A DNA stretch of 64,000 nt, taken from the sequence record NZ_CP082221.1; one strand, 5' to 3'. Below the pieces are notes generated by a model, which saw only the letters and a list, made by a program, of their open reading frames with translations, had not been told where the DNA came from and did not search any database. The position numbers were made by a program, and so were the translations under genes. Positions 1-64,000 of the stretch are shown here, piece after piece. The DNA is from a plasmid. Positions within the stretch are counted from its first letter, which is position 1, and every line of letters begins with the position of its first letter.

Positions 1-6
1 TTTTTC

Positions 7-36
7 TTGCAAAAAAGTATGTTTTAGTAGTATAAT
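7..36 (+). promoter_or_regulatory. sigma70-like promoter of parA (-35 TTGCAA 7-12, -10 TATAAT 31-36)
   Basis: TTGCAA-18bp-TATAAT is read directly. The same 'agtatgttttagtagtataat' recurs at 63817-63839 upstream of the gene starting at 63871. Confidence 0.45.
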
Positions 37-43
37 TTATTCA

Positions 44-90
44 GAAATCGGATAGGCTGATTTCAAAATTGAGCAGAAATGCTTGGAGTA
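44..90 (+). promoter_or_regulatory. 5' leader module: stem-loop A (44-64, GAAATCGGATAGGCTGATTTC) plus hairpin-SD B (71-90, GAGCAGAAATGCTTGGAG) preceding parA
   Basis: Motif A recurs at 13239, 14100, 14937, 17399, 18388 and 18818. Motif B recurs about 30 times in the window. Both stems covary. Confidence 0.55.
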
Positions 91-97
91 AAGAACA

Positions 98-871
98 ATG
101 AAAAAAATCGTAATCACTAACGAAAAGGGTGGGATTGGCAAAACCTCTGTTGCTGTTCATTTGGCACATTACTGTTATGAGCGCGGTATGCGTGTTCTAT
201 TTGTAGACATGGATAAACAAGGTAATAGTGGTTTCTCACTTAGTAAAGTTGCGGTTGAGATTAAAGATACCCATAGTCTATTTGCGGATATCCAAAACTT
301 TGAAACTTTAGATAAATATTTTGTTCTTTTTAAAGGTAATAAGAGTTTAAAATCACTTTTTGATCCTACAGAACAAGAGTTTAAGCTAGATAAAGTTGAA
401 GAATACCAACGTAATTTCAAATCAAATATTGCTAAGGCTAACGAATTTTTTGATATCTGTATTTTTGATACACCTCCTACAGACGGCCCGTTTCAGCGAT
501 TACCTTTGTTAGTTTCTGAATTTGCTCTATCTCCTTTTTTATTGGATAAATATTCAATTCTAGGGCTAAGAGGTATTATTGATACCACACAAGAAATTAA
601 AGAAGTAAACCCAAAAATTCAGTTTCTAGGGCTGCTTCCAAATATGGTTAGTGCTAACTCTGTTACTCAAAAAACAACTTTAAATGAATTGCAGAAACAA
701 CTGAGTCATTTAATGCTTGATAAGACTGCTTTCATACCTAATCGATCTGCAATTGCTGATGCAAGTGAACAACAAGTTCCAGTATGGAAAATTGATAAAA
801 CGTCAGCAAAAGATGTAGGGCGAAAAATCAAAAAAATTAATCAATTAGTTTTAGAGAAAATGGGGGTTTAA
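98..871 (+). CDS. parA: ParA/Soj-family partition ATPase
   Basis: Deviant Walker A KGGIGKT near the N-terminus, about 257 aa. Immediately followed by parB. Confidence 0.9.
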   Translation: MKKIVITNEKGGIGKTSVAVHLAHYCYERGMRVLFVDMDKQGNSGFSLSKVAVEIKDTHSLFADIQNFETLDKYFVLFKGNKSLKSLFDPTEQEFKLDKVEEYQRNFKSNIAKANEFFDICIFDTPPTDGPFQRLPLLVSEFALSPFLLDKYSILGLRGIIDTTQEIKEVNPKIQFLGLLPNMVSANSVTQKTTLNELQKQLSHLMLDKTAFIPNRSAIADASEQQVPVWKIDKTSAKDVGRKIKKINQLVLEKMGV

Positions 872-874
872 GCT

Positions 875-2131
875 ATGTCTTCTTTATTAGGTGATTTAAA
901 CGCTGTTGATAGCTCATTAACTTCAGCAAACTTAAATGCTAACAATAACTCTGACCGCACAATTCTAAAATTGCCGCTTAATCGGGTTAAGTTGGATCCT
1001 CAGAATGTACGTCTTGAATATGATCAAGATTATGTAAAAGAACTGGCAAATACTATTTTGAGAGATGGTTTACTTCAGCCTATTTCAGTTAGAGCCGATT
1101 CTGATAATCCTGGTGAATATATTATTAATATGGGCCATTATCGTTATTTAGCTCATAAACATTTGAACTTGGATACTATCGAAGCAACGATTGATAACAA
1201 ACTTGGTTCACGCCGAGTAAAAATGTCAGAAAACTTATTTAGAAAAGACATGAGTTTGCTTGAAGTTGCTACGAATTTAAAATTGATGCTAGAAGAAGGC
1301 GTGGCAGAGAATCCAAAGTATAGTTATGACGATTTAGCTAATGAAATTAATAAGTCAAAGACATGGGTTTCTCGAAGATTACAATTGCTTGAATCAGATG
1401 ATTATCTAAAAAGCCTTATGGCTAATAAAATGGTAAATGATGCTGAAACTGGCACGATCATTAAAAACTTATTAGCTGAGTATCCAGAAGAAGTAAAAGC
1501 GTTAGTAGCAGATCATGAAGGTGCTATTTCATCAAAATTAGCCCGTGTATGGTCTAAAGAGCTGAAGGGTGAAATTATTACCTCAAGCACTTCAGAGGTA
1601 ACACAGTCATCTTTAGAACTTCAGAATTCGCCAAAGGCTGGTGAAAAAGATGAAGATAGTAAAGTGGACAATACTCAAGAGCTCATTACCGAAACTAAAG
1701 AGACTTTACAGCAACCTGCAAAAGTTCAAGAATCGGTTGAAAATACTGAAGCAGTGAAAGATGAAAAATCTTTTACGACTACTACTCAAAAGCAAACAAA
1801 AGAGATTGTAAAACAAGCAAATGAAAAGGCATTTTCAGAGCTTGAGACAGCTTATTTTAATGGTATTTTGGAAAGTTACGTCAGTATTTTAGATTTAACA
1901 GAAAGCGAAGATGAAGACTTAGTATCAGTAGCTTGTGGCTTTTTAAGAAGCTTTAATGATGAAAATACAGCTAATTTGTTTTCGTGGAAAAGCTTAATTC
2001 AATATCCAGTACTAGTTAATGAGTTGGCGACTATTTTAGATTCTATGGCGCAATTACATGTATTTGTTCCATCTTCTAATGTTGAAGACTCTCGTATGCA
2101 AGTTATTTTAAATCAACAAGACCTTATTTAA
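875..2131 (+). CDS. parB: ParB-family partition protein
   Basis: N-terminal ParB/Srx domain (LLQPISVR...GEYIINMGHYRYLA), an HTH region and an acidic C-terminal part. Sits downstream of parA. Confidence 0.85.
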   Translation: MSSLLGDLNAVDSSLTSANLNANNNSDRTILKLPLNRVKLDPQNVRLEYDQDYVKELANTILRDGLLQPISVRADSDNPGEYIINMGHYRYLAHKHLNLDTIEATIDNKLGSRRVKMSENLFRKDMSLLEVATNLKLMLEEGVAENPKYSYDDLANEINKSKTWVSRRLQLLESDDYLKSLMANKMVNDAETGTIIKNLLAEYPEEVKALVADHEGAISSKLARVWSKELKGEIITSSTSEVTQSSLELQNSPKAGEKDEDSKVDNTQELITETKETLQQPAKVQESVENTEAVKDEKSFTTTTQKQTKEIVKQANEKAFSELETAYFNGILESYVSILDLTESEDEDLVSVACGFLRSFNDENTANLFSWKSLIQYPVLVNELATILDSMAQLHVFVPSSNVEDSRMQVILNQQDLI

Positions 2132-2138
2132 AACAACT

Positions 2139-2170
2139 AACAAGGGGGGCGACCTCCTTGTTTATTTAAT
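2139..2170 (+). terminator. hairpin AACAAGGggggcgacCTCCTTGTT plus T-rich tail after parB
   Basis: 7-bp stem is read directly, followed by TATTTAAT. The T-run is weak. Confidence 0.4.
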
Positions 2171-2266
2171 AATTCAAAAAGCTATAGAGCTGAAGAGCTT
2201 AAGGAGAAACTATGAAATCGTTAGCTTGCAACATGTGTTTAATTACATTTAAAAGCGAGGATTAAA

Positions 2267-3496
2267 ATGAATATTAATTTTAATACTGAAGAATTCCTTG
2301 CTACAGCAAAACAGGCTACACACTCACCAGCTTTGTTCCATAAGAAGTCTATGCATAGTCCAATCTATGCAGAAATCCAATTTGATATACCGTTAAACTA
2401 TATAAGCTCTAAAACTGTAAGCTTGCGTAAAAATTGTTTTAAGGAATTAAATTGTGCAACGTTTAAGGGTATTCCTGATCTAGTTGATTCTAAAGTTAAG
2501 CAGGTTTCAATTCCACTTAAAGACTTAGGGCCGGTTGCAATCACACCGATGCCAGCAATTGGGATTTACTATGAGCTTAATAAGCGAAATAAAGACTATG
2601 GGAATGCACTTTTAGAAGTAACAGTTGAAGATCGAGAAAGATCCTTTTCTGATTACAATGAGTTAATTGAGATTTCACAGGGAAAAATTAATAGCTTTAA
2701 TACACCTGAAATTACTTTAAGACCTATTGAATTTAGTAAATCAAAACTACCTGATGATGAGTTTTGTTTAACTGTTTTTATTGATGATGCTAATTTAAGC
2801 AGTAATTTAATAGCAACAGGTTTACCAAGTGTCACATCTATTGCGAGCTTCTTTAATTATGTTGAATTAAAGACAGGCCAAAAAGTTGATTTTGCGATTG
2901 GAATTTCTGGTACTGAAAAAAATCAAAATGTCTCAGTGCGTGAGAAAGTAATTAAATATCCAAGAACACGTACAAACGTAGGTGTCGGCCAAGTTGATCA
3001 GAGCAATGGAAAATTAGCTCTACATTTAATTATTAGCTGTGAGAGTCCAAGTGCTGCCAATCAAGTACGAAATTATATACTTAATGAAGATATACGCATT
3101 GCAACTGGACTTGTTTATCAGAAATCAATTTGTGATTTTGTACCAGAAAATACCTATTGGTTATATGAGGCGGATCCAAAAACAGTAGATGACGATTTAA
3201 GAAACCGTTATGTATCCGGTTTTCCTGTATTTCAACCAGATACTTTAGATTATGCAATGCAATTGTATGGAACAAACATAGTTGATAGTAGACATAAATA
3301 TACCGTTACTTCAAACGGTTATGCACTATTAAATACACCTACATTCTCAGCTTATTCAAGAAGTGAAACAAAACTTCACTGCTATGCAGAAATACTTTAC
3401 GCAGTTTGTTATTTAAGTGAAGAGTACTTGCCGGACAACTTATTTTGGAAAAAGAAAGAAGTACCTGGGCAGTTGGTTTATTGGTCATCTTTATAA
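2267..3496 (+). CDS. hypothetical protein (409 aa)
   Basis: Long ORF with a GAGGA SD. Preceded by a motif-B hairpin and a 17-codon mini-ORF (2212-2265). Confidence 0.6.
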   Translation: MNINFNTEEFLATAKQATHSPALFHKKSMHSPIYAEIQFDIPLNYISSKTVSLRKNCFKELNCATFKGIPDLVDSKVKQVSIPLKDLGPVAITPMPAIGIYYELNKRNKDYGNALLEVTVEDRERSFSDYNELIEISQGKINSFNTPEITLRPIEFSKSKLPDDEFCLTVFIDDANLSSNLIATGLPSVTSIASFFNYVELKTGQKVDFAIGISGTEKNQNVSVREKVIKYPRTRTNVGVGQVDQSNGKLALHLIISCESPSAANQVRNYILNEDIRIATGLVYQKSICDFVPENTYWLYEADPKTVDDDLRNRYVSGFPVFQPDTLDYAMQLYGTNIVDSRHKYTVTSNGYALLNTPTFSAYSRSETKLHCYAEILYAVCYLSEEYLPDNLFWKKKEVPGQLVYWSSL

Positions 3497-3782
3497 GTAG
3501 TGATTAAAAAATGGTTAAATGGGTTAGTGCCTGGTTCTTGGTTATTAATATTTTCTCTCCGAATAAACATGCTGTTTATACGATACCGTTCCAATCAGAA
3601 CAAGAGTGTAAAAAAGAAGTACTTAAGCGTTTAAAACATGATGCTGGTAACGAAATTATTAGCGTTAAGTTTGGTTCAGAGGTAAAAGAGCGAAGATCCT
3701 ATAGCTGTGAAAAAGGACAATTACCCGTATATCCGGTTAAATAAAATATGTTGAAAGTAGAGCTGCAAAGCTTGAGGTGTTT

Positions 3783-4055
3783 ATGAAAAAACTTGCCAAA
3801 ATCCTTCGGTTCTCGATCGGAGTTTTAATCGTCCTACTTGCATACGCTGCTTTAATATTTTTCATTAGGTATATATGGGACGAAGTAGTATTTAGAAATA
3901 TTATTCTAATAATACTTAGCTTTGGACTTTATTTTATATCTTTGATTTATGGTGATGATGATGATAGTACAATCTCTTTGCTTCTTCTAATTTCTACCAT
4001 TGCAATGGTTCTCTTTACAACGTTTAATCTTTTTCTTCAGTTAATAAACTGGTGA
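3783..4055 (+). CDS. small membrane protein (about 90 aa, 2-3 TM)
   Basis: Motif B GAGCTGCAAAGCTTGAGGTG lies 6 nt upstream of ATG 3783. Hydrophobic. Confidence 0.5.
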   Translation: MKKLAKILRFSIGVLIVLLAYAALIFFIRYIWDEVVFRNIILIILSFGLYFISLIYGDDDDSTISLLLLISTIAMVLFTTFNLFLQLINW

Positions 4056-4090
4056 GTAATTGCGAGTCGTAAGACTTAAGGAGTTTTAAA

Positions 4091-5194
4091 ATGCTAAATA
4101 ATGAATTAACAACACAAGTATTTTCAATTGAAAATGAAATGGAAAAACTTGATCTTGATATTGATAGAAAAGATGAAGTTTTAGCAATAGTTGAAAACTT
4201 AGATCTAATTAAGAACCCACAAAAGGTACTTGAGTTGGGGGCTAATAACCGTGATTCGTTAGCTGATCTTTCTAACCAAATGCTGTCATTAGTTACTAAT
4301 GATCAGTTGGGAGTTATGGGAGAATTAATGACGGATATTACTGTAAAATTAAAAAGAACAGACTTTTCCATTGGTAGTGATAAATCAAATATACCGTTGA
4401 TAGGGGGGCTGTTAGCAAAAATTGGTAATTCAAAAGACAGGCTTATTACTAAATTTAAGACAGTAGAATCACAATTAAATGATAATTTATTGCAAGTAGC
4501 AGAAGCTCAAAAAGGGTTGCAATTAAATAATGATAGCTTGACGAAATTATTTGAGCATACAATTTCTGTTTATACTCAACTAGGTTTTGCTGTCATAGCT
4601 GGTCGATATAAAAAAAATGAGCTTATTGGCTTGATTGAGTCACTTAACAGTGAAGGTACAGATCTAGCAAAGCAAAGAGCAAATGCATATTCACAAATCT
4701 TAGAGCGTTTAGATAAGCGTATTACGGATCTAGAATTGTTGAGATTAAGTGCCTTACAAACGTTGCCTCAGATTACTTTTTTGCAGAACAATAATATTGC
4801 GTTAATTGAAAAGTTCCAAACTATATCTGGCTTAACTATTCCAGCCTGGCAAAGACAATTAATGTTGGCCTTGAATATTTTAGATCAAAAGAAATACTCA
4901 CAATTAGGTGAGGAAATTGATAATTTCACAAATGAAACACTTCTAGAAAGCGCGAAAGATTTTAAAGAAACTTCAATTCATATTGCAAAACAAAGCAACC
5001 GCCAAGTTATAGATATTGAGACACTTCAGAAGGTGCAGCTTGATACATTAACTGCTTTTGAAGAAGTTATGGCAATCAACAAAACTTCAGCTCAGAAGCG
5101 AAAAGAAACACAATTACAGGCACAACAATTAAATGATCAGCTCAAAAGCCTGGTCGTTGCGGATCCGCAACAATTAAAAATCAGTGCAGATTAA
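4091..5194 (+). CDS. coiled-coil protein, possibly TelA/KlaB-like (toxic-anion-resistance family)
   Basis: 367 aa and alpha-helical, preceded by a motif-B leader. The family assignment is from memory of TelA architecture and is not verified. Carries one palindrome site in frame (ADPQ) at the C-terminus. Confidence 0.5.
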   Translation: MLNNELTTQVFSIENEMEKLDLDIDRKDEVLAIVENLDLIKNPQKVLELGANNRDSLADLSNQMLSLVTNDQLGVMGELMTDITVKLKRTDFSIGSDKSNIPLIGGLLAKIGNSKDRLITKFKTVESQLNDNLLQVAEAQKGLQLNNDSLTKLFEHTISVYTQLGFAVIAGRYKKNELIGLIESLNSEGTDLAKQRANAYSQILERLDKRITDLELLRLSALQTLPQITFLQNNNIALIEKFQTISGLTIPAWQRQLMLALNILDQKKYSQLGEEIDNFTNETLLESAKDFKETSIHIAKQSNRQVIDIETLQKVQLDTLTAFEEVMAINKTSAQKRKETQLQAQQLNDQLKSLVVADPQQLKISAD

Positions 5195-5206
5195 CGGGGA
5201 AATGTT

Positions 5207-6487
5207 ATGAACACTAAGTACTTATCTGCATTAAAAACAAATTTCATTAATGAAAACGAACTAGACTCATTATTAAGTGAAATTCAGGATTTACCAGGTC
5301 ATCCGCAATCCCTTACGACCTTACAAGATTGCGGATATAAAATGGGTGTAATCCATGAAGATTACTTTAACGTAATGTCTTCATTCACATTTCAACAATT
5401 TGAAAAAAGTAAGAGATCTATTCTATACGTCTACGATAAAGAACTAGTTTATAAACATATACAAGCAATACAGAAAGCTAAATATGTACTACCTTTAATT
5501 CTTAAGCAGTATGAAAATACAGAGCGAAAACTTAAAGAACTTATCGAAGGTTGTATTGCTGAAAAACAAAAGTATCAAAGGAACTTTGAATTACGTCAAA
5601 GACTTAGAGAGGTCTTACAAAAGAAATTAAGTGAACTGACTTCTGATAATGAAGATGAGTATAAAAAGCTATCTAAGCTTAATGATTTAAATAGCCTGCA
5701 AATTGTGAACAATGACTTAAGCCTTAAGTCTTTCGATATGGCTATTAATCTTGCTAAAGATAAATTGGGTAACTTTGATATAGCGAAGACACACGGGGAT
5801 ATGTGGAACACCAATTATTCTATTAAAGCTTTACAGAGTGATAATAAGGCCCTGATAGAAATTTCTAAAGACCCTGAAAAATATGACAAATTCAATATCA
5901 GAGACTTATCTTTAGTAAATTATGTTTGCGTCATAATTTTTGTACTTGTTCTTCTTGTAGCGGGATTACTAACGTTAGGTGATAATAAAAGCGAAATTAA
6001 AGAACCAGTTCATTTTGCAGCACTTGATGTTTATAACATGGTGAATGGTTCAAATCCTTCTTCAACAATAGGAAAACATAACAAAGAATTCTTTCTAAAA
6101 AATTATGAAAGTACGGTTCAAACATATAATAAATCACAGGACGTTTTAGTAGAATATTTGAACGGTTCACGAACTTTGACACCACAGAATAGGGAGGCTA
6201 TTCAAAAAGGTTATACCATACTTTTGCAGTTAGCAGATTTAAAAAGGGATGATATTACTTTTTCTATTAATCCTGATATTAAGTATTCGTATGAGTATGC
6301 TTTAGGAATCACAAAAAAGAATGATAATTTTAGTGGCTTTTGGAACTTTTATTATAAAGCCGTAGTTTATTGGTTTTTATTTATTTTAATCCCTTTTGGC
6401 ATACTTAACGGTTTATCTGAATTAAGGCAATATGAACTGAGAAATAAAATTAGAAAAATGATTGAGCCATATTATAAGCATAATTAA
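5207..6487 (+). CDS. hypothetical membrane-anchored coiled-coil protein (426 aa)
   Basis: Long ORF with a GGGGA SD and two C-terminal hydrophobic segments. Confidence 0.6.
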   Translation: MNTKYLSALKTNFINENELDSLLSEIQDLPGHPQSLTTLQDCGYKMGVIHEDYFNVMSSFTFQQFEKSKRSILYVYDKELVYKHIQAIQKAKYVLPLILKQYENTERKLKELIEGCIAEKQKYQRNFELRQRLREVLQKKLSELTSDNEDEYKKLSKLNDLNSLQIVNNDLSLKSFDMAINLAKDKLGNFDIAKTHGDMWNTNYSIKALQSDNKALIEISKDPEKYDKFNIRDLSLVNYVCVIIFVLVLLVAGLLTLGDNKSEIKEPVHFAALDVYNMVNGSNPSSTIGKHNKEFFLKNYESTVQTYNKSQDVLVEYLNGSRTLTPQNREAIQKGYTILLQLADLKRDDITFSINPDIKYSYEYALGITKKNDNFSGFWNFYYKAVVYWFLFILIPFGILNGLSELRQYELRNKIRKMIEPYYKHN

Positions 6488-6591
6488 GGATTAATTTTTA
6501 AATAAAATGATTAAAATATAATCCGATATATTGTATTATTGGTACTGAAAGTATTAATAGATTGATGAGCTGAAAAGCTTAAGGTGTTCTC

Positions 6592-6849
6592 ATGAAAAGT
6601 GAACTACATTGCTTTGAAAATAAAATAGCTACTATTTTTATAATAGCTATTTTTCTCTTCTTTATATTTGTTTTCATTAAACATTTTGATCATATCCAAG
6701 CAGCTTTATGGCCTAAAGTTAGTGCTCAAGGTGAGCCATGCTTATATAAAACAGTAGGTTATATAACTTCTCCGAAAGACGGTACATCAACTGAAATAAA
6801 AGGTTGGGTATGCCCTTCAAATAATAGTCAAATTTTAAAAAAGAGGTAG
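6592..6849 (+). CDS. small membrane/secreted protein (85 aa)
   Basis: Motif B GAGCTGAAAAGCTTAAGGTG directly upstream. N-terminal TM. Contains Cys. Confidence 0.55.
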   Translation: MKSELHCFENKIATIFIIAIFLFFIFVFIKHFDHIQAALWPKVSAQGEPCLYKTVGYITSPKDGTSTEIKGWVCPSNNSQILKKR

Positions 6850-6853
6850 AAAT

Positions 6854-7426
6854 ATGGAAAATTTATTATTGAATTCTCCTACATCTAAAGATTTCTTCAA
6901 AATGAATTTTAAAGAATTGTTGAATAATTATTGGCTCGCAATATTGGTGTCAATAGTATTTTTAATATTCGCATTTAATCAGAATTTTTTTATAGATGAA
7001 GTCACATATACCTTGAAACTAGCTTCAATTGCTTTAGCTGGATTAACTTTTGCAACTTTTATGATAAAGATTAATAAAATTGAGGATCTTTCAAGAAAGC
7101 TAACGGATGATGGGGTTTTAACTCTAATAAACATATTATCTGTTTATCCAGAATATGTTGAGAATGTTAAGGCAAAATTGAGAAAGAGTAACAAGCTAAT
7201 AGTACATGATATTTTAATTATTAGATGGGATTTTAATAATCAAATTTCTGAAATTTTAAAAATGGGTAATTTTACTAGCGATAAAAATAAAACAGATGAA
7301 ATTTCAATAAGTAGTATCGAGGATTTACGAACAACAAAGAATAAATTGAGTTTGTTATTAGTTGACCTTGATATTTCGATTAAAGCTCAGGAGGCATTTA
7401 CATGGAAACAAAGCATCCAGAAGTAA
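6854..7426 (+). CDS. membrane protein (190 aa)
   Basis: Translationally coupled to the 6592 ORF. GAGGT SD. Two TM segments. Confidence 0.55.
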   Translation: MENLLLNSPTSKDFFKMNFKELLNNYWLAILVSIVFLIFAFNQNFFIDEVTYTLKLASIALAGLTFATFMIKINKIEDLSRKLTDDGVLTLINILSVYPEYVENVKAKLRKSNKLIVHDILIIRWDFNNQISEILKMGNFTSDKNKTDEISISSIEDLRTTKNKLSLLLVDLDISIKAQEAFTWKQSIQK

Positions 7427-7597
7427 AAAAGGAAGAAGACATATTGTCTTTAGGCTTAGGCGGGAATGTCAAAAAAATTCTCATTAAGGCAGAGAAGTAC
7501 CATTGTTCACTTTGTGATCAAATTTTAGATCCAAAAGTTGAAAACCCAATAGATCATTCAATGTTATGCACCGGGTATTAAGTTAAGAGGATTACCT

Positions 7598-8227
7598 ATG
7601 AAAATTAATTATTTTATTAAAGCTGTTGTAGTTGGTTTAAGTGTTTCAACATTAGTTTCTACCAGCTATGCTGCTTCTAGATCTAGTTACAGCTCTTCAT
7701 CAAGCAGAAGCTCGTATTCATCATCATCGAGTAGTAAATCATATTCTTCAAGCTCTCCGAGCTCCTATACTTCTCGACCAAGTAGTAGCATAAGTAAACC
7801 AAGCTACACACCTTCTAAACCTTCAGCAACCACCACATATAAACCAGTGGCTAATACCACCTCCAAATCTAATCCGACAACCAAAACAGTTAAACCGGTA
7901 GTGAAAAGTACTGAAGTAAAACAAGCTGTTCAAAAACCGTATCCGGTGCAAAATAATAGCCTAAGCAGCTATGATAGATTTAAACATGAACAACATCAAA
8001 AGTATAAATCTTCAAATGATTGGATGACTTGGATGTTGTTAGCTTGGATCGTGTCCGGCTCTTCAAATAGTCATGCATCAAACTCTTCAGTTGAAACAAA
8101 AGAAATCGTTGTCGATTGCAAAACCTGGTTAAAAGAGAATGGTCATAAGTCTAATGACATTGAAAACCTATCAAATAAAGACTTTGCAAAGATCAAAGCA
8201 TACTGTGAAAAAGTTGATAATAAATAA
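7598..8227 (+). CDS. secreted Ser/Thr/Pro-rich low-complexity protein
   Basis: Signal peptide followed by long SSYSSSSS repeats. AGAGGA SD. Confidence 0.55.
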   Translation: MKINYFIKAVVVGLSVSTLVSTSYAASRSSYSSSSSRSSYSSSSSSKSYSSSSPSSYTSRPSSSISKPSYTPSKPSATTTYKPVANTTSKSNPTTKTVKPVVKSTEVKQAVQKPYPVQNNSLSSYDRFKHEQHQKYKSSNDWMTWMLLAWIVSGSSNSHASNSSVETKEIVVDCKTWLKENGHKSNDIENLSNKDFAKIKAYCEKVDNK

Positions 8228-8266
8228 TTGAATTATTTAACGAGCCGAAGGGCTTATGGAGAGGTT

Positions 8267-8776
8267 ATGAATAAATCTAAATTTAGCTATGCTGTTGACT
8301 TCAATAATGAAATTGTTGGAACTTTATCTGCTAAAGAATACTTCAGTATTGTAAAGAAGGCTTATACGGATTTAGTTTTTTTAAAAAAACATGTTTGGCC
8401 ATTAGTGATGCATTTTCTGAATGCTTTTAGTAAATGCCTTGAACTCCTTCCTGCTTTTTTCATCATGGGTATTCTATGTTGCTCAATTATGATTCCCTTT
8501 GATGATATCCAGAAAATTGTTGGTGCGTTAGAAAGCGCATCAAATCATGAACGTTATGCTTATTTAGGGCAATTAGCGGAAATCACTTTTCAGATACTCT
8601 TTTTTGTTGCTGCAATTGACACTTTAAGATTCTTAACAACATCTGACGGGAATAATTATGTGAGAAGTTATTTTGGACTTGAGGCTTTAAAAGTATTGAA
8701 TATTTCCGAAAACATAATTGATAGATCCCAGGATACTTTGGCTCAAATTGTTATTAGGCCAAATAAAAAAATTTAA
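8267..8776 (+). CDS. membrane protein (169 aa)
   Basis: Motif B GAGCCGAAGGGCTTATGGAG ends 6 nt before ATG 8267. The track start 8228 lies inside the leader. Confidence 0.55.
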   Translation: MNKSKFSYAVDFNNEIVGTLSAKEYFSIVKKAYTDLVFLKKHVWPLVMHFLNAFSKCLELLPAFFIMGILCCSIMIPFDDIQKIVGALESASNHERYAYLGQLAEITFQILFFVAAIDTLRFLTTSDGNNYVRSYFGLEALKVLNISENIIDRSQDTLAQIVIRPNKKI

Positions 8777-8857
8777 TGTTCAGCTTTAAATAAGTCTTAT
8801 CAGTCTAGATAGGACTTAATTTTCATACTGGAGCTCTAAGGCTTAAGGTGTAGATAT

Positions 8858-9370
8858 ATGAAATCTAATTTTATGAGCATTCACAGTTTGATTCTTAAGA
8901 GCTCATTCTTAAGCTTTAGCTTATTACTTGTTGGATGCAACTTTCCGTTGGGCGCTAAGCCTTATGAACCTTTCGAGTATGTACTTGGTGAAAAAATTAT
9001 TAGGTCCTTAAAGGAATGTTCAACCGACATACAAAAGATTTTAAAAATTTGCAGCCCAGCAGCATCAAAGCAACAGATCAGTCAGGCCATTTCAAAATGC
9101 CCGGATGTGAAATTTGAGTTTGAAAAAATACTAACCCCTAGTGTTGTATTGAGAGAGGTTAAACCGGCTCAAGTTTTAACTGTTAATAAGCTAAACAGCT
9201 TATTAAACGAATGCATGAAAAAAGCAAAGCCTAATTTACCGGATGAAAAAGATAAGGTGATAGCTGCACAACTTAGCGTTATAGCTGAAGCAAAATACAA
9301 AGACATAATCCAAGACAAAAAGATTCATGGTGATGAAAATCTAATGTTTGAAGAAGATAATGCTGAATAA
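8858..9370 (+). CDS. lipoprotein (lipobox LLVGC)
   Basis: Motif B upstream. Signal peptide plus Cys at the lipobox position. Confidence 0.6.
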   Translation: MKSNFMSIHSLILKSSFLSFSLLLVGCNFPLGAKPYEPFEYVLGEKIIRSLKECSTDIQKILKICSPAASKQQISQAISKCPDVKFEFEKILTPSVVLREVKPAQVLTVNKLNSLLNECMKKAKPNLPDEKDKVIAAQLSVIAEAKYKDIIQDKKIHGDENLMFEEDNAE

Positions 9371-9425
9371 TTATCTATTTTTTAGTAAAGAAAATTGAAG
9401 AGCCGAAGGGCTTATGGAGTTAGCT

Positions 9426-9755
9426 ATGTTTGATGAAGATATTAGACCACTTATGATAGCGGTTTATGCACTTTTTATTATGTTTCTTCTATATTTAATG
9501 GCTGGTGTGGTTTTAACAGGCATTAATAATATCAAACCCAAAAAAGATCAGTACGGCCAGTCCTGTCATAAAGTAGGTATTTTCACAGATTGGACATGTC
9601 CTTCAGATACTGAGCAATATAAACAACTGAAAAAAGAAGGCTGTAAACTTGTCACTGTTATTGAGCCAAAAGAAACAGATTATATAAAACAGTATCGATA
9701 TATGTGTCGGGAAAATAAAGAATATATTCTAAATTTTGAATATAAAGGTTTGTAA
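9426..9755 (+). CDS. small membrane protein
   Basis: Motif B GAGCCGAAGGGCTTATGGAG. The real ATG is 9426 (track 9414 is the SD ATGGAG). Two conserved Cys pairs. Confidence 0.5.
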   Translation: MFDEDIRPLMIAVYALFIMFLLYLMAGVVLTGINNIKPKKDQYGQSCHKVGIFTDWTCPSDTEQYKQLKKEGCKLVTVIEPKETDYIKQYRYMCRENKEYILNFEYKGL

Positions 9756-9791
9756 GTTTTTTCAATGAGCTTAATAGCTTGAGGAGTTCAC

Positions 9792-10520
9792 ATGAATATC
9801 AAGACAAATTCAATGGCACCAGAAAATGATCAGAAGCCAAATACTGAAGATTTTTTTCTTCAGTATCAAAATTCAAAAATTGTTCAAGATGATAATTTTC
9901 TAAAGCAACGATATGCGGATTATGAACAATTATTCAATAACGCAGTTCAGTACACACCAATTTCAGAAAGTAATTTTCTTTTTTTGCAAAAGAGAATGCG
10001 GATTTATGGCTTAATTTTAATAGTCTGTATTGCATTAAATGCCATCATTACATTTTGTATTATTTATAAATTATTCTTTCAAGATTATTACACATCTATA
10101 GGTATGAGTGAGCAATTTAAGACTTTATTTGCTGGAACATTCAGTTGGGCTCTTGAGGTAGGCATTGTCTCATTTGTTTTGGCTATGCTATTTAAAGATA
10201 AACTTAGAACACTTTATTTAAAATATTCAATACGAAATGACTATTTAGAAGAAGTAGTTAACTACACATTTACACCAGTAATCCCGCAAGACTTTGAAAA
10301 AATCAAAGATTTTTCAACGTTAGACTCACAGTTAAAAGAAAAGATCCTTGAAGTAACTGAATATAGGAATGGGAAATTGCTTGATATTGATTTTAAAGAG
10401 TTAAATATTGAGTCAATTCTTAATTGTAGAGCTGAGATTAATCACGTTCTGAAAAATCATTTAGATTATGAGGAAAAAACTCAAAGCATCTTAGAAAGTA
10501 TTAAATCTGATAAGGTTTAA
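9792..10520 (+). CDS. membrane protein (242 aa)
   Basis: Motif B variant GAGCTTAATAGCTTGAGGAG upstream. Two TM. Confidence 0.55.
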   Translation: MNIKTNSMAPENDQKPNTEDFFLQYQNSKIVQDDNFLKQRYADYEQLFNNAVQYTPISESNFLFLQKRMRIYGLILIVCIALNAIITFCIIYKLFFQDYYTSIGMSEQFKTLFAGTFSWALEVGIVSFVLAMLFKDKLRTLYLKYSIRNDYLEEVVNYTFTPVIPQDFEKIKDFSTLDSQLKEKILEVTEYRNGKLLDIDFKELNIESILNCRAEINHVLKNHLDYEEKTQSILESIKSDKV

Positions 10521-10524
10521 GAGC

Positions 10525-10710
10525 ATGAATACTAATAAGATAATGTTTTGTATTTGTCTGTTCGTTCTTGGCCTAGTAACACTATTCTCCATTTGGCTAG
10601 GCTATACAATCGTAATCCAGGCATCAACAGGCGCGGTTCCTTATCCGGGAAGAATGGTAATTATATTAATTATCCTGGGCGCTATAACCATGTTCCTTTT
10701 AAAGGGTTAA
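10525..10710 (+). CDS. small 2-TM peptide (61 aa)
   Basis: Starts 5 nt after the 9792 gene stop. Hydrophobic. Confidence 0.45.
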   Translation: MNTNKIMFCICLFVLGLVTLFSIWLGYTIVIQASTGAVPYPGRMVIILIILGAITMFLLKG

Positions 10711-10754
10711 AGAAATACAAATTTTACTGAGCTGAAGAGCTTAAGGTGATACTG

Positions 10755-11308
10755 ATGAAAAATATCCCTCTAATATTTGCCCTGGTATTAGCTTTATCCG
10801 GGTGCATGAGTGACGAAGATTTTGCTTTTGCAAAAGAAGAAATTGTAGAAAAACTATCAATACGTACCTTCAAGATCAATATTCGATGATTGTAATAAGC
10901 GACATAAAAAATGTAACTCCATCGATATATAGTACTTGTAGTAAATATTTGAATATTAATAAAAGGATGATCAAGAAACAGAGGGTTAAATTATCTATCA
11001 GAAGTATCGAGTCTGAATATGTTTTAGATAAAGATGTGAATATTAATGATCTCAAATCATGTGTTGACGATTATTTGGTAAAAACCCCAATTTCAGAAGA
11101 GTCAATGAAAAATCTGAAAGAGGATACAAGAGTTGAGCAATTCAAAAATGATCCTGAAGTACGTTCGTTAATTGATAACGCTAAAGCTGATCATTTAATC
11201 AGCTATTATGAATACCAGACAATACTTGGACTAGTGTTGAAGAAACATTACGACCATGAAATTGATTTGGGTAAAGCTGCATACCAACATGACTTTCAAA
11301 GTCTTTAA
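10755..11308 (+). pseudogene. frameshifted lipoprotein gene, paralog of the 11358 gene (signal-peptide part 10755-10889, remainder 10886-11308)
   Basis: Motif-B leader then MKNIPLIFALVLALSGC. The reading frame switches (-1) at the A5 run around 10846-10852. Both halves align to the 11358 paralog (KEEIVEK / INTYLQDQYS ... LKSCVDDYL). Confidence 0.45.
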
Positions 11309-11357
11309 AAGTAGCTTATCAGAGCATTAAAGAGCTGAAGAGCTTTAGGAGAATTTG

Positions 11358-11894
11358 ATGAAAAAACTAGCTGTAATGATCGCCATTGCTTCGATATTAT
11401 CTGGTTGTATGACAAAAGATAGTCTTAATACCTTAAAAAAATTGGTTGTAGAAAAAGAAATAAAAGATTATGTAGCAAGCAATTATCCGATTGAGTCGCT
11501 AGAAATTGATCAATTAAGTTCAGAAATTTACGATAATTGCATGGATGTAATTAATATCAGTCAACTTTCGCTTGTTAAAATTGAATTAAATAAGGAAACA
11601 AGGTATGTCTTGAAATCAAGTGTAGATACACAACCATTAAAAAAATGTGTAGATAATTATTTAGCAAAAAAACCTGTCTCAAACGATGCAATGGAAGCTC
11701 TAATTTCGAATCCTTATTATGAAAAATACAAGAATGAACCTGACGTAAGAGAAATAATTAATAAAGCAAAGATAGACAATCTTATAACCTATCATGAGCA
11801 AAAGGAAATACTTGATTTAGTTAGAAATAAACGTCTCAATCAAGCTCTAGCCGAAAACAAAATTTGGTATCAGAAACAAATTCATGATCTTTAG
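11358..11894 (+). CDS. lipoprotein (ILSGC lipobox), intact paralog of 10755/10886
   Basis: Motif B GAGCTGAAGAGCTTTAGGAG upstream. Signal peptide plus lipobox. Confidence 0.6.
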   Translation: MKKLAVMIAIASILSGCMTKDSLNTLKKLVVEKEIKDYVASNYPIESLEIDQLSSEIYDNCMDVINISQLSLVKIELNKETRYVLKSSVDTQPLKKCVDNYLAKKPVSNDAMEALISNPYYEKYKNEPDVREIINKAKIDNLITYHEQKEILDLVRNKRLNQALAENKIWYQKQIHDL

Positions 11895-11951
11895 TGTGTG
11901 GTAATTAGCCAGGTGTCTTCACAATAATTTAATATCTGTTGGAAATATTTT

Positions 11952-12374
11952 GGCGTTCCCTACGGGCCGGGCTAGTTGGCTTCGCTCGAACTCCAAGCGA
12001 AAAAGAGGATCCATCGAGTTTAAAATCTAGTTTCATGCAAAGCCTGAACCTGATTTTAATACTCGATTCAAATCCTCTTTTTTTACGCTTGTATTTCGCC
12101 CCTTACGGGCAACATCCCTAACGCAGCATGATCGGATGCTGTTTATCTTTAAAATTGAATCTAGGGGCAATTAGAGCGATTTAGAGGGCTATTTGTCGCA
12201 ACCCTGCGGGATTGCTTTGTTATTACCGGATAAGGTCCAATGGGAGAAGTTTCACTTCTTCGGTCGTCTAGTCAAAATCACAGATTTTGACTGACTCGCT
12301 CGAAGTTTGAAACGGTAATCAAGGAGGGGGATGCTCGCAAATTTCATCAGTTCGCAACGTGGACACGTTGCTCT
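11952..12374. repeat. 423-bp GC-rich noncoding repeat element, copy 1
   Basis: Near-identical to 16890-17310, with a 3-bp indel. About 48% GC versus about 33% for the flanks. Multiple perfect hairpins (GTCAAAATCacagGATTTTGAC, GCAACGTGgaCACGTTGC). Confidence 0.8.
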
Positions 12375-12395
12375 ATGATAAACGTGCAAAACAAA

Positions 12396-12421
12396 AAGAG
12401 GTTGTGTTAACACAACCTCTT
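12396..12421. terminator. bidirectional palindromic terminator AAGAGGTTGTGttaaCACAACCTCTT
   Basis: Perfect 11-bp stem flanked by A/T runs on both strands. Sits just after the higA stop on the minus strand. Confidence 0.5.
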
Positions 12422-12430
12422 AGGTCTATC

Positions 12431-12730
12431 TTAAATAGATATAGCAACATGCTTTCCGTTAGGTAACTCAACATCTAACCTTACTTTGCCACCCATAGCT
12501 TCAACATATTCTTTTAATGATGAAATCTTAAGATCTTTACCTAATTTTTCACGTTTTGAAATAGCAGCTTGGCTTACACCTAGATTTTTTGCAATTTCAG
12601 CTTGAGATATTTTTAACTCTTCCCGTAGGTTCGATAGGTTAATATCCAATAGCATTTGATTTGCCATTTTCTTGATGCGTTGTTGGCTTTCAGGTGAGCG
12701 TTTTGAAATTATATCGTTTAATTTAGCCAT
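12431..12730 (-). CDS. higA: XRE-family HTH antitoxin (HigA-like)
   Basis: 99 aa with an HTH (LGVSQAAISKRE). Follows the toxin gene with a 1-nt overlap. Confidence 0.75.
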   Translation of the reverse strand: MAKLNDIISKRSPESQQRIKKMANQMLLDINLSNLREELKISQAEIAKNLGVSQAAISKREKLGKDLKISSLKEYVEAMGGKVRLDVELPNGKHVAISI

Positions 12731-13089
12731 TATTTATCTCCGTAATTATCACGTAAATATTGCTCATATTGTTCATCTGCAATCTTGATCATTTCTTTAT
12801 AAAAGGCTTTTTCATTTAGCCCTTTCTTATCTCCAGCACACAAAACAATGGCTTTACGTTCTGGATCAAATGCAAAGAAACCACGGATCGGATGACCTTT
12901 AACTTGCACACGTATCTCTTTCATGTTCGGATATTTTGATTCTTTAATAGTATCAACATGAGGCCGGCCTAGATTTGGCCCCAGTTCTGACAAAACAAGC
13001 AAAGACGCTAAGATTTTATCTTGAGCATTTTCATCTTGTTCTGCCAACCAAGAATCAAAAAGTTCTGTTGTTTCTACATCCCAAGCCAT
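12730..13089 (-). CDS. higB: RelE/HigB-family addiction-module toxin
   Basis: 119 aa. Toxin-first order is typical of higBA. The family call rests on overall resemblance. Confidence 0.65.
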   Translation of the reverse strand: MAWDVETTELFDSWLAEQDENAQDKILASLLVLSELGPNLGRPHVDTIKESKYPNMKEIRVQVKGHPIRGFFAFDPERKAIVLCAGDKKGLNEKAFYKEMIKIADEQYEQYLRDNYGDK

Positions 13090-13119
13090 TACAAATCATC
13101 ATAAAGTTGATACTTTATT

Positions 13120-13166
13120 TTATAACCTTTAGGTTATATTTGCAAGCATAACCTTTAGGTTATATT
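13120..13166 (-). promoter_or_regulatory. candidate higBA operator: two copies of ATAACCTTTAGGTTATATTT, each containing the palindrome TAACCtttAGGTTA
   Basis: Direct repeat with internal inverted repeat read at 13123-13136 and 13149-13162, just upstream of higB. Confidence 0.4.
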
Positions 13167-13289
13167 TATGTTTAAGTATTTGTTTATATTGCGTTAATAA
13201 ATTTGTAAGTGGTCGAGAATGTGTTATAATTTAAAGGTGAAATCGGATAGGCTGGTTTCAAATGAGCAGAAATGCTTAAGGTGAATATT

Positions 13290-13856
13290 ATGAAAAAAGC
13301 AACTCTTATAACTAACAATCTAGGCCATCTAGTTTGTTCAGACTCACTAATTTTCAAGTCCAAACTTACAGGCAAAACAATTTACTTATCACCCTCTCAT
13401 TTATCGGCACGAATTTTTGAAAAAAACTCAAAAAAGCTAAAATGGGAATATTTTAATTGCTGGTCTGATGGGCTGAATCTGGTAAAAGAAATATTTAATA
13501 AAGAGCTTATAGAAAAAGAGAAAACTACCGCATTCAAAGAAAAACTTATTCCAGGTTCAATTCTTGTTTCTAGCTGGGGATCAGAACAAACAAACGTAAG
13601 TTTTTATCAAGTAATTTCATCTACTGCAAAGACTGTAACACTTCGGGAGATTGAAAAATATCGTTTTGAAGAAGACATGAGAGGATGGGTTACTCCAAAA
13701 CCGAATGAATTTATAGGGCCAGCATTTAGAAAGAAAATAGAGTCTGAATATGTTCAGATTGGAAATCGTGAAATTGCTAGATTATTAAAATTTACGGTCA
13801 TAGATGAAACTGGAACAAAAGTTTATGAGCGTCAAAAATTCACTAGCTACGCTTAA
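13290..13856 (+). CDS. hypothetical protein (188 aa)
   Basis: Full cassette: -10 TATAAT 13225-13230, motif A 13239-13259, motif B 13265-13284, ATG 13290. Confidence 0.55.
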   Translation: MKKATLITNNLGHLVCSDSLIFKSKLTGKTIYLSPSHLSARIFEKNSKKLKWEYFNCWSDGLNLVKEIFNKELIEKEKTTAFKEKLIPGSILVSSWGSEQTNVSFYQVISSTAKTVTLREIEKYRFEEDMRGWVTPKPNEFIGPAFRKKIESEYVQIGNREIARLLKFTVIDETGTKVYERQKFTSYA

Positions 13857-13904
13857 GACATATATTTTAGCCGTTGCGGATCCGCAACGGCTACGGAGGT
13901 AAAT

Positions 13905-14087
13905 ATGGACCGCGAACACTTCATGGATTTTTTCAGAAATGATGAAAAACTTGAACAACTAACACCAGATGATCGGATAGAAATTTTTTTGAACGTTTTA
14001 CTAGGCAGTAGTGATATAGATGTAAAACTTCTAAATGAACTTTTAAACAATTATGATATTAGAAATATCGTAATTAGTGAAAAATAA
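13905..14087 (+). CDS. small hypothetical protein (60 aa)
   Basis: GGAGG SD 7 nt upstream. Preceded by the extended palindrome 13870-13891. Confidence 0.4.
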   Translation: MDREHFMDFFRNDEKLEQLTPDDRIEIFLNVLLGSSDIDVKLLNELLNNYDIRNIVISEK

Positions 14088-14153
14088 TCAAATATGAATG
14101 AATCGGATAGGCTGATTCTATTAATATTGAGCTGATAAGCTTAAGGTGAGTTA

Positions 14154-14852
14154 ATGAAATACTTTATAGCAAATTTATATTTTTATACCCGTAAAGAGCT
14201 TCTAGCAATTGCTGATGGAAAAGATGAGCTTGTTGATTTTCTAGATAGAATAAAAGGTTCTGAGTTAGAAAGCGCGAAACTTACAAGTGCAGAACGTGCA
14301 TTTTTGAATGTTTATCAATCTGCTGTGTCAAATACTTTGGAGATGATGAACATTGATGTATCTACATCTAGCTGGATGATTGGCAATGGTTTTTACGTCC
14401 CTTCTATGGTTGAAGATTATAACAAAACAAATATTTCTATTTTAGAAGTAGTACTGTTTTGTAATATCACAGCATTAAAAACATTGATCAAAACTGATAC
14501 TGCAATAATCGAAACAAGGTTTGTTGAGTTTCTAATTAAGTACGTTGAAAAAATAGAATCGGTACATTGCTCAGATGATAAAATTTTTAAATTAGAACTA
14601 GGAAATAAGTATGAGTTTGAGTTACATCAGGAAGGATACATTTTCGTAGAAAGAATTTCAGATGATGAAATTTTTAATGAACAATTTCTAGATTCAGAAA
14701 TTTTGATAAGTTTGCTGTATGCGAAAGAAAATGAGAATGAGATTATTCCAGTAGGTACTTTTCACAGTGTCTCAGGGGTATATGATGCACTTGATTTTAA
14801 AAGTGCTATTAAACCTCTTTTACCAGATATTGAGTTGCTGGCATCTTTCTAA
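14154..14852 (+). CDS. hypothetical protein (232 aa), paralog of the 15441 gene
   Basis: Motif A (14100-14118) and motif B upstream. Aligns with 15441 (GNGFYVPS.../NGFFFPVN...; ELGNKYEFELHQEGYIF/IGNKLEFDLQTEGYVF). Confidence 0.6.
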   Translation: MKYFIANLYFYTRKELLAIADGKDELVDFLDRIKGSELESAKLTSAERAFLNVYQSAVSNTLEMMNIDVSTSSWMIGNGFYVPSMVEDYNKTNISILEVVLFCNITALKTLIKTDTAIIETRFVEFLIKYVEKIESVHCSDDKIFKLELGNKYEFELHQEGYIFVERISDDEIFNEQFLDSEILISLLYAKENENEIIPVGTFHSVSGVYDALDFKSAIKPLLPDIELLASF

Positions 14853-14854
14853 AC

Positions 14855-14884
14855 AAACGGGCAATAATGCCCGTTTTTTTTTTA
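14855..14884 (+). terminator. rho-independent terminator AAACGGGCAataaTGCCCGTTT + T10
   Basis: Perfect stem plus a long T-run. Confidence 0.65.
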
Positions 14885-14990
14885 AATTAAATTTATATTA
14901 AAACAAAAATATGTTTTTGATGTATAATAATTAAAGGAAGTTGGATAGGCTAACTTCAAAATTTGAGCTGAAAAGCTTATGGTGATTAAT

Positions 14991-15374
14991 ATGAAAGACA
15001 ATAATCTAAAAGATTTATTCCAGTTCCTCTTAAACCATAAAAAACTCATCCAGTGTGGGATTACAGTTAGTCAGGGCAGCTACTCAATTACCGATCTTAA
15101 TGAAGGTGTTTGTGTTTTGGTTGAACGAAATGTTCCATTCAAAGAATATTTATCTTTTCTAGAAATTATGGATAAATGGCCTGAGAAAAATAATGATCAA
15201 GGTTATACAGTTAGAATTGAAGGCGAGGATCCCTCAGAGATATACCTTGACTATTATGAGAATAACAAAAACATGTATGGCAATTGTTCATATGGCAAGA
15301 AACGATGGGATCTGATTTTATTTGTCTATCAAGAACTATTGGAAGCAAAGGAAGTCAGCTATTTAGAGGCTTGA
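14991..15374 (+). CDS. hypothetical protein (127 aa)
   Basis: Cassette: TATAAT 14923-14928, covarying motif A GAAGTTGGATAGGCTAACTTC 14937-14957, motif B, ATG 14991. Confidence 0.55.
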   Translation: MKDNNLKDLFQFLLNHKKLIQCGITVSQGSYSITDLNEGVCVLVERNVPFKEYLSFLEIMDKWPEKNNDQGYTVRIEGEDPSEIYLDYYENNKNMYGNCSYGKKRWDLILFVYQELLEAKEVSYLEA

Positions 15375-15440
15375 ATAAAGCAAAAGCAAAACCCTTTTTG
15401 AAACTTTTTAACATGAGCTGAAGAGCTTAAGGTGGCATAA

Positions 15441-16199
15441 ATGAACTTACAAGACTTAATTAGCGAAAATGAATTTTTTATCAGGAATCTTAATGTAGCT
15501 CAGTATGACAGGCTGGATGAGTTGACAAATTTAGATGAATATAAATCTGAATTTTTGGACAAAATTAGAAAACTCAATTTTGGCAGTAATGAAAACAGAC
15601 TTTTGCAAATTTTAGCGCAAGACGTTTTTGAGGAAGTTTACGAATACTGTGTATATCAAACCTTTGTAGAATGTTGCATGAATACAAAATGGATGACTGC
15701 AAATGGTTTTTTCTTTCCAGTTAATTTTGATCTAAACGAAAAATATTATGAAGATCCAGAAGCGGGATATGTGATAAATACATTCGATGTGATCATTAGT
15801 GCAAATCTCCATGCAATATACCAAGTAAGACATAATGGAAAGGTATATTTTGATGAACATCAAGAAGAGATTCTACAGTTTTGGGCTGACTACCTTATCG
15901 ATATTTTACGTCGAAATAAGCGTCAGGCAGACAAGTTTATTATAGGTAATAAACTAGAATTTGATCTTCAAACTGAAGGGTATGTATTTCCGTTAGATAT
16001 GGATGAAGATACATTTTATCAAACATTTAACGAAGCAGAAATTAACTTCTATATCCTTCAGCAGAGTGGAAAAGACTACAAGATAGAGAAGTTTACTAAC
16101 ACGTACAATAACGGTGGAGCAGAAGAAAGTAAGATGGCTTTTGAATGTTTCTTAAAGTTCTATCCATACACAGACTTAACTTTAATAGCCAATTTTTAA
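15441..16199 (+). CDS. hypothetical protein (252 aa), paralog of 14154
   Basis: Motif B GAGCTGAAGAGCTTAAGGTG upstream. Confidence 0.6.
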   Translation: MNLQDLISENEFFIRNLNVAQYDRLDELTNLDEYKSEFLDKIRKLNFGSNENRLLQILAQDVFEEVYEYCVYQTFVECCMNTKWMTANGFFFPVNFDLNEKYYEDPEAGYVINTFDVIISANLHAIYQVRHNGKVYFDEHQEEILQFWADYLIDILRRNKRQADKFIIGNKLEFDLQTEGYVFPLDMDEDTFYQTFNEAEINFYILQQSGKDYKIEKFTNTYNNGGAEESKMAFECFLKFYPYTDLTLIANF

Positions 16200-16250
16200 A
16201 CTTAAGGGGCTTCCCAACGGAGGCCCTATTTATTTAACAAAGGTGAAAGT

Positions 16251-16586
16251 ATGAAAGACCTAAATGTACATGAAAATATTGACGAAATTGGTGTCAGAGC
16301 TGCTCAATTATCTTCGTTTATAGTTGTATTAACAGGAGCAGCAATAATCTGTATAAGCGCAACTAAAACGAAAGCTGGATTAAGTGTCGTTATGAAAGAT
16401 CTGTTCCCATCTAATATATATGTATTAGTTGCTTTAATGGTGATGAGCTTTATCTTATGTACTTTTTCATTATTGAAAAATAATAAAGATAAGCATGTTT
16501 CATTTATTAAAGAGTTCTTTCGGCACATTGGTATACAAAGTGGAGCAATAATTATCATATTTGGTTTACTTTCAAGAATTTTATAA
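16251..16586 (+). CDS. membrane protein (111 aa, 3 TM)
   Basis: AAGGTG SD. Hydrophobic. Confidence 0.5.
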   Translation: MKDLNVHENIDEIGVRAAQLSSFIVVLTGAAIICISATKTKAGLSVVMKDLFPSNIYVLVALMVMSFILCTFSLLKNNKDKHVSFIKEFFRHIGIQSGAIIIIFGLLSRIL

Positions 16587-16889
16587 AGATAAAATCTAAA
16601 AAAGGGTAACTATAACGTGATAAAAAATTTCAAATTTATAGCTGTAATTAGATCTAATGGTGCGGATCCGCAACCATGAGGATTTAGATATGAAAATTAC
16701 AAACAGAAGAAGAAGTGAGATTAGAAAAAATTTATGGAAATGGTGTTCTATTTGCATAATTTTTTTAAGTTTAATCATCATTTTTTTTAGTTTGAAAGTG
16801 GATATTTTCGGAGTTATTTAATGGATCTGATTATGATGTTTGTTGGGTTTTGTGCTTTTGTTTTATGGATTATTCATGGTGTAAAATAG

Positions 16890-17310
16890 GGCGTTCCCTA
16901 CGGGCCGGGCTAGTTGGCTTCGCTCGAACTCCAAGCGAAAAAGAGGATCCATCGAGTTTAAAATCTAGTTTCATGCAAAGCCTGAACCTGATTTTAATAC
17001 TCGATTCAAATCCTCTTTTTTTACGCTTGTATTTCGCCCCTTACGGGCAACATCCCTAACGCAGCATGATCGTGCTGTTTATCTTTAAAATTGAATCTAG
17101 GGGCAATTAGAGCGATTTAGAGGGCTATTTGTCGCAACCCTGCGGGATTGCTTTGTTATTACCGGATAAGGTCCAATGGGAGAAGTTTCACTTCTTCGGT
17201 CGTCTAGTCAAAATCACAGATTTTGACTGACTCGCTCGAAGTTTGAAACGGTAATCAAGGAGGGGGATGCTCGCAAATTTCATCAGTTCGCAACGTGGAC
17301 ACGTTGCTCT
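16890..17310. repeat. 423-bp GC-rich noncoding repeat element, copy 2
   Basis: See copy 1. Confidence 0.8.
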
Positions 17311-17450
17311 GCAAATGTATTTTATAATACGAAAAATTACACTAAATATATGTTTTTTCTTAATAAAAAGACATGAAAATGTAGTATAATTAAGGGGTGA
17401 AATCGGATAGGCTGGTTTCTATATATGAGCTGAAAAGCTTAAGGTGTACT

Positions 17451-17765
17451 ATGAAAATTTATACAAAAATTGCCCTTAATTACTTCAGAAATTTAATTTC
17501 TGCATGTGGAAAAGAACATGGGATATTTTTCTCAGAATCACCACAAAATCCAAAACATTTAGTAGCCAATGACGCTATTTATTTCATTACTCAAATTGAT
17601 GACTCAATTGTATTTATTGATTGTAAATATGGTCCAGTTTCAACTTATCGGATAGATGGAATTTTAGATTTTACATCTAATTCTATAGAGGATGCCGCTC
17701 AAATTGCTACTAATAATTTTCGTCTAATCTGTGAAAATCATTACACTATCTTGAATTGTGAATAA
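17451..17765 (+). CDS. hypothetical protein (104 aa)
   Basis: Cassette: TATAAT 17385-17390, motif A 17399-17419, motif B 17427-17446, ATG 17451. The track start 17397 lies in the leader. Confidence 0.5.
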   Translation: MKIYTKIALNYFRNLISACGKEHGIFFSESPQNPKHLVANDAIYFITQIDDSIVFIDCKYGPVSTYRIDGILDFTSNSIEDAAQIATNNFRLICENHYTILNCE

Positions 17766-17800
17766 TAAAAATTTGAGCTGTAAAGCTTATGGAGATCAAA

Positions 17801-18298
17801 ATGAAAAAATGGTTTAGTTCTGATGTAAACAACGTTGATGATTTAAAGAATGAATACCGAAAACTTTGCTTTAAACATCATCCAGACATGGGCGGCTCGA
17901 CTGAAGATATGCAAGCCATAAATTCAGAATATGAGCAGCTTTTAAAAGTTCTAATTAATACAAAGGCAGACAGTAACTATTCAGAGAAATCTACTTTTAA
18001 AAACCGAGATGAAGAAATTGATGCAGAAATTCGTTTGAGAGAAGTTCTAGAAAAGTTAGAAATCTTGGAAGGGTTAGAGATTGAGAGAATAGGACTATGG
18101 TTATATGTTTCAGGCAATACAAAAGCGCATAAGGAAGCATTAAAAGAGGCTGGTTTAAAATGGGCACATGCTAGAAAACTTTGGATATATGTTGGTACAG
18201 AATGCAGAGGACGAGGAAACAAAGATATGGACGAGCTTAGAGCAAAATACGGAAATGAAAAGGTAAAAACTAGAAGCAAAATTAAGAAAATTGCTTAA
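17801..18298 (+). CDS. J-domain (DnaJ-like) protein
   Basis: YRKLCFKHHPDMGG carries the HPD motif. No Zn-finger or C-terminal DnaJ domains. Motif B upstream. Confidence 0.7.
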   Translation: MKKWFSSDVNNVDDLKNEYRKLCFKHHPDMGGSTEDMQAINSEYEQLLKVLINTKADSNYSEKSTFKNRDEEIDAEIRLREVLEKLEILEGLEIERIGLWLYVSGNTKAHKEALKEAGLKWAHARKLWIYVGTECRGRGNKDMDELRAKYGNEKVKTRSKIKKIA

Positions 18299-18310
18299 CT
18301 ATTTTCTACA

Positions 18311-18341
18311 AAAAAAAGCCGACATAATCGGCTTTTTTTTA
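18311..18341 (+). terminator. rho-independent terminator (AAAAAAAAGCCGAcataaTCGGCTTTTTTTT)
   Basis: Perfect hairpin plus T-run. Confidence 0.65.
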
Positions 18342-18443
18342 CTTAAAATGTATAATTTCAACAACATAAATGATATAATTTATTTGTGAAATCGGATAGG
18401 CTGATTTCGAATTTTTGAGCTGAAAAGCTTATGGAGTTTTAAG

Positions 18444-18728
18444 ATGTATGCAATAGTTGATTCAAATATGAATGTCATTGATGCTTCGATTTGTAAAATT
18501 AAATTAGAATATAAATTGGCTGATAAATTGTTTTGGATAGCTCACAATTTTGGTCGTCAAGCTGAAGGAGTTAAGCAAGATGAATTTGAAATAGATGAAC
18601 TAAGTGATCCAGAAGTATGCAATGCTATTCACATGGCTTATCAAAATGCTTTTGACTATAAGAAGAATGAAATTAGTGATAGTTATAAAATCGTAAAATG
18701 GGATAGTAAACAGGCAATTTGGATTTAA
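18444..18728 (+). CDS. hypothetical protein (94 aa)
   Basis: Complete cassette: TATAAT 18374-18379, motif A 18388-18408, motif B, ATG 18444. Confidence 0.5.
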   Translation: MYAIVDSNMNVIDASICKIKLEYKLADKLFWIAHNFGRQAEGVKQDEFEIDELSDPEVCNAIHMAYQNAFDYKKNEISDSYKIVKWDSKQAIWI

Positions 18729-18740
18729 TTTTGAAACAAA

Positions 18741-18770
18741 AAAAAAGCCGTGAATAACGGCTTTTTTTTG
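18741..18770 (+). terminator. rho-independent terminator (GCCGTgaataACGGC + T8)
   Basis: Hairpin plus T-run. Confidence 0.65.
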
Positions 18771-18873
18771 TTTCAAAGTGATTGAATAAATTAAGGAAAA
18801 TGTTATAATTTAATCAAGAAATCGGATAGGCTGATTTCTATTTTTTGAGCTGAAAAGCTTATGGAGTTTACAA

Positions 18874-19206
18874 ATGATTAAATCAAATAATATGATCGAC
18901 ATTAAAAATCTTATCAATGAATTTCGCAATGAAACTTTATTGGAAAAAGAGAAAGTCTTTATTGATGGTAAAGACAAAAAAAGCGTTATTACTGGTTCTA
19001 AAATTTTAACTCTAGCACTTACTAAAGAGAATATTATTTATACTATTTATCATATAGAAGTATGCCGTGATGAGGAAGGCAAAACTGTCAAACGTTATAA
19101 AATCCATCAAAGAAAATCTTTAGGTTTTTCAATTCCACTTAGCTTTTTGGTAAAGCGTGAATTTGAAAAAGCTGCACCAGAAACTTTAATAAATGCTTTA
19201 ATTTGA
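18874..19206 (+). CDS. hypothetical protein (110 aa)
   Basis: Cassette: TATAAT 18804-18809, motif A 18818-18838, motif B, ATG 18874. Confidence 0.5.
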   Translation: MIKSNNMIDIKNLINEFRNETLLEKEKVFIDGKDKKSVITGSKILTLALTKENIIYTIYHIEVCRDEEGKTVKRYKIHQRKSLGFSIPLSFLVKREFEKAAPETLINALI

Positions 19207-19221
19207 TTAGGAGTAGATTCA

Positions 19222-19416
19222 ATGATTGCTCATCGAATTAATGATTCAACTGAAGAACTAAAACTTGAAGTTTTAAAAAGTGCAGCAGGTTTTTACATTG
19301 GAACTTTTGATTATGATTCTGATAATTATGGTCCTGTTAGCCGTGTATCGGAATACTTCAAGACCAGTGAGGAAGCAGAATATGCATTAAAGAATAATTG
19401 CTGGACACTACGTTAA
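19222..19416 (+). CDS. small hypothetical protein (64 aa)
   Basis: AGGAG SD. Coupled to the 18874 gene. Confidence 0.45.
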   Translation: MIAHRINDSTEELKLEVLKSAAGFYIGTFDYDSDNYGPVSRVSEYFKTSEEAEYALKNNCWTLR

Positions 19417-19448
19417 AAAAAAGCTGGCTTTAAGCCAGCTTTTTTTTA
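19415..19448. terminator. bidirectional terminator AAAAAAAAGCTGGCTttaAGCCAGCTTTTTTTT
   Basis: Perfect stem flanked by A8/T8. Lies between convergent genes. Confidence 0.65.
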
Positions 19449-19775
19449 TCCTAATAAAATCTTTTTAATATCGTCCATATGTTTTTTCCAAACTTTTGGA
19501 GATATTTCAAGAAGCTTATTTCTATCTAAAAGTTTAAACAAATCATCTTTTACTTTTAATTTTGCTTGTTCAACTTCTTGAGCAATTTGTTCATCAAGTA
19601 GTTCTAATTCCCTTTTCATTTGCTCTTTTCGTTGAGCTAATTTTTTGCCTTTCGGCGATAAATAATCTGCAATATTACCTGATTCATCTTTTGCTTTTGT
19701 TTCATTTGAATTTGTATTGGCTGCATCATTTTCAGCCTTAACAGATTCGTCATTTGTTTGAGCAACATTATTCAT
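19446..19775 (-). CDS. Lys/Glu-rich coiled-coil protein (109 aa)
   Basis: ORF with an acidic N-terminus and KR/E-rich helix, adjacent to the candidate oriT. Confidence 0.5.
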   Translation of the reverse strand: MNNVAQTNDESVKAENDAANTNSNETKAKDESGNIADYLSPKGKKLAQRKEQMKRELELLDEQIAQEVEQAKLKVKDDLFKLLDRNKLLEISPKVWKKHMDDIKKILLG

Positions 19776-19899
19776 ATTTACACCATCTCAAATTTTAACT
19801 AGCAAACAAAACTTCTTTGTTTGGGGACAACTACATACTAAATATTTTCACCAATCTAGCAACAGAATTTTTTTAAAAAACTTAAGATTGATTAAATGA

Positions 19900-19960
19900 T
19901 GCGGGACACCCCGCTCATTTTTTTTCTCACACACCACGCACCTAACGGTGCTTTTAGCTC
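19900..19960 (-). other. oriT: candidate oriT (nic region on minus strand)
   Basis: The minus strand reads ...GCACCgttaGGTGC GTGGTGTGTGAG... This is an inverted repeat followed by a GGTGCGTGGTGTG-like core, resembling R388/F nic regions. An upstream IR GCGGGacacCCCGC (19901-19914) is also present. It lies immediately beside the RHH/TraD/TrwC genes. Confidence 0.5.
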
Positions 19961-20271
19961 AAGCCTTTATGGTGCAAGGTTTTGAGTGGATAAAACACTA
20001 GGTAAATATGGTTAACTTTTATGATCTATAAACTGTTATATGTTATTAATATATAAAAAGAAATAGGTGTTAACTTTCATTTTATTTAAAGTTAACCAAT
20101 AAACCCATAAAAACAATGTAAGAACATGTTTTTAAATAATATATATGGAGTAACCGACTTTATTTTATAAAAACAGAAAGTTTTTGATTTATGTTATTGA
20201 AATATATGTAAAAACTATAGTTACACAACTATTTTGAACATAAAAATATAAATATTTCCAAAAGAACTAAA

Positions 20272-20823
20272 ATGAAATTTAAAAAAATGCATCAAAGTGC
20301 TACAATTTTTTCATCTTTTGTTTATCCACAGCTCTTGAGGAGTGTCAAACTCATGACCCAAAAGAAAGTTTCAATTGGAGGTAAGGTTAGCCCTGAAATT
20401 AAGAAATACTATGATGATATGGCTAATAGATTAGGAATCTCTACAAGTCAGTTACTTGAAAAAATCTTAATTGAAAACCTTACATTATCTAAAGTCCAAA
20501 TCTTAATTGATGACTTTGACAACAAAGTCAATTATATGGTCGAGCTTATCAATCAGAGTTTTACGAACCAATCTCATTTTATTGATGAAAAATTTGATAT
20601 CTCAAATTCTAGTTTAGCTAAGTTGATTTATGAAAACGGTTTGAATAAACAAACTGAAGAGTTCATTGCTACTTTAACTTTCTTGGAAGCTGCTAAATAT
20701 AAAAATCTGCCATTAGTTAAAGACTTTAATAAACGCGAAACCACTGGTGAAGCTCTCTTTTTACAAGCATCAAAAGAAGCTAGAGAGTCAGTTGCTAAAC
20801 GTCGTAATCAATCAGAGGCTTAA
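20272..20823 (+). CDS. putative ribbon-helix-helix relaxosome accessory protein
   Basis: N-terminal KKVSIGGKVSPEIKKYYDDMANRLGISTSQLL resembles TraY/TrwA-type RHH. Sits upstream of traD. Confidence 0.4.
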   Translation: MKFKKMHQSATIFSSFVYPQLLRSVKLMTQKKVSIGGKVSPEIKKYYDDMANRLGISTSQLLEKILIENLTLSKVQILIDDFDNKVNYMVELINQSFTNQSHFIDEKFDISNSSLAKLIYENGLNKQTEEFIATLTFLEAAKYKNLPLVKDFNKRETTGEALFLQASKEARESVAKRRNQSEA

Positions 20824-20827
20824 TTGA

Positions 20828-22987
20828 ATGAAAGCAAAGAATAACTCAAAAGCAATCGAATTTACGAGAGGTTCTGAAATATGGATTCATCAATTTCGAA
20901 TGTTTATTTCAAGCATGATGAATGTCATAGTTTTTGGCCTGATGATTACGATTGGCATTGTATGTGCATTTCTATACATTAAATTAAAGGATGTTCATTT
21001 TCTTGCTTTAAGTGTGCAATACGATATTTGGTTAAAGTCAGTATTTAATAATCCAGATGCGAGAGTAGCATTGAAGCTAAATGGTGTTGTACGTGATTAC
21101 ACTCTTGATCAAGCTCAGCACATTATTAATCCCTATTTTAACCAATTAAAGTTTTATGTTTTTCGAGCATTTATTTTAGGTATTCTTTTAAGCTCATTTC
21201 TAGTCGGTGGTCTTATTTATTACTGGTTTACTTATGGTAAGGAAGTAATGTCTGATGAACAAATTCGTGGTTCAGAACTAGTTTCTAATGACGCATTAAT
21301 TTATAAAATCCAAAGTACGAAAGGATTCAGTCCATATAAAATTTCTAACATACCTATGGTAAAAAATACAGAAGGTACGAATGTTGGTATTTTTGGTGCT
21401 CCTGGTTCTGGTAAGTCTCAAATTTTTAGAGATCATTTATCTCAGGTTAGAAGCAATAAAAGAAAAGCTATCGTTTATGATCCTTCAGGAGAATTCACTT
21501 CAGAATTTTATCGACCAGGTATAGATATTATTCTAAATCCATTTGATGAACGTATGCCGTATTGGTCACCATTTTTTGAAATTCGTCATGATGAGCATTT
21601 CGATAGTATTGCTAATGCTTTTGTTCCAGTTGAGGGTAAAGATCCTTATTTTGGCGAAGCTGGTAGAACAGTATTAGCTGAAGTCATGCGTGAATTACAT
21701 GCTAATGGTATACACTCAAATAAGACTCTCCATGACACAATTGCACATTTTACTATTGAAGAAATATCGTCTGTGCTTGAGGGAACGGCTGCTTCAAAGC
21801 ATGTTGATAAAAAAGCTGAAAAGACGGCACTGGCTGTTCTTACAACAGTACAAAATAAATTAAGAGCATTTCGCTATTTACCAGATTCCGGTACACAGTT
21901 TTCTATACGTGATTGGGTAAGTCGGCCTGAAGAAGACTCATGGATTTTCCTTTCGCTTAGAGAAGAACAGAAAACTACTATTGAACCACTTATTACGTTG
22001 TGGTTTTCAATATTCATTAAAGCCGTAATGAACTTAGAACCAATACATCGTGAACTATTATGGATGTATTGTGATGAGTTCCCAACTCTACCAAAAATGG
22101 ATGATTTACCTTTATCTCTTACAAATACTCGTAAATTCGGTTTATGTCATTTTTTAGGACTACAAGATATTCCTCAACTTGAAGAAAAGTACGGAGAAAA
22201 AATTGCTCGTTCAATAATTTCAGCTTTACAAACGAAAGTGTTCTATCGAGTTAATGAAAATGAAACTGCGAAAAGAATGTCTGAAATTCTTGGACAGATG
22301 GAAGTTGCTGAAAAAAATATGTCTAGAAGTATGGGGGTTAATGATTCAAGAGACGGTGATAGTTTTATTACTCAAAGGAGAGAACGCTTTATTGTTTTAC
22401 CATCTGAAATTATGAAGTTGCCAGATCTAACAGGATACTTAAGAGTTCCTGGTGATTATCCAGTTACGAAGATTACTCAGAAATATCATCCTCACTTAAA
22501 AAATGTTCCAGCATTTATAGAACGAGAAAATATGGGTTTCATTTCTGCGTTTGCGGTTGCTGAAGCTTTAGAATCCCAATCGAATTCTGATGGAAAAGAG
22601 CCATTAGTAGAACAACAAAATGAAGAAGGCAATTTCTTTGGGAATTCTACTGAGCCACTTGTTGGAAATAGTAGTTTCTTTGGGAAATCTAATACAACCT
22701 CTGAAATTATTTATGAAAATTCACCTTTAGATTTATTTCATTCTCAAACAGAAGATAGTGATTTATCACTTAATGAAAAAAACGGTATTCAACCAGATGA
22801 AATAATCCCGGACGAAGATGAAAAGCCTAAAGTTGTTAATAATGACAGACTACATACTTTTGCCAGCTATCTTGCCGCAACCGATGAATCAAGTGCTCAG
22901 AAAAATAATGACGTTACTCCTGACACTAATTCAAGTAATGATTCTAATGAATCTAGTTTTAAAGACTTGTTCAATAACAATGATTAG
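20828..22987 (+). CDS. traD: type IV coupling protein TraD (F-type)
   Basis: Walker A GAPGSGKS. Long collinear similarity to F TraD (IVYDPSGEF...ILNPFD; LPDLTGYLRVPGDYPVTKITQKY). Confidence 0.9.
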   Translation: MKAKNNSKAIEFTRGSEIWIHQFRMFISSMMNVIVFGLMITIGIVCAFLYIKLKDVHFLALSVQYDIWLKSVFNNPDARVALKLNGVVRDYTLDQAQHIINPYFNQLKFYVFRAFILGILLSSFLVGGLIYYWFTYGKEVMSDEQIRGSELVSNDALIYKIQSTKGFSPYKISNIPMVKNTEGTNVGIFGAPGSGKSQIFRDHLSQVRSNKRKAIVYDPSGEFTSEFYRPGIDIILNPFDERMPYWSPFFEIRHDEHFDSIANAFVPVEGKDPYFGEAGRTVLAEVMRELHANGIHSNKTLHDTIAHFTIEEISSVLEGTAASKHVDKKAEKTALAVLTTVQNKLRAFRYLPDSGTQFSIRDWVSRPEEDSWIFLSLREEQKTTIEPLITLWFSIFIKAVMNLEPIHRELLWMYCDEFPTLPKMDDLPLSLTNTRKFGLCHFLGLQDIPQLEEKYGEKIARSIISALQTKVFYRVNENETAKRMSEILGQMEVAEKNMSRSMGVNDSRDGDSFITQRRERFIVLPSEIMKLPDLTGYLRVPGDYPVTKITQKYHPHLKNVPAFIERENMGFISAFAVAEALESQSNSDGKEPLVEQQNEEGNFFGNSTEPLVGNSSFFGKSNTTSEIIYENSPLDLFHSQTEDSDLSLNEKNGIQPDEIIPDEDEKPKVVNNDRLHTFASYLAATDESSAQKNNDVTPDTNSSNDSNESSFKDLFNNND

Positions 22988-22998
22988 GTAGGTAGATA

Positions 22999-25900
22999 AT
23001 GCTAAGTGTTAACAATGTAGTTGAATCTGGAAAGGCTTTGTCTTACTACCAATTAGATAATTATTATACTAATGAGCAACAATCATTGGATCAAACTGAA
23101 TGGTATGGTCGTGGTGCTCAAGTATTAGGTATTAATGGTGAACAAATTGAGGCAAATACTTTTAAAGACTTGCTAGAAGGTAGAGTAGAAGATCAACAGT
23201 TGGGGCGAGTTAGGAAAGATGAAAATGGTCAAAGTTATATTGATCATAGAGCTGGTATAGATTTAACGTTTAGTGCTCCAAAATCTGTTTCGATAATGGC
23301 AGAGGTTTTTGAAAATCAAGATGTGCTACAAGCACATCTTGATGCTGTTAAAGATACTATTTCCGCTATTGAAGATCATTACACGCAAACTAGAATCAGT
23401 GTTGATGGCACAATTCAAAAATCAGAGAGTGATAATTTAGTTGTTGCTCTTTTTAATCACAATACTAGTAGAGCATTGGATCCGCAAACTCATACACATG
23501 CAGTTGTTATGAACATGACTTTAAATGATAAAGATTCATGGACGGCATTAAGTAACGAAGTAATTTATGATAATCAGGCAACCATAGGTTCGATATATAA
23601 TTCTAATCTCGCTCAAAATTTAAGAGCTATAGGTCTTGATGTAGAGGTAAAAGATAATCAGGGCAATTTTGAAATTGCCGGCTTTACTCCAGAAATGATA
23701 CAAGAGTTTTCTCAGCGAAGAACTCAGATTATTGAAAGTTTAAAAAGTAGAGGAATTGATATTGAAGATGCACCTGCTAGTTTGAGAGAACAAGCAGCTT
23801 TAAAAACACGGGAAAGGAAACAGGCATTTAATGAGGCTGAATTACGTCAAGTTTGGAAGGAACGTGCAAGTGAACTTGGCATTACACAAAGTTTTGTAGA
23901 TAAGCTAGAAGATAAAATTAAAACGAATCAGATGAATGCGGATCCGCAACCTTCAGAAAAAAACCAAAAAGACATATGGAAAACCGGATCCTCAAAAAAT
24001 GATCCGAATATATCATTTGAAGGGAAAACGGAAGTTTCTAGCGATAAATCTAATAACGCTGATAAAGAAGCACCAGATAAACGAATTGACAACTCTGAAA
24101 CGCAAAATCCGAGCGATAGCGCCATATCAAATGAAAAAGCTAGTCAAGTATCAGGAAAATCCCAAAAAGAGCCAGAAACGCAAAATATGGGCCAAGAAGC
24201 GCATATTCAAGATGAAGTTAGATTGGGTAAGAAACAAACTGAACCTAAAGCGAGTAACAATTCAAAAGACCAGACTGTACCTAGAGAACGACCTTATCAA
24301 AGAAAGAATCGTGAATCTCAACAAGTACTCATAAGCCAAAAAACAAAAGAAGCCGTTTACTACGCTATAGGGCATCACACCGAAAGAGAAATGATGATAC
24401 CTGAAACAAAGATACTAAATACGGCTATGAAATTTGACATACAAGAAGTAACTCATGAACAAGTACGAGCTGAGTTAAATAGACTAGAAAAAGAAAAAAT
24501 CATCGTCCGGGTAGATGGGAAGTTAACAACTCAGCGTTTGGCACATAGCGAAGTTTGGTCGTTACAACATATACAAAATGAACAAAAAAGCGTGAGTCCA
24601 ATAGTGGATGAATCTCAAGTTAAAACAAGACTCGATCAAGAGGAACAGTTGAGAGGGAGGAAGTTTACACCCGGACAAAGAGCAAGTCTTGAAACAATAT
24701 TTAGTTCTGAAAGTAGATATATAGGCGTAGACGGTTTAGCTGGTACGGGTAAAACTACAATGCTGCATACTTTGAATAAAGTAGCCTCAGAAAACGGTTT
24801 TATTGTTAAAGGTATGGCCGCCACTGGCGTAGCTGCTAAAAACTTAGAATTGGAAACTGGTATACCCTCAAAAACAATGGCCATGTTTCAGATTAAAGAA
24901 AATGAGCTTCAGAAAGAAATTGAAAAGAATGGGGGAGTAAACCGTAAAAATGAAATCTGGATAGTTGATGAATCTTCATTTGTAAGCCAGACAAACTTCA
25001 AAGACATTTTGACTTTGGCTAAGCAAGCTAATAGTCGTGTTGTTTTTTTAGGGGATAAATTGCAGCTTCAGTCAATTAGTGCAGGAAAACCATTTGAACT
25101 TGTACAAAATAGAGGTGTGCTAAAAACTTCACAAATGCATGACATTATCCGTCAAAAAAACCAGGAACTTAAAGACGTGGTTTCTGTTGTCGTTGCAAAA
25201 AACAAAGAAGGTAAAATTGATTTAAGTAACAACGATAAAGCTTTTGATTTACTTGATAAACAGCAAAGGATTCATGAAGTAGTTGTAGCTGCAAAGGGTA
25301 CACAACCAGCTCTACATGAGCAGCATGACTTATTTCAGGAAATTCATGAAGTACATCAAAAATTAGTTGGTGATTATATGAGGCTTAATAAGGAATCAAG
25401 AGATAATAGCCTTATCATTACTCCCTTTAACTCAGATAGAGTAATGCTGAACTCACTTGTAAGAAGCGAAATGAAAAAACTAAATGAATTAGATCATAAT
25501 GATCATAATTTTGAGATCTTAGTAAATACCAATTTCACTGAAGCGGAGCGTAAACATATTAATAATTATGAGCCTAATATGACGATACGTTTTGGGAAAT
25601 CATTTACAGATAAAGACACAGGAATCAAAATTGAAAAAGGTGACTATCTAAAAGTAATGATGAAAGACAAAGAAGGTAAATTGGTATTAATTGATAAGGA
25701 TAAAAATAAAATTAAATGGAACCCTAAAAAAGGAAGTGTAGAAGTATATAAATCAGAACAAAGAAAGATAGCTAAGGGAGATGTAATAAGAATTACCCGG
25801 ACAAAAGATGATGAACAGATCAAGAATGGTGAAAGATATAAAATCAAGGATATTCATGAAGATAAAGTAATAGTAGAAGGCCAGGATGGGAAAGAGAAAA

Positions 25901-26274
25901 GCCTATCAAGAAGTGGGTTTAAACATTTTGATTACGGCTATAGTAGTACTGTTTATTCCTCTCAGGGCTTAACACAGGGTAATGTATTTTTGTTACTAAA
26001 TAGCCAAAAATTAGCAAATGATCTGAAAAGTGATAAGGCTGCCACCAAAGTTTTAGGTAATACATTTGGAACAAGATCATTTTATGTTGCTGTAACGAGG
26101 GAAGAGCATAATTTGCAGATTTACACTGATAATAAACAAATGACACGAGAAGCAATTACGTTTAAACAAGATAAAACAAGTTATTTGGATACAGTTAAAG
26201 AAGTTGGTCAAAAAGTACCAGAACATATCATCGAAAATGAAAAAATTGGTGTAACTAATGAGCTAGAAAGATAG
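22999..26274 (+). CDS. traI: MobF relaxase-helicase (TrwC/TraI family)
   Basis: N-terminal relaxase motifs (DLTFSAPKSVS; HTHAVV 3-His). C-terminal helicase Walker A GLAGTGKTT and a TraI-like tail. Confidence 0.9.
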   Translation: MLSVNNVVESGKALSYYQLDNYYTNEQQSLDQTEWYGRGAQVLGINGEQIEANTFKDLLEGRVEDQQLGRVRKDENGQSYIDHRAGIDLTFSAPKSVSIMAEVFENQDVLQAHLDAVKDTISAIEDHYTQTRISVDGTIQKSESDNLVVALFNHNTSRALDPQTHTHAVVMNMTLNDKDSWTALSNEVIYDNQATIGSIYNSNLAQNLRAIGLDVEVKDNQGNFEIAGFTPEMIQEFSQRRTQIIESLKSRGIDIEDAPASLREQAALKTRERKQAFNEAELRQVWKERASELGITQSFVDKLEDKIKTNQMNADPQPSEKNQKDIWKTGSSKNDPNISFEGKTEVSSDKSNNADKEAPDKRIDNSETQNPSDSAISNEKASQVSGKSQKEPETQNMGQEAHIQDEVRLGKKQTEPKASNNSKDQTVPRERPYQRKNRESQQVLISQKTKEAVYYAIGHHTEREMMIPETKILNTAMKFDIQEVTHEQVRAELNRLEKEKIIVRVDGKLTTQRLAHSEVWSLQHIQNEQKSVSPIVDESQVKTRLDQEEQLRGRKFTPGQRASLETIFSSESRYIGVDGLAGTGKTTMLHTLNKVASENGFIVKGMAATGVAAKNLELETGIPSKTMAMFQIKENELQKEIEKNGGVNRKNEIWIVDESSFVSQTNFKDILTLAKQANSRVVFLGDKLQLQSISAGKPFELVQNRGVLKTSQMHDIIRQKNQELKDVVSVVVAKNKEGKIDLSNNDKAFDLLDKQQRIHEVVVAAKGTQPALHEQHDLFQEIHEVHQKLVGDYMRLNKESRDNSLIITPFNSDRVMLNSLVRSEMKKLNELDHNDHNFEILVNTNFTEAERKHINNYEPNMTIRFGKSFTDKDTGIKIEKGDYLKVMMKDKEGKLVLIDKDKNKIKWNPKKGSVEVYKSEQRKIAKGDVIRITRTKDDEQIKNGERYKIKDIHEDKVIVEGQDGKEKSLSRSGFKHFDYGYSSTVYSSQGLTQGNVFLLLNSQKLANDLKSDKAATKVLGNTFGTRSFYVAVTREEHNLQIYTDNKQMTREAITFKQDKTSYLDTVKEVGQKVPEHIIENEKIGVTNELER

Positions 26275-26364
26275 GAACAGAGTATTATGAAATTGTGGTA
26301 TATGGTTTATAAATGCTATATTAAATTAAGCCTAATGTAGTTATCGGTAAAGGTAAAGGGGATA

Positions 26365-26790
26365 ATGGTGGTAACGAGTAATGCAGTAATGCACAATGTT
26401 TCAAAACGTGTGTATGATGAAAGAGAACCATTTCAGGTCCTACTAAGCCCAACTTTGAAAATGATATTAGGTAACTATCAAAAGTTGAAAAAATTACCCT
26501 TTAATTACGTGCTTGGAAAGATCTTAGAGGATACAGTAAATAATGAGAAAATTACTGCTGAAGTTAGAAAATTACAACCAGCTTATAAGATGATTAAAGG
26601 CTCAAGAACTGTAATAAGAATTGAAGTAGAAATAGCTAAAAGAATCCGGGAAACAGCAGTACAGAAAAAGGGTGAAACACTATCGAGTTTTACTAATGCT
26701 GCGGTCTATTACTTCTTAAAGAATGGTGATTTTGAAACATTGCCAGAGCTTAAACAAAGCATTGATGAAATAGAGAATATTGAACTTTAA
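26365..26790 (+). CDS. hypothetical protein
   Basis: ORF of 141 aa. The start is uncertain (alternative Met at 26389). Confidence 0.45.
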   Translation: MVVTSNAVMHNVSKRVYDEREPFQVLLSPTLKMILGNYQKLKKLPFNYVLGKILEDTVNNEKITAEVRKLQPAYKMIKGSRTVIRIEVEIAKRIRETAVQKKGETLSSFTNAAVYYFLKNGDFETLPELKQSIDEIENIEL

Positions 26791-26816
26791 AAAAAGCCCA
26801 TAAGGGCTTTTTATTT
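26791..26816 (+). terminator. terminator AAAAAGCCCataaGGGCTTTTT
   Basis: Hairpin plus T-run. Confidence 0.55.
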
Positions 26817-26843
26817 ATTTCGGAAAGCTTACATAAAGAAAAA

Positions 26844-27170
26844 TTAAATTTTCCATAAATGCGAGGCTTCTTGGTCTACTTTGTCAATATCTAAATGGAA
26901 TTGCCACTCACCATACAATTGACGCCAGCAACAATAATTAAGAAAGCTATCATCGCGCTTAATCATCCATTCAGCCCATTGAACTTCAAGAATATCGAAA
27001 GAATAAGAGCCAAATGCAGAACCTATAGCTAAATCGCCCCAATGTGCTATCTCAGGATAAAGATATCTAAGAGTTGTAATGTCCTTTCGATCATCATCAT
27101 TCCACTCACCGGGATCAGAGCCGTGGCCTGGTGTCACAAAAGTTTCAGGGTTAAAAATAAAATTAGGCAT
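26844..27170 (-). CDS. hypothetical Trp-rich protein (108 aa)
   Basis: TGGAGA SD before ATG at 27170. The function cannot be assigned. Confidence 0.4.
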   Translation of the reverse strand: MPNFIFNPETFVTPGHGSDPGEWNDDDRKDITTLRYLYPEIAHWGDLAIGSAFGSYSFDILEVQWAEWMIKRDDSFLNYCCWRQLYGEWQFHLDIDKVDQEASHLWKI

Positions 27171-27207
27171 ATTAAATCTCCAAGCAATCAATTATTTGAA
27201 AGGAAAA

Positions 27208-27774
27208 TTAGAATAATCCCTTAACAAAATTGAGAACGAGCATACCTAAAGTTAATGAAGCGATACTGAAGACAAAATTGAAAATCCCTTTCTTTTTGTC
27301 ATCAACAACAATTGCATTATCAGCAGAACTATCGGTAATACTAATAAAAGAATACTCTCTGAAATACTTAAAAGTGTAAGGAGTTAGAATGAAATCAATC
27401 ATTAAAACTAAACAAAAAGTACCAAAAGCACTTTTAGTATTTTCAGAAGAAAAACTTAAATTAGAGAAGGAATAAGAAAAAAATAGGATAAGAAATATAA
27501 AAATAAGATTTATAATGATTACCCCTAGCTCTTTAAAAGGAAACTGATTAAGACCTTTGGAATATTTTAATAAACCAAAAAGATAAAAACTTTTTCCAAA
27601 AGACTGAGCGTTAAGGTAGCATAAGAAAAAGATTAAAACTTCTGGCTTGGGGATAAAATTTATATAATAAGCTAAAACAGCAAAGAAAATAAAAACCAAA
27701 TTTAAAATAAAAGGTTGTACTGCTCCAAATAAAGTTAAAAAAACTTTAGAGGTCGAATCAAGTTTAGTGTTCAT
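27208..27774 (-). CDS. polytopic membrane protein
   Basis: AAGGA SD 8 nt upstream of ATG 27774. 5-6 TM segments. Confidence 0.5.
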   Translation of the reverse strand: MNTKLDSTSKVFLTLFGAVQPFILNLVFIFFAVLAYYINFIPKPEVLIFFLCYLNAQSFGKSFYLFGLLKYSKGLNQFPFKELGVIIINLIFIFLILFFSYSFSNLSFSSENTKSAFGTFCLVLMIDFILTPYTFKYFREYSFISITDSSADNAIVVDDKKKGIFNFVFSIASLTLGMLVLNFVKGLF

Positions 27775-27806
27775 AGATAAATCCTTGTTAAATAGAGAAA
27801 TAGAAT

Positions 27807-27980
27807 TTAGGGCTTTAAAGCAAAAACAAAGCAATTTGTATTAAGGATAAGTCCAGTGAAAATAAATGCTTGACCAATACCAATATGTCGTCCTTTTCTT
27901 ATGATAAGGATTCCAAGAATTATAATCGCATTGGCGGCAATACATAAAACAGTTGTAAGTTCATTAAATCTAAGATGCAT
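27807..27980 (-). CDS. small 2-TM peptide (57 aa)
   Basis: Motif B GAGCTGAAGAGCTTAAGGTG (rc of 27990-28011) 6 nt upstream. Confidence 0.4.
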   Translation of the reverse strand: MHLRFNELTTVLCIAANAIIILGILIIRKGRHIGIGQAFIFTGLILNTNCFVFALKP

Positions 27981-28017
27981 ATAATTCACCTTAAGCTCTT
28001 CAGCTCGTATGTTGAAA

Positions 28018-28296
28018 CTATCCGTATTTTCTTTTTACAACAGAATTGTAAAAATTAATGAGGATATGGATTAAAGAAAAAATTGTAAATAGAATTAAAA
28101 ATATGATACTTGCTATTTTATTAATAGAAAGTGTGGTTGTAAAAAAAACTAATGAAGCTTTAATTCCTATTCCACACATTAAACTTAAACCAATTAAAGA
28201 AGTATCAAATTCTTCAAAGTCATCCTTAAAAAGAAAACTCAGTGATTGCAACAATAAAAAACTTGAAAGATATAGAGTAAGTGTAAAACTATCCAT
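28018..28296 (-). CDS. small 3-TM protein
   Basis: GAAGG SD. Hydrophobic. Confidence 0.45.
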   Translation of the reverse strand: MDSFTLTLYLSSFLLLQSLSFLFKDDFEEFDTSLIGLSLMCGIGIKASLVFFTTTLSINKIASIIFLILFTIFSLIHILINFYNSVVKRKYG

Positions 28297-28310
28297 TGTA
28301 ATAACCTTCT

Positions 28311-28760
28311 TTATTTACAAGAGTTTTTAATGGCAAATGATTTAATTACTTCTGATCTTTCGTTGTATTTTTTTGCGAGTGATCCATATTCTGATAGTGT
28401 ATAACTTCCTTTTACAAATACAGAATTCAGGATTGGATCATTTACAGTTCTAACTGTTGGTAAAGCAATATCTAAAGCCTGTTGATATGGTTTCATAGCA
28501 TTATTCAAATGATATGGAAATGATAAAAAGCCTATAGTAGTTCCTATAAAAAGAGATAAGGCAATTATATTAATATTTAAGTTTACAAATTTAAAAGTTA
28601 GCAATTTTAGTGCTATCAAACTAATGACTATCGACAATATCATATAACTAGCACAATTCATTGCTACATTAATAGATGTTGGATTCAAAAATGAAGTGTC
28701 TGTATTAGGAAGCGTAATAAGACAATTGTTAATTAAGTCTAGTGGTTGCAATAATTCCAT
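28311..28760 (-). CDS. membrane protein (149 aa)
   Basis: Motif B GAGCTGAAAAGCTTATGGAG (rc of 28773-28792). The real ATG is at 28760. Confidence 0.5.
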   Translation of the reverse strand: MELLQPLDLINNCLITLPNTDTSFLNPTSINVAMNCASYMILSIVISLIALKLLTFKFVNLNINIIALSLFIGTTIGFLSFPYHLNNAMKPYQQALDIALPTVRTVNDPILNSVFVKGSYTLSEYGSLAKKYNERSEVIKSFAIKNSCK

Positions 28761-28985
28761 GTTTAACTCCATAAGCTTTTCAGCTCTAAAATTTTGGTAT
28801 TGGTTAATTAATTTGTAATATTGAAGGCGGAAAATTGGATTGAATTAACATAAATGATAATGCTAACACCGCTGCAAGACATGGTGTCACATGATTATTA
28901 AATCTATGGATAAATAATATATGCCAGCCCATTAAAATTGAAATTCCTGTTAAATAGAATAATGGACCAATTTATTAACCCTCTC

Positions 28986-29183
28986 TTACTGATTAAATTT
29001 AATTGAAAAACCAATGCCATTTATACTCAGAAATAGACCGATAATTAAAGTCATATGGCCTACATTTTGAACCCATAAATCATTTTGATACTTTTTAGAT
29101 TTGTACCAATACAAACCTACCAAAATAAATAGTACACCTAATGCTGTAATAATTAGCGTAATTAAACTAAATTTAAACCCCAT
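28986..29183 (-). CDS. small 2-TM protein
   Basis: Motif B variant GAGCTCAATAGCTTAAGGAG upstream. Confidence 0.5.
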   Translation of the reverse strand: MGFKFSLITLIITALGVLFILVGLYWYKSKKYQNDLWVQNVGHMTLIIGLFLSINGIGFSIKFNQ

Positions 29184-29325
29184 AGTATATCTCCTTAAGC
29201 TATTGAGCTCATTCTTTAAAAATCTAGGTTAAGTATCTACAAAATTCAAGAAAAAGTAAATGTAATAATACCGAATTGTATTATTTATTTGATTCAATAA
29301 CATCTCTTGAACCATTTTTAATCTG

Positions 29326-29985
29326 TTACTCCTTTTTATCATTAGTGATATTGTTAGCTTCACCGATACGTTCTCTTGCTTCTAAGATCTTTGATTCCTG
29401 TATCGTCTCAAATTCCATATCTTTGAATCTTTTATAAAAATGTTCTATGAATAAAAATTCATAGTCAAAATAGGATATATACCCTCTTTCTTTCATGATC
29501 TTTTCGATTGGTTTTTTTAAAGGGAGATTATAATTATCTTTCAGATACAATACCTTTTTATACATATCTTCATTGATTTCCTTTTCAATGAGAGCTGAAC
29601 ATCGCTCATAATCTGAAAGTAATACTAAGTTAATATACATTGGTCTAGATAATTTAAATTCTTTTTCTTTTGAAGAATAAAAAACTTTTCTTAAAATTAT
29701 TTCTGTTATTTTTTTATTTAAATAGTAATTAATAATGATCGATACAAGTCCGCTAATTGCTATCATAAATGCAGTATCAACATTATTAGATTTTTCATGA
29801 CTAACTAAACCAACTAACCATAGGGAACCACCGATTAAAGCAATTATGGATAAAAATATGGCTATAATTGAGAAAGTATCCCATTTTTTCATGAGTCCTA
29901 GTTTGGATTTCTTAAGCAGATCGTCTTTTTGATAAACATCGAATATATCGATTACATCATGCATGTAGATATTTTCATGGATCAT
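29326..29985 (-). CDS. membrane-anchored protein (219 aa)
   Basis: Motif B GAGCTGAAAAGCTTATGGAG upstream. Two TM plus a cytoplasmic domain. Confidence 0.55.
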   Translation of the reverse strand: MIHENIYMHDVIDIFDVYQKDDLLKKSKLGLMKKWDTFSIIAIFLSIIALIGGSLWLVGLVSHEKSNNVDTAFMIAISGLVSIIINYYLNKKITEIILRKVFYSSKEKEFKLSRPMYINLVLLSDYERCSALIEKEINEDMYKKVLYLKDNYNLPLKKPIEKIMKERGYISYFDYEFLFIEHFYKRFKDMEFETIQESKILEARERIGEANNITNDKKE

Positions 29986-30241
29986 TTTTTGTACTCCATA
30001 AGCTTTTCAGCTCATTCATAAAGTTTTATGATGTTATATTGAATCAATATAATTTAATATGTATATTTGGTCAATATAACTCAGCAAGGTTGGCTAGGCC
30101 ATTTTAGATGCTTAAAATTCTATTTTAACCATATATAATTCTGAGGTCTTTTTAACTATACCCAAAAAAGCCATATTGATAGTAAATATGGCAATTATAG
30201 TTACCCATGATATTTGTTTATAAATGTAGGAGTCTGATCTG

Positions 30242-30880
30242 TTGAATAACGTAGCTCGTATTTACATGCGTGTCAGTACAGAGAAACAAGATCTTGAGCG
30301 ACAAGAGAAGGTGATAAATGATGCGCGAAATGCTGGTTATTATATTGCAGCAGTCTATAGGGAAAAAGCTTCAGGTATTACACCTGATCGTCCAGAACTT
30401 AATAGGATGATACATGACCTTCAAGCCGGTGAAGTAGTTATTGCAGAGCGAATTGACCGTATTAGTAGATTACCATTACCTGAAGCCGAGAAGTTAATTG
30501 TTGCAATTAAAGAAAAAGGTGCAAAACTTTCAATACCCGGTGTAATTGATTTATCTGAATTTTCAAAAGATGCTAGTGGAATTTCTAAAATTGTATTAGA
30601 TCAAGTACAAGACATGTTGCTAAAAATTGCATTGCAAATGGCACATGAAGATTATTTGTTAATTAAAAAAAGAAGGGAAGAGGGAATTGAACTTCGAAAA
30701 AATAAAGGTCTTTACAATGGTAGAAAAGCTGACAAAAAACTTCACGATAAAATTGTAGAGTTAAGAAAGCAGAATATTAGTATTTCAAAAACGGCATTAA
30801 TAGCAAATTGTAGTGTTTCTTTAGTTAAGCTAGTTTGGAAGAGATATAGCGAATCAAATTCATCTCAAGCTTTAAAGTAA
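30242..30880 (+). CDS. serine recombinase (resolvase/invertase family)
   Basis: N-terminal ARIYMRVSTEKQ with the catalytic Ser. C-terminal HTH. About 200 aa. Confidence 0.85.
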   Translation: MNNVARIYMRVSTEKQDLERQEKVINDARNAGYYIAAVYREKASGITPDRPELNRMIHDLQAGEVVIAERIDRISRLPLPEAEKLIVAIKEKGAKLSIPGVIDLSEFSKDASGISKIVLDQVQDMLLKIALQMAHEDYLLIKKRREEGIELRKNKGLYNGRKADKKLHDKIVELRKQNISISKTALIANCSVSLVKLVWKRYSESNSSQALK

Positions 30881-30908
30881 TTGTTGTTGCGGATCCGCAA
30901 CAACAATT
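30879..30908. terminator. 30-bp perfect palindrome AATTGTTGTTGCGGATCCGCAACAACAATT (extended copy of the scattered 16-bp motif)
   Basis: Read directly. Overlaps the resolvase stop codon. Confidence 0.45.
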
Positions 30909-30921
30909 GTTTGAGACTTTT

Positions 30922-31353
30922 TCATTCTTGTTTAGAAATAAAAGCTTTTATAAATTTTGAATTGCTAATGAACAACATAAATGCAAATAAAGTTATTAGG
31001 CTAATATTAAAATTATATAAGGGAATATTGTTCGTAATCACTTCAGGAGTTCGTGTAGCAACCATCCAAAAACTACCAGTTAAAAGAATTAAGAGATTTT
31101 GGAAAGGGGTGTCTGCAATTTTTTTTAATGAATTGAAAAAAAATTGCCCAACAAAAGTGAAGGTACACAGTAGGAGGGAGAGGTAAAAATTAACGGCAAG
31201 GGCTGTAAAAATAGATCCGATCTCTACGGCATTCATGTTTTTAAATAGCAATTTACCAAATACCATCCCAACAAAGTAACTCAGAATAAATATTCCTAAA
31301 CTTAATAAAGCTACCAGATAGTGTCTAAATATATGTTTGACAATACTTTGCAT
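30922..31353 (-). CDS. membrane protein (143 aa)
   Basis: Hydrophobic ORF. Confidence 0.45.
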   Translation of the reverse strand: MQSIVKHIFRHYLVALLSLGIFILSYFVGMVFGKLLFKNMNAVEIGSIFTALAVNFYLSLLLCTFTFVGQFFFNSLKKIADTPFQNLLILLTGSFWMVATRTPEVITNNIPLYNFNISLITLFAFMLFISNSKFIKAFISKQE

Positions 31354-31378
31354 CTTGCACTCCTTCTATTCTTATTGT

Positions 31379-31714
31379 TTAGAACAACACTTCATTGGGT
31401 GTCTTAACTTTTTCATTTTCAAATTTATTGCCACAGTCTTTACATTCCAGATCAATTTTTTTGAAAATCTTTGATGCTTCTGATTCCTTTAATTGAAAAC
31501 ATCCATTTTCAAAATGAATTACATCTGCTGTTTGGTATCTAACGCTGCATATGAGATTCCGACTTTTACATTTAGGACATTTTACTTCGGAATTTAATTC
31601 TAATGGTTTTAACGGAGTATTGAGAGCTGCTTCAACAGTTGATAACTTAACATTCATAATTTTTGACTCATAACTATTAATGAGATTTAAAGAATTTATG
31701 CCTTTTTTTGCCAT
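31379..31714 (-). CDS. zinc-ribbon protein (CPKC...CKDC)
   Basis: Two CxxC pairs. Divergent from the tra operon promoter. Confidence 0.5.
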   Translation of the reverse strand: MAKKGINSLNLINSYESKIMNVKLSTVEAALNTPLKPLELNSEVKCPKCKSRNLICSVRYQTADVIHFENGCFQLKESEASKIFKKIDLECKDCGNKFENEKVKTPNEVLF

Positions 31715-31891
31715 TTTTCTTAAGCTTGTATAAACAAAAAAACAACATTATGGCTTGGGGAGTGTTAAATATCGCTTATTTAACCTCAGCAAGTGTATGC
31801 CTATTGTAACAAATAATGTAAAAATATATTAATGAAATCTATAACATACTGAAATTTATAGATAAAAACAAGCAGTTTTATTTTTAAAAAA

Positions 31892-31921
31892 TTGCAGCAC
31901 TTTGATGTAATTTTTTAGTAT
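31892..31921 (+). promoter_or_regulatory. tra-operon promoter with conserved box TTGCAGCACTTTGATG ... TAGTAT
   Basis: -35-like TTGCAG, 18-bp spacer, TAGTAT. The same box occurs at 58729 and 60141. Confidence 0.5.
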
Positions 31922-31944
31922 GATAATAACATATTAATTCGTAC

Positions 31945-32571
31945 ATGATTGAAGCTATGCAAAGAGCTAAAACTTACAACATACATAACTCAATTATAAA
32001 ACTTTCAGCAATCGTATTTGGAGCTTGTGTTACATCAACAACATATGCTGTTTGTTGGGATGAAGCCGCAAGTATGTATGGTACGGATCCTATTTTATTA
32101 AAAGCAATTGGATGGAAAGAGAGTAGAGGCCATGTTGGTGCAGTTGGTTCTTTACTTAAAGATGGCAATAGAGCATTAGGACTAATGCAGATAAATACCA
32201 TTCATTTACCAGCTTTAAGAAAACAAGGAATTACTCGTAATGATTTATTCGATCCTTGTACTTCTCAAAAAATTGCTTCATGGGTTCTTGCTGATTGTTT
32301 AAAAAAATTTGGTGAAGTCTGGAGAGCAGTAGGGTGTTACTACGGAGGACCTGCTTCTAAAGCATATACGGCAATGAATCAATATTCTGCCGATGTTCGA
32401 AGATACTTTGAAGGCTATAAAAGAAAAGCGGGCTTACCAGCAGTTTATACCCCATTACAACCTCAAAGTATAAAAGCTCAGTCAGTTAATTATAACGAAG
32501 ATATTCCAAATTATTCTTCAGTGAATCAAACAATTAAGAAAACTTCAAATTTCCAAATAATTCGATTCTAA
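31945..32571 (+). CDS. lytic transglycosylase (Orf169/VirB1-like)
   Basis: SLT motifs (WKESRG...GLMQIN). First gene of the T4SS operon. Confidence 0.75.
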   Translation: MIEAMQRAKTYNIHNSIIKLSAIVFGACVTSTTYAVCWDEAASMYGTDPILLKAIGWKESRGHVGAVGSLLKDGNRALGLMQINTIHLPALRKQGITRNDLFDPCTSQKIASWVLADCLKKFGEVWRAVGCYYGGPASKAYTAMNQYSADVRRYFEGYKRKAGLPAVYTPLQPQSIKAQSVNYNEDIPNYSSVNQTIKKTSNFQIIRF

Positions 32572-32587
32572 CCACACGGAGTATGAA

Positions 32588-32824
32588 ATGAATAGATTTT
32601 TTTTGCTTCTACTATGTTGCGGATCCGCAACCTTAGCAGTAGCAAAAGAACAAAAAAATGAAACAAAACAGCAGAGTATGAATGAACCTAACCCTATCAC
32701 CCGATATGTGAATGTTCTTCAAAAGGGTGAAGGCAGAGAATCAAAATTTGTTCTATGTGATCCAGAAAATAAAAGTTGCGTTCAACAAGAGCGCAGTGAA
32801 AAGCATTTGGCAGTAGCCAAATAA
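32588..32824 (+). CDS. small secreted protein
   Basis: GGAG SD. Signal peptide. A palindrome site lies inside the signal-peptide coding region. Confidence 0.45.
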   Translation: MNRFFLLLLCCGSATLAVAKEQKNETKQQSMNEPNPITRYVNVLQKGEGRESKFVLCDPENKSCVQQERSEKHLAVAK

Positions 32825-32874
32825 ATAACCCCATTTAAGGGGGCAAAACCTAAAACCTTAAGAGGAATAAAAAT

Positions 32875-33228
32875 ATGGAATTAGTTGTTCCAGCTCAAAC
32901 ACATCAAATTTACTTTGATATCAAAAAACTAAAACGTCCAGTAACAATCGCCTTGATGGTTGTCACAGCAATGCTTATTTGGATGACTTTATCAACCGCA
33001 GGTACTGGTACAGGTGTTGGTTCTACATTTAACACTTGGGCGACAACAGTGGAAGGCTGGATTAAAGGCCCATACGGGAAATTAGCAATTCTTGCGAGTT
33101 TATTATTCGCAATTGGTGCATTCGCTTGGACTCGTGATCTTCGCGTTATTGTAATTCCAGCAGTTGCTGCCGTTGTAGTTGGAATTATTGTGTCGTTAGT
33201 AACAGGTTCGTTTACAGCCGTTATCTAA
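32875..33228 (+). CDS. traA: F-type propilin TraA
   Basis: About 117 aa with a long leader then two hydrophobic segments. Position before traL-E-K-B. Confidence 0.55.
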   Translation: MELVVPAQTHQIYFDIKKLKRPVTIALMVVTAMLIWMTLSTAGTGTGVGSTFNTWATTVEGWIKGPYGKLAILASLLFAIGAFAWTRDLRVIVIPAVAAVVVGIIVSLVTGSFTAVI

Positions 33229-33243
33229 TAACTTTTTAGTGGG

Positions 33244-33543
33244 GTGGGTATGTCTTCAGGTGTAGAACTTTCTCATTATGTTCCAACGTACATCGATGCT
33301 AAATCAAAGTTCTTAATGTTTGATCAAGATGTTGCTTTAGCTTCATTTCTGATCTTCATTCTGGGTTTTGTTTTTGGTCATCCCTTCTTGGGATTCTTTG
33401 TGGGATTCGCAATAGCTTATTACTTCAATAAAGCTAAAGCAGGTCTACATCCTGATTATATGCTCCACCTAACTTACTGGGTGGCTAACTCACCGAAATT
33501 AAAGGAGTTGCCTGAATCAAACAATCGCCACTTTTTCGGATGA
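33244..33543 (+). CDS. traL: TraL
   Basis: About 99 aa membrane protein in the F-operon position. Confidence 0.5.
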   Translation: MGMSSGVELSHYVPTYIDAKSKFLMFDQDVALASFLIFILGFVFGHPFLGFFVGFAIAYYFNKAKAGLHPDYMLHLTYWVANSPKLKELPESNNRHFFG

Positions 33544-33547
33544 CATT

Positions 33548-34126
33548 ATGGATTCAGAAGTTGGAATAGCATCAAATGAAAGCCTTAATTTAAGAAATAG
33601 ATCACAGACTTATGTGATCTTTTCTTTAATAGGCTTACTTACTTTATCAATAATTGCAAATATTGTACTTGCACTGAGTGGCAAAACAATAATTAAACCT
33701 TCGGATAATTCAGGCCCAACGTATATCTTAGGAAGTACTTCGGCAAATAAAGAATATTATTTAGATTTTTCAAACTATGTAATTAATTATCTATTCAATG
33801 TTACACCAATAAATGTATCCAAGAACTTTGAAAAAATTCTAGGCATTACATGTGAACCATCCTTCCCACAAATTCAAAAATATTTAAGTCAATCTGAAGC
33901 ACAAATTAAACGTGAGGGCCTTACCAGTGTGTGGTCATCTTCAGGTGCTTTCACTTTTCAAGAAGCAGATAAGGCCGTAACCATTGAAGGAACAAGGAAA
34001 ACCTATTTGGCAGATCGTTTAGTCTCTGAAAAATCACAAAAGATTCAAACTAAATTTGTGATGAGTAAGGGAACGATATGTCTTTATTCATTAAATGAGG
34101 TGAAAGATGAAATTGCAACTCAGTAA
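33548..34126 (+). CDS. traE: TraE
   Basis: 192 aa with an N-terminal TM. Order matches F. Confidence 0.55.
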   Translation: MDSEVGIASNESLNLRNRSQTYVIFSLIGLLTLSIIANIVLALSGKTIIKPSDNSGPTYILGSTSANKEYYLDFSNYVINYLFNVTPINVSKNFEKILGITCEPSFPQIQKYLSQSEAQIKREGLTSVWSSSGAFTFQEADKAVTIEGTRKTYLADRLVSEKSQKIQTKFVMSKGTICLYSLNEVKDEIATQ

Positions 34127-34829
34127 AATTGCATTGTTTATATCTTCTATCTTCCTGACTACATCTACATTTGCGGCTCAACATATTACTAAAGCTGATC
34201 AAGAAACTGTTCAAGTAACTGTGTCGAATACAGAGCCAAATGTGCTTGTTGTTGATGGAAGACGAATTGTTAATTTAGTGCCATCAGATGTAACAGCTTT
34301 GGATACCTTGCCAGATAAAGAGCAAGGGACTCTCTATTTTAAAATATCTCCATATTTCCAGAATACACCTATAACTCTATTTGTTACTGATGATGAAGGA
34401 ACCCGTTACAAGCTTGTATTGCAGCCACGTAGCGTTGGGGCCGAAGAGGTTGTATTAGTTCCGCCAAAACCAGGTGCGGGCACAAGCAAACGATCTCAAT
34501 CCTATTTACAGCAAATAAAAGAATTGATGTATGTCATGGGAGATGATGCCGAAAATCCTCAAGAGACACTTGCCGTAGACGGGATATCCCGTTCGTTCGT
34601 AAAAGCAGAAATCCCTTTGTGGAAAGAGTCTAAATTTGTTTTGTTGCGTCGTTACGATACCGACGGTATGTATGGCGAAATGTATCAACTAACTAATTTA
34701 ACAAATAAAACAATGAATTTGTTAGAGCAGGAATTTTATAGAAAAGGTGTAAGTGCTGTTTCTATTCAAAATTTAACACTAAGCCCTGGCAGATCGACAT
34801 TTGTTTATGTTGTTAGAGAAAATAATTAG
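34107..34829 (+). CDS. traK: TraK (secretin-like)
   Basis: 240 aa with a signal peptide. Order matches F. Confidence 0.5.
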   Translation: MKLQLSKIALFISSIFLTTSTFAAQHITKADQETVQVTVSNTEPNVLVVDGRRIVNLVPSDVTALDTLPDKEQGTLYFKISPYFQNTPITLFVTDDEGTRYKLVLQPRSVGAEEVVLVPPKPGAGTSKRSQSYLQQIKELMYVMGDDAENPQETLAVDGISRSFVKAEIPLWKESKFVLLRRYDTDGMYGEMYQLTNLTNKTMNLLEQEFYRKGVSAVSIQNLTLSPGRSTFVYVVRENN

Positions 34830-34838
34830 GAGATATAA

Positions 34839-36155
34839 ATGAGTAACGATATCGATTTAGAAAATCCTAATGACAAACTCAAGAAAAAACAAATTAAATG
34901 GTTGGCCATATTAGGCACAATATTATTCATTATTGTTGCTATTTTCTTGTTTTCTGGAAGTCCACCAGAAGAAACGAATAAAACTCAAGCACCTGAAAAT
35001 GCGGTAAATGTGGAAAAACCGGGTGATGCTGAAGAGCAAGATAAATGGAGACAAACGGCCGCAATTGATCAAGAAGCTCAAAAAAAGCAAATTGATGATT
35101 TAACTCAAACCGTTAACTCTCAAGTTGCTCAAAATGATGCGTTAAAGTCAGAACTATCAATAATGAACGAGCGTATTAGTCAAATTGCTAATCGTTCCGA
35201 ATCAAGAGTGGTAGCACAACCAACAAATACAAATCCACCAAATCTTGGGGGAATAGCTGGTACATCTTCAGCTTATCCAAATAAACAAGGATTGCATGGA
35301 CAAAGTATTCTATCAGATCCAAATGGAACTGGTATCGATCCTCAGACAGGCGAGCGAATACCTTTACCAAATAATATAGCTCCAGTTAAAACCTTTGGCA
35401 TTATTGACATGAATAAGTCAATTGATGAACAAGGAAATACAACATCTACTTCAGTTAAAAGCCAACGACCTGAGAAAACAACATTTATCCCGGATGGGAG
35501 TTTTGTTCGTGTCGTAATGATTAATGGCGTAGATGCACCAACTGGTGGACAAGCACAGTCGGACCCAATTCCAGTTGTATTCCAAACAGTTGGGAAATTC
35601 GATATGCCAAATAATTATAAAATGAACATCAAAGGATGTCGTTTTGTAGGAGCCGCTTGGGGTGAATTATCGAGTGAACGTGTTAAAGCAACAATTCAAA
35701 GTGGTAACTGCATTATTAATGGTCAAACAGTACCAATTCAAATTAAAGGTCAAGTCGTTGGAGAAGACGGCAAAACTGGTATTCGTGGCCGTGTAGTAAG
35801 TAAACAAGGTCAAATTCTTGCTAAAGCTGCATTAGCATCCGCAATGGAGGCTATAGGTGGACTGTACGGTAGTACAGTTGGTACAGCAAGCCAATCGGCG
35901 CTAGGTACTGTTAGAACGATTTCAGGAAGTGAACTGAAGCAAGCCGCAGTAGGTGGTGCGATTTCAGGTGGAGCAGAAAAACTTTCTGATTTCTATATGC
36001 AACGGGCAAATGACTTATTTCCTGTTATTGAAGTTAGTGCAGGGCGAACTTTAGAGATTGTTGTTCAACAAGGTGGCACAGTAGCGAATCAATTTTTGAT
36101 AACTAAAAGTGCAACTCCAATGAATCAACAAAAACGCATTTTAATGGATGACTAA
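34839..36155 (+). CDS. traB: TraB (VirB10-like)
   Basis: 438 aa with an N-terminal TM, a Pro/Gln-rich linker and a C-terminal beta domain. Confidence 0.55.
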   Translation: MSNDIDLENPNDKLKKKQIKWLAILGTILFIIVAIFLFSGSPPEETNKTQAPENAVNVEKPGDAEEQDKWRQTAAIDQEAQKKQIDDLTQTVNSQVAQNDALKSELSIMNERISQIANRSESRVVAQPTNTNPPNLGGIAGTSSAYPNKQGLHGQSILSDPNGTGIDPQTGERIPLPNNIAPVKTFGIIDMNKSIDEQGNTTSTSVKSQRPEKTTFIPDGSFVRVVMINGVDAPTGGQAQSDPIPVVFQTVGKFDMPNNYKMNIKGCRFVGAAWGELSSERVKATIQSGNCIINGQTVPIQIKGQVVGEDGKTGIRGRVVSKQGQILAKAALASAMEAIGGLYGSTVGTASQSALGTVRTISGSELKQAAVGGAISGGAEKLSDFYMQRANDLFPVIEVSAGRTLEIVVQQGGTVANQFLITKSATPMNQQKRILMDD

Positions 36156-36879
36156 TATGAAAAAATTTTTATTAACTTTTGCCGTAGCAATTAGTTCCTA
36201 TTCAATAGCATATGCAGATGTAGCAGAAGATATTAAGTCTAATATCCAAAAAAACTATCCGGCAACTACTGTTACTCAAGTGAATAAAACTCCTTTAACC
36301 GGCATATATGAAGTCGTAATGGGTAGAAATGTGGCATATACCGATAAAGATGGTAGATACTTCATTTTTGGAAATTTGTTTGATATGAAAACACAAACAG
36401 ATTTAACAACGACTCCAACAAGTTCAAACAAAGTTGAAGTTGGTTTCCCGAATGCTGATCGTTTAAAAGATGCAATTAAAACAGTTAAAGGCAATGGGAA
36501 AAGAAAGCTCGTAGTATTTAGCGATCCTGATTGCCCATATTGCCAACAATTAGAACGTAATTTGCAATCGATTGATAATGTAACGATTTATACATTCCTT
36601 TATCCGTTAGAGAGTATTCACCCAACTGCTAAAACAACAGCAGTATCAATTTGGTGTTCTAAGAATCCTGGTAAAGCATTTCAAGATTACATGATTGAAA
36701 ATATTAAGCCTTCATCCAAAAATTGCGCTCACCCAATAGATCGTAATATTGAATTTGCATCAAGTATGAATATTCAAGGTACACCTTCATTAATATTTGA
36801 AGACGGTTCAATGGTGCCTGGAGCAGTGGGTGTTTCTGAACTAGAACGACTTCTCAATTCATCTCAGAAATCAAAATAA
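36148..36879 (+). CDS. DsbC-like thiol:disulfide interchange protein
   Basis: Signal peptide plus a CPYC thioredoxin motif. Also found in SXT/IncH-type MPF-F operons. Confidence 0.65.
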   Translation: MTNMKKFLLTFAVAISSYSIAYADVAEDIKSNIQKNYPATTVTQVNKTPLTGIYEVVMGRNVAYTDKDGRYFIFGNLFDMKTQTDLTTTPTSSNKVEVGFPNADRLKDAIKTVKGNGKRKLVVFSDPDCPYCQQLERNLQSIDNVTIYTFLYPLESIHPTAKTTAVSIWCSKNPGKAFQDYMIENIKPSSKNCAHPIDRNIEFASSMNIQGTPSLIFEDGSMVPGAVGVSELERLLNSSQKSK

Positions 36880-36921
36880 AGATAGCTAAAGATAGTGAGC
36901 CTCACGGCTTCAGGAGAGTCA

Positions 36922-37182
36922 ATGAAATATTTAATTATTTGTCCATTCATTCTTTTACTTTCAGGATGCAGTGCTCTAGCAACGAGCCCTTATCAAGAAA
37001 AGTGTTTAACAGTCAATAACTCAAAAAATGTTAATCAAGTAATTTCTAAGCTTGAGGTACATCTTCGTCCACCTGTTAAGACAACTAAGAAGCCGAATGA
37101 AGAAACTAAATTCAATGAATCAATTTTGGCTTTCCAAAATGAAAAAGCCGTTGATTCACATACAGCATTGGAGAATTTATAA
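36922..37182 (+). CDS. small lipoprotein
   Basis: Motif B GAGCCTCACGGCTTCAGGAG upstream. LLSGC lipobox. Confidence 0.45.
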   Translation: MKYLIICPFILLLSGCSALATSPYQEKCLTVNNSKNVNQVISKLEVHLRPPVKTTKKPNEETKFNESILAFQNEKAVDSHTALENL

Positions 37183-37827
37183 ATGAAAAGAAAAGGTATT
37201 TTACTTTGCTTGGCAATCAATCTAAGTGGATGTGCAGCATTTAACGGAGGGTTCGACGGTTTAAATGGTCAAAGCTCATTTTCATGCAAAGCGCCAGATG
37301 GAATTTTGTGTGACTCAATGTCAGGTGTAATGGCGAATTTGAATGCAAACAATTTGCCGTCACAGCAGGTTAAACATGGCAATAGTAAAGAAGTAATTGC
37401 AAATACATATATGCAGCGTACACGTGCGACTAAAGATAATGCAATGCCAGTAGCTCCATACGCAGATGAACCATTACTACGCCAACCGAAAACTCTCAGA
37501 ATTTGGGTAGCTCCGTGGGAATCTTCGGATAGAACTTTATTCGATCAACAATATTTCTATCTAGTAATCGACAATTGGAAGTGGATGATTGAACACAATT
37601 CTCGACGTCTACAAGATGCATACGCACCAATTGGAGCCCCAATTTCAAACTATTCAAGTCCAGCCATTACAGTTGCGGATCCGCAATCTACTAAAACAGG
37701 TTCAGATGGTCCTATACCAGTAAATGCTTCAGTTAATAGCCAGCCAAATAGTAAAGAAATTTTGAATGGAATAAATACTGAAATAAAAGACTTGAATGTC
37801 GATATCTCTAAGTTTACTAGACAGTGA
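37183..37827 (+). CDS. traV: TraV lipoprotein
   Basis: NLSGC lipobox with Cys residues. Position before traC. Confidence 0.5.
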   Translation: MKRKGILLCLAINLSGCAAFNGGFDGLNGQSSFSCKAPDGILCDSMSGVMANLNANNLPSQQVKHGNSKEVIANTYMQRTRATKDNAMPVAPYADEPLLRQPKTLRIWVAPWESSDRTLFDQQYFYLVIDNWKWMIEHNSRRLQDAYAPIGAPISNYSSPAITVADPQSTKTGSDGPIPVNASVNSQPNSKEILNGINTEIKDLNVDISKFTRQ

Positions 37828-37836
37828 GATTAACTT

Positions 37837-40563
37837 ATGACTGGAAATAACAAACTAATCAATTTTAGAGCCATGCTCGCAAACTGGTTTAAGGTCCACG
37901 TATTAGGTGATGATCCGACAGGTAAAAAATTCTCAACTGTAGATTTAACGAATAAGATTCTTGAAAGCTACGGCATGTATCAGATATTTAAATACAACAT
38001 GTTTAATGTGAAAAGAAGTCTTTATTATAATGATGGCCCTTCCGTAAGCTTTGCTCTAGAAATCATACCGCAGACAGGATCAAATGAGGACTTCGTTTCT
38101 CGCATAGTATCTATTATTTCAAGTTTCCCTGCGGAAACAGGTATTCAGATATTAAACTTCGGTAATACAATTTTTGAAGATGATCTTCAAGAGTACTTGG
38201 ATTTACGTGTGGCGGAATATCAGAATGGTAAAGTGTCTGATTTCGCAATAGAATTTGCAAAGAATCGAATCAAACATATCCAGTCTCGTAAAGGACGGCC
38301 ACAGTTCGGAAGAGACTCATATTACGTTATTAAAAAACCAAAAATTATTCTATCAGTTACACGTTCGGGTAGTTATAAAGACCCACAACTAATTAAGCAA
38401 ATGGAAGAGTTGTTGCATCAGACAAGTGCTCAACTACAACAAGCTAAATTACCTAATATTGTTTTAACACCAATGTTACTGCTTAAAATAATTAAGCCAA
38501 TGCTTGACCCTGAGAGTTTATTTAGAACCGTTCCACCAGAACATGAATTCCAAGTTTCTCGCTCATACTACAGTGAAGATTATAATCGTCTAGAATCAAT
38601 AAAAAGTCAGTTAACACCACGTGGTCATTCAGCAACAGTTGGTGTGTCTGAAATAGTATTTGGTCAACCTATAATTGATAAAACTAAGGGAACTAATAGA
38701 TCAGTAAGAGTCTATGATTCTGAATGGATTGAAGAAGATGACGATGAAGATCTAGAAGAAGACAATCGAATTGCATTTCGTGGTTTTGGAGTTATGAGGT
38801 ATCCAAAATTCAAACATCTTTATGAAATGGGAAATGTAATTGGCGATTTTTTTGAAAATTCCCTTCAGTATCCATGCCCTTACATAATTTCGATGGGTAT
38901 TCATATCTTAGATAAAACATCTTCTGAAACCAAAGCAAGAATAAAGCAAGCTCGTTCAACACAGAATGCTGAAAGTAAAATGGCAAAATGGCAGCCTGAG
39001 TATGCTGAAATTGCTAGAGATTGGAATGCGATCACATATCACCTACATAAAGGTGGAGGGATGTGCGAGCTCTATCATACAATCGGGATATTCGCTCCAA
39101 GATCACAACTAGATAGTTATTCTGCAAACGTTGACAATTTATGGAAGTCAAACGGCTTTAGCGTAATGCCGTTATCTTGCTTACAACTGCCACTTCTTTA
39201 TTCATCAATGCCTATGATTTTGACAAAAAAGGCAAGAGATGATTTGAAGAAATTAAAGCTGATTACGACTAAAACAACTATTAATGCCGTAGATATGATG
39301 CCAATTTTGTCAGAATGGCAAGGTTTCGGTAAACCGGTAATTATGGTATTTGGCCGCAGAGGAACACCTTGTTTTTTTGATTTATTTTCAAATAAACAGG
39401 GGAACTATAATTTTTATATTTGTGGTACGTCAGGCGCTGGTAAATCTGTTTTCTCTCTTGAAATTTTGGCAGCTTACAAAAGCTTGGGCTTCAAAATATA
39501 TATTATTGACGTAGGACGCTCATTTAAAAACTTCGTAGCGCTCGGTAAAGGACAAGCAATTGATTTCGCAAAGCGCGAAAAGATTTGTATGAATCCTTTC
39601 ACATGGCTAGAGGTAATTGAAGATGAGGAACTTTCGGAAAAAGAAGGAACCTTAAATACATTTGCCCAAGAGATGAAAATGCTCTTGCCTATGTATGCAA
39701 AAATGGCTTCACCATCCAAACCATTAGACGATTACGATAAAGCTCTCCTTTCAAGAGCTATTAGAGAGACATGGTTAAAATTCCGCAATAACAATGGCGT
39801 AGACCAAATCTCTGACTTCTTGAAAGAAATTAGAGATCAAAACGGAAATATTGATGCACGAGGTTGGGCTCTTGGTACTCAGTTAGAAAATTTCAAAACA
39901 AACGGGATGTATGGAAGTTACTTTAATGGTAAAGCCAACATCGATATGAATAACGAGATGATATATCTCGAACTGGAAGAACTAAAAGACTCACCTGAAT
40001 TAAAAACGGTTGTGCTTTTCGGTGTTATGAACCGAATCATGCGAGATATGTATTTATCGCGATCTCAAGGGAAAATCGTGTTTGTAGATGAAGCATGGCA
40101 ACTACTTGATGATACAGAAGAAACAGCAGCTTTTATTGAAGAAGGTTATCGTAGAGCACGTAAATACTTTGGTTCATTTGGCATGGGTACTCAAGGTATT
40201 GATGACGCATTTGCGAATGATGCTGCTAGAGCTGCATATAATTCTTCAGACTGGAAATTCTTCTTACGCCAAGATGAACAAAGCTTTGAAAAGTTACTTC
40301 AAGAGAAAAAAGCGAACTTTTCTGAAGCTGTCATTAAACAAATTAAGTCAATTGAAAGTATCCACGGTTGGTATTCAGAAATTATGGTTACTTCACCAAA
40401 CGGTCAGCACATCGTAAGACATGTTGCGGATCCGTTTTCTTTAGCTATGGCATCAACAAACAAAGACGACTACAACTTCATTGAAGAATGCACGAATAAA
40501 GGCATGAGTATGACAGAAGCAACATACGCTTTAATGCGTAAAAAAGAGGCTGAAGAAGTATGA
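37837..40563 (+). CDS. traC: TraC (VirB4-family ATPase)
   Basis: 908 aa. Walker A GTSGAGKS, and Walker B around FVDEAW. Confidence 0.9.
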   Translation: MTGNNKLINFRAMLANWFKVHVLGDDPTGKKFSTVDLTNKILESYGMYQIFKYNMFNVKRSLYYNDGPSVSFALEIIPQTGSNEDFVSRIVSIISSFPAETGIQILNFGNTIFEDDLQEYLDLRVAEYQNGKVSDFAIEFAKNRIKHIQSRKGRPQFGRDSYYVIKKPKIILSVTRSGSYKDPQLIKQMEELLHQTSAQLQQAKLPNIVLTPMLLLKIIKPMLDPESLFRTVPPEHEFQVSRSYYSEDYNRLESIKSQLTPRGHSATVGVSEIVFGQPIIDKTKGTNRSVRVYDSEWIEEDDDEDLEEDNRIAFRGFGVMRYPKFKHLYEMGNVIGDFFENSLQYPCPYIISMGIHILDKTSSETKARIKQARSTQNAESKMAKWQPEYAEIARDWNAITYHLHKGGGMCELYHTIGIFAPRSQLDSYSANVDNLWKSNGFSVMPLSCLQLPLLYSSMPMILTKKARDDLKKLKLITTKTTINAVDMMPILSEWQGFGKPVIMVFGRRGTPCFFDLFSNKQGNYNFYICGTSGAGKSVFSLEILAAYKSLGFKIYIIDVGRSFKNFVALGKGQAIDFAKREKICMNPFTWLEVIEDEELSEKEGTLNTFAQEMKMLLPMYAKMASPSKPLDDYDKALLSRAIRETWLKFRNNNGVDQISDFLKEIRDQNGNIDARGWALGTQLENFKTNGMYGSYFNGKANIDMNNEMIYLELEELKDSPELKTVVLFGVMNRIMRDMYLSRSQGKIVFVDEAWQLLDDTEETAAFIEEGYRRARKYFGSFGMGTQGIDDAFANDAARAAYNSSDWKFFLRQDEQSFEKLLQEKKANFSEAVIKQIKSIESIHGWYSEIMVTSPNGQHIVRHVADPFSLAMASTNKDDYNFIEECTNKGMSMTEATYALMRKKEAEEV

Positions 40564-40955
40564 AACTTTCAACTATGCAAAAAATGACTCAAGGTTTAGT
40601 TTTAACAATCATCGTAATAGTTATTGCGGGAGCTATGGATTATTACAATGATATGAAACGTCCAAAGATAGCTACGATCGATATTCTGACACTGGTAAAA
40701 GAACATGAGAAAAAGCTAACAGACTTGTTATATCAAGGCGTTAAAAATCTTGATTCAGCAAATGTTGATTTAGCTCAACAATCAAAAATAGCAGATATCG
40801 AAAATCAAAAATTTACTAAGCAACTTAATAGTGCAGTTCAAAAAATCAGTGATGAATGCAAATGTATTTTGGTTAATAAAGCAGCGCTTTTAAGTGATAC
40901 TAATCGTGTAAAAGATTACACACAACAGGTTAGAGAAACAATCTATCAAAAATAA
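40560..40955 (+). CDS. TrbI-like small membrane protein
   Basis: 131 aa with an N-terminal TM, downstream of traC as in F. Confidence 0.35.
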   Translation: MKLSTMQKMTQGLVLTIIVIVIAGAMDYYNDMKRPKIATIDILTLVKEHEKKLTDLLYQGVKNLDSANVDLAQQSKIADIENQKFTKQLNSAVQKISDECKCILVNKAALLSDTNRVKDYTQQVRETIYQK

Positions 40956-41002
40956 TTAGACAGATTTTTTGATTAAGGAGCCTGACGGCTTAGGGTGTAT
41001 TC

Positions 41003-41503
41003 ATGAATAATGAAGTTAAAAGGTTTAAGGTTGTAAACGTCTTACTAGTGACATTTGTTTTGATGTTGATTGTCAGTGTAGGGCTAATGTTATGCCAAAA
41101 ATGGTTTATCTATACGGTCAATCACACAACAAGCTTGAGTGGGAAAGTATATGTAATTAAAAAAGGTGAGCCTGTACAAAAGGGTGATTTAGTTGGTTTT
41201 TTATGGCAAGGCCAGATCAAATATCCTAAAGACGTTATTTTTGTAAAAATTGTATCAGGTGTTGAAGGTGATCGTATCGTTGTTAAAGATCGAGACGTCT
41301 TTATAAATGATAAATACATTGGTAGAGCAAAAAAACAAAGTGCAGATGGAAAGCTTCAGCTCGAAGTTATCTCATCACAAGTAATTCCTAAAAATGAAAT
41401 ATTTGTAAGCACTCCTCATAAAGACTCGCTTGATAGTCGTTACGCAAAGGTCGGAACAATTAACAAGCAATATATTTTGGGGAAAGCTTATGAAATTTTC
41501 TAA
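41003..41503 (+). CDS. signal-peptidase-like TraF/TrhF (S26 family)
   Basis: Motif-B leader. LepB-like segments (GDLVGF..., GVEGDRIVVKDRDVFINDKYIG). Confidence 0.5.
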   Translation: MNNEVKRFKVVNVLLVTFVLMLIVSVGLMLCQKWFIYTVNHTTSLSGKVYVIKKGEPVQKGDLVGFLWQGQIKYPKDVIFVKIVSGVEGDRIVVKDRDVFINDKYIGRAKKQSADGKLQLEVISSQVIPKNEIFVSTPHKDSLDSRYAKVGTINKQYILGKAYEIF

Positions 41504-42128
41504 ATATCTTTTTTTATTACCAATTTTAGCGATTTCATTTAACTCTAATTCCAAAGATTTAGGGGTTAATGGAGCTGTATATAAAATTCAAGAGCCGGAT
41601 GCATTAGAGCAAATTTATACGAAATTAAAGGCTCTTGAGAAAACCGGTGAGTTAAAGCGGAAACAGCAAGAAGCTGTTTCACGTGCCATGAACTCTGCTA
41701 AAAACCCAAAACCAGTTGAAAATATTTCTACTGTTACAGTAAAGAAGGTCAGGTTATTTGACCCAACCATGCACTTATCTAATGACATAAAAACTGATGA
41801 AGGGGTTGTGGTTGCTAGAGCAGGAACAAGTGTAAATCCATTGGATACCGTGACCATGACTAAAACACTAGTTCTTTTTAAAGGCTCAGATCCAGAACAA
41901 GTACAAGCGGTAAAAAAATTAACTGAATTGTATAAAAATCGAATTACTCCAATTTTAGTAGATGGCTCTTGGTTCGATTTGACTAGAGCTTGGAAACGTC
42001 AAGTCTACTTTGACCAGTACGGTTATATCTCAAAGCGATTACAAATTACATCTGTACCATCGATTGTTAGACAAAATGGAAAAATGCTTGAGATTAGTGA
42101 AGTCCCAGCTAAGGAGTTAGTGAAATGA
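41497..42128 (+). CDS. traW: TraW
   Basis: About 210 aa with a signal peptide, between the peptidase and traU. Confidence 0.5.
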
Positions 42129-43168
42129 AGAAATTTTTTACTATTTTATTCCTTTTAATTTTCACTAATTTAAGCTTCGCCGCTGACTCTGGATCAAATA
42201 ATAATGGATCTAAAAGCTTACGTTGCCCAGGCGAATTTGCTAATCCAATTAGCGATATCTGTTGGTCTTGCATTTTTCCTATCAGCATGGGAGGAATGCC
42301 ATTGTGGAAAGGTGGACAAGAAGATAATAGTAATCCATCGCAATTGTTCTGTAGTTGTGCGATCCCAAGAATCTATCTAGGAATTCAAACAGGTTTTTGG
42401 GAGCCAGTAAGACGAGTAGATGTAACTCGTACTCCTTATTGTATGGTTTCATTAGGAACTGAATTGGACGTAGGTGTAGAAGCACCGGAAGGTGAAGTAC
42501 GTTTGCATGATGACAACAATAGGCACTCATTTTATCAAGCGCACTGGTATACAGATCCAATCATGATGTGGTTAGAAGTGATCTATGAGCATCCATGTAC
42601 TGAAACTGGATACTTTGATATCGGATATATGACTGAGTTGGATCCGATGTGGAATGATGATGAGTTGTCTGCAATTTTATCTCCAGAAGCAGCCTTATTC
42701 ACAAACCCACTTACACAAGCTGCATGTGCAGGGGATTGCGTATTAGCATCAGCAGGTTTTGGTTCAAATGGTCTGTTCTGGTGTGCTGGATGTAATGGTT
42801 CAATTTATCCATTAAATGGGAACGTTGGCGCACATGTTAGTCATATTCAAGCTTCATCACTAATTGCACAACGATTAGCAGCAAAAATGCATCGTCAGTT
42901 CCTAACTTGGGGAACCAATGGAGAAGCTGGATTGTGTGGCGTTTATCCGCAACCAATTATGGATAAAACAGCATATAAATATCAGATGCTCTATCCAGTG
43001 GCACAAACTAAAAAAATTAATGGTAAATGCTGCCAGCCATTCGGCAGAACGACAAGTGTATGGGGTGCCGGGAAATCATGGCCGGTAACTGGCGAACATT
43101 TCTCCTATGAATTATTCAGAAAGAAAAATTGCTGTTTGGGCCCTATTTCACCGTTCTATGTGTATTAA
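42125..43168 (+). CDS. traU: TraU
   Basis: 347 aa, Cys/Trp-rich, with a signal peptide. Confidence 0.6.
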   Translation: MKKFFTILFLLIFTNLSFAADSGSNNNGSKSLRCPGEFANPISDICWSCIFPISMGGMPLWKGGQEDNSNPSQLFCSCAIPRIYLGIQTGFWEPVRRVDVTRTPYCMVSLGTELDVGVEAPEGEVRLHDDNNRHSFYQAHWYTDPIMMWLEVIYEHPCTETGYFDIGYMTELDPMWNDDELSAILSPEAALFTNPLTQAACAGDCVLASAGFGSNGLFWCAGCNGSIYPLNGNVGAHVSHIQASSLIAQRLAAKMHRQFLTWGTNGEAGLCGVYPQPIMDKTAYKYQMLYPVAQTKKINGKCCQPFGRTTSVWGAGKSWPVTGEHFSYELFRKKNCCLGPISPFYVY

Positions 43169-43182
43169 AAGGAGTAACTAGA

Positions 43183-43890
43183 ATGAAAAAATTAATCCTA
43201 GCATCAATTTGTTTGTTGTCTTGCAATGTACACAGTGCAGATTTTCCTAGCGAACAAGAAATTAAAAAGGAAATGGATAAAGTAAAAAATCAGACTTTCA
43301 AAAAGTCTGATTGGGAAATGGCTCAAGAAAAAGCAAGAAAGCAAATTGAAATTTTAAAAAGTGTTGAGGCACGTCCTAACAACTTTCCAAATATTAATGT
43401 TCAAAAACCAAATGGTATAAATCTTGATGACATTGCAGCAAGATATAAACGTAAAGCAGAAAATAAGAAAAATGTTGATGGTATTTTAGCTTTTGCAAGC
43501 TTATCTATGCCCAAAGATGCTTTAAACAAACTAGTGACAGATGTTACTAAGGCTGGTGGCGTAGTTGTCTTTAGAGGTTTTAAAGACGGTAACTACATGG
43601 AAATGGCGAAAGCCATATCCCAGATAGGCGTTAAATCAGCCAATATTCAAATTAACCCTAACGCGTTTAAACAATACCGGGTTGATTCAGTACCGGCTAT
43701 AGTTTTAGTAAAACCACGGGCAGAAGAAAATCTAGATGAAGAAGGCTGTGTATTACCCGAAAATCATAGCAAAATTACGGGTGATATAAGTCTTGAATAT
43801 GCCTTAGAACAAATGGAGAAAAAAGAAACGGCTGAACTGAGTCACATCGCAAAGAGATATCTGACCTTTTTAAAAGGAGCTAATCAATGA
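43183..43890 (+). CDS. trbC: TrbC
   Basis: About 235 aa with a signal peptide. Position matches. Confidence 0.45.
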   Translation: MKKLILASICLLSCNVHSADFPSEQEIKKEMDKVKNQTFKKSDWEMAQEKARKQIEILKSVEARPNNFPNINVQKPNGINLDDIAARYKRKAENKKNVDGILAFASLSMPKDALNKLVTDVTKAGGVVVFRGFKDGNYMEMAKAISQIGVKSANIQINPNAFKQYRVDSVPAIVLVKPRAEENLDEEGCVLPENHSKITGDISLEYALEQMEKKETAELSHIAKRYLTFLKGANQ

Positions 43891-45944
43891 TTAAGAAACA
43901 TCATGTATTAGCAACAATATTGAGTTTTGCATGTATGTCAAGCGTCATACATGCAAAAACAGCAGAAGAGGAAGGGAGAGATTTTGGCCAAAATTCTATT
44001 GAGTCCACATCCTCTTTAGTAAATTCTCAAAATGGTCAGAATACAGTACCTAATTTTTCAACTAACGCACCTGAATCCGCCTATTATCAAAATGGAATGG
44101 GAAACGTTAATAGTATTGGAAACCAGAAAGTTACGAACTGCCAAAACCAAAATATGAGTGGAAGCAATCAACTTAACTTGGAATGTGAGGCTATTAATTT
44201 AGTTAATAAAAGTGCTACATCTAGACCAATTTATGAAATTGATCCAAAAAAAGATCCCCTAGTAAAAGACTCTAAGGAAACGATAAAGGTATCTGGTGAA
44301 AGTGCTACACAAGCAAGCATTGAAGGTTCTACAAATCAGTTTTGCTTCAATAAAGAATTCGATGTTAAACCAGTTTTTGAAAATAAACAGTGCTCAGTAT
44401 TTTCAACTAGTTCTACAGAAAGCTGCATAAACAAAATTCTCTTTACTGATTGTATTTCTCCAATAAAAGACATGATTTGTGGAGAAGATGGAAGCGGAAT
44501 TGATCATACTACTTTAAAAGTGACTAAGCCATTTCATAATTCAACAATCACAATGGAAAATGGCTTTTTAAAAATTGGCCTATTTGGAACTGATGGTTCT
44601 ACTGGAGTACATGCTGCCGAATATAGTTTTGAAGTTAAGAATCTGGAATCTTTGGCTGAATTTCGCCTCACTGATTTTATGAATAACGACGGTTCAAGAC
44701 TTTATATCAATGGTAAAGAAGCATGGAGTTTTAATTGGGGGGGCGCTCATTGTTGCTCAGGAACAACGAATGTGGATCTAAAACCATTCCTCAAAGAAGG
44801 CATTAATACAGTTAGACTTGAAAACTGGAATGCACGCACAGATTGGTGGACAAGTGTAAATATTAAAACAAGAATTGCGTGCGCATGTAAAAAACAGAAG
44901 GTTAATGGTTGTTATGATAAATACAACCCGACTATTAAACCATGCAAAGAGATAAAATCAGAATGCAAAAAAACAATCGATGGCGAATGTGTTTATGAAG
45001 AAAAACAATTCATGTGTGCGGAAAAAACTAATGTATCTGATTGTCAAAACTTAATAGATGCTGGTTGTTCTCAAATTAAAAGTGTTTGTTCATCCAAAGA
45101 CTCAGCAGGTAATTGCTTAACTTATAGTCAAACATATCAATGCAAAACTTCAGAAGCACGAAAAGAAAATCGAAGAGTATGTGTAGAGGCTAAATGTACT
45201 GACGGTAAATGCTATCAAGAATCTTCAGAACCGGATAAAGATTTTGGTCAAGCAATTGCAATGATGGAAGCTACGCGAGAAGCGGGCGTGTATGGCGAAA
45301 AAGATTCTACAGGTTCCTTGAGAGTATTCAATGGAGAAGGGGGAACATGTACTGTAAAGCTATTAGCTGGTCATAACATCATGAGCTGTTGTAAAGAAAT
45401 AAAAGTTGACGTTTCTAAAGCTTCAAACAATGCAACTGGAAGTAAGCAAACTCAAGCTATGGGTAATAACCCGGAACAAGCAGCTCAGCAAACAGAAGGC
45501 TCAACTTATCAATATGATGATTTATATAACGATGATTCAATGATGAAAAACCTTCAGGGAGATCTGACTGGTGGATGGCTTCAATGTAACGAAGAAGAAC
45601 GGGACTTGGCCGTAAAACGTGGCGGTAGTTTATGTACTCATGCGCGGACATGGTGCTCATCAAAAACCATTTTTGGTTGTACTGAAGAGAGTCGTTCCTA
45701 TTGCTGTTTCAAAAGTATCTTGGCAAAGATAATTAACCGAGAGGGCAGAAAACAGCTTGGTCTTTCATTAGAAACTTGTGAAGGAATTACTGTTGAGCAA
45801 TTGCAAAAATTAGATTTCTCTAAAATTGATATGACTGAATTTCAAAACTCAGTAGTGCCAAAAAACGTTGATTTGGGAGATAAAGCAGAAAAGATTAGAG
45901 AACGGGTAAATAAGCAAGCCGTCGGAGGTTATTACAGTGAATAA
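43887..45944 (+). CDS. traN: TraN (Cys-rich outer-membrane mating-pair stabilisation protein)
   Basis: 685 aa with more than 30 Cys. Confidence 0.6.
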   Translation: MIKKHHVLATILSFACMSSVIHAKTAEEEGRDFGQNSIESTSSLVNSQNGQNTVPNFSTNAPESAYYQNGMGNVNSIGNQKVTNCQNQNMSGSNQLNLECEAINLVNKSATSRPIYEIDPKKDPLVKDSKETIKVSGESATQASIEGSTNQFCFNKEFDVKPVFENKQCSVFSTSSTESCINKILFTDCISPIKDMICGEDGSGIDHTTLKVTKPFHNSTITMENGFLKIGLFGTDGSTGVHAAEYSFEVKNLESLAEFRLTDFMNNDGSRLYINGKEAWSFNWGGAHCCSGTTNVDLKPFLKEGINTVRLENWNARTDWWTSVNIKTRIACACKKQKVNGCYDKYNPTIKPCKEIKSECKKTIDGECVYEEKQFMCAEKTNVSDCQNLIDAGCSQIKSVCSSKDSAGNCLTYSQTYQCKTSEARKENRRVCVEAKCTDGKCYQESSEPDKDFGQAIAMMEATREAGVYGEKDSTGSLRVFNGEGGTCTVKLLAGHNIMSCCKEIKVDVSKASNNATGSKQTQAMGNNPEQAAQQTEGSTYQYDDLYNDDSMMKNLQGDLTGGWLQCNEEERDLAVKRGGSLCTHARTWCSSKTIFGCTEESRSYCCFKSILAKIINREGRKQLGLSLETCEGITVEQLQKLDFSKIDMTEFQNSVVPKNVDLGDKAEKIRERVNKQAVGGYYSE

Positions 45945-46749
45945 ATTAATCTTAGCTTCAATGGTTGTATTTAGTGGGCTAACTCAGCTAACAAAAGCCA
46001 ATAATGTATTGGATTATGACTCTGTTTGGAATTGTGATCGAACTAAAGTCAACTGGTATTGTAATAAGCCAAAAGAAGAAACGCCGGTTCAGGAAGTAAA
46101 AAAGGAAACTCCTAAACAAGCTCCTTTATTTGATCCTATTACTGATTTAAATAAATTAAAGACTGCGACTGAACTTCGAGCTGAGTTAAAAAAACGAGAA
46201 GATATAGCAGTCATGTATCCGACAGAACAGAACATCAAAAATTATCTTGATGCATGGCATCTTGTACAAAACAAAGCAACTGTATTTACAGACCAATGGA
46301 GACGAGTAGTTTATCAGAATCCAGACTATGATTATTCATTAAGAAACCCATCTAATAATGCAGCGATTAAAGTTCAAGCACAGGCAAAGCAAACGCAAAT
46401 TGATGGATATCTTAAGAACTTAAGTAAAGAACAAGGATTGATATTCTTCTTCAGATCAGATTGTCCGTACTGTCATCAAATGGCTCCAATACTTAAACAA
46501 TTATCACAAATGTATGGTTTTGAAGTGCTTGGCGTTAGTGTTGATGGAGCTGGATTACCTGACTTTCCAAATCCTGTAGATGGCCGTGCAGTGGTACAAA
46601 AATGGGGTATTGAAAAAGTACCCGCTACCTTTATTGCATCTAAAAAAACTAAAGATCACGCACCGATCGGATTTGGTGTAATGTCTTTAAATGAAGTCAT
46701 AGAAAGAATTTGGGTACTTACAAATACCCAACCAGGTCAAGATTTTTAA
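45937..46749 (+). CDS. traF: TraF/TrbB-like thioredoxin-fold protein
   Basis: 270 aa with a signal peptide and a CPYC motif. Confidence 0.55.
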   Translation: MNKLILASMVVFSGLTQLTKANNVLDYDSVWNCDRTKVNWYCNKPKEETPVQEVKKETPKQAPLFDPITDLNKLKTATELRAELKKREDIAVMYPTEQNIKNYLDAWHLVQNKATVFTDQWRRVVYQNPDYDYSLRNPSNNAAIKVQAQAKQTQIDGYLKNLSKEQGLIFFFRSDCPYCHQMAPILKQLSQMYGFEVLGVSVDGAGLPDFPNPVDGRAVVQKWGIEKVPATFIASKKTKDHAPIGFGVMSLNEVIERIWVLTNTQPGQDF

Positions 46750-46783
46750 ACTTAATTAGAGCCGAAGGGCTTATGGTGTCTCT

Positions 46784-47113
46784 ATGAAAGCAAAATTAAT
46801 AGTAATTTCCTTATCTTTGATTTGTTCTGGCCCTATGTTCGCTGGCTCAAACTCAATGCAAGATGTTTTTTTGAAGATTAATAGTGAAAGAGAAACAGCT
46901 CATTCACTTCAGAAAAATAGATTAATCAAAGTTGAATCTGGCCGTTTTTGTAATGAACATAAAGAATTAACATCTAGTAAAACTAAGATTGCGGATCCGC
47001 AACATTTACATTCTAGTTCATTAAACGAAAGGAGCAGAAAACTTAAAAAACCAGAATTAAGTGGTACTAAAACCTCTGATGAGAATTGCGATAAACCAAT
47101 TCAAGTATCTTAA
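46784..47113 (+). CDS. small lipoprotein resembling the TraH N-terminus
   Basis: Motif B leader. GSNSMQDVFLKIN parallels TraH DPASMQEVFDQIN. Carries a palindrome site in frame. Confidence 0.45.
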   Translation: MKAKLIVISLSLICSGPMFAGSNSMQDVFLKINSERETAHSLQKNRLIKVESGRFCNEHKELTSSKTKIADPQHLHSSSLNERSRKLKKPELSGTKTSDENCDKPIQVS

Positions 47114-47146
47114 TAATAAAGGAGCCTCACGGCTTAAGGTGATGTT

Positions 47147-48574
47147 ATGAAAATTAAAGCATTAATTATAGGTGTTCTATTTGGTATTACGGTTTCTGCA
47201 AATGCCGATCCAGCCTCAATGCAAGAAGTTTTTGACCAAATAAATGCGCGTGGAAATGTTACTCAGCCAACCGCAATCCAGGGCCAGACTATGAATTATA
47301 TGACAGGTGGGAGTTTGTTTATGCGAACTCCCAACACCACATATAATCTAGCTGCTATTACCCCTCCTTCAGCTAATGCTGGTTGTGGCGGCATTGACTT
47401 GTATATGGGTGGCTTCAGCTTTGTAAATAAAGAACAATTTGTAGCCATGCTAAAAAATATCGGCTCAAATGCATTGGGATATGGCTTTAAATTAGCTTTA
47501 CAAAATTTATGTCCGACTTGCGATAACGTTCTGCAAGCTCTTCAATCTGCCTCTCAACAAATTAATAGAATGAACATTGATTCGTGTGAGGCAGCGAAAG
47601 GGATTGTTAATGCAGCAACTTCTACTGTTGCATTGCGTGGACGCGAACAATCTTCAATGAATTTTGGAACAATAAAAAATATCTTCAGTGATATGACAGA
47701 AGCATGGACCAAGAATAAGGGAAATTCACAACAAACAAATCAAACTTTAGATAATTTATCTAATCAAGATCCAAATATGAAAAATCATATACCGGATGGT
47801 AACTTGACTTGGAAAGCATTATCAAAAATTTCAGCATTACCTACAGACCAAAAATACTTAATCATGGCAATGGTGGGTACAGTAGTTATAACTGAAGATC
47901 CAACCAATGGAACGCCTAAAATAGTCGCTTATCCGCGAAGAATCGATAATATTTCTACACTCATTGGTACTAGTGCAAGTTCACAAGCACAATTTCCAGT
48001 TTGGCGTTGTGTCGATGGTACACGTGAAGATGAATGTACATCTCTTGTTCAAGACAACTTAACAACTAATGAAACATTCTATTCGCTAGTAGATGAAAAG
48101 ATGAGATTACTAGCGGATGCTATTTCGCAACGTCGCCCAATTACTGATGCTGGTGGAATCATTCAATTCATCAATTTAACAGATATTCCGATCTATAAAA
48201 TCATAGCACTGAATACTCGATATGGTGGTGATAGTACTGCTGCAATGATGGCCTTAGACCAGTACAAAGAACTGATAGCAGCAAAATATGCTCTTGCGTA
48301 CTTTGAAATAACTTCAAAGATGGTTGAAGCTGCTTTAGGCAATATTATTGCTGGAACGGCTGATGCTGTAACTGCTCAAGAAGTTACTAAGATTAGAGAA
48401 ACCTTAGATAAAACAAGAGCAGACTTGAACCAAAGCACGCAAGTTGCTTACGCACGTTCCAATGTCTCATTTAATATCGCCCAGGAAGTTCAGCATATGG
48501 AGCGAACTTTACATTCAAATTTAGCTCCAGCTTTAAGACAGTCAATTGTCTTCGCTAACACATTAGATAAATAA
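47147..48574 (+). CDS. traH: TraH
   Basis: 475 aa with a signal peptide and a motif-B leader. Confidence 0.6.
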   Translation: MKIKALIIGVLFGITVSANADPASMQEVFDQINARGNVTQPTAIQGQTMNYMTGGSLFMRTPNTTYNLAAITPPSANAGCGGIDLYMGGFSFVNKEQFVAMLKNIGSNALGYGFKLALQNLCPTCDNVLQALQSASQQINRMNIDSCEAAKGIVNAATSTVALRGREQSSMNFGTIKNIFSDMTEAWTKNKGNSQQTNQTLDNLSNQDPNMKNHIPDGNLTWKALSKISALPTDQKYLIMAMVGTVVITEDPTNGTPKIVAYPRRIDNISTLIGTSASSQAQFPVWRCVDGTREDECTSLVQDNLTTNETFYSLVDEKMRLLADAISQRRPITDAGGIIQFINLTDIPIYKIIALNTRYGGDSTAAMMALDQYKELIAAKYALAYFEITSKMVEAALGNIIAGTADAVTAQEVTKIRETLDKTRADLNQSTQVAYARSNVSFNIAQEVQHMERTLHSNLAPALRQSIVFANTLDK

Positions 48575-48589
48575 GTAGGGATAATAATT

Positions 48590-51500
48590 ATGGACTTTAC
48601 AATTGAAACGTACTGGAACGTTGAAAGTACCTACTTAATCCTTAATGCTGTTGCATCTCTCATGGGAAGTAGCGACTGGGTAGGGGCTTTAAAATTCATC
48701 TTTTTAACTGCGATCATGGCTTCGCTTTTTGTATTTGCTTTAGATAGAGATTTAGGAAAGTTTGTTAGAAATTTTGGTTGGGCTTACTTTATTGTAGTAA
48801 TCATTATGGCGCCGGTTAGTTCAGTGGCCGTAGTTGATAAACTTAAGCAAGAGCCTCCAAAAATTGTGGGTAATGTTCCCTGGCTGTTAGCAATGGGAGC
48901 ATTCACAACAAATTTCACAACGGGATGGATAACTAAAGAATATGAAACACTTACTTCCGTACCTAGCAGCCTAAGTTTAACAGGAACTGGTGATATGGGC
49001 TTTGGTCAAGCCCTAATAAGAAACACAAATAAAATGAGTATCACTAGTCCTAGTTTGCGTGCTGATATTATGCAATATATCAAAGAATGTTCAATTTACG
49101 ACATGCAAGATGGGGTATTGAATGCTGAAGATTTGATGCAGAAAACAGATAGTTGGAACAAGCTATTTTCCAATACAAATCCAGCGCGATTTGTAACTCT
49201 GGGTATTTTGAAAGGTGCACCTGAAACCGTCACATGTGTCGAAGGAGCAACAAGATTAAAGCAACAAGTTAACGATGGTATTGCAGCAGCAATGCGCTAT
49301 TACGGAAAAAATGCATTTATAGATTTTAATGAAGCGACTGCTTTATCTATGTATACAAATGCTGTTGGAACAAGTTATAGCTGGATACTTGGAGCTAATC
49401 AAAGTGCTTCTGATGCTGTTAAACAAAGTATGTTTAATAACATTATGAAAGATGCAAATACTGAATTACCGGCACTTATTAATGATCAAACTCGTATACA
49501 AGAATTAATGGCATCGGCAGGTGCAGCAGCAGCTTCAGAACAAATGAAAGGTGCAGCCGCAGTTTTATCAAAATTAGCATTTGAAGTCATTCCGATAGTG
49601 AGAAATTGGCTAGAAGTTGTTCTATATGCAACATTCCCAATAGCGGTCATGTTAATAGTTTTAAAACCGAGTACGGCAGTAAATATTTTATCCGGTTACT
49701 TTACAAGCTTTTTAACGCTTGGCCTTTTTCCTCTAATTTTCGCATTAATTAATCATGCTTCAATGCTATATCTAAGACGGAAAGCAGAAGCTCTAGATTT
49801 TAGTGAGGGCATTCCCTTTACTAAAATGGGGGTATTAGACTCCACAGTCGTTGATATTCAAACTGTTATTGGATTATTTGTAATTCTAACTATACCTCTA
49901 GCTGCATGGATAGCACGAGGATTTTATGGTGATATAGCTGCAATTGGAAATCAAATAGTTGGGCGCTTTACATCAGCAGGTTCGTCGATCGGCAGTTCAA
50001 TGGCAATGGGTAATATGACATTGGGTGAAACTAATATTGATTCATCTTCAGTCAACAACACTTCAATGAACAAATATGATAGCAATCTTTCACAAAGCCG
50101 AGGTTTAACAACTTTAACAAATGAGTATGGAACTAGCCATACACTAACCCCATCTGGAGTTATGAATACTCAAAAGCTTGAAGATACAACAGCGCAATCT
50201 CTTCATACAGGCCAATCAATAAGCAGAAGCAACGAAAACCGATATGGACAGAGTACAGATTCTGTATATGGCGTTGGTGCGACATATGACAAAGCAACCG
50301 GTTCAACGAATACAAACTCATATAACAGATCTGAAACATATGGCTTAACGGATGAGAGAGGTGTATCTAATTCTTCATTAACAGGAGTTGGAAATTCGAA
50401 AGGGTATACGACTGGAACGAACCAAAACGAATCAGATACTACACATACGGGTGTTTCATTAAGTAAGACAGATTATACGGCCATGTCTGCCGGAGCAAAC
50501 GGAAATTTAGGCTTAGGTGGTGGTGCCGGAAGTGGTGGTGGAGGCTCTGAAGAAAAACGTGTTGCTGGCTCTCCAACTAATCCAGGGAATGTTCAACCTG
50601 TATCTAAAGGAGAAGGTGGTAAAGGTGGTAAAGGTGGTAAAGCTGGAGTTGGTATTCAAGCTGGTGTTGGAGTCTATGCACAAGGTCAGAAAGGTATTAA
50701 CTGGAGTGGTACACAAGATGAAGGTCAAAACAGAACTTCAGCAGTTGATGAGTATCGCGGTGTATCTACCGGAGTTAATTATCGTAATGATCTAGAACAT
50801 AACAAACATGAAAGTCAAAATGAAACTCACACCTCATCAAATGGTCATGAACGTTCGGCCAGCCTTTATGAAAATAATAGTTATGCAGAAAATAGAAATG
50901 CACAATTAAGTTCAAGAAATGAAGAAGCACGTAGTACTTCTTTTGCAAGCTCTCATTCAATGGAAAGTGGTTATAACTTTGCACAAGATCCTAAGTTTAA
51001 AAAAGAAGTTGCTCAACATTTTGGCCTAGACCAGATTCAATTTAGTAATTTAAGTCCGCAGCAACAAACCCAATACATGCAAGATTATTTAGCTAATGAA
51101 ACTGCACGAATTAAAGAGACTCCAAGCACATATGCTGACGGAAAGCCAATTGAATTTAATTTGCCAAGTGACTTTAGATCAAATAAAGGCAATGTGGGAA
51201 GCCGAAGTGGGATCAGTGCGGATTTTGCTAAAAATTCTAGCAATATTGGTACTGGAATTAAACAAGTGTCAGTGAATACGGGGCCATCTTCAGCAATTAG
51301 TGGTGTGAAAAATAGTCTGGATGATATTGAAGGTAATATGTCAGTTATTCAGCAGAATCAACATAATAAAACTGAGCACACAAAAGATAGAAACTTTGAG
51401 CTTGAAGAAAAAGTAGGAGAATGGAAACGTAAAGATATTAAGGACACGATTGATTTTGATCCTATTGGTCATGCGAAAGAAGCATTTACCGAGTTGAAAG

Positions 51501-51592
51501 AAAAGGTTATGCCAAAAAATGAAACCCATATAAACAGTAATGGTGCTTCATTTGGCCAGTGGAACAGAAGAGATATTGACCCAAAAAAGTAA
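48590..51592 (+). CDS. traG: TraG (N-terminal polytopic membrane domain plus large periplasmic C-terminus)
   Basis: 1000 aa, last gene of the operon. Contains a GKGGKGGKAG 9-bp tandem repeat at 50618-50650. Confidence 0.65.
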   Translation: MDFTIETYWNVESTYLILNAVASLMGSSDWVGALKFIFLTAIMASLFVFALDRDLGKFVRNFGWAYFIVVIIMAPVSSVAVVDKLKQEPPKIVGNVPWLLAMGAFTTNFTTGWITKEYETLTSVPSSLSLTGTGDMGFGQALIRNTNKMSITSPSLRADIMQYIKECSIYDMQDGVLNAEDLMQKTDSWNKLFSNTNPARFVTLGILKGAPETVTCVEGATRLKQQVNDGIAAAMRYYGKNAFIDFNEATALSMYTNAVGTSYSWILGANQSASDAVKQSMFNNIMKDANTELPALINDQTRIQELMASAGAAAASEQMKGAAAVLSKLAFEVIPIVRNWLEVVLYATFPIAVMLIVLKPSTAVNILSGYFTSFLTLGLFPLIFALINHASMLYLRRKAEALDFSEGIPFTKMGVLDSTVVDIQTVIGLFVILTIPLAAWIARGFYGDIAAIGNQIVGRFTSAGSSIGSSMAMGNMTLGETNIDSSSVNNTSMNKYDSNLSQSRGLTTLTNEYGTSHTLTPSGVMNTQKLEDTTAQSLHTGQSISRSNENRYGQSTDSVYGVGATYDKATGSTNTNSYNRSETYGLTDERGVSNSSLTGVGNSKGYTTGTNQNESDTTHTGVSLSKTDYTAMSAGANGNLGLGGGAGSGGGGSEEKRVAGSPTNPGNVQPVSKGEGGKGGKGGKAGVGIQAGVGVYAQGQKGINWSGTQDEGQNRTSAVDEYRGVSTGVNYRNDLEHNKHESQNETHTSSNGHERSASLYENNSYAENRNAQLSSRNEEARSTSFASSHSMESGYNFAQDPKFKKEVAQHFGLDQIQFSNLSPQQQTQYMQDYLANETARIKETPSTYADGKPIEFNLPSDFRSNKGNVGSRSGISADFAKNSSNIGTGIKQVSVNTGPSSAISGVKNSLDDIEGNMSVIQQNQHNKTEHTKDRNFELEEKVGEWKRKDIKDTIDFDPIGHAKEAFTELKEKVMPKNETHINSNGASFGQWNRRDIDPKK

Positions 51593-51657
51593 AGGACCCC
51601 CAACTCTATAGGCAGTATGAAAAAACAGGAGGATTTCTAATTCAAGCTGCTAGGGAA

Positions 51658-52182
51658 GTGGGGGTGGACCCTCAGAAAGTTATTTTAATTTCGGGTTTAG
51701 AGAGCTCGTTCAAAGAAGATGCTGTATCAGCAACTAAAGCAACCGGCTTAGGCCAATTTGTAGCTGGAACGTTTGCTGAACGAATTGCTAAATCGAGACA
51801 TCCTGAACTGCGAGCACTAAGAGGTTTATCTAGAGAAGAGCTACTTGAAAAAAGGAAGGATCCAAGAATTGGAGCACTAGCTTTAGCTGAACATATTAAA
51901 GATGCAGAAGACCGTGTTAAATCTGCTTTTAAAGCCAATGGTATAAGAGATAACGTAACACTTGCAGATATTTATACAGTCCATAACATTGGTAATCCAA
52001 GCATGGCTGTAGCAGCAAGACAAGGTAAAATGGCTTTAGCCGGTGTATCTGTGAAGGCTATGAGAAACAATGCACAACTTTACGAAAATGGAATTAATAC
52101 GACGGCAAAACAGTATATGGAAACGGTCGATCGAAAGTTTGTTGTTATCGATGCTAAGTTAAGGAACGGAAAGAGAAATTAA
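51658..52182 (+). CDS. second lytic-transglycosylase-domain protein
   Basis: ESSF...TGLGQF motif. Confidence 0.5.
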   Translation: MGVDPQKVILISGLESSFKEDAVSATKATGLGQFVAGTFAERIAKSRHPELRALRGLSREELLEKRKDPRIGALALAEHIKDAEDRVKSAFKANGIRDNVTLADIYTVHNIGNPSMAVAARQGKMALAGVSVKAMRNNAQLYENGINTTAKQYMETVDRKFVVIDAKLRNGKRN

Positions 52183-52187
52183 ATAAA

Positions 52188-52215
52188 ATGCCCTCAAAAT
52201 TGAGGGCATTTTTTT
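52188..52215. terminator. bidirectional terminator ATGCCCTCAaaatTGAGGGCAT + T7
   Basis: Perfect stem. Lies between convergent genes. Confidence 0.6.
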
Positions 52216-53272
52216 AAGAAATTCTACATTTAGCAGTTCGTCTTATTTCATCTGACCATTCAAACAATTTCTCTTCAGATAAAGGAATTTTGCTATTCAT
52301 AGCAGCCTTGATAAAACACATTGTTCCATGCTCAGGATCATCGGAACTTCTTTCAGCTCTATAGTTATATAGTGAATTTACTAAGGAATTATAATTATTG
52401 TGATCAGCTTTTATTTTCCAGTATCCGATAGCAAAAATATCAGAGACGGCTTCACGCCAGAGTTGTGTTTGTTCAGATCTCTCATTAAGCAAATATGATT
52501 GCAGATCAGTAACTTTATTAGCTTGGTCGGGAGCGATGGACAGAGTGGACAATGGGTTCAAAGAGTTTTTGTTAGGTAAATCTCTTGACCTATCAAGACA
52601 ATGAGCAAATTCATGCATCATGATTCCTTGAACCCACAAGTCCTTATCGACTAAAGAAGGTGCAGTATTTAAGACATTTTGGGGTGATAGATTTAAAATG
52701 CAATAACCCGATGCTGCTTGCATAGAAGCCGGAGAAGCATTAGGGATATTAAGTGTTGTTAATGCCCAACTATCATTTATGTCGCCAAGCTCAACCACAG
52801 TTTTATAATTTTTAAAAGCGTAATCTTTTAAGATTTTAAACCCGGTTGCAGAACTTAGAAATTCTTGCCTTTGATCATCAAATTGCTTTTGCGAATAGAG
52901 TTTTAATGAATTACCTACTATAACGGCTATCAATGCAATCAACAGCGTAAAACTTGCAGAAAGAGAACCTGAAATTATGAATTGTTTTAATTTACTAGTA
53001 ACCGGATGAGGACCCTTTTTAATTTGACTATTTAATAAAAAAAATAAGGGAGTCATCGTCATCAAAGAAAGTATAGTTAAACCGATTACCGGGTAATGCA
53101 ACGGAATTATGAAGCCCAACAGAGGCCATATCATGATAGAAATCACAAATAGAATGAAAAGGACGGGGATAGTCAAATCATTCAAGTTAATTTTGTGATT
53201 AGACATTTTTATATCCTGGTAATTAGTTTCAAGCGTTGCGGATCCGCAAATAATTATTATAACTAACGACAA
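52214..53272 (-). CDS. membrane-anchored HExxH putative zinc metalloprotease
   Basis: N-terminal TM helices. MMHEFAHCLD motif. Paralog of the 55489 gene. Confidence 0.6.
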   Translation of the reverse strand: MSLVIIIICGSATLETNYQDIKMSNHKINLNDLTIPVLFILFVISIMIWPLLGFIIPLHYPVIGLTILSLMTMTPLFFLLNSQIKKGPHPVTSKLKQFIISGSLSASFTLLIALIAVIVGNSLKLYSQKQFDDQRQEFLSSATGFKILKDYAFKNYKTVVELGDINDSWALTTLNIPNASPASMQAASGYCILNLSPQNVLNTAPSLVDKDLWVQGIMMHEFAHCLDRSRDLPNKNSLNPLSTLSIAPDQANKVTDLQSYLLNERSEQTQLWREAVSDIFAIGYWKIKADHNNYNSLVNSLYNYRAERSSDDPEHGTMCFIKAAMNSKIPLSEEKLFEWSDEIRRTAKCRIS

Positions 53273-53371
53273 TCAATGTCGTTGTAATGATTTTAAAGAA
53301 TTTTTTTAATTTGCTTTTTTTAAGACTCAGCTCTACCATTTATTTTGAATTTGTAACATTTTCAAGATAGC

Positions 53372-54664
53372 ATGAAAGAGCATGTCTTCGCCCTAATCGA
53401 TATTAATAACTGCTATGCTAGTATTGAGCGGTTTTTTAATCCACAACTTATTGATAAACCAGTTATTGTCTTGTCAAATGGGGATGCCACGGTAGTAGCC
53501 CGTTCAAATGAGGCGAAATTGCTTGGAATTCAGATGGGCGTTCCGCTCTTTAAGATAAAAGATATTATTAAGCGTAATAACGTTGTGATGTTGTCTAGTA
53601 ATTATACAGTTTATGGTGAAATGAGTAGACGCTTTCATTCTATTATAAATCAATTTGTTACTGATCAAGAAATGGAAGTCTATAGTATAGATGAAGCTTG
53701 GCTCTTACTAACTAATTACGAGAGTTTATTTGATCTAACTGAATATGCACATACTATAAAAAAAGAAATCTTTCGATTAATTGGTTTGCCCGTCTCAGTT
53801 GGATTGGGTAGATCAAAAACAGAGGCTAAATTAGGTAATTTTCTAGCAAAAAAGATGAAACATTTCAATGGAGTATGCGATTTAGTTAACATGGATCCAC
53901 TCATAAAAGAAGACATTTTTCAGGATATTCCCTTGAATGAAGTGTGGGGAGTTGGAAGGCGAATAGCAAAGCAATTAAATAATTTTGGGTTTTCTTCAGT
54001 TTATGACTTAGCTGTTGCTAATCCAGTATGGATAAAAAAACAATTTAGTGTGGTATTAGCAAGAACAGTAATGGAGCTGCGAGGAATCCCATGTATTGAG
54101 ATTGAGCATAGTCCACCAAGTCAAAAGCAAATAATATCATCAAAATCTTTTGGTCAGCGTGTCACAGCATTGGAAGACTTACAAGAAGCAATTTCTCGAT
54201 ATACTCAAGATGCGTTTAGAAGGCTTAGAAAAGCTAATTTGCTTTGTGGTTGTATCATTGTATTCGCACACTCTAATCCATTTGATAATAAAAGAAAGTA
54301 CTACTATAAGAGCTCTACAAGTGGTTTTGTTATTCCTACTGATAATGTTTTAACTTTGGTTGAAGCTGCGGTAAAGCTAATCGAGAAAGTGTATACAGAA
54401 GGGATAGAATATAAAAAGTGCGGGCTTATATTAACCGGGCTGGAACCAAAGTCACTTTTCACATATGACTTATTAACAGATATGGATGATATAGCAAAAC
54501 AAGAAAATCTCATGTTAGCGTTCGAGTCGATCACTAATAAATTTGGTAAAAAAAAGCTTGCAGTTGGTACATGTATGTTCCCGGATCGGAAATGGACCAT
54601 GTGCCGTAATAGCCTAAGCCAAAATTATTTTTCATGGGATGGGCTATTAAAAATTAACAATTAA
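53372..54664 (+). CDS. umuC: Y-family DNA polymerase V catalytic subunit UmuC
   Basis: N-terminal FALIDINNCYASIER, about 430 aa. No umuD upstream. Confidence 0.85.
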   Translation: MKEHVFALIDINNCYASIERFFNPQLIDKPVIVLSNGDATVVARSNEAKLLGIQMGVPLFKIKDIIKRNNVVMLSSNYTVYGEMSRRFHSIINQFVTDQEMEVYSIDEAWLLLTNYESLFDLTEYAHTIKKEIFRLIGLPVSVGLGRSKTEAKLGNFLAKKMKHFNGVCDLVNMDPLIKEDIFQDIPLNEVWGVGRRIAKQLNNFGFSSVYDLAVANPVWIKKQFSVVLARTVMELRGIPCIEIEHSPPSQKQIISSKSFGQRVTALEDLQEAISRYTQDAFRRLRKANLLCGCIIVFAHSNPFDNKRKYYYKSSTSGFVIPTDNVLTLVEAAVKLIEKVYTEGIEYKKCGLILTGLEPKSLFTYDLLTDMDDIAKQENLMLAFESITNKFGKKKLAVGTCMFPDRKWTMCRNSLSQNYFSWDGLLKINN

Positions 54665-54678
54665 AAGTCGAAATTTAA

Positions 54679-54963
54679 TTATTCTGGACTCGTAAACAGG
54701 AAATCAATAGAAATTTTTGGAGCTTCCTCAATATAAACAGGAATAGTATTTAAACCAAGTGCTAGCGCTGCCCTAAATCGGTTTTCCCCAAGATTAACAA
54801 TGAATTCTCCTGTTTTATCGGGATTCATTCGCACGCTGATAGGGAGTAAAAAGCCATCTTTCTTTATGCTCAATACAAGAGCTTCAATATTTTCGTATAC
54901 ATCATCTTTTTTACTTGATGAGATCAATTTCAGTGGCATTTGGATAATTTCTTTGGTTTTCAT
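54679..54963 (-). CDS. small ParB/Srx-domain protein (94 aa)
   Basis: LLPISVRMNPDKTGEFIVNLGENRFRAALALGL matches the ParB N-domain core. Confidence 0.5.
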   Translation of the reverse strand: MKTKEIIQMPLKLISSSKKDDVYENIEALVLSIKKDGFLLPISVRMNPDKTGEFIVNLGENRFRAALALGLNTIPVYIEEAPKISIDFLFTSPE

Positions 54964-54988
54964 ACTTTTTCCAATTAGCTACGATGGT

Positions 54989-55216
54989 TTACTTTATTAC
55001 GAATATAGCCGAGTCCATTTTCCTTTGGAATCGCTCAGAATCGGATAATTTGATGAAGCAAAACTTACCAGTTGGAACCATAGATTTAATAACACATTGA
55101 TGCATATTTGCTAATTTTTCATTTATAGATTGTTGCCATTGATCTAAAGTTAGACCAGCTTCATTAGCCCTTTTCATTTGTAAATCAAGTGGCATATTTA
55201 AAAGATTTTTCTTCAC
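54989..55216 (-). CDS. small hypothetical protein (GTG start)
   Basis: AGAGG SD. Upstream partner of the ParB-like gene. Confidence 0.4.
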   Translation of the reverse strand: MKKNLLNMPLDLQMKRANEAGLTLDQWQQSINEKLANMHQCVIKSMVPTGKFCFIKLSDSERFQRKMDSAIFVIK

Positions 55217-55488
55217 TAGGAACCTCTTTTTTTAGGAGTTCAGCAAACTAATATAAAAAATACCCTCTAGATTGCGTTCATTTACTGTTTAAGCCCTAAC
55301 TTAAGATTAAGACCTATGTTCATACAGATCAATTAAAATGCTCATATACGCGAATCTATGAAGTAAAGGCGCGGTGAAAATACAGGAATTTAAAAATATA
55401 AGTTGATTTTTTACCTTATAAGCACAATATATTGTGATTTTAGTATCATCTCTCCTAAACATACACAAGATATACGGTTCAAACAACA

Positions 55489-56514
55489 ATGAAGTCAATT
55501 TCGCATATGATCCTGCTATTTCTAGCACAAATTGGATTAGTAATATCATCAATATTTATTGTCATTCTGAATTTTTATATACAACCTAATAATAATTTTT
55601 TGGGGTTAAATGTTTGTATAGCCATAATATCAGTAGCTTATATATTGTATTTTATTTGGAAAAATTTTTCAGAAGTATTGAAAGGATGGGATATAAAACT
55701 TGTATATGGTGCTCTATCATTGATTTTTTTAGTTATTGTAGGCACTTCAGGAACATTTCTTCATTTGTACTCAATTAGAGATCAGCAAAAGTTTACAAAA
55801 ACAAATGAACAAGATGCTAAGAGTAAAGAATTCGGAATTATTCAAAAGCTTGGTCATGAAAATGATGTATATATTAAACTTGGAAATACAAGGACAAGTT
55901 GGGCTCTAACAAGATTAGTAGTTGTACCAGATGCATCAGGCGCATCAATGTATTTAATGAACGGATATTGTGCATTAAATTATTCTGATGTTTCGAGCCA
56001 AGATATGAAGCAAGAAATGATAAAAAATATATCAAAAGATAAGCTTGCAAAGGAAAGACTTGATATTCCAAAGATGGCAATAATGATGCATGAGTTTGCA
56101 CATTGTATTGATATTAAGAGAGATTATTTAACATTCAATATAAATGCAGCAAATTCAGATAAGACAACAATTTTAGGTACAAACGCTATAGCACCAAAAT
56201 TTAGATCCCACGTAAAAGATCTAATGAGTTACCAAGAGCTTGGTAGCGCCTCTACATTGTGGAAAGAAGTTTTTGCGGATCTTTATATGGCGGGTTATCT
56301 GTATGTAAATCATCCTAGCATTGCAGACCAAGCTGTTAATAATTGGAGTAAATTAAGAGCAAAAAATACAAAAGACGATGAAGGGCATTCAACAAGTTGT
56401 TGGTTGAATATTGCTCAGACATTGCCAAAACCAAGATCGAATAACGAATTAATAAATTGGGCAGATAATATTAGGTCGACCAGTAAATGCAAAAGTGATT
56501 TTTATAAGTCTTAG
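55489..56514 (+). CDS. membrane-anchored HExxH putative zinc metalloprotease (paralog of 52214)
   Basis: MMHEFAHCID motif. Shares WALT...ASGASM...GYC blocks with the 52214 protein. Confidence 0.6.
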   Translation: MKSISHMILLFLAQIGLVISSIFIVILNFYIQPNNNFLGLNVCIAIISVAYILYFIWKNFSEVLKGWDIKLVYGALSLIFLVIVGTSGTFLHLYSIRDQQKFTKTNEQDAKSKEFGIIQKLGHENDVYIKLGNTRTSWALTRLVVVPDASGASMYLMNGYCALNYSDVSSQDMKQEMIKNISKDKLAKERLDIPKMAIMMHEFAHCIDIKRDYLTFNINAANSDKTTILGTNAIAPKFRSHVKDLMSYQELGSASTLWKEVFADLYMAGYLYVNHPSIADQAVNNWSKLRAKNTKDDEGHSTSCWLNIAQTLPKPRSNNELINWADNIRSTSKCKSDFYKS

Positions 56515-56554
56515 AAAAAATCTAAAGCTAAACTTCTTATATTTTTGTAATAAA

Positions 56555-56594
56555 ATGCCAAGAGAGTTTTAATAACTATTCTTGGCATTTTTTT
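56555..56594 (+). terminator. terminator ATGCCAAGA...TCTTGGCAT + T7
   Basis: 9-bp stem plus T-run. Confidence 0.55.
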
Positions 56595-56675
56595 ATAAAA
56601 CAAAAGGTTATGACATTTAATTACTTTTATCCAGGAGCTGCTGAAGGAGAATGGCCATGGAATATTTTGCAACTT

Positions 56676-57179
56676 TTATCTAGGTTCATTTTCTGTGATT
56701 TCTTTAACTTTTATTACATTAAATTCTTCAATAAATTTACACAGCTCTAAACTAGTATCGATGTTTAAGACACTCTTAGGTTGAACTTTAAAAGCTTCAG
56801 TTTTATCAAGATGTTTTTGCATGTCAGTTTTATAAGAATCTAAAGCATAGTGATAATCAAACCCTCTAATATAACCTTTATTTGGATACATACATGGCAC
56901 TAGAATACGATTTACAAGACCGTTAGACCCAACACCGGCTTTTGCTTGTTGAATTAAAAGAGTTTTAATATTTTCCTGTAATGCAAAGGGTAGTGGTGCT
57001 GCATTTATGCTCAACCAAGCAATTAAAGTAAGAAAGAATGATAAGCTGAATGAATTATAGAAAATTGGACGTTTTTTTAATGCAAAGAAAATTAAACTAG
57101 CTAGCATTAACATCAAGAAAAATATAAACACAAGGGAATAAAAATCTCCTAGATAAAGGAGCTCAAGCAAATTAATCAT
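56676..57179 (-). CDS. membrane-anchored protein
   Basis: N-terminal TM helices. Confidence 0.45.
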   Translation of the reverse strand: MINLLELLYLGDFYSLVFIFFLMLMLASLIFFALKKRPIFYNSFSLSFFLTLIAWLSINAAPLPFALQENIKTLLIQQAKAGVGSNGLVNRILVPCMYPNKGYIRGFDYHYALDSYKTDMQKHLDKTEAFKVQPKSVLNIDTSLELCKFIEEFNVIKVKEITENEPR

Positions 57180-57216
57180 TTATTAACCCGAAAAAATGAA
57201 GGACCGTGTTTAGAGG

Positions 57217-57882
57217 TTATTGTTTGAAGTCATATTTAATTTGTAAAAAATCATCGAACGTTATACGGATATTATTCCAATATTCATTAATTTCTTGGTT
57301 TTCAATGTTTTCCAGAAAATACTCAACTCGATCAAGAAATACTTCAGTATCTTTCTGTATTGTTTTGAAAATAGTAATAACTCGAATAGTATCAGACTTA
57401 TACTTCATCAATTCAAAGTAGCAATGTATTAAATCGCTTATAAATCTGTCATTTAGAGATTTTAACTGAATTATGGAGCTATTTTTTTGCGCTTTAAGGT
57501 TATGTTCTGATATCAATGATTTGATTTTAGATAAATCTTTCAATTGATTCGGATCTATGGATTTAAGAAAGTCTGTTATTGCATTAATTGGCCGCTTCCA
57601 AAAATAAAAATTCTTTCTTTGTCTTGCAGCGATCACAAAAAGTTCTTTTATGGTTGACGGAATATTATCATTTGAAAGTAATTCCATTGCGCCCGGGATA
57701 AATCTTAATGCACTGGGCTTCCGTAATTCTTCAAAATAAAGTCTTTGGTAAGTGTCATCAATTTGATAAAAGAACTCATTCTTTATTGGTCCTTCAATAT
57801 AGGACAATAATGTATAAGAAGAGGTAGCATTTAGATGAACAACTTCACGGATATAACTTTCAACTCTATCTGAGATTTGCAT
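57217..57882 (-). CDS. hypothetical protein (221 aa)
   Basis: Motif B GAGCCTCACGGCTTCAGGAG (rc of 57892-57911) upstream. Confidence 0.5.
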   Translation of the reverse strand: MQISDRVESYIREVVHLNATSSYTLLSYIEGPIKNEFFYQIDDTYQRLYFEELRKPSALRFIPGAMELLSNDNIPSTIKELFVIAARQRKNFYFWKRPINAITDFLKSIDPNQLKDLSKIKSLISEHNLKAQKNSSIIQLKSLNDRFISDLIHCYFELMKYKSDTIRVITIFKTIQKDTEVFLDRVEYFLENIENQEINEYWNNIRITFDDFLQIKYDFKQ

Positions 57883-57923
57883 TATTGACTCCTGAAGCCG
57901 TGAGGCTCAAAAATGTGTTTTGG

Positions 57924-58223
57924 TTATTTGCTTGAAGTAAAAAATGGAGGCGCAAAAGGAGCATATTTGTATGATGTACTAGGATCGCACGGAACAAAAT
58001 ACACTTCTCTTTCTAGAAATTTATGAGCTCTTAAAGCTGGATCCTTAACAATTAATCCATAAATAACAAGTAAAATAATTAAAGGAATTATATTGTTAAT
58101 CATGTAGCTAAGTGTGGAGCCCATAATTGCAAATAAAAGAAATAACAAAAATTTCATAAACTTATTTTCAATCATTTTATTCTCCAATAGGTACAACACA
58201 TACATGAAGTACCGTGTTGGCAA
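57924..58223 (-). CDS. small membrane protein
   Basis: Hydrophobic ORF. Confidence 0.4.
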   Translation of the reverse strand: MPTRYFMYVLYLLENKMIENKFMKFLLFLLFAIMGSTLSYMINNIIPLIILLVIYGLIVKDPALRAHKFLEREVYFVPCDPSTSYKYAPFAPPFFTSSK

Positions 58224-58242
58224 AGTCTAAACAATTATCAAA

Positions 58243-58476
58243 TTATTGTTGCTCGATGATAATTGATCTACCTGTTTGTGTTCCAAAGTAACCTACTACT
58301 TTCCATCCCAAATCATAAATTTGTTGGATAGTTAAACGATCTTTTTGGCTAATGGCAGGGCACATATATGTTGAGTTATCACGGGAATAACATTCGCCTC
58401 CTTTTTTTTGAGCAAAAGCAGCATTTGAAGCAGCAAGTGTTAAACCCAAAGTTAAAGATAAAAAGATTTTTTTCAT
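58243..58476 (-). CDS. small secreted protein (signal peptide)
   Basis: Signal peptide AASNAAFA. AAGGAAACC SD. Confidence 0.45.
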   Translation of the reverse strand: MKKIFLSLTLGLTLAASNAAFAQKKGGECYSRDNSTYMCPAISQKDRLTIQQIYDLGWKVVGYFGTQTGRSIIIEQQ

Positions 58477-58728
58477 AATGGTTTCCTTGTAATGAGTGGG
58501 ATTTTTTAAATCAAGTGTATGTTTAGATCATATGATAACCATATACAAAAAAAAAGTTAAGTTTAAAAATTCAACATTTTTAGTGAATGATTTATTTAAA
58601 GATGAATACGCAGAGTGATGCACTAGAATAAGGTTACTAAGGCTAGAGTTGAAAAATGTAATTTGTGATAAAAAATAAATTTAAAATTGTGGATAACTAA
58701 AATATTTTGTGCTATAAAATACGAAAAG

Positions 58729-58760
58729 TTGTAGCACTTTGATGATTTTTTTTGATTAGA
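58729..58760 (+). promoter_or_regulatory. rep promoter with conserved box TTGTAGCACTTTGATG
   Basis: Second copy of the box. A DnaA-box TGTGGATAA sits at 58691-58699. A 10-bp stem hairpin lies at 58786-58811. Confidence 0.45.
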
Positions 58761-58946
58761 AAAATGCTATGCTTAAAAAGACGAAAGACTGAACGCGCCA
58801 ACGTTCAGTCTCTCTGGTTGTTGTCAAGATCCTTCGCAGGGCATACTTAACAACGGTTATTTGTATAACGTAGATTCATAGTACATCTACTTCATATCTT
58901 TTGCAACCCTTTTATATGCGAAAGATCATTATAATAACCAAGAAAA

Positions 58947-60140
58947 GTGTGTCCAAATTGTACAATGGGCATACTTATGACTGTAAACTTTGTTAATTTA
59001 AATTCTAAAAAAGACTTTATAATCAATAGATTATATGAAAACCTACCAAAAAAACCTTACTGTACCAGTGACTTCTTCGGATTAAAGATTCGTGACAAGA
59101 AACAAGCTATACGTCACTCACATATACAAATTAATCATCCGAATTTTAAAAGATATATAGTTATTGATGCTGATTATCCAGGCGCAGCAACAGCTTGGCG
59201 GTATGATTTTGATGACAATATTCCAGTACCAAATTTAATTGTAGTTAATCCAGAAAATACTCATTGCCATTTTTACTATGAACTTGAAGCTCCAGTAAGT
59301 TTTACTGAAAGTTCCAGCAAGAGAGCTCAAGAATTTTATAATTCAGTTTCTAAAAAGCTCACTGAAGTATTAAAAGGTGACAGCAAGTACGTGGGACTAA
59401 TAGCAAAGAATCCTGCACATGAAAAATGGATTGTAGAAGTACCACGATTAGAAAAGTATTCATTGCATGAACTTGTTGAACATTTAGAACTTAAGCCACA
59501 TGAATACAGAAATATAAATTCAGAAAAACCCGGTATAGAGAAATTTGTAATTAACGGCCGTAATGATCATCTATTTAACGAAATACGGCATCAAGCATAT
59601 ATCGACATTAGAAGTTATAGAAGTAAAACATTTGTTGAGTGGTTTGATCATGTAAAAAGCTTATTAATAAATGCAAATAAGAATTTTAGCGTTCCGCTAC
59701 CATATTCAGAAGTTTGTGCTACAGCAAAATCAATCGCAAAATATTGTTGGAAAAAAGATAGCTACTGCTTTCAAGAGTTTTGTGAAAGGCAACATATTAA
59801 AGCAAAGAAAGGTGGACGTGCAAAATCCGATAAATATGTTGAAATGAGGCGCACGGCTGCGCGTTTATTGCGTTCTGGTAAAACTAAAACCTATATATCA
59901 GAATTACTTCAAGTATCGTACAGAAGCGTTCTCCGTTGGCTTCAAGGCATAAAAGTACAAGCTGCAATAATGCATTTATCAGAATTAAAAAAGTTATGTG
60001 ACAATGCCCAAAATCAGATATTAGCCTGCTTCATTGCTTCTTTAATCGTTATTATTTTAGATGAGCACATTTATGATTTTAATGAATCTGAAGAATTAAA
60101 AATTACCATCAAATTCAAATTAAAAGTTCCAATTCAATAA
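58947..60140 (+). CDS. rep: plasmid replication initiator (replicase/primase-type, not Rep_3)
   Basis: Similarity from memory to the Replicase family (IAKNPAHEKW; HCHFYYEL). The exact start Met is uncertain. Confidence 0.5.
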   Translation: MCPNCTMGILMTVNFVNLNSKKDFIINRLYENLPKKPYCTSDFFGLKIRDKKQAIRHSHIQINHPNFKRYIVIDADYPGAATAWRYDFDDNIPVPNLIVVNPENTHCHFYYELEAPVSFTESSSKRAQEFYNSVSKKLTEVLKGDSKYVGLIAKNPAHEKWIVEVPRLEKYSLHELVEHLELKPHEYRNINSEKPGIEKFVINGRNDHLFNEIRHQAYIDIRSYRSKTFVEWFDHVKSLLINANKNFSVPLPYSEVCATAKSIAKYCWKKDSYCFQEFCERQHIKAKKGGRAKSDKYVEMRRTAARLLRSGKTKTYISELLQVSYRSVLRWLQGIKVQAAIMHLSELKKLCDNAQNQILACFIASLIVIILDEHIYDFNESEELKITIKFKLKVPIQ

Positions 60141-60177
60141 TTGCAGCACTTTGATTGATTTTTTTTAGTATAGTATG
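60141..60177 (+). promoter_or_regulatory. promoter with conserved box TTGCAGCACTTTGATTG ... TAGTAT
   Basis: Third copy of the box. Confidence 0.45.
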
Positions 60178-60211
60178 TTCATTGCTTACGATGTTTTACG
60201 GTGAACTATAG

Positions 60212-60451
60212 ATGGAAAATCTTTATTTTTTTAACGAGAGAAATAAATATCTTAAAGATATCAAATATTTAATATTTTTACTTCTACAAAATTCTATTGA
60301 AGATGCCTCTATTGAGCATCAAAAATTGATATCTATGTCAGTAAGGATATTAAATAACGGTGTCCTATATAAGATGGACTTTTCTAGTCTAATTTCTTTT
60401 AAAAATGAACTTATAAATCTAAATAAGGAACTCAATAATGGTAACAAATAA
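60212..60451 (+). CDS. small protein (79 aa), possible antitoxin partner
   Basis: Overlaps the next gene by 14 nt. Confidence 0.4.
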   Translation: MENLYFFNERNKYLKDIKYLIFLLLQNSIEDASIEHQKLISMSVRILNNGVLYKMDFSSLISFKNELINLNKELNNGNK

Positions 60452-61520
60452 TTTTGAAAATTCTCTAAATTCTAGTTTGAATTCGGAAGAAAGCATTAAT
60501 CAACAATTTACTCAATTTGTAGATAAGTATTTTAGTTTTTCTAAAGCTTTAGCTGTTAGTCAAGAAACTCCAACAGCTATATTAACTGTGGGTACTCATG
60601 ATTCAGGTAAAGACGTAATCGTTGCACAAGCACAAGATGAATTAAATAAAAAAGGTGGTTCAATTTTAATTGACCAATCAATTTTTAAAGTTGCGGATCC
60701 GCAACAAGATAAAGACCATTCAATTCATCAATTGATTTCTACTATTAGTAATGAAAAATATAATTTGCTTTTAAATCATGAATTTAAAAATGAAAATGTT
60801 TTAAATGATATTACTGAATCGCTTAAGAGTAAAAATTATACGATTGAAATCAGAGCAGTATCTTCATTCCCCCCTAATGAAAACTCTTTAGATAAAAATA
60901 CACATCCTGAAACTTTAAGAGCAATAGAAGAATTAGAAAATTCAAAAGTTGTGGATAGTTTTAAAGTTTATGATCGTGTTGGTAAAGAAATTTACTCAAA
61001 CATGCGTAATGATGAAGGGGTATGGAACCAAAAAAAAGCTGGTTTAAATATCTATAATCAAGAAACGAATAAAACTTTATCTAAAACGGAGGCTGATTAT
61101 AATTTGCTGACGCAACAACAATTAAAAGAAATTGAAAATGCTCATCTAACAATTAATCCACGTGAAAACCAAAATAAAAATATAAACGGGAAATCAGAAA
61201 AGAACTTAGAAATAAATTTAGACCCACCAAAGATTATTAAAGATCCTGGTTCATTTAGAGATGTAGTACATGGTATCGTGACGGATGAGTCTGAAAGGGA
61301 TTTTACACTCAAAATCAATAACTTGGTTGGAATAAAATACAGTAAAGATCAATTAAAGGATCAACTCGAAAAAGACAATAACTTTTATCGTGGACGAGAG
61401 TTATTTATTAATCATGCTGGGGATATACCGCAATTAATGAATGAAAAGGAAATACAAGATTTTCATATTACTCAAGAACAAAGCTTACAACATGATGTTG
61501 GCGTAGAACTAGACAGATAA
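60438..61520 (+). CDS. zeta-toxin-like P-loop-fold protein with degenerate Walker A plus C-terminal extension
   Basis: LTVGTHDSGKD, IDQSIFKVADPQ, YNLLLNHEFKN and KNYTIEIRAVSS parallel zeta/PezT blocks (GGQPGAGKT, IDGDTFR..HP, YNLVIEGTGRT, KGYETKMYVMAV). Confidence 0.5.
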   Translation: MVTNNFENSLNSSLNSEESINQQFTQFVDKYFSFSKALAVSQETPTAILTVGTHDSGKDVIVAQAQDELNKKGGSILIDQSIFKVADPQQDKDHSIHQLISTISNEKYNLLLNHEFKNENVLNDITESLKSKNYTIEIRAVSSFPPNENSLDKNTHPETLRAIEELENSKVVDSFKVYDRVGKEIYSNMRNDEGVWNQKKAGLNIYNQETNKTLSKTEADYNLLTQQQLKEIENAHLTINPRENQNKNINGKSEKNLEINLDPPKIIKDPGSFRDVVHGIVTDESERDFTLKINNLVGIKYSKDQLKDQLEKDNNFYRGRELFINHAGDIPQLMNEKEIQDFHITQEQSLQHDVGVELDR

Positions 61521-61535
61521 TTTGGAGTTACTAAT

Positions 61536-62801
61536 ATGAAACTATTATTTGGTGAAGATGTAATTAGTAGTGATTTTGAAGGACTACAATCATTATTAAA
61601 ACAATACTATGAGAAGCGGAAACGTCCACTTTGTTTATGTACTAATAATGGTGTTGAAATGTACATAGCAAAAATAAATGAAAGTTATATTCTAAAAAGA
61701 ATGCCTAAAACAGGTGGAAGACATTCACCAGTCTGTTTAAGTTTTGAGCCTCCTGAAGAACTTTCCGGGCTTGGAGAGGTACAAGGACAGGCAATACAAG
61801 AAAATCCTGAAGATGGTACTACAAATTTAAAATTAGATTTCAGTTTAACTAAAATGCCAGGTAAAGCTCCGCCAGCCCCTTCTGGAGCAGATAGTGACTC
61901 GGTAAGAACTGATGGAAAAAAACTTACATTACGTGGATTACTTCATTATCTTTTTGAAGAAGCTAAGTTAAATTATTTCAATCCAGACATTCCGAAGAGA
62001 AATTGGTATACAGTAAGAAAAGCACTGCTTAATGCTAGTGATTCTAAAATCGCCAAAAGAGCTTCATTAACCGATAATCTCTATATTCCTGAAACATATA
62101 ATGATCAGAAGAAAAAAGAAATAATAGCAAGAAGAAATGAAAAAATGGCCCATATGAATACGGGCAAAGCATCACAAAACCTCATGATTTTAATAGGAAT
62201 AGTTAAAGAAATTTCAGAAGCCAGATACGATTTCAAAATGGTTATAAAGCATTGTCCAGATTTCCATTTTTTTATGAATAAGGATCTACATAAAAGAATA
62301 TTTAAACGGTTCCAAGAGGACTTAGAGCTTTGGGGTGCTCACGAAAACTCTCAATTAATTACTATCTCAACTTTTACTAGAGGAATTTCTGGTGTAGCTA
62401 ATTTAGAAGAAGTTAGTTTAATTGTTGTAAATGAACAGTGGATTCCTTATGAGAATATGTATGAATATGATCTTATAAATGAAATGATCAGAGAAAATAG
62501 ACCTTTTATTAAAGGGTTGCGTTACAATCTGGATAGAAAAAAACCGTTGTCGAGTTTAGTGGCTCTTGATACTTTGCCTGTTCCTACGGCAATGTATATC
62601 ATTCCGGCAGCACAATCTCACACGTATAAAGAAAGTGTAGTTAATTTGATTGAAGCTAGTGAATATGAAGGTTGGATATGGGAGGCTGAAATGGCGATGC
62701 CTGATCTTCCAAAACTTGGATTATTAACTACAGATTCAGAAATTTTAGAGGACAATTTAAAACCAAATGAGCAGTTATTCGATACAAATCGGACAAGTTA
62801 A
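61536..62801 (+). CDS. hypothetical protein (421 aa)
   Basis: Long ORF with a GGAG SD. Confidence 0.55.
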   Translation: MKLLFGEDVISSDFEGLQSLLKQYYEKRKRPLCLCTNNGVEMYIAKINESYILKRMPKTGGRHSPVCLSFEPPEELSGLGEVQGQAIQENPEDGTTNLKLDFSLTKMPGKAPPAPSGADSDSVRTDGKKLTLRGLLHYLFEEAKLNYFNPDIPKRNWYTVRKALLNASDSKIAKRASLTDNLYIPETYNDQKKKEIIARRNEKMAHMNTGKASQNLMILIGIVKEISEARYDFKMVIKHCPDFHFFMNKDLHKRIFKRFQEDLELWGAHENSQLITISTFTRGISGVANLEEVSLIVVNEQWIPYENMYEYDLINEMIRENRPFIKGLRYNLDRKKPLSSLVALDTLPVPTAMYIIPAAQSHTYKESVVNLIEASEYEGWIWEAEMAMPDLPKLGLLTTDSEILEDNLKPNEQLFDTNRTS

Positions 62802-63291
62802 GGGTTTATATGATGTATTTCTCGAAACTTGTGTACCAAAAAATTCTCCCCAATATCCAGAGCTTCAGAAAATCGGTGATGATTTTCTAAATAAAGTCGT
62901 GATGGAGGACCCTGATTATCATAATAGTCAGGTCTTCACTATTTTGAGTCAAGTAGCTGTTCCCGAAATTCAAAATAGACTTAAACGTCTTGAGTCCAAA
63001 GCAAAAAATAAAGATTTTGAAAAAAATTATTTTGATTGGAATTATATTGAGAGAGGGGTTGTTCAAGAAAGAAAGGACTTTATTAATGCTATCCATCTAA
63101 AGCAAATATATGAAAAAACAAAAAAACTTTATGAAGCTCAGAATGGTGAAGAGCTTACAAGTAGTATATATGCAGATCTCTTGAACGCGAATCCTCAAAA
63201 TCTCAGAAGAATGCTTACACATAAAAGAGAAATTGATACTCGTCTATTAGAAGAGGCAAAAAAGTGTCTTGAAAAACTTTCTACTAAATAA
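62767..63291 (+). CDS. hypothetical protein
   Basis: Overlaps the upstream gene by 35 nt. The start is uncertain. Confidence 0.45.
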   Translation: MSSYSIQIGQVKGLYDVFLETCVPKNSPQYPELQKIGDDFLNKVVMEDPDYHNSQVFTILSQVAVPEIQNRLKRLESKAKNKDFEKNYFDWNYIERGVVQERKDFINAIHLKQIYEKTKKLYEAQNGEELTSSIYADLLNANPQNLRRMLTHKREIDTRLLEEAKKCLEKLSTK

Positions 63292-63336
63292 TTTTTTTTG
63301 GTATGATTTACTCGTATGATTTAGATTAGAAATATC

Positions 63337-63717
63337 ATGGTTGATGAAACTCGTTATATTCCGGTTAAAGTTTTAAGACAGGGCAATATTTATTATTTAA
63401 ATTGCGAAGCGTTTGATATTGTAGAAAAATCAAGCAATTTACTACATTGTATTGAACAAATGAAAAACAGGATTATCGAAAAAGTGGTCGCTCTGCACCA
63501 TGCTGGAGAAAAATTACCAGTATTTGATCTTTACAAAAGTTTAAAAAGTGGCGGGATTTTATTAGAAATTCCGAGTAGTTGCTTTGATGATACATTAGAA
63601 AGAGTTACTTTAACTTTACCTAAGAGTGTTATTACTGGAATTGATGCCGTTTCTCCAAATAGAAGCGCAAAGTTTACACAATTGGCTAAAGAATTTATTG
63701 ACGGAGATAATAAGTAA
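63337..63717 (+). CDS. hypothetical protein (126 aa)
   Basis: ORF followed by the palindrome-terminator. Confidence 0.45.
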   Translation: MVDETRYIPVKVLRQGNIYYLNCEAFDIVEKSSNLLHCIEQMKNRIIEKVVALHHAGEKLPVFDLYKSLKSGGILLEIPSSCFDDTLERVTLTLPKSVITGIDAVSPNRSAKFTQLAKEFIDGDNK

Positions 63718-63719
63718 AA

Positions 63720-63752
63720 GTAGCTGTTGCGGATCCGCAACAGTTATTTTTT
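63720..63752 (+). terminator. CTGTTGCGGATCCGCAACAG hairpin + T8 (scattered palindrome doubling as terminator)
   Basis: 20-bp perfect palindrome followed by TTATTTTTTTTG. Confidence 0.5.
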
Positions 63753-63870
63753 TTGTTTAAATATACAGAACCGTCTGTTAGTATAGCTAAATAATAAACA
63801 GTTTGTTTTAAGTATGTTTTAGTAGTATAATCTACGCAATTAATGAGCAGAAATGCTTAAGGAGTTCAAG

Positions 63871-64000
63871 ATGGTAGAAACCATTCAATTTCTAGCTTTC
63901 CCAGATAATATCCTAAATTTTAAAAGTCACTTAGACTTTGAAACCCTCATTCTTAATTTGCCTGAAAAAATAGTTCAGGACTTAGATCAGAGTATTGCGA
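63871..64000 (+). CDS. 5' part of a gene running off the window
   Basis: parA-like promoter (63817-63839) plus motif B GAGCAGAAATGCTTAAGGAG, then ATG 63871. Confidence 0.4.
   Translation, partial: MVETIQFLAFPDNILNFKSHLDFETLILNLPEKIVQDLDQSIA

Follow-up and report, generated by a model that had tools for sequence, protein, structure and literature searches.

Where does conjugative transfer of this plasmid begin, on which strand, and what would the individual parts of its origin do? The DNA analysed, referred to here as the window, is a stretch of 64,000 nt (64 kb) that corresponds, by identity and gene content, to a RepAci6/pACICU2-type conjugative plasmid of Acinetobacter baumannii. The original prediction was an origin of transfer (oriT) with a nic region like those of R388 and F, and this interpretation is largely right: on sequence comparison, the architecture parallels both origins. 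It is very probable that 19.90-20.10 kb is the oriT of a MOBF/MPF-F conjugative plasmid, a judgement that covers the locus and the relaxosome scheme proposed below as one joint reading. The direct data are sequence, conservation, covariation, strand asymmetry, gene content and polarity by homology, and the weight of the oriT assignment rests on conservation, mimics, covariation and position. The core sequence of this oriT is already published, and the present locus is mainly a rediscovery.

Genes on either side of the proposed origin

The predicted location, just upstream of a ribbon-helix-helix (RHH) gene, traD and a MobF relaxase gene, agrees with the neighbouring genes (Table 1), with the RHH label being only probable. 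The relaxase has intact catalytic motifs; its SYY and DNYY tyrosines and its His motif HNTSRALDPQTHTH align with those of TrwC. The accessory gene lies between the oriT and the coupling-protein gene and is transcribed away from the oriT, an arrangement shared with pABTJ1, pARLG_6344_2, a Burkholderia plasmid, a Moraxella plasmid and R388. Its start is most likely the ATG at 20353 rather than the ORF start at 20272; this ATG has a GAGGAG Shine-Dalgarno sequence at 20337-20342 and is the PGAP gene call in an identical plasmid.

Table 1. Features of the proposed origin of transfer and its flanks, in window coordinates
Feature	Position	Strand	Basis or remark
Conserved 109-aa ORF, divergent from the accessory gene	19446..19775	-	30-39% identity in two other conjugative lineages
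3' hairpin GCGGG-GTGT-CCCGC	19901..19914	-	~12-14 nt past the nic, across the A/T-rich spacer
A/T-rich spacer GAGAAAAAAAATGA	19915..19928	-	first nucleotides of the transferred strand past the nic
Predicted nic 5'-GGTGCGTGGTGTGT / GAGA-3'	19928..19929	-	placed by register with R388 GGTGCGTATTGTCT/ATAG and F TTTGCGTGGGGTGT/GG
Recognition core GTGGTGTGT	19929..19937	-	single-stranded, between hairpin and nic; unique in the window
Nic-proximal inverted repeat GCACC-GTTA-GGTGC (5' hairpin)	19938..19951	-	R388 IR2 counterpart; 5-bp stem, 4-nt loop
Conserved upstream block CTCAAAACCTTGCACCATAAAGGCTTGAGC, including a CCTT/AAGG inverted repeat	19957..19986	-	28-57 bp from the nic; putative function
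GTTAACTTT box 1	20011..20019	+	61 nt from the nic hairpin
GTTAACTTT box 2, direct repeat	20069..20077	+	119 nt from the hairpin
GTTAACTTT box 3, inverted	20088..20096	-	with box 1 forms a perfect 11-nt inverted repeat, TGGTTAACTTT/AAAGTTAACCA
Promoter-like TTTAAA-17-TACAAT with upstream TG, for the accessory, coupling-protein and relaxase genes	20278..20306	+	consensus match only
Relaxosome accessory protein, 156 aa, TrwA-like N-terminus (probable ribbon-helix-helix)	20353..20823	+	HHalign to the TrwA family
Type IV coupling protein, TraD/TrwB-like	20828..22987	+	TrwB_AAD_bind, E 6e-114
MobF relaxase-helicase, TrwC domain + AAA_30 helicase	22999..26274	+	TrwC, E 1.5e-81

What kind of protein does the accessory gene encode? 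It is probably a ribbon-helix-helix protein. Profile alignment against the TrwA family with HHalign gave a probability of 74% when six sequences made up the profile and of 88% (E 3e-6) when nine did, covering TrwA residues 5-41. The predicted secondary structure (coil at 1-13, helices at 14-27 and 31-41) is RHH-compatible. Other searches were less informative. Pfam gave no significant match to the protein itself, and relatives gave NikA-like and CopG matches below threshold only; a profile search of the PDB returned noise (haemagglutinin coiled coils) and one sub-threshold RHH antitoxin, 3H87 (E 0.12). The AlphaFold2 model was unusable, with a pLDDT of 44.7. Homologues of the accessory protein were found in Acinetobacter only.

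On the other side of the oriT, the ORFs at 98-19416 lie nearly all on the plus strand and point toward the oriT, as the leading-region genes of R388 do, so the transferred strand would be their template. Leading-region markers (ssb, psiB and ardA) were sought upstream of the oriT and none was recognisable, and Pfam gave no informative matches for the ORF at 19446-19775 and ten upstream ORFs. The ORF at 19446-19775 would, from its position, reach the recipient ahead of all other genes. Its identification as R388 StbA was considered and rejected, as the two have no similarity.

The proposed nic region and its core

The minus strand reads GAGCTAAAAGCACCGTTAGGTGCGTGGTGTGTGAGAAAAAAAA across ~19918-19960. 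This is the string quoted in the original prediction, which was therefore correct in its letters and slightly narrow in its span (19925-19955). Positions 19951-19929 read GCACC-GTTA-GGTGC-GTGGTGTGT, that is, the predicted 5-bp inverted repeat (GCACC at 19947-19951, GGTGC at 19938-19942, loop GTTA) followed by the core. For the proposed parallel to the R388 and F nic regions, both sequences were taken from the actual records, which confirm the ones quoted in the original prediction, and both align in register with the window. The core is of the type GCGT-N3-4-(G/T)T-N-T, with GGTGCGTGGTGTGT/GA here in register with R388 GGTGCGTATTGTCT/AT and F TTTGCGTGGGGTGT/GG. From this alignment register, the nic is predicted at 19929/19928 on the minus strand.

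Raw similarity to the two known origins is a poor guide in a window of this size. An ungapped scan of the 64 kb with the R388 29-mer scored the site at 18/29, tied with other sites, and the mean best score in shuffled sequences was 18.07; therefore, likeness to R388 alone is not statistically decisive. Hamming scans of the window with an F 22-mer or 14-mer did not single out the site. Because the whole-oligo scans failed in this way, raw similarity was not used as evidence. The motif in common with R388, GCACCNNNNGGTGCGTNNTGTNT, occurs once in the window and in 0 of 100 shuffles, for a pattern that was derived post hoc.

The conserved block upstream of the nic-proximal hairpin contains a CCTT/AAGG repeat that is mostly sequence-conserved, with little covariation. 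The alignment is out of register there, and no structural claim is made for the repeat.

Two conserved hairpins that flank the predicted nic

The second inverted repeat, predicted at 19901-19914, is exact (GCGGG-acac-CCCGC). Among 30 distinct related origins, compensatory changes occur in five of its six pairs, pairing extends to 93% of cells, and every loop reads NTGT. The 3' hairpin is a conserved structural part of the origin. In the same number of sequences, the 5' hairpin has 82.7% of cells paired, 13 T·G wobbles on the minus strand and one compensatory pair (C:G to T:A). It is possible that this sole compensatory pair reflects a single evolutionary event. The 5' hairpin was independently predicted by RNAalifold. 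Taken together, the two hairpins have 88% of cells paired, versus 30-38% when the partners are slid. As DNA, the minus strand has a folding energy of -20.4 kcal/mol (z = -4.3). The spacer between the nic and the 3' hairpin measures 14 nt here and ~12 nt in relatives; it is rich in A in some lineages and in T in others.

Which strand is nicked? Read on the minus strand, the two hairpins contain 14 T·G wobbles and no A·C pairs. This asymmetry, the polarity of R388 and F, and the orientation of the ORFs at 98-19416 all agree with the predicted assignment of the nic to the minus strand.

The two GC-rich hairpins could instead be tandem intrinsic terminators that stop transcripts of the upstream plus-strand genes short of the transfer operon, with the likeness to a nic region being coincidental. 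Indeed, a consensus scan finds two terminator-like arrangements on the plus strand (GCGGGACACCCCGC then TCATTTTTTT; GCACCTAACGGTGC then TTTTAGCTCA), where 0.4 would be expected, and most small-plasmid versions carry, ahead of the 3' hairpin on the nicked strand, a run of A that reads on the complement as a run of T following the hairpin. Four lineages (L003, L004, L009 and L022), however, have a run of T beside this hairpin on the nicked strand, so that the complement has a hairpin and an A-run, which is no terminator; these same lineages keep the 3' hairpin through compensatory changes. The T·G wobbles favour folding of the minus strand rather than the plus strand. The most conserved part is the single-stranded core between the hairpins, which a terminator leaves unexplained, and the last plus-strand gene is separated from the hairpins by a conserved minus-strand gene (19446-19775). 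Hence, the terminator explanation is highly unlikely. A terminator role of the 3' hairpin in this particular plasmid could coexist with an oriT role.

A different concern is the position of the nic within a genuine origin. The loop of the 3' hairpin, always NTGT, resembles the GTGT/G nic core, and the nic has been placed here from alignment only. A functional nic at another site or on the opposite strand would be an alternative to one 8 nt past the 5' hairpin; one candidate site is this loop, by analogy with rolling-circle Rep origins. But the mapped MOBF relaxases (R388 and F) cut 8-9 nt 3' of an inverted repeat, in a G(Y)GCGT...GT.T core; the window sequence agrees with this core in register, whereas the loop of the 3' hairpin has no conserved GCGT flank. 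The core is present once only in the window. A nic at such another place is most improbable, and the reading with a nic next to the recognition core is retained below.

Conservation among Acinetobacter plasmids

Plasmid relatives were collected by tblastn and contig relatives by a DNA-pattern scan. In three conjugative lineages with relaxase N-domains that are 54-71% identical, the intergenic region cannot be aligned apart from one conserved island, the block CCTTGCAC..AGGCTTGAGC..AAGCACCGTTAGGTGCGTGGTGTGTGA; the core GTGGTGTGT is invariant. The same 32 nt occur at ~90% identity in ~318 small Acinetobacter plasmids, most of them classed as "non-mobilizable". The nic block is also found in contigs from more than 20 Acinetobacter species, a set in which the search pattern itself fixed the 18-nt core; a search of genome contigs for the relaxase N-domain gave no match. 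In a Burkholderia plasmid with a relaxase that is 47% identical, the equivalent intergenic region has no obvious matching nic motif.

Among these small plasmids is pS32-1 (NZ_MG954378; pA1-1/pAB-G7-1 backbone). According to PMC7315799, which summarises Blackwell & Hall 2019 (Plasmid 103:36), the RepAci6 plasmid pAb-G7-2 reportedly mobilises pS32-1 in trans, and its oriT is reported there as a 32-bp, R388-like sequence. Its 32-nt nic region is identical at 29 of 32 positions to 19950-19919 of the window. It shares the upstream CCTT/AAGG block, the hairpin with a GCGTGGTGTGT core, the 3' hairpin with an NTGT loop and a divergently oriented accessory homologue (30% identity over 76 aa). The differences lie in the details of these parts. 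The stem of the 5' hairpin is CATC/GATG rather than GCACC/GGTGC (one pair has changed in a compensatory way and the outer one is missing), and the 3' hairpin has the sequence CCGGC/GCCGG. The repeats are TGTACA rather than GTTAAC and match those of the conjugative plasmid pARLG_6344_2; the accessory proteins of these two plasmids are 47% identical. Unlike the window plasmid, pS32-1 has neither a relaxase nor a coupling protein.

The GTTAAC boxes

Three GTTAAC boxes were predicted at about 20010, 20067 and 20090. All three are real, and their exact starts are 20011, 20069 and 20091. The hexamer itself is not enriched in the window, with 11 found and 15.9 expected. The exact 9-mer GTTAACTTT, on both strands of the 64 kb, occurs three times only, all within 20011-20096, with two copies direct and one inverted. 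The chance of three sites falling inside 86 bp is ~3*(86/64000)^2, or roughly 5e-6 by our own arithmetic.

Related lineages carry other motifs (TGTACA, AGCACA, CTGCGC and GATACC) at similar offsets from the nic hairpin, the shared offsets being ~58-61, 115-119, 127-129, 184-200 and 253-259 nt. The third box of the window is at an offset of 141 rather than ~128, and the window has three boxes only. Where lineages share a motif, they also share the N-terminal strand of the accessory protein (TYA[LV]RL with TGTACA). This pattern fits the GTTAAC boxes as candidate sites for a co-evolving accessory protein. The original prediction had offered either the RHH accessory protein or IHF as the ligand; the comparative arrays at matching offsets favour the former, whereas the IHF consensus WATCAANNNNTTR, with 19 matches in the window, has none in 19800-20350. 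The nearest IHF-like site to the origin, judged by eye, is GCTCAAGCCTTTA at 19957-19969, with two mismatches.

The nic region could be a real oriT while the boxes are something else: operators of the transfer promoter, sites for a host nucleoid protein (IHF), or a chance AT-rich repeat. TrwA-type proteins are known to autoregulate their own operons, as in R388. The box DNA is 20% GC, a composition in which short repeats are common, and many weak repeats were found. pS32-1 has no GTTAAC box and yet is reported to be mobilised by RepAci6 plasmids (PMC7315799); as far as that report goes, the boxes are therefore not needed for relaxase action on a related nic region. A chance repeat sits poorly with the absence of the exact 9-mer from the rest of the 64 kb, and with the placing of boxes 1 and 2 at offsets where eight other lineages have different repeats. 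As for operators, the predicted promoter is 180-260 bp from the boxes, and the accessory gene start lies at a distance of between 297 and 408 nt, depending on the lineage, while the offsets of the repeats from the nic hairpin stay similar; the phasing is therefore to the nic and not to the promoter. GTTAAC is also unlike the IHF consensus. On balance, these other identities of the boxes are unlikely, and the boxes are treated below as candidate accessory-protein sites. An operator role and a relaxosome role for the boxes are compatible with each other.

A broader proposal can be put forward tentatively, as a possibility on the doubtful side. Acinetobacter MOBF origins may be modular, with a near-invariant nic core (in at least eight conjugative or small-plasmid lineages) and lineage-specific "address" arrays (GTTAAC, TGTACA, AGCACA, CTGCGC, GATACC) at fixed phasing (~60, 117, 128, 186, 198 and 256 nt) that would be read by co-evolving TrwA-like proteins, one of which many "non-mobilizable" plasmids encode. 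The strongly covarying 3' NTGT hairpin on the transferred strand, ~12 nt past the nic, would be a further functional element, perhaps a second relaxase contact for termination or recircularisation, or a device for strand loading.

Comparison with R388 and F

How close is the origin to the two that have been mapped? In R388, F and the window alike, the nicked strand is antisense to the DNA-processing genes and an inverted repeat lies on the gene side of the nic. R388 is similar in four respects. First, a hairpin is followed by a single-stranded core, with GCACCGAAAGGTGCGTATTGTCT/ATAG in R388 and GCACCGTTAGGTGCGTGGTGTGT/GAGA here (18/23). Second, the accessory, coupling-protein and relaxase genes come in the same order and are transcribed away from the oriT, with the nicked strand antisense. 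Third, TrwC and the window relaxase share a domain plan (TrwC plus one helicase) and catalytic motifs. Fourth, the RHH region of TrwA aligns with the N-terminus of the accessory protein. There are also differences. The relaxase N-domains are only ~36% identical, the mating-pair system of R388 is T-type and that of the window is F-type, and stbABC lies beside the oriT in R388 but is absent here. TrwA has 121 aa, versus 156 aa for the accessory protein, and the two are unrelated beyond the N-terminus. In a further contrast with R388, no IHF consensus was found in the origin of the window.

The F origin is similar in its core, GCGTGG.GTGT/G, which is nearly identical (F TTTGCGTGGGGTGT/GG), in having an inverted repeat 5' of the core (GCAAAAAC-TT-GTTTTTGC in F), and in having a GC-rich inverted repeat a few nt 3' of the nic (GGTGGT-GAGA-ACCACC in F); F also has an F-type T4SS. 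In F, three RHH TraY units are bound, two direct and one inverted, starting ~61 bp from the nic and past an IHF site at +23 to +60 (PMC12117103). The window has two direct boxes and one inverted box starting 82 bp from the nic, past a conserved block at +28 to +57. The sites are contiguous in F, whereas the window boxes are 58 and 22 bp apart. TraI of F has an extra vestigial helicase, whereas the window relaxase is TrwC-sized (1091 aa). Finally, traM and traY head a long tra operon in F, whereas the window has a single accessory gene adjoining the coupling-protein and relaxase genes.

A proposed relaxosome

From these comparisons we infer where exactly the nic lies, that protein binds to the boxes and what the 3' hairpin does, and the following scheme combines these points. 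The MobF relaxase would recognise the minus strand through the GCACC-GTTA-GGTGC hairpin and the adjoining single-stranded GTGGTGTGT; in R388, TrwC binds IR2 and 8 nt. It would cut between T19929 and G19928 and remain joined to the 5' G. The minus strand would then move 5' to 3', so that coordinates below 19928 would enter the recipient first and the accessory, coupling-protein and relaxase genes last. The two hairpins most likely help to bring the A/T-rich nic region into exposed, single-stranded form, and the 3' hairpin may mark the 5' end of the transferred strand. The TrwA-like protein most likely binds the three GTTAACTTT boxes, thereby assembling the relaxosome, and it probably autoregulates its operon.

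Implications

What are the implications of this origin for the biology of Acinetobacter plasmids? First, RepAci6 plasmids, a common type in A. baumannii, rank among the main vehicles of blaOXA-23 and aphA6 in this species, and the oriT and polarity of these plasmids tell which genes reach the recipient first. Second, the presence of this nic region in hundreds of small plasmids typed as "non-mobilizable" explains how such plasmids are nevertheless able to spread. Third, the comparison adds to the published core an anatomy of the origin, made up of a 3' hairpin that covaries, lineage-specific arrays of sites at a fixed phase and the accessory genes of small plasmids that are called "non-mobilizable", all of which may be under-described. 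This anatomy could be used for predicting helper and passenger specificity and for better mobility typing of Acinetobacter plasmids. Indeed, if the modular organisation of these origins is true and undescribed, it would define the pairings between helper and small plasmids in Acinetobacter.

The predicted nic region and its relatives

The minus strand carries, as the original prediction claimed, an inverted repeat followed by a core; a second inverted repeat and three GTTAAC boxes are also present, all readable directly in the sequence (see the table of features). The 43-nt string assigned to 19925-19955 is also present, although that span is too narrow, the real one being about 19918-19960. 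In register, the nic regions read GCACCGAAAGGTGCGTATTGTCT/ATAG in R388 (checked in NC_028464), GCACCGTTAGGTGCGTGGTGTGT/GAGA on the minus strand of the window and GTTTTTGCGTGGGGTGT/GGTG in F (NC_002483; slash, nic), and the predicted nic is placed by this comparison. All three share the same geometry: the DNA-processing genes are antisense to the nicked strand, and the inverted repeat sits on the side of nic that faces those genes. Close to nic on its 3' side, F has a further GC-rich inverted repeat, GGTGGT-GAGA-ACCACC, which parallels the second repeat of the window. The nic core is single-copy in the window, and a motif common to R388 and the window, a pattern derived post hoc, is unique there; a naive window scan with the whole R388 29-mer, however, gives the site only 18/29 matches, which is chance level. 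Resemblance to R388 and F alone is no proof of an oriT.

Features of the origin and its surroundings (window positions unless a locus is named)
Feature	Position	Strand	Details
ORFs of at least 80 aa	98-19416	nearly all +	toward oriT
RelE/HTH toxin-antitoxin pair	12431-13089	-	sole minus-strand exception among these ORFs
109-aa ORF	19446-19775	-	directly 3' of nic
GC island	19800-19999		36% GC
Second inverted repeat (3' hairpin)	19901-19914	-	GCGGG-acac-CCCGC (+ strand reading)
Predicted nic	between 19929 and 19928	-	
Nic-region repeat and core	19951 to 19929	-	GCACC-GTTA-GGTGC-GTGGTGTGT, then GAGAAAAAAAA
GTTAAC boxes (starts)	20011, 20069, 20091		predicted at about 20010, 20067, 20090
GTTTTTACATATATTTCAATA...TAAATCAAAAA block	20107-20215		L001 1313-1421
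Shine-Dalgarno GAGGAG	20337-20342	+	
Accessory gene, 156 aa	20353-20823	+	start from PGAP call in identical plasmid and Shine-Dalgarno
Coupling protein	downstream of accessory gene	+	TrwB_AAD_bind domain, E 6e-114
TrwC-type relaxase-helicase, 1091 aa	downstream	+	tyrosine pairs and His triad align with TrwC
pAB-G7-1 accessory gene	L002 768-1139		
pS32-1 accessory gene	L051 1107-1478		
Moraxella bovis plasmid module	L008 4634-5043		

The plasmid is of the RepAci6/pACICU2 type, whose relaxase is MOBF and whose mating-pair system is F-type. Over the 3.6 kb that surround the site, identity to 203 PLSDB plasmids is 99% or higher; nearly all of these come from Acinetobacter baumannii, and every one is typed conjugative. 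Identity of the relaxase N-domain is 71% to pABTJ1, 54% to pARLG_6344_2, about 47% to Burkholderia plasmids and about 36-37% to F TraI and R388 TrwC. The AT-rich intergenic regions of the window, pARLG_6344_2 and pABTJ1 can hardly be aligned with one another; the exception is one conserved island, CCTTGCAC..AGGCTTGAGC..AAGCACCGTTAGGTGCGTGGTGTGTGA. A 96-nt origin query matched 571 plasmids, about 318 of them only in the 32-nt nic region (about 90% identity), a group in which small plasmids typed non-mobilizable greatly predominate. One genome per species was also scanned with a DNA pattern; of the 39 loci that matched, about 31 are this origin, from more than 20 Acinetobacter species. The few with other genus labels are probably contamination, and the remainder (a Nostoc gene, Pontibacter, Rhizobium, an archaeon) look like chance matches. 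Contigs labelled Pedobacter MAG (L021), Clostridium MAG (L030), Actinomadura (L032), Clostridiales MAG (L034) and Nakamurella (L041) have oriT regions that match those of small Acinetobacter plasmids exactly or almost exactly, most likely reflecting contamination or mis-binning in these assemblies. In a Moraxella bovis plasmid, an R388-like module made up of stbA/stbB, a trwA-like gene, T4CP and MobF comes with a hairpin and core of its own, CCCAC-GATA-GTGGG-TGCGTATGGTGT, so that this oriT design extends to another of the Moraxellaceae.

Hairpins and mobilisation

In the 3' hairpin, compared across 30 distinct origin sequences, 93% of cells are paired and 5/6 pairs show compensatory changes. 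Its stems include GCGGG/CCCGC, CTCGCC/GGCGAG, CCGGC/GCCGG, GCCGGT/ACCGGC, GTCATC/GATGAC and TTCGGC/GCCGAA, while the loop is always NTGT and the spacer from nic about 12 nt. For the 5' hairpin the paired share is 83%, and a single pair (C:G to T:A) is compensatory. Sliding the partners lowered pairing to 30-38%, and RNAalifold predicted both hairpins independently. Could they simply be + strand terminators? A terminator scan does score both as such; in four lineages, however, the run beside the hairpin has the wrong polarity for a terminator and the hairpin is still kept, so termination is unlikely to be the conserved function. Hairpins on the minus (nicked) strand are argued for by the 14 T·G wobble cells and absence of A·C cells. 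Folded as DNA, that strand gives -20.4 kcal/mol (z = -4.3).

The small plasmid pS32-1 is reported to be mobilised by the RepAci6 plasmid pAb-G7-2 with the relaxase supplied in trans (Blackwell & Hall, 2019, as relayed in PMC7315799), and the latter source describes a 32-bp pS32-1 sequence matching the R388 oriT. The 32-nt nic region of pS32-1 (NZ_MG954378) is identical to window 19950-19919 at 29/32 positions, and over 470 nt the origins of pS32-1 and pAB-G7-1 are the same. As relayed there, pS32-1 mobilisation is in effect a mobilisation experiment on a close mimic of the window origin. The site is very probably a genuine MOBF oriT, and the original oriT reading, strand included, is judged correct.

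Boxes and accessory proteins

The GTTAAC hexamer is not enriched in the window; of the 9-mer GTTAACTTT the 64 kb hold only three exact copies, two direct and one inverted, all of them at the origin. Related origins have other short repeats in the matching interval: TGTACA in pARLG_6344_2 (6/7 of copies in 16 kb) and in pAB-G7-1 and pS32-1 (5/6 copies), GTATAC in pABTJ1, AGCACA in an A. lwoffii contig, GATACC/GATAAC in an A. schindleri conjugative contig and some small plasmids, and CTGCGC in other small plasmids. Measured from the nic hairpin, these repeats fall at conserved offsets of about 58-61, 115-119, 127-129, 184-200 and 253-259 nt; the boxes of the window are at 61, 119 and 141. The accessory gene starts at a variable distance (297 to 408 nt), and thus the arrays are phased to nic, not to the promoter. 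The accessory proteins of TGTACA lineages share an N-terminal strand, TYA[LV]RL, which differs in the window (VSIGGKV) and pABTJ1 (VPMGTRV) proteins. HHalign matches the family to the TrwA RHH region with 88% probability; Pfam and AlphaFold gave nothing informative on the accessory protein.

IHF had been offered as an alternative ligand for the boxes, and no IHF consensus lies within the origin. The F origin has three RHH TraY units (two direct, one inverted) beyond an IHF site that spans +23 to +60 (PMC12117103). The window, with a conserved block at +28 to +57 and then its two direct boxes and one inverted, recalls this layout, though only by analogy. Composition steps sharply within 19800-20300, the relative GC island of the nic region giving way to about 20% GC in the box-containing 300 bp. 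Distal to the boxes, a block of about 45 nt with a minus-strand TTTACA hexamer is common to RepAci6 plasmids and one small-plasmid group (73-82% identity); it may serve as a promoter or bind another protein.

Small plasmids typed "non-mobilizable" (pAB-G7-1, pS32-1 and loci L011, L012, L039 and L046) encode their own TrwA-like accessory protein of 123-129 aa, from a gene oriented divergently from the oriT mimic, which leaves only the relaxase, coupling protein and T4SS to be borrowed. Identity of the pS32-1 protein is 47% to its counterpart in conjugative pARLG_6344_2 and 30% to the window protein. Other small plasmids with the same nic region (L001, L017, L019, L030, L036, L037, L044, L047, L048) have instead, some 430-640 nt away from the nic hairpin, a 63-71 aa ORF whose two CxxC motifs (FPxPCxxCES...CxxCQ) suggest that it is probably a zinc ribbon. 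The L036 copy adjoins a second repeat array, AGTTCTCA, in 6 copies.

Implications

What would a minus-strand nic mean for transfer? DNA below 19928 would enter the recipient first. With few exceptions, the ORFs at 98-19416 (ParA/ParB, a TelA-like protein and a J-domain protein among them) lie on the + strand, so the transferred strand would be their template, as it is for ssb and neighbouring genes in R388; this orientation is consistent with the predicted polarity. No classical leading-region marker genes were recognised. The first gene transferred would be the 109-aa ORF, whose N-terminus is of low complexity and whose C-terminus has a conserved LLxxxxKVWK motif; it is kept in three conjugative lineages, has no Pfam match and is not StbA-like. 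The pS32-1 work, as relayed in PMC7315799, has already brought the core of this oriT into the literature. Less well described may be the 3' hairpin, with its covariation and NTGT loop, the lineage-specific site arrays at fixed phase, and the TrwA-like accessory protein that many "relaxase-less" plasmids, pS32-1 included, encode beside the origin.

What the first reader, a model, noticed from the sequence alone, without database searches (positions are those of the whole stretch)
31892..60177. Shared promoter/operator box TTG(C/T)AGCACTTTGAT-T-run-TAGTAT upstream of the tra operon, the rep gene and the zeta-like operon
Three copies were found:
- 31892-31921 (ahead of the lytic transglycosylase, traA...traG);
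- 58729-58760 (ahead of rep);
- 60141-60177 (ahead of 60212/60438/61536).

Each has a -35-like TTGCAG, an invariant GCACTTTGAT spacer segment, a T-run, and a TAGTAT -10.

Identical spacer sequence in three otherwise unrelated promoters suggests a common regulator binding site that couples replication, conjugative-pilus synthesis and the zeta-like module. The divergently transcribed Zn-ribbon protein (31379-31714) is a candidate regulator for the tra copy.
Basis: seen in the sequence. Interest (0 to 1): 0.6.

Follow-up and report, generated by a model that had tools for sequence, protein, structure and literature searches.

The report
Shared operator box on Acinetobacter plasmid
A 15-base sequence sits in front of the replication, DNA-transfer, pilus and maintenance operons of a major Acinetobacter baumannii resistance plasmid and stays unchanged in diverged relatives, so it is most likely the docking site of one plasmid repressor that has not been described.

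Summary
The window is a RepAci6-type conjugative A. baumannii plasmid. TTGYAGCACTTTGAT occurs four times exactly, not three; about none is expected by chance. The missed copy (20291-20305, minus strand) lies in the oriT/relaxosome promoter region. A fifth variant (18768-18786) overlaps the -35 of a leading-region promoter.

TAGTAT follows the box at the tra and zeta copies only, not at rep.

In five or six diverged lineages the box is kept at the same places while the flanks drift. The centre triplet varies (CTT, AAG, ACT, AAC, ATA). The constrained core is therefore a pseudo-palindrome, A(T/G)CA-N3-TGAT, with a TTG 5' flank.

Its position relative to the best promoter differs by site: about +3 to +19 at rep, on the -35 at site E, in the -35/spacer at tra, and over an extended -10 at the relaxosome gene. 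That fits a repressor operator better than one promoter type.

Best candidate binder (inferred): an orphan HicB-like ribbon-helix-helix protein (63337-63717). It is the last gene of the box-D operon, and its DNA-reading strand is invariant across lineages.

No support was found for the Zn-ribbon protein. No binding or transcription-start (TSS) data exist. No description was found in the searched literature.

The parts
20291..20305 (-).
   Evidence: Exact match; sequence read. Conserved in the A. pittii lineage and in the relative, as TTGTATCACTTTGAT.
31892..31906 (+). Box B: TTGCAGCACTTTGAT, 53 nt (box start to ATG) before the ATG of the first tra (Mpf) gene (SLT, 31945). TAGTAT lies at 31916-31921.
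   Evidence: The relative has ATGTATCAAAGTGAT in the same register with the centre triplet inverted.
58729..58743 (+). Box C: TTGTAGCACTTTGAT in the rep leader, 8 nt downstream of the conserved extended -10.
   Evidence: TGTAGCACTTTGAT is invariant in 5 lineages.
60141..60155 (+). Box D: TTGCAGCACTTTGAT, starting 1 nt after the rep stop codon, ahead of the five-gene zeta-like operon. TAGTAT lies at 60166-60171 and 60171-60176.
   Evidence: Box plus TGATTGATTT and TAGTATG are conserved in 5 lineages.
18768..18786 (+). Box E (variant): TTGTTTCAAAGTGATTGAA, abutting the -35 of TTGAAT(18782-18787)-16-TATAAT(18804-18809), the promoter of ORF 18874-19206.
   Evidence: PWM score 20.2 bits. The relative has TTGTATCAAACTGATTGAA at the syntenic place.
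58710..58720 (+). Extended -10 TGcTATAAAAT, the likely rep promoter.
   Evidence: TG.TATAAAATA is invariant across 5 lineages while the adjacent bases vary.
20298..20306 (+). TGcTACAAT, an extended -10 formed by the reverse complement of box A. Likely promoter of the relaxosome operon (RBS GAGGAG 20337-20342, ATG 20353).
   Evidence: TTTAAA-17-TACAAT with TG. Inference only: no TSS data.
20353..26274 (+). Dtr operon: TrwA-like protein with an RHH-like N-terminus as read by eye (20353-20823), coupling protein (20828-22987), MOBF TrwC-type relaxase (22999-26274).
   Evidence: Pfam TrwB_AAD_bind and TrwC. The RHH reading of the TrwA-like protein is by eye; Pfam and PDB sequence searches gave nothing.
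31945..52182 (+). F-type Mpf (tra) operon, from the SLT gene to traG and a second SLT gene.
   Evidence: Annotation of an identical plasmid; Pfam SLT.
58977..60140 (+). rep: ColE2-type primase-like initiator (RepAci6).
   Evidence: Pfam Replicase + PriCT_1; tblastn family picture.
60212..63751 (+). Box-D operon: 79-aa ORF, zeta-like (60438-61520), DUF1173 (61536-62801), 174-aa ORF (62767-63291), HicB-like RHH (63337-63717), terminator 63716-63751.
   Evidence: ORFs overlap or lie at most 45 nt apart. The only strong terminator is at the end. Pfam Zeta_toxin.
63337..63717 (+). Candidate box-binding protein: HicB-fold N-domain plus C-terminal ribbon-helix-helix. No HicA partner.
   Evidence: Family profile against PDB HicB 6g1n, E=2e-7. 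Pfam HicB_lk_antitox in 4 of 6 family members. AF2 pLDDT 80.8, and the Foldseek top hits are all HicB. The strand ERVT(L/M)T(L/I)P is invariant in 5 lineages.
19446..19775 (-). 109-aa ORF on the far side of oriT, in the direction box A points. In the relative it has its own box just before the ATG.
   Evidence: relative 64259-64271, GTATCAACTTGAT.

Best explanation
**Claim.** The box is the operator of one sequence-specific, plasmid-encoded repressor. It forms a small global regulon of the RepAci6-type plasmid backbone.

**The site.** The consensus is TTGTA(T/G)CA-N3-TGAT(T/G). The constrained core is the pseudo-palindrome A(T/G)CA-N3-TGAT, usually followed by a T-run.

**Where the five copies sit in this plasmid.**
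- On the extended -10 of the relaxosome (TrwA-like / coupling protein / relaxase) operon in oriT.
- In the -35/spacer of the F-type pilus (tra) operon.
- Just downstream of the rep promoter.
- At the head of the zeta-like maintenance operon.
- On the -35 of a leading-region gene.

**How it would work (inferred).** Occupancy would block RNA polymerase binding or escape. Replication initiator supply, both transfer operons and the maintenance operon would then be turned down together once the repressor has accumulated, and would be transiently high after entry into a new cell.

**Most likely repressor (inferred, not shown).** The orphan HicB-like ribbon-helix-helix protein at 63337-63717. It is the last gene of the operon headed by box D, which would close a negative feedback loop.

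**Shown:** the sites, their non-random occurrence, their conservation, and their positions relative to conserved promoter elements.

**Inferred:** repression, and the identity of the protein.
For: 1. **Non-random.** Four exact 15-mers, plus one match at two mismatches, against 0.44 expected. PWM scores show a gap: five sites at 20-28 bits, the rest at or below 14.7.

2. **Placement.** All five lie in intergenic regions directly ahead of backbone operons.

3. **Phylogenetic footprint.** A relative whose backbone proteins are mostly 30-85% identical keeps the box at all syntenic places and has two more copies. Four further Rep lineages (64-69% identity) keep boxes C and D. An A. pittii lineage keeps box A. 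In the alignments the box is an invariant island between variable bases.

4. **Constraint on half-sites, not on promoter hexamers.** The centre triplet is CTT, AAG (an exact inversion at the tra site of the relative), ACT, AAC or ATA, while ATCA/TGAT stay. The TTG flank is conserved even where it cannot be a -35, namely at rep and at site E.

5. **Variable position relative to the best-conserved promoter elements.** About +3 to +19 at rep, abutting the -35 at E, in the -35/spacer at tra, and over an extended -10 at A. This is expected for a repressor and not for an activator or a single promoter architecture.

6. **Not chromosomal as far as tested.** No copy with a T-run was found in any Acinetobacter species representative genome. 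The box is absent from more distant Rep relatives that have a different backbone.

7. **Candidate protein.** The HicB + RHH fold is supported by profile, Pfam and structure. The RHH strand and helix-2 N-cap are invariant across lineages. By contrast, the corresponding N-terminal segment of the TrwA-like protein, read by eye as an RHH strand, differs between lineages. The gene closes the box-D operon. A distant lineage whose HicB-like protein is only 31% identical has AGCAAAATGAT between a TATAAT and the ATG of the same operon.
Against: - There are no binding, TSS or expression data of any kind.
- The site is asymmetric (5' TTGTA, 3' T/G plus a T-run). At tra and zeta it can also be read as -35 plus spacer before a conserved TAGTAT, so a promoter-module reading is not excluded.
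- In this plasmid the left half-site is AGCA, not ATCA.
- The HicB-like assignment rests on operon position and conservation only.
- The same operon also encodes a 174-aa protein with a possible C-terminal HTH and a 79-aa protein. Neither could be excluded.
- The box-like site in the distant lineage L028 is a single match to a pattern that occurs about twice by chance in 15 kb (my own estimate from base composition, not a tool result).
- More distant MPF_F plasmids have a related motif in the tra promoter (TTCACTTTGACAGC, TTTCACNGTGA). At least one of them has a different small RHH gene next to it. The conserved binder could therefore be a transfer-module protein instead.
Confidence: 0.6

Rival explanations
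1. One reading: the box is one reused sigma-70 promoter cassette (-35 TTGYAG, fixed spacer, T-run, -10). It would drive transcription rightwards at B, C and D and leftwards at A. Any regulator would bind the spacer.
For: A TAnnnT hexamer lies 17-19 nt after the TTG hexamer at A (TAAATT), B (TAGTAT) and D (TAGTAT), and at A', B' and C' of the relative. TAGTATG is conserved after B and D in all lineages. Every site is co-oriented with a downstream gene.
Against: There is no such hexamer at rep in this plasmid. There, the conserved promoter element is an extended -10 upstream of the box. At E and at the extra site of the relative, a near-consensus promoter places the box at -40 or +1. The distance from box to TAGTAT is 9, 10/15 or 17 nt depending on site and lineage. 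TTG is TAG, ATG or GTG at conserved sites. The hexamers match the consensus at 3/6 and 4/6 positions and are not called by the scan. Orientation is informative at only two sites.
Confidence: 0.2
2. The box is a binding site for a host protein, either a nucleoid-associated protein such as IHF or a chromosomal transcription factor. The plasmid would use it at its key promoters and at oriT.
For: The reverse complement, ATCAAAGTGCTRCAA preceded by an A-tract, resembles the IHF consensus WATCAANNNNTTR. IHF sites are usual in oriT regions (general knowledge of R388 and F). DnaA boxes sit next to boxes A and C.
Against: The TTR position reads CTR or ATA at every site, and W is C at three of the four exact copies in this window. 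The A-tract is 2-4 nt from the core, not about 8. At the tra site of the relative the core is inverted while the T-run stays, which an asymmetric IHF site would not tolerate. A 14-15-nt identity across lineages is far more than such proteins require. No copy was found in Acinetobacter species representative genomes with the stringent pattern.
Confidence: 0.1
3. The box is a replication or priming element: a binding or priming site of the ColE2-type Rep primase, with copy D as the vegetative origin. The other copies would be secondary priming sites used after conjugative entry.
For: Rep is a ColE2-type primase-initiator whose origin lies at or just after the 3' end of rep (PMC5304414). Box D starts 1 nt after the rep stop codon.
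Against: A separate ColE2-type origin block, TGTGACAATGCCCAAAATCAGATATTAGCC (59997-60026), lies inside the 3' end of rep. It is invariant, or differs at one base, in six lineages, and it matches the CAAATCAGATAATAGCC found downstream of rep in small Acinetobacter ColE2-type plasmids. The box has no similarity to it, and those small plasmids lack the box. Copy A is on the opposite strand, which does not fit priming on one transferred strand.
Confidence: 0.05

Closest known systems
KorA/KorB (and TrbA) global regulon of IncP-1 plasmids RK2/RP4
   Same: Short operators are repeated at the promoters of replication, transfer and stable-inheritance operons. The repressors are encoded in a controlled operon. 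A ParB-family protein with a KorB domain is present here too, together with a dispersed 16-bp palindrome.
   Different: The operator sequence is unrelated (KorA GTTTAGCTAAAC and KorB TTTAGCSGCTAAA, from memory). No KorA homologue was detected. The candidate binder here is a HicB-like RHH protein. The host is Acinetobacter, the Rep is ColE2-type and the pilus is F-type.
Omega repressor of inc18 plasmids (pSM19035 omega-epsilon-zeta)
   Same: There, a small RHH protein encoded in the zeta-toxin operon co-represses copy-number control, partition and its own operon. It binds repeats of the heptad WATCACW (from memory). Here the box in related lineages contains TATCACT (window copies: TAGCACT), heads a zeta-like operon, and that operon encodes an RHH protein.
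   Different: There is a single heptad-like unit plus a degenerate inverted one overlapping it by 1 nt, not arrays of 7-10 contiguous heptads. The RHH is fused to a HicB domain and is the last gene of the operon, not the first. No sequence relationship to omega was found: the Pfam scan of the protein gave no significant hit of any kind. Transfer operons are also included in the regulon.
Transcriptional network of IncW plasmid R388 (StbA, ArdK, KorA, TrwA repeats)
   Same: The Dtr module is the same kind (TrwA-like, TrwB-like, TrwC-type MOBF relaxase). oriT is flanked by divergent promoters. Short repeats are shared by several backbone promoters. The StbA repeat TTGCATCAT (from memory) superficially resembles TTGCAGCAC.
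   Different: In R388 the sites are arrays of direct repeats, not single pseudo-palindromes. No StbA, ArdK or KorA homologue was recognised here. The Mpf is F-type, not the P-type (VirB-like) Mpf of R388.
HicB antitoxins with a C-terminal RHH (B. pseudomallei 6G1N/6G26, Y. pestis HicB3 4P7D, S. pneumoniae 5YRZ)
   Same: The candidate protein has the same two-domain fold over its full length. HicB proteins repress their own promoter through the RHH. The 28-bp promoter fragment bound by S. pneumoniae HicB contains GTATCACT (PMC6159526), the same 8 nt as the box of related lineages. This match is post hoc and is only a lead.
   Different: There is no HicA toxin gene next to it. It is embedded in a zeta-like/DUF1173 operon. 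It would control five operons rather than one.

Membership tests
Plasmid global-repressor regulon (IncP KorA/KorB type, R388 type, inc18 omega type) | The same short operator is present at the promoters of several functionally different backbone operons (replication, transfer, maintenance). | tested here: met
   Five sites, ahead of Dtr/oriT, Mpf, rep, the zeta-like operon and a leading-region gene. They are conserved in relatives.
Plasmid global-repressor regulon (IncP KorA/KorB type, R388 type, inc18 omega type) | The regulator is encoded by the plasmid, within an operon carrying the operator (autoregulation). | tested here: inconclusive
   An RHH protein (63337-63717) and a possible HTH protein (62767-63291) are encoded in the box-D operon. 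Which protein binds, if either does, is not shown.
Plasmid global-repressor regulon (IncP KorA/KorB type, R388 type, inc18 omega type) | Protein binding to the operator and repression of the promoters have been demonstrated. | not testable with these tools
   Needs EMSA or footprinting, reporter fusions or ChIP.
   TTGCAG matches at 3/6 and TAGTAT at 4/6. No copy is called by the scan. There is no -10-like hexamer after copy C. The spacer is 18-19 nt at B and D.
inc18 omega operator | At least two contiguous heptads WATCACW. | tested here: not met
   There is one exact heptad (TATCACT) in related lineages and TAGCACT in the window. The second unit (TTTGATT) is degenerate and overlaps the first by 1 nt.
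IHF binding site | WATCAANNNNTTR with an A-tract about 8 nt upstream. | tested here: not met
   The reverse complement reads ATCAAAGTGCTR or ATCAAAGTGATA. The first T of TTR is missing at all sites, W is wrong at three of the four exact copies in this window, and the A-tract is 2-4 nt away.
ColE2-type replication origin | Similarity to the conserved ColE2 ori block (…ATCAGATAAYAGC…) at or after the 3' end of rep. | tested here: not met
   The ori-like block is a different sequence at 59997-60026. The box is absent from small ColE2-type Acinetobacter plasmids.
HicB antitoxin family (for the candidate protein 63337-63717) | N-terminal HicB fold plus a C-terminal RHH or HTH DNA-binding domain. 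| tested here: met
   Profile against PDB HicB, E=2e-7 over residues 8-122. Pfam HicB_lk_antitox in 4 of 6 family members, though not in the window protein itself. AF2 pLDDT 80.8. The first seven Foldseek hits, and twelve of the first fifteen, are HicB or HicAB chains.
HicB antitoxin family (for the candidate protein 63337-63717) | An adjacent HicA toxin gene. | tested here: not met
   The neighbours have no HicA_toxin hit. A true HicA-HicB pair was seen only for the phage homologue P0027.

The most novel reading that the evidence does not exclude
An antitoxin-derived protein (an orphan HicB fold fused to a ribbon-helix-helix) has been recruited as the master repressor of the RepAci6 plasmid family. 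Through one 16-bp operator it would couple the ColE2-type replication initiator, both conjugation operons and the zeta-like maintenance operon.

It may act together with a KorB-domain ParB that has 16 dispersed GTTGCGGATCCGCAAC sites. That would be an IncP-like two-repressor network, assembled independently from different parts in the main carbapenem-resistance plasmids of A. baumannii.
Probability: 0.3. Interest if true: 0.7.

Novelty: new member of a known kind. Interest (0 to 1): 0.5.

Why it matters
RepAci6-type plasmids are the main conjugative carriers of blaOXA-23 and aphA6 in A. baumannii (PMC3956371, PMC4356202, PMC6861865). Nothing was found in the searchable literature on how their replication and transfer are controlled.

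One conserved operator at all core operons gives a concrete handle:
- It predicts a single repressor whose loss should raise copy number and transfer frequency together.
- It explains how cost could be kept low in established hosts.
- It offers a defined DNA-protein pair to test, or to target in order to destabilise the plasmid.

Conceptually it would be one more example of a plasmid global regulon, so it adds to a known principle rather than overturning anything.

Tried and rejected
- **Box as ColE2 origin.** Rejected, because a separate invariant ori-like block exists at 59997-60026.
- **Box as IHF site or omega heptad array.** The consensus tests failed (see the membership tests).
- **ParB as binder.** Unlikely, because a different perfect palindrome, GTTGCGGATCCGCAAC, is dispersed 16 times and is the obvious ParB/KorB target.
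- **TrwA-like protein as binder.** Disfavoured. Its N-terminal strand, which looks RHH-like by eye, differs between lineages that share the box. Pfam and PDB sequence searches gave nothing for it.
- **Small ORFs divergent from rep (58243-58476, 57924-58223).** These are signal-peptide or membrane proteins, not regulators.
- **Highly conserved ORF 17789-18298.** It has a J-domain-like HPD motif by eye and is annotated as a DnaJ chaperone in one record. Not a regulator.
- **174-aa ORF.** Profile against PDB and Pfam gave nothing significant. The single-sequence AF2 model had pLDDT 51 and is unusable.
- **BLASTP between the RHH segments of the HicB-like protein and of the L045 RHH.** No alignment.
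- **Genome-contig scan with box + T-run.** Ten scattered single hits in unrelated taxa and none in Acinetobacter. This says nothing about distant variants.
- **The search for homologous proteins for the HicB-like and TrwA-like proteins.** Almost only near-identical sequences were returned.
- **Rfam on the rep region.** No hit.
- **Literature searches for the sequence and for regulation of RepAci6 plasmids.** Nothing relevant.

Full report
**What the window is**

The last 6 kb of the window is 100% identical to more than 200 conjugative Acinetobacter baumannii plasmids of 64-90 kb. These are typed MOBF / MPF_F, rep_cluster_734. The initiator has Replicase and PriCT_1 domains, that is, a ColE2-type primase-initiator (RepAci6 type).

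The window runs from parA/parB (98-2131) through a leading region and oriT. Next comes a TrwA-like / coupling protein / TrwC-relaxase operon (20353-26274), then an F-type tra operon (31945-52182), rep (58977-60140) and a zeta-like operon.

**Check of the observation**

A search for TTGYAGCACTTTGAT finds four exact copies, not three. It also finds one 2-mismatch match inside traN, which I take as chance. The expectation is 0.44, and no shuffle out of 100 reaches five matches. The rest of the plasmid has none.

- The missed copy A (20291-20305, minus strand) lies in the 577-bp gap between ORF 19446-19775(-) and the TrwA-like gene (ATG 20353).
- This gap also holds a nic-like sequence, GCACCGTTAGGTGC GTGGTGTGTGAG (19926-19951, minus strand). 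It is conserved in relatives and resembles the R388 and F nick regions as I recall them.
- An alignment of the four copies shows identity only over AA-TTGYAGCACTTTGAT and the T-run.
- TAGTAT follows copies B and D only. After copy C comes GATTTTTTTTGATTAGA.
- The consensus promoter scan calls none of the copies.

**Related plasmids**

A syntenic relative is NZ_CP018144 (77.5 kb, OXA-23). Its backbone proteins are mostly 30-85% identical to those of the window. It carries the box at all four places:
- TTGTAGCACTTTGAT before rep;
- TAGTATCACTTTGAT overlapping the rep stop codon;
- TTGTATCACTTTGAT in oriT;
- ATGTATCAAAGTGAT before the tra operon.

The tra copy is in the same register as in the window, but its centre triplet is exactly inverted.

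With the generalised pattern GTA[GT]CA-N3-TGAT the relative has six sites. The two extra ones are before the orthologue of ORF 18874 and just before the ATG of the orthologue of ORF 19775(-).

The first of these led to a fifth site in the window, TTGTTTCAAAGTGATTGAA (18768-18786). A weight matrix built from 14 sites separates the sites clearly. In the window there are five sites at 20-28 bits, with the next at 14.7. In the relative there are six at 18-29 bits, with the next at 13.3. Null sequences usually reach 11-15 bits, and once reached 18.7. The matrix was built from these same sites, so only the gap is informative, not the scores.

Further lineages:
- Four Rep lineages from public assemblies (64-69% identity) keep boxes C and D. 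One has GTATCAATATGAT at D.
- An A. pittii plasmid keeps box A while the neighbouring bases differ.
- Rep relatives at 44-46% identity, with a different backbone, have no box.

In five-lineage alignments the box is an invariant island.

**What is constrained**

Across 14 non-redundant sites the half-sites ATCA (AGCA in the window) and TGAT, the 5' TTG(T/C)A and a 3' T/G are kept. The centre is CTT, AAG, ACT, AAC or ATA.

Read one base further in, the site is TCAC-N-(G/T)TGA or its complement. In the GC-rich distant relatives this becomes a perfect 9-bp palindrome (see "More distant plasmids" below). This pattern is what a dimeric DNA-binding protein imposes, not what RNA polymerase imposes.

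**Position relative to promoters**

- **rep.** The five-lineage alignment shows four invariant blocks:
  - an A/T-rich stretch ending in a perfect DnaA box (58688-58696);
  - an extended -10, TGnTATAAAAT (58710-58720);
  - the box;
  - the hairpin that ends a probable antisense RNA.
  
  The box therefore covers about +3 to +19 of the rep transcript.
- **Site E.** The last T of the box is the first T of TTGAAT, in a TTGAAT-16-TATAAT promoter with a TG extension.
- **Site A.** The reverse complement of the box gives TGcTACAAT (20298-20306), 47 nt before the ATG of the TrwA-like gene and 31 nt before its GAGGAG.
- **tra.** TAGTATGATA is conserved 9 nt after the box in both lineages, which places the box in the -35/spacer.
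- **zeta operon.** TAGTATG is conserved, but it lies 15 nt (window) or 17 nt (others) after the box.

One fixed promoter architecture does not fit these data. A repressor that occludes differently built promoters does. All promoter assignments here are inferences from sequence and conservation. There are no TSS data.

**Rival readings tested**

- **ColE2-type origin.** Such origins lie at or just after the end of rep (PMC5304414), and box D starts 1 nt after the rep stop codon. However, small Acinetobacter ColE2-type plasmids have CAAATCAGATAATAGCC downstream of rep and no box. The window has ATCAGATATTAGC at 60013-60025 inside rep. The 30-nt block around it is invariant, or differs at one base, in six lineages. 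That block, not the box, is the likely origin.
- **IHF and omega-heptad consensus.** Neither is met (see the membership tests).
- **Host factor.** A stringent scan of one genome per species found only ten scattered single hits in unrelated taxa and none in Acinetobacter. This argues weakly against a host regulon.

**Who binds**

The operon headed by box D comprises a 79-aa ORF, a zeta-like gene, a DUF1173 gene, a 174-aa ORF and a 126-aa ORF. The genes are tightly packed, and the operon ends at a strong terminator (63716-63751).

The 126-aa protein has no Pfam hit on its own, but several lines place it in the HicB family:
- An exhaustive HMMER search found a very small family.
- The family profile matches B. 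pseudomallei HicB over its full length (E=2e-7).
- Four of six family members hit Pfam HicB_lk_antitox.
- An AlphaFold model (pLDDT 80.8) finds HicB antitoxins as its first seven Foldseek matches and as twelve of the first fifteen.

Its C-terminal segment, ERVT(L/M)T(L/I)PK..I..GIDA....NRSA.FTQ, has the ribbon-helix-helix signature and is invariant in five lineages. The rest of the protein is about 50% identical. No HicA gene is adjacent.

The TrwA-like protein also looks like an RHH by eye, but its putative strand differs between lineages (KKVSIGGKV versus ELVPMGTRV). Database searches gave nothing for it.

The 174-aa protein has a conserved C-terminal stretch, ELTS..IA..L….LRRML.H.R, that may be an HTH. 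Profile searches and a single-sequence model were uninformative.

A distant plasmid lineage (L028) keeps the order rep / zeta / DUF1173 / 169-aa / HicB-like (31% identity). It has AGCAAAATGAT between a TATAAT and the ATG of that operon, and none at rep. This is weak support for autoregulation of this operon being the ancestral role of the box.

The 28-bp promoter fragment bound by S. pneumoniae HicB contains GTATCACT (PMC6159526). This is a post hoc match and only a lead.

**More distant plasmids**

A metagenome scan with the first tra gene found 36 relatives.
- Three AT-rich ones (61-68% identity) have TTCACTTTGACAGC-N-AAAGTGATAAT as the tra promoter: TTGACA-17-GATAAT flanked by inverted TCACTTT. 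One contig has two copies.
- Several GC-rich ones have TTTCAC(C/T)GTGA(A/C)A just upstream of a TTGAC-type -35.
- One, L045, has a small gene ending …GERVTVSLRMDP…NTYVVGLIEADLKKR directly upstream, RHH-like by eye. Two others (L047, L057) have upstream DNA that I read by eye as encoding a similar C-terminal tail. I did not inspect their ORFs.

A TCA-N3-TGA element at the tra promoter may therefore be old in this transfer-gene family, and its binder there may be a different RHH. This keeps the identity of the binder in RepAci6 plasmids open.

**Comparison with known systems, and novelty**

Functionally the arrangement resembles three known networks:
- the IncP KorA/KorB/TrbA regulon;
- the R388 network;
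- the omega regulon of inc18 plasmids, which also links an RHH repressor, copy control and a zeta toxin operon.

It is not a member of any of these by sequence. Searches of the held literature for the box sequence, and for regulation of RepAci6, pAb-G7-2, pACICU2 and p1AB5075, found no description.

I rate it a new member of a known kind: a real and conserved regulatory element with an inferred mechanism, in a clinically important plasmid family.

Noticed in passing
window 5156, 13873, 16659, 23935, 30886, 32616, 37672, 46988, 53235, 60690, 63726 (each 16 nt); L002 363, 2782, 9714, 14355, 23074: The perfect 16-bp palindrome GTTGCGGATCCGCAAC occurs 11 times in the window (6 exact) and 5 more times in the rest of the plasmid, against 0.09 expected. 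Some copies form terminator stems after genes and some lie inside genes. ParB (875-2131) has a Pfam KorB domain. These look like dispersed parS / KorB-type sites.
   Followed up: partly
window 46-64, 13241-13259, 14101-14119, 17401-17419, 18390-18408, 18820-18838 (+): A second repeated element, AATCGGATAGGCTGATTTC (hairpin GAAATC-N9-GATTTC), has six copies, all on the + strand, against 0.01 expected. Five of the six lie 13-36 nt upstream of the ATG of parA or of a leading-region ORF; the sixth (17401) sits at the listed GTG start of ORF 17397. A TATAAT-type -10 precedes the copies I examined. It is a shared 5' leader or the operator of a separate regulon.
   Followed up: partly
window 59997-60026 (+), inside the 3' end of rep: TGTGACAATGCCCAAAATCAGATATTAGCC is invariant, or differs at one base, in six lineages whose surrounding coding DNA diverges. 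It resembles the sequence downstream of rep in small ColE2-type Acinetobacter plasmids. It is the probable vegetative origin.
   Followed up: yes
window 58775-58955 (-): Probable antisense control RNA in the rep leader. The promoter is TGGACA-16-TATAAT (58955-58928) and the terminator is a 14-bp hairpin (58814-58783) followed by a T-run. The transcript folds at z = -4.6. The stem differs at several positions between lineages while the hairpin appears preserved; pairing was not counted. There is no Rfam match.
   Followed up: partly
window 19926-19951 (-): oriT nic-like sequence: hairpin GCACC-GTTA-GGTGC followed by GTGGTGTGTGAG. It is conserved in the relative and in the A. pittii lineage, and a GCGGG-N4-CCCGC hairpin lies next to it.
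   Followed up: partly
window 58688-58696 (+) and 20322-20330 (-): Perfect DnaA boxes (TGTGGATAA, the complement of TTATCCACA) lie 32 nt upstream of box C and 16 nt upstream of box A. The one at rep is invariant in five lineages. The one at oriT is kept in the A. pittii lineage but not in the relative.
   Followed up: partly
L005 1941-1959 versus window 31892-31910: At the tra promoter of the relative the 11-bp core is the exact reverse complement (ATCAAAGTGAT versus ATCACTTTGAT at the other sites of the relative; the window copy reads AGCACTTTGAT). The flanks and the downstream T-run/TAGTATGATA keep their orientation. This amounts to a 3-nt centre flip.
   Followed up: yes
L032 1075, L034 202 and 1456, L035 437; L039, L040, L047, L049 upstream of the SLT gene: More distant MPF_F plasmids from metagenomes have a related tra promoter element. 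It reads TTCACTTTGACAGC…AAAGTGATAAT in the AT-rich lineages (two copies in L034) and TTTCAC(C/T)GTGA(A/C)A in the GC-rich lineages. L045 has a small RHH-like gene (…GERVTVSL…) immediately upstream.
   Followed up: partly
window 62767-63291 (+): The 174-aa ORF in the box-D operon has a C-terminal stretch, ELTS..IA..L….LRRML.H.R, conserved even in the distant lineage L028. It looks like a helix-turn-helix. No database support was found, and the AF2 model has low confidence.
   Followed up: partly
window 17789-18298 (+): A 169-aa protein with a J-domain-like HPD motif (seen by eye; annotated 'molecular chaperone DnaJ' in one record) is 84% identical to its orthologue in the relative. It is among the most conserved backbone proteins, together with ParA, TraU and DUF1173.
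   Followed up: no
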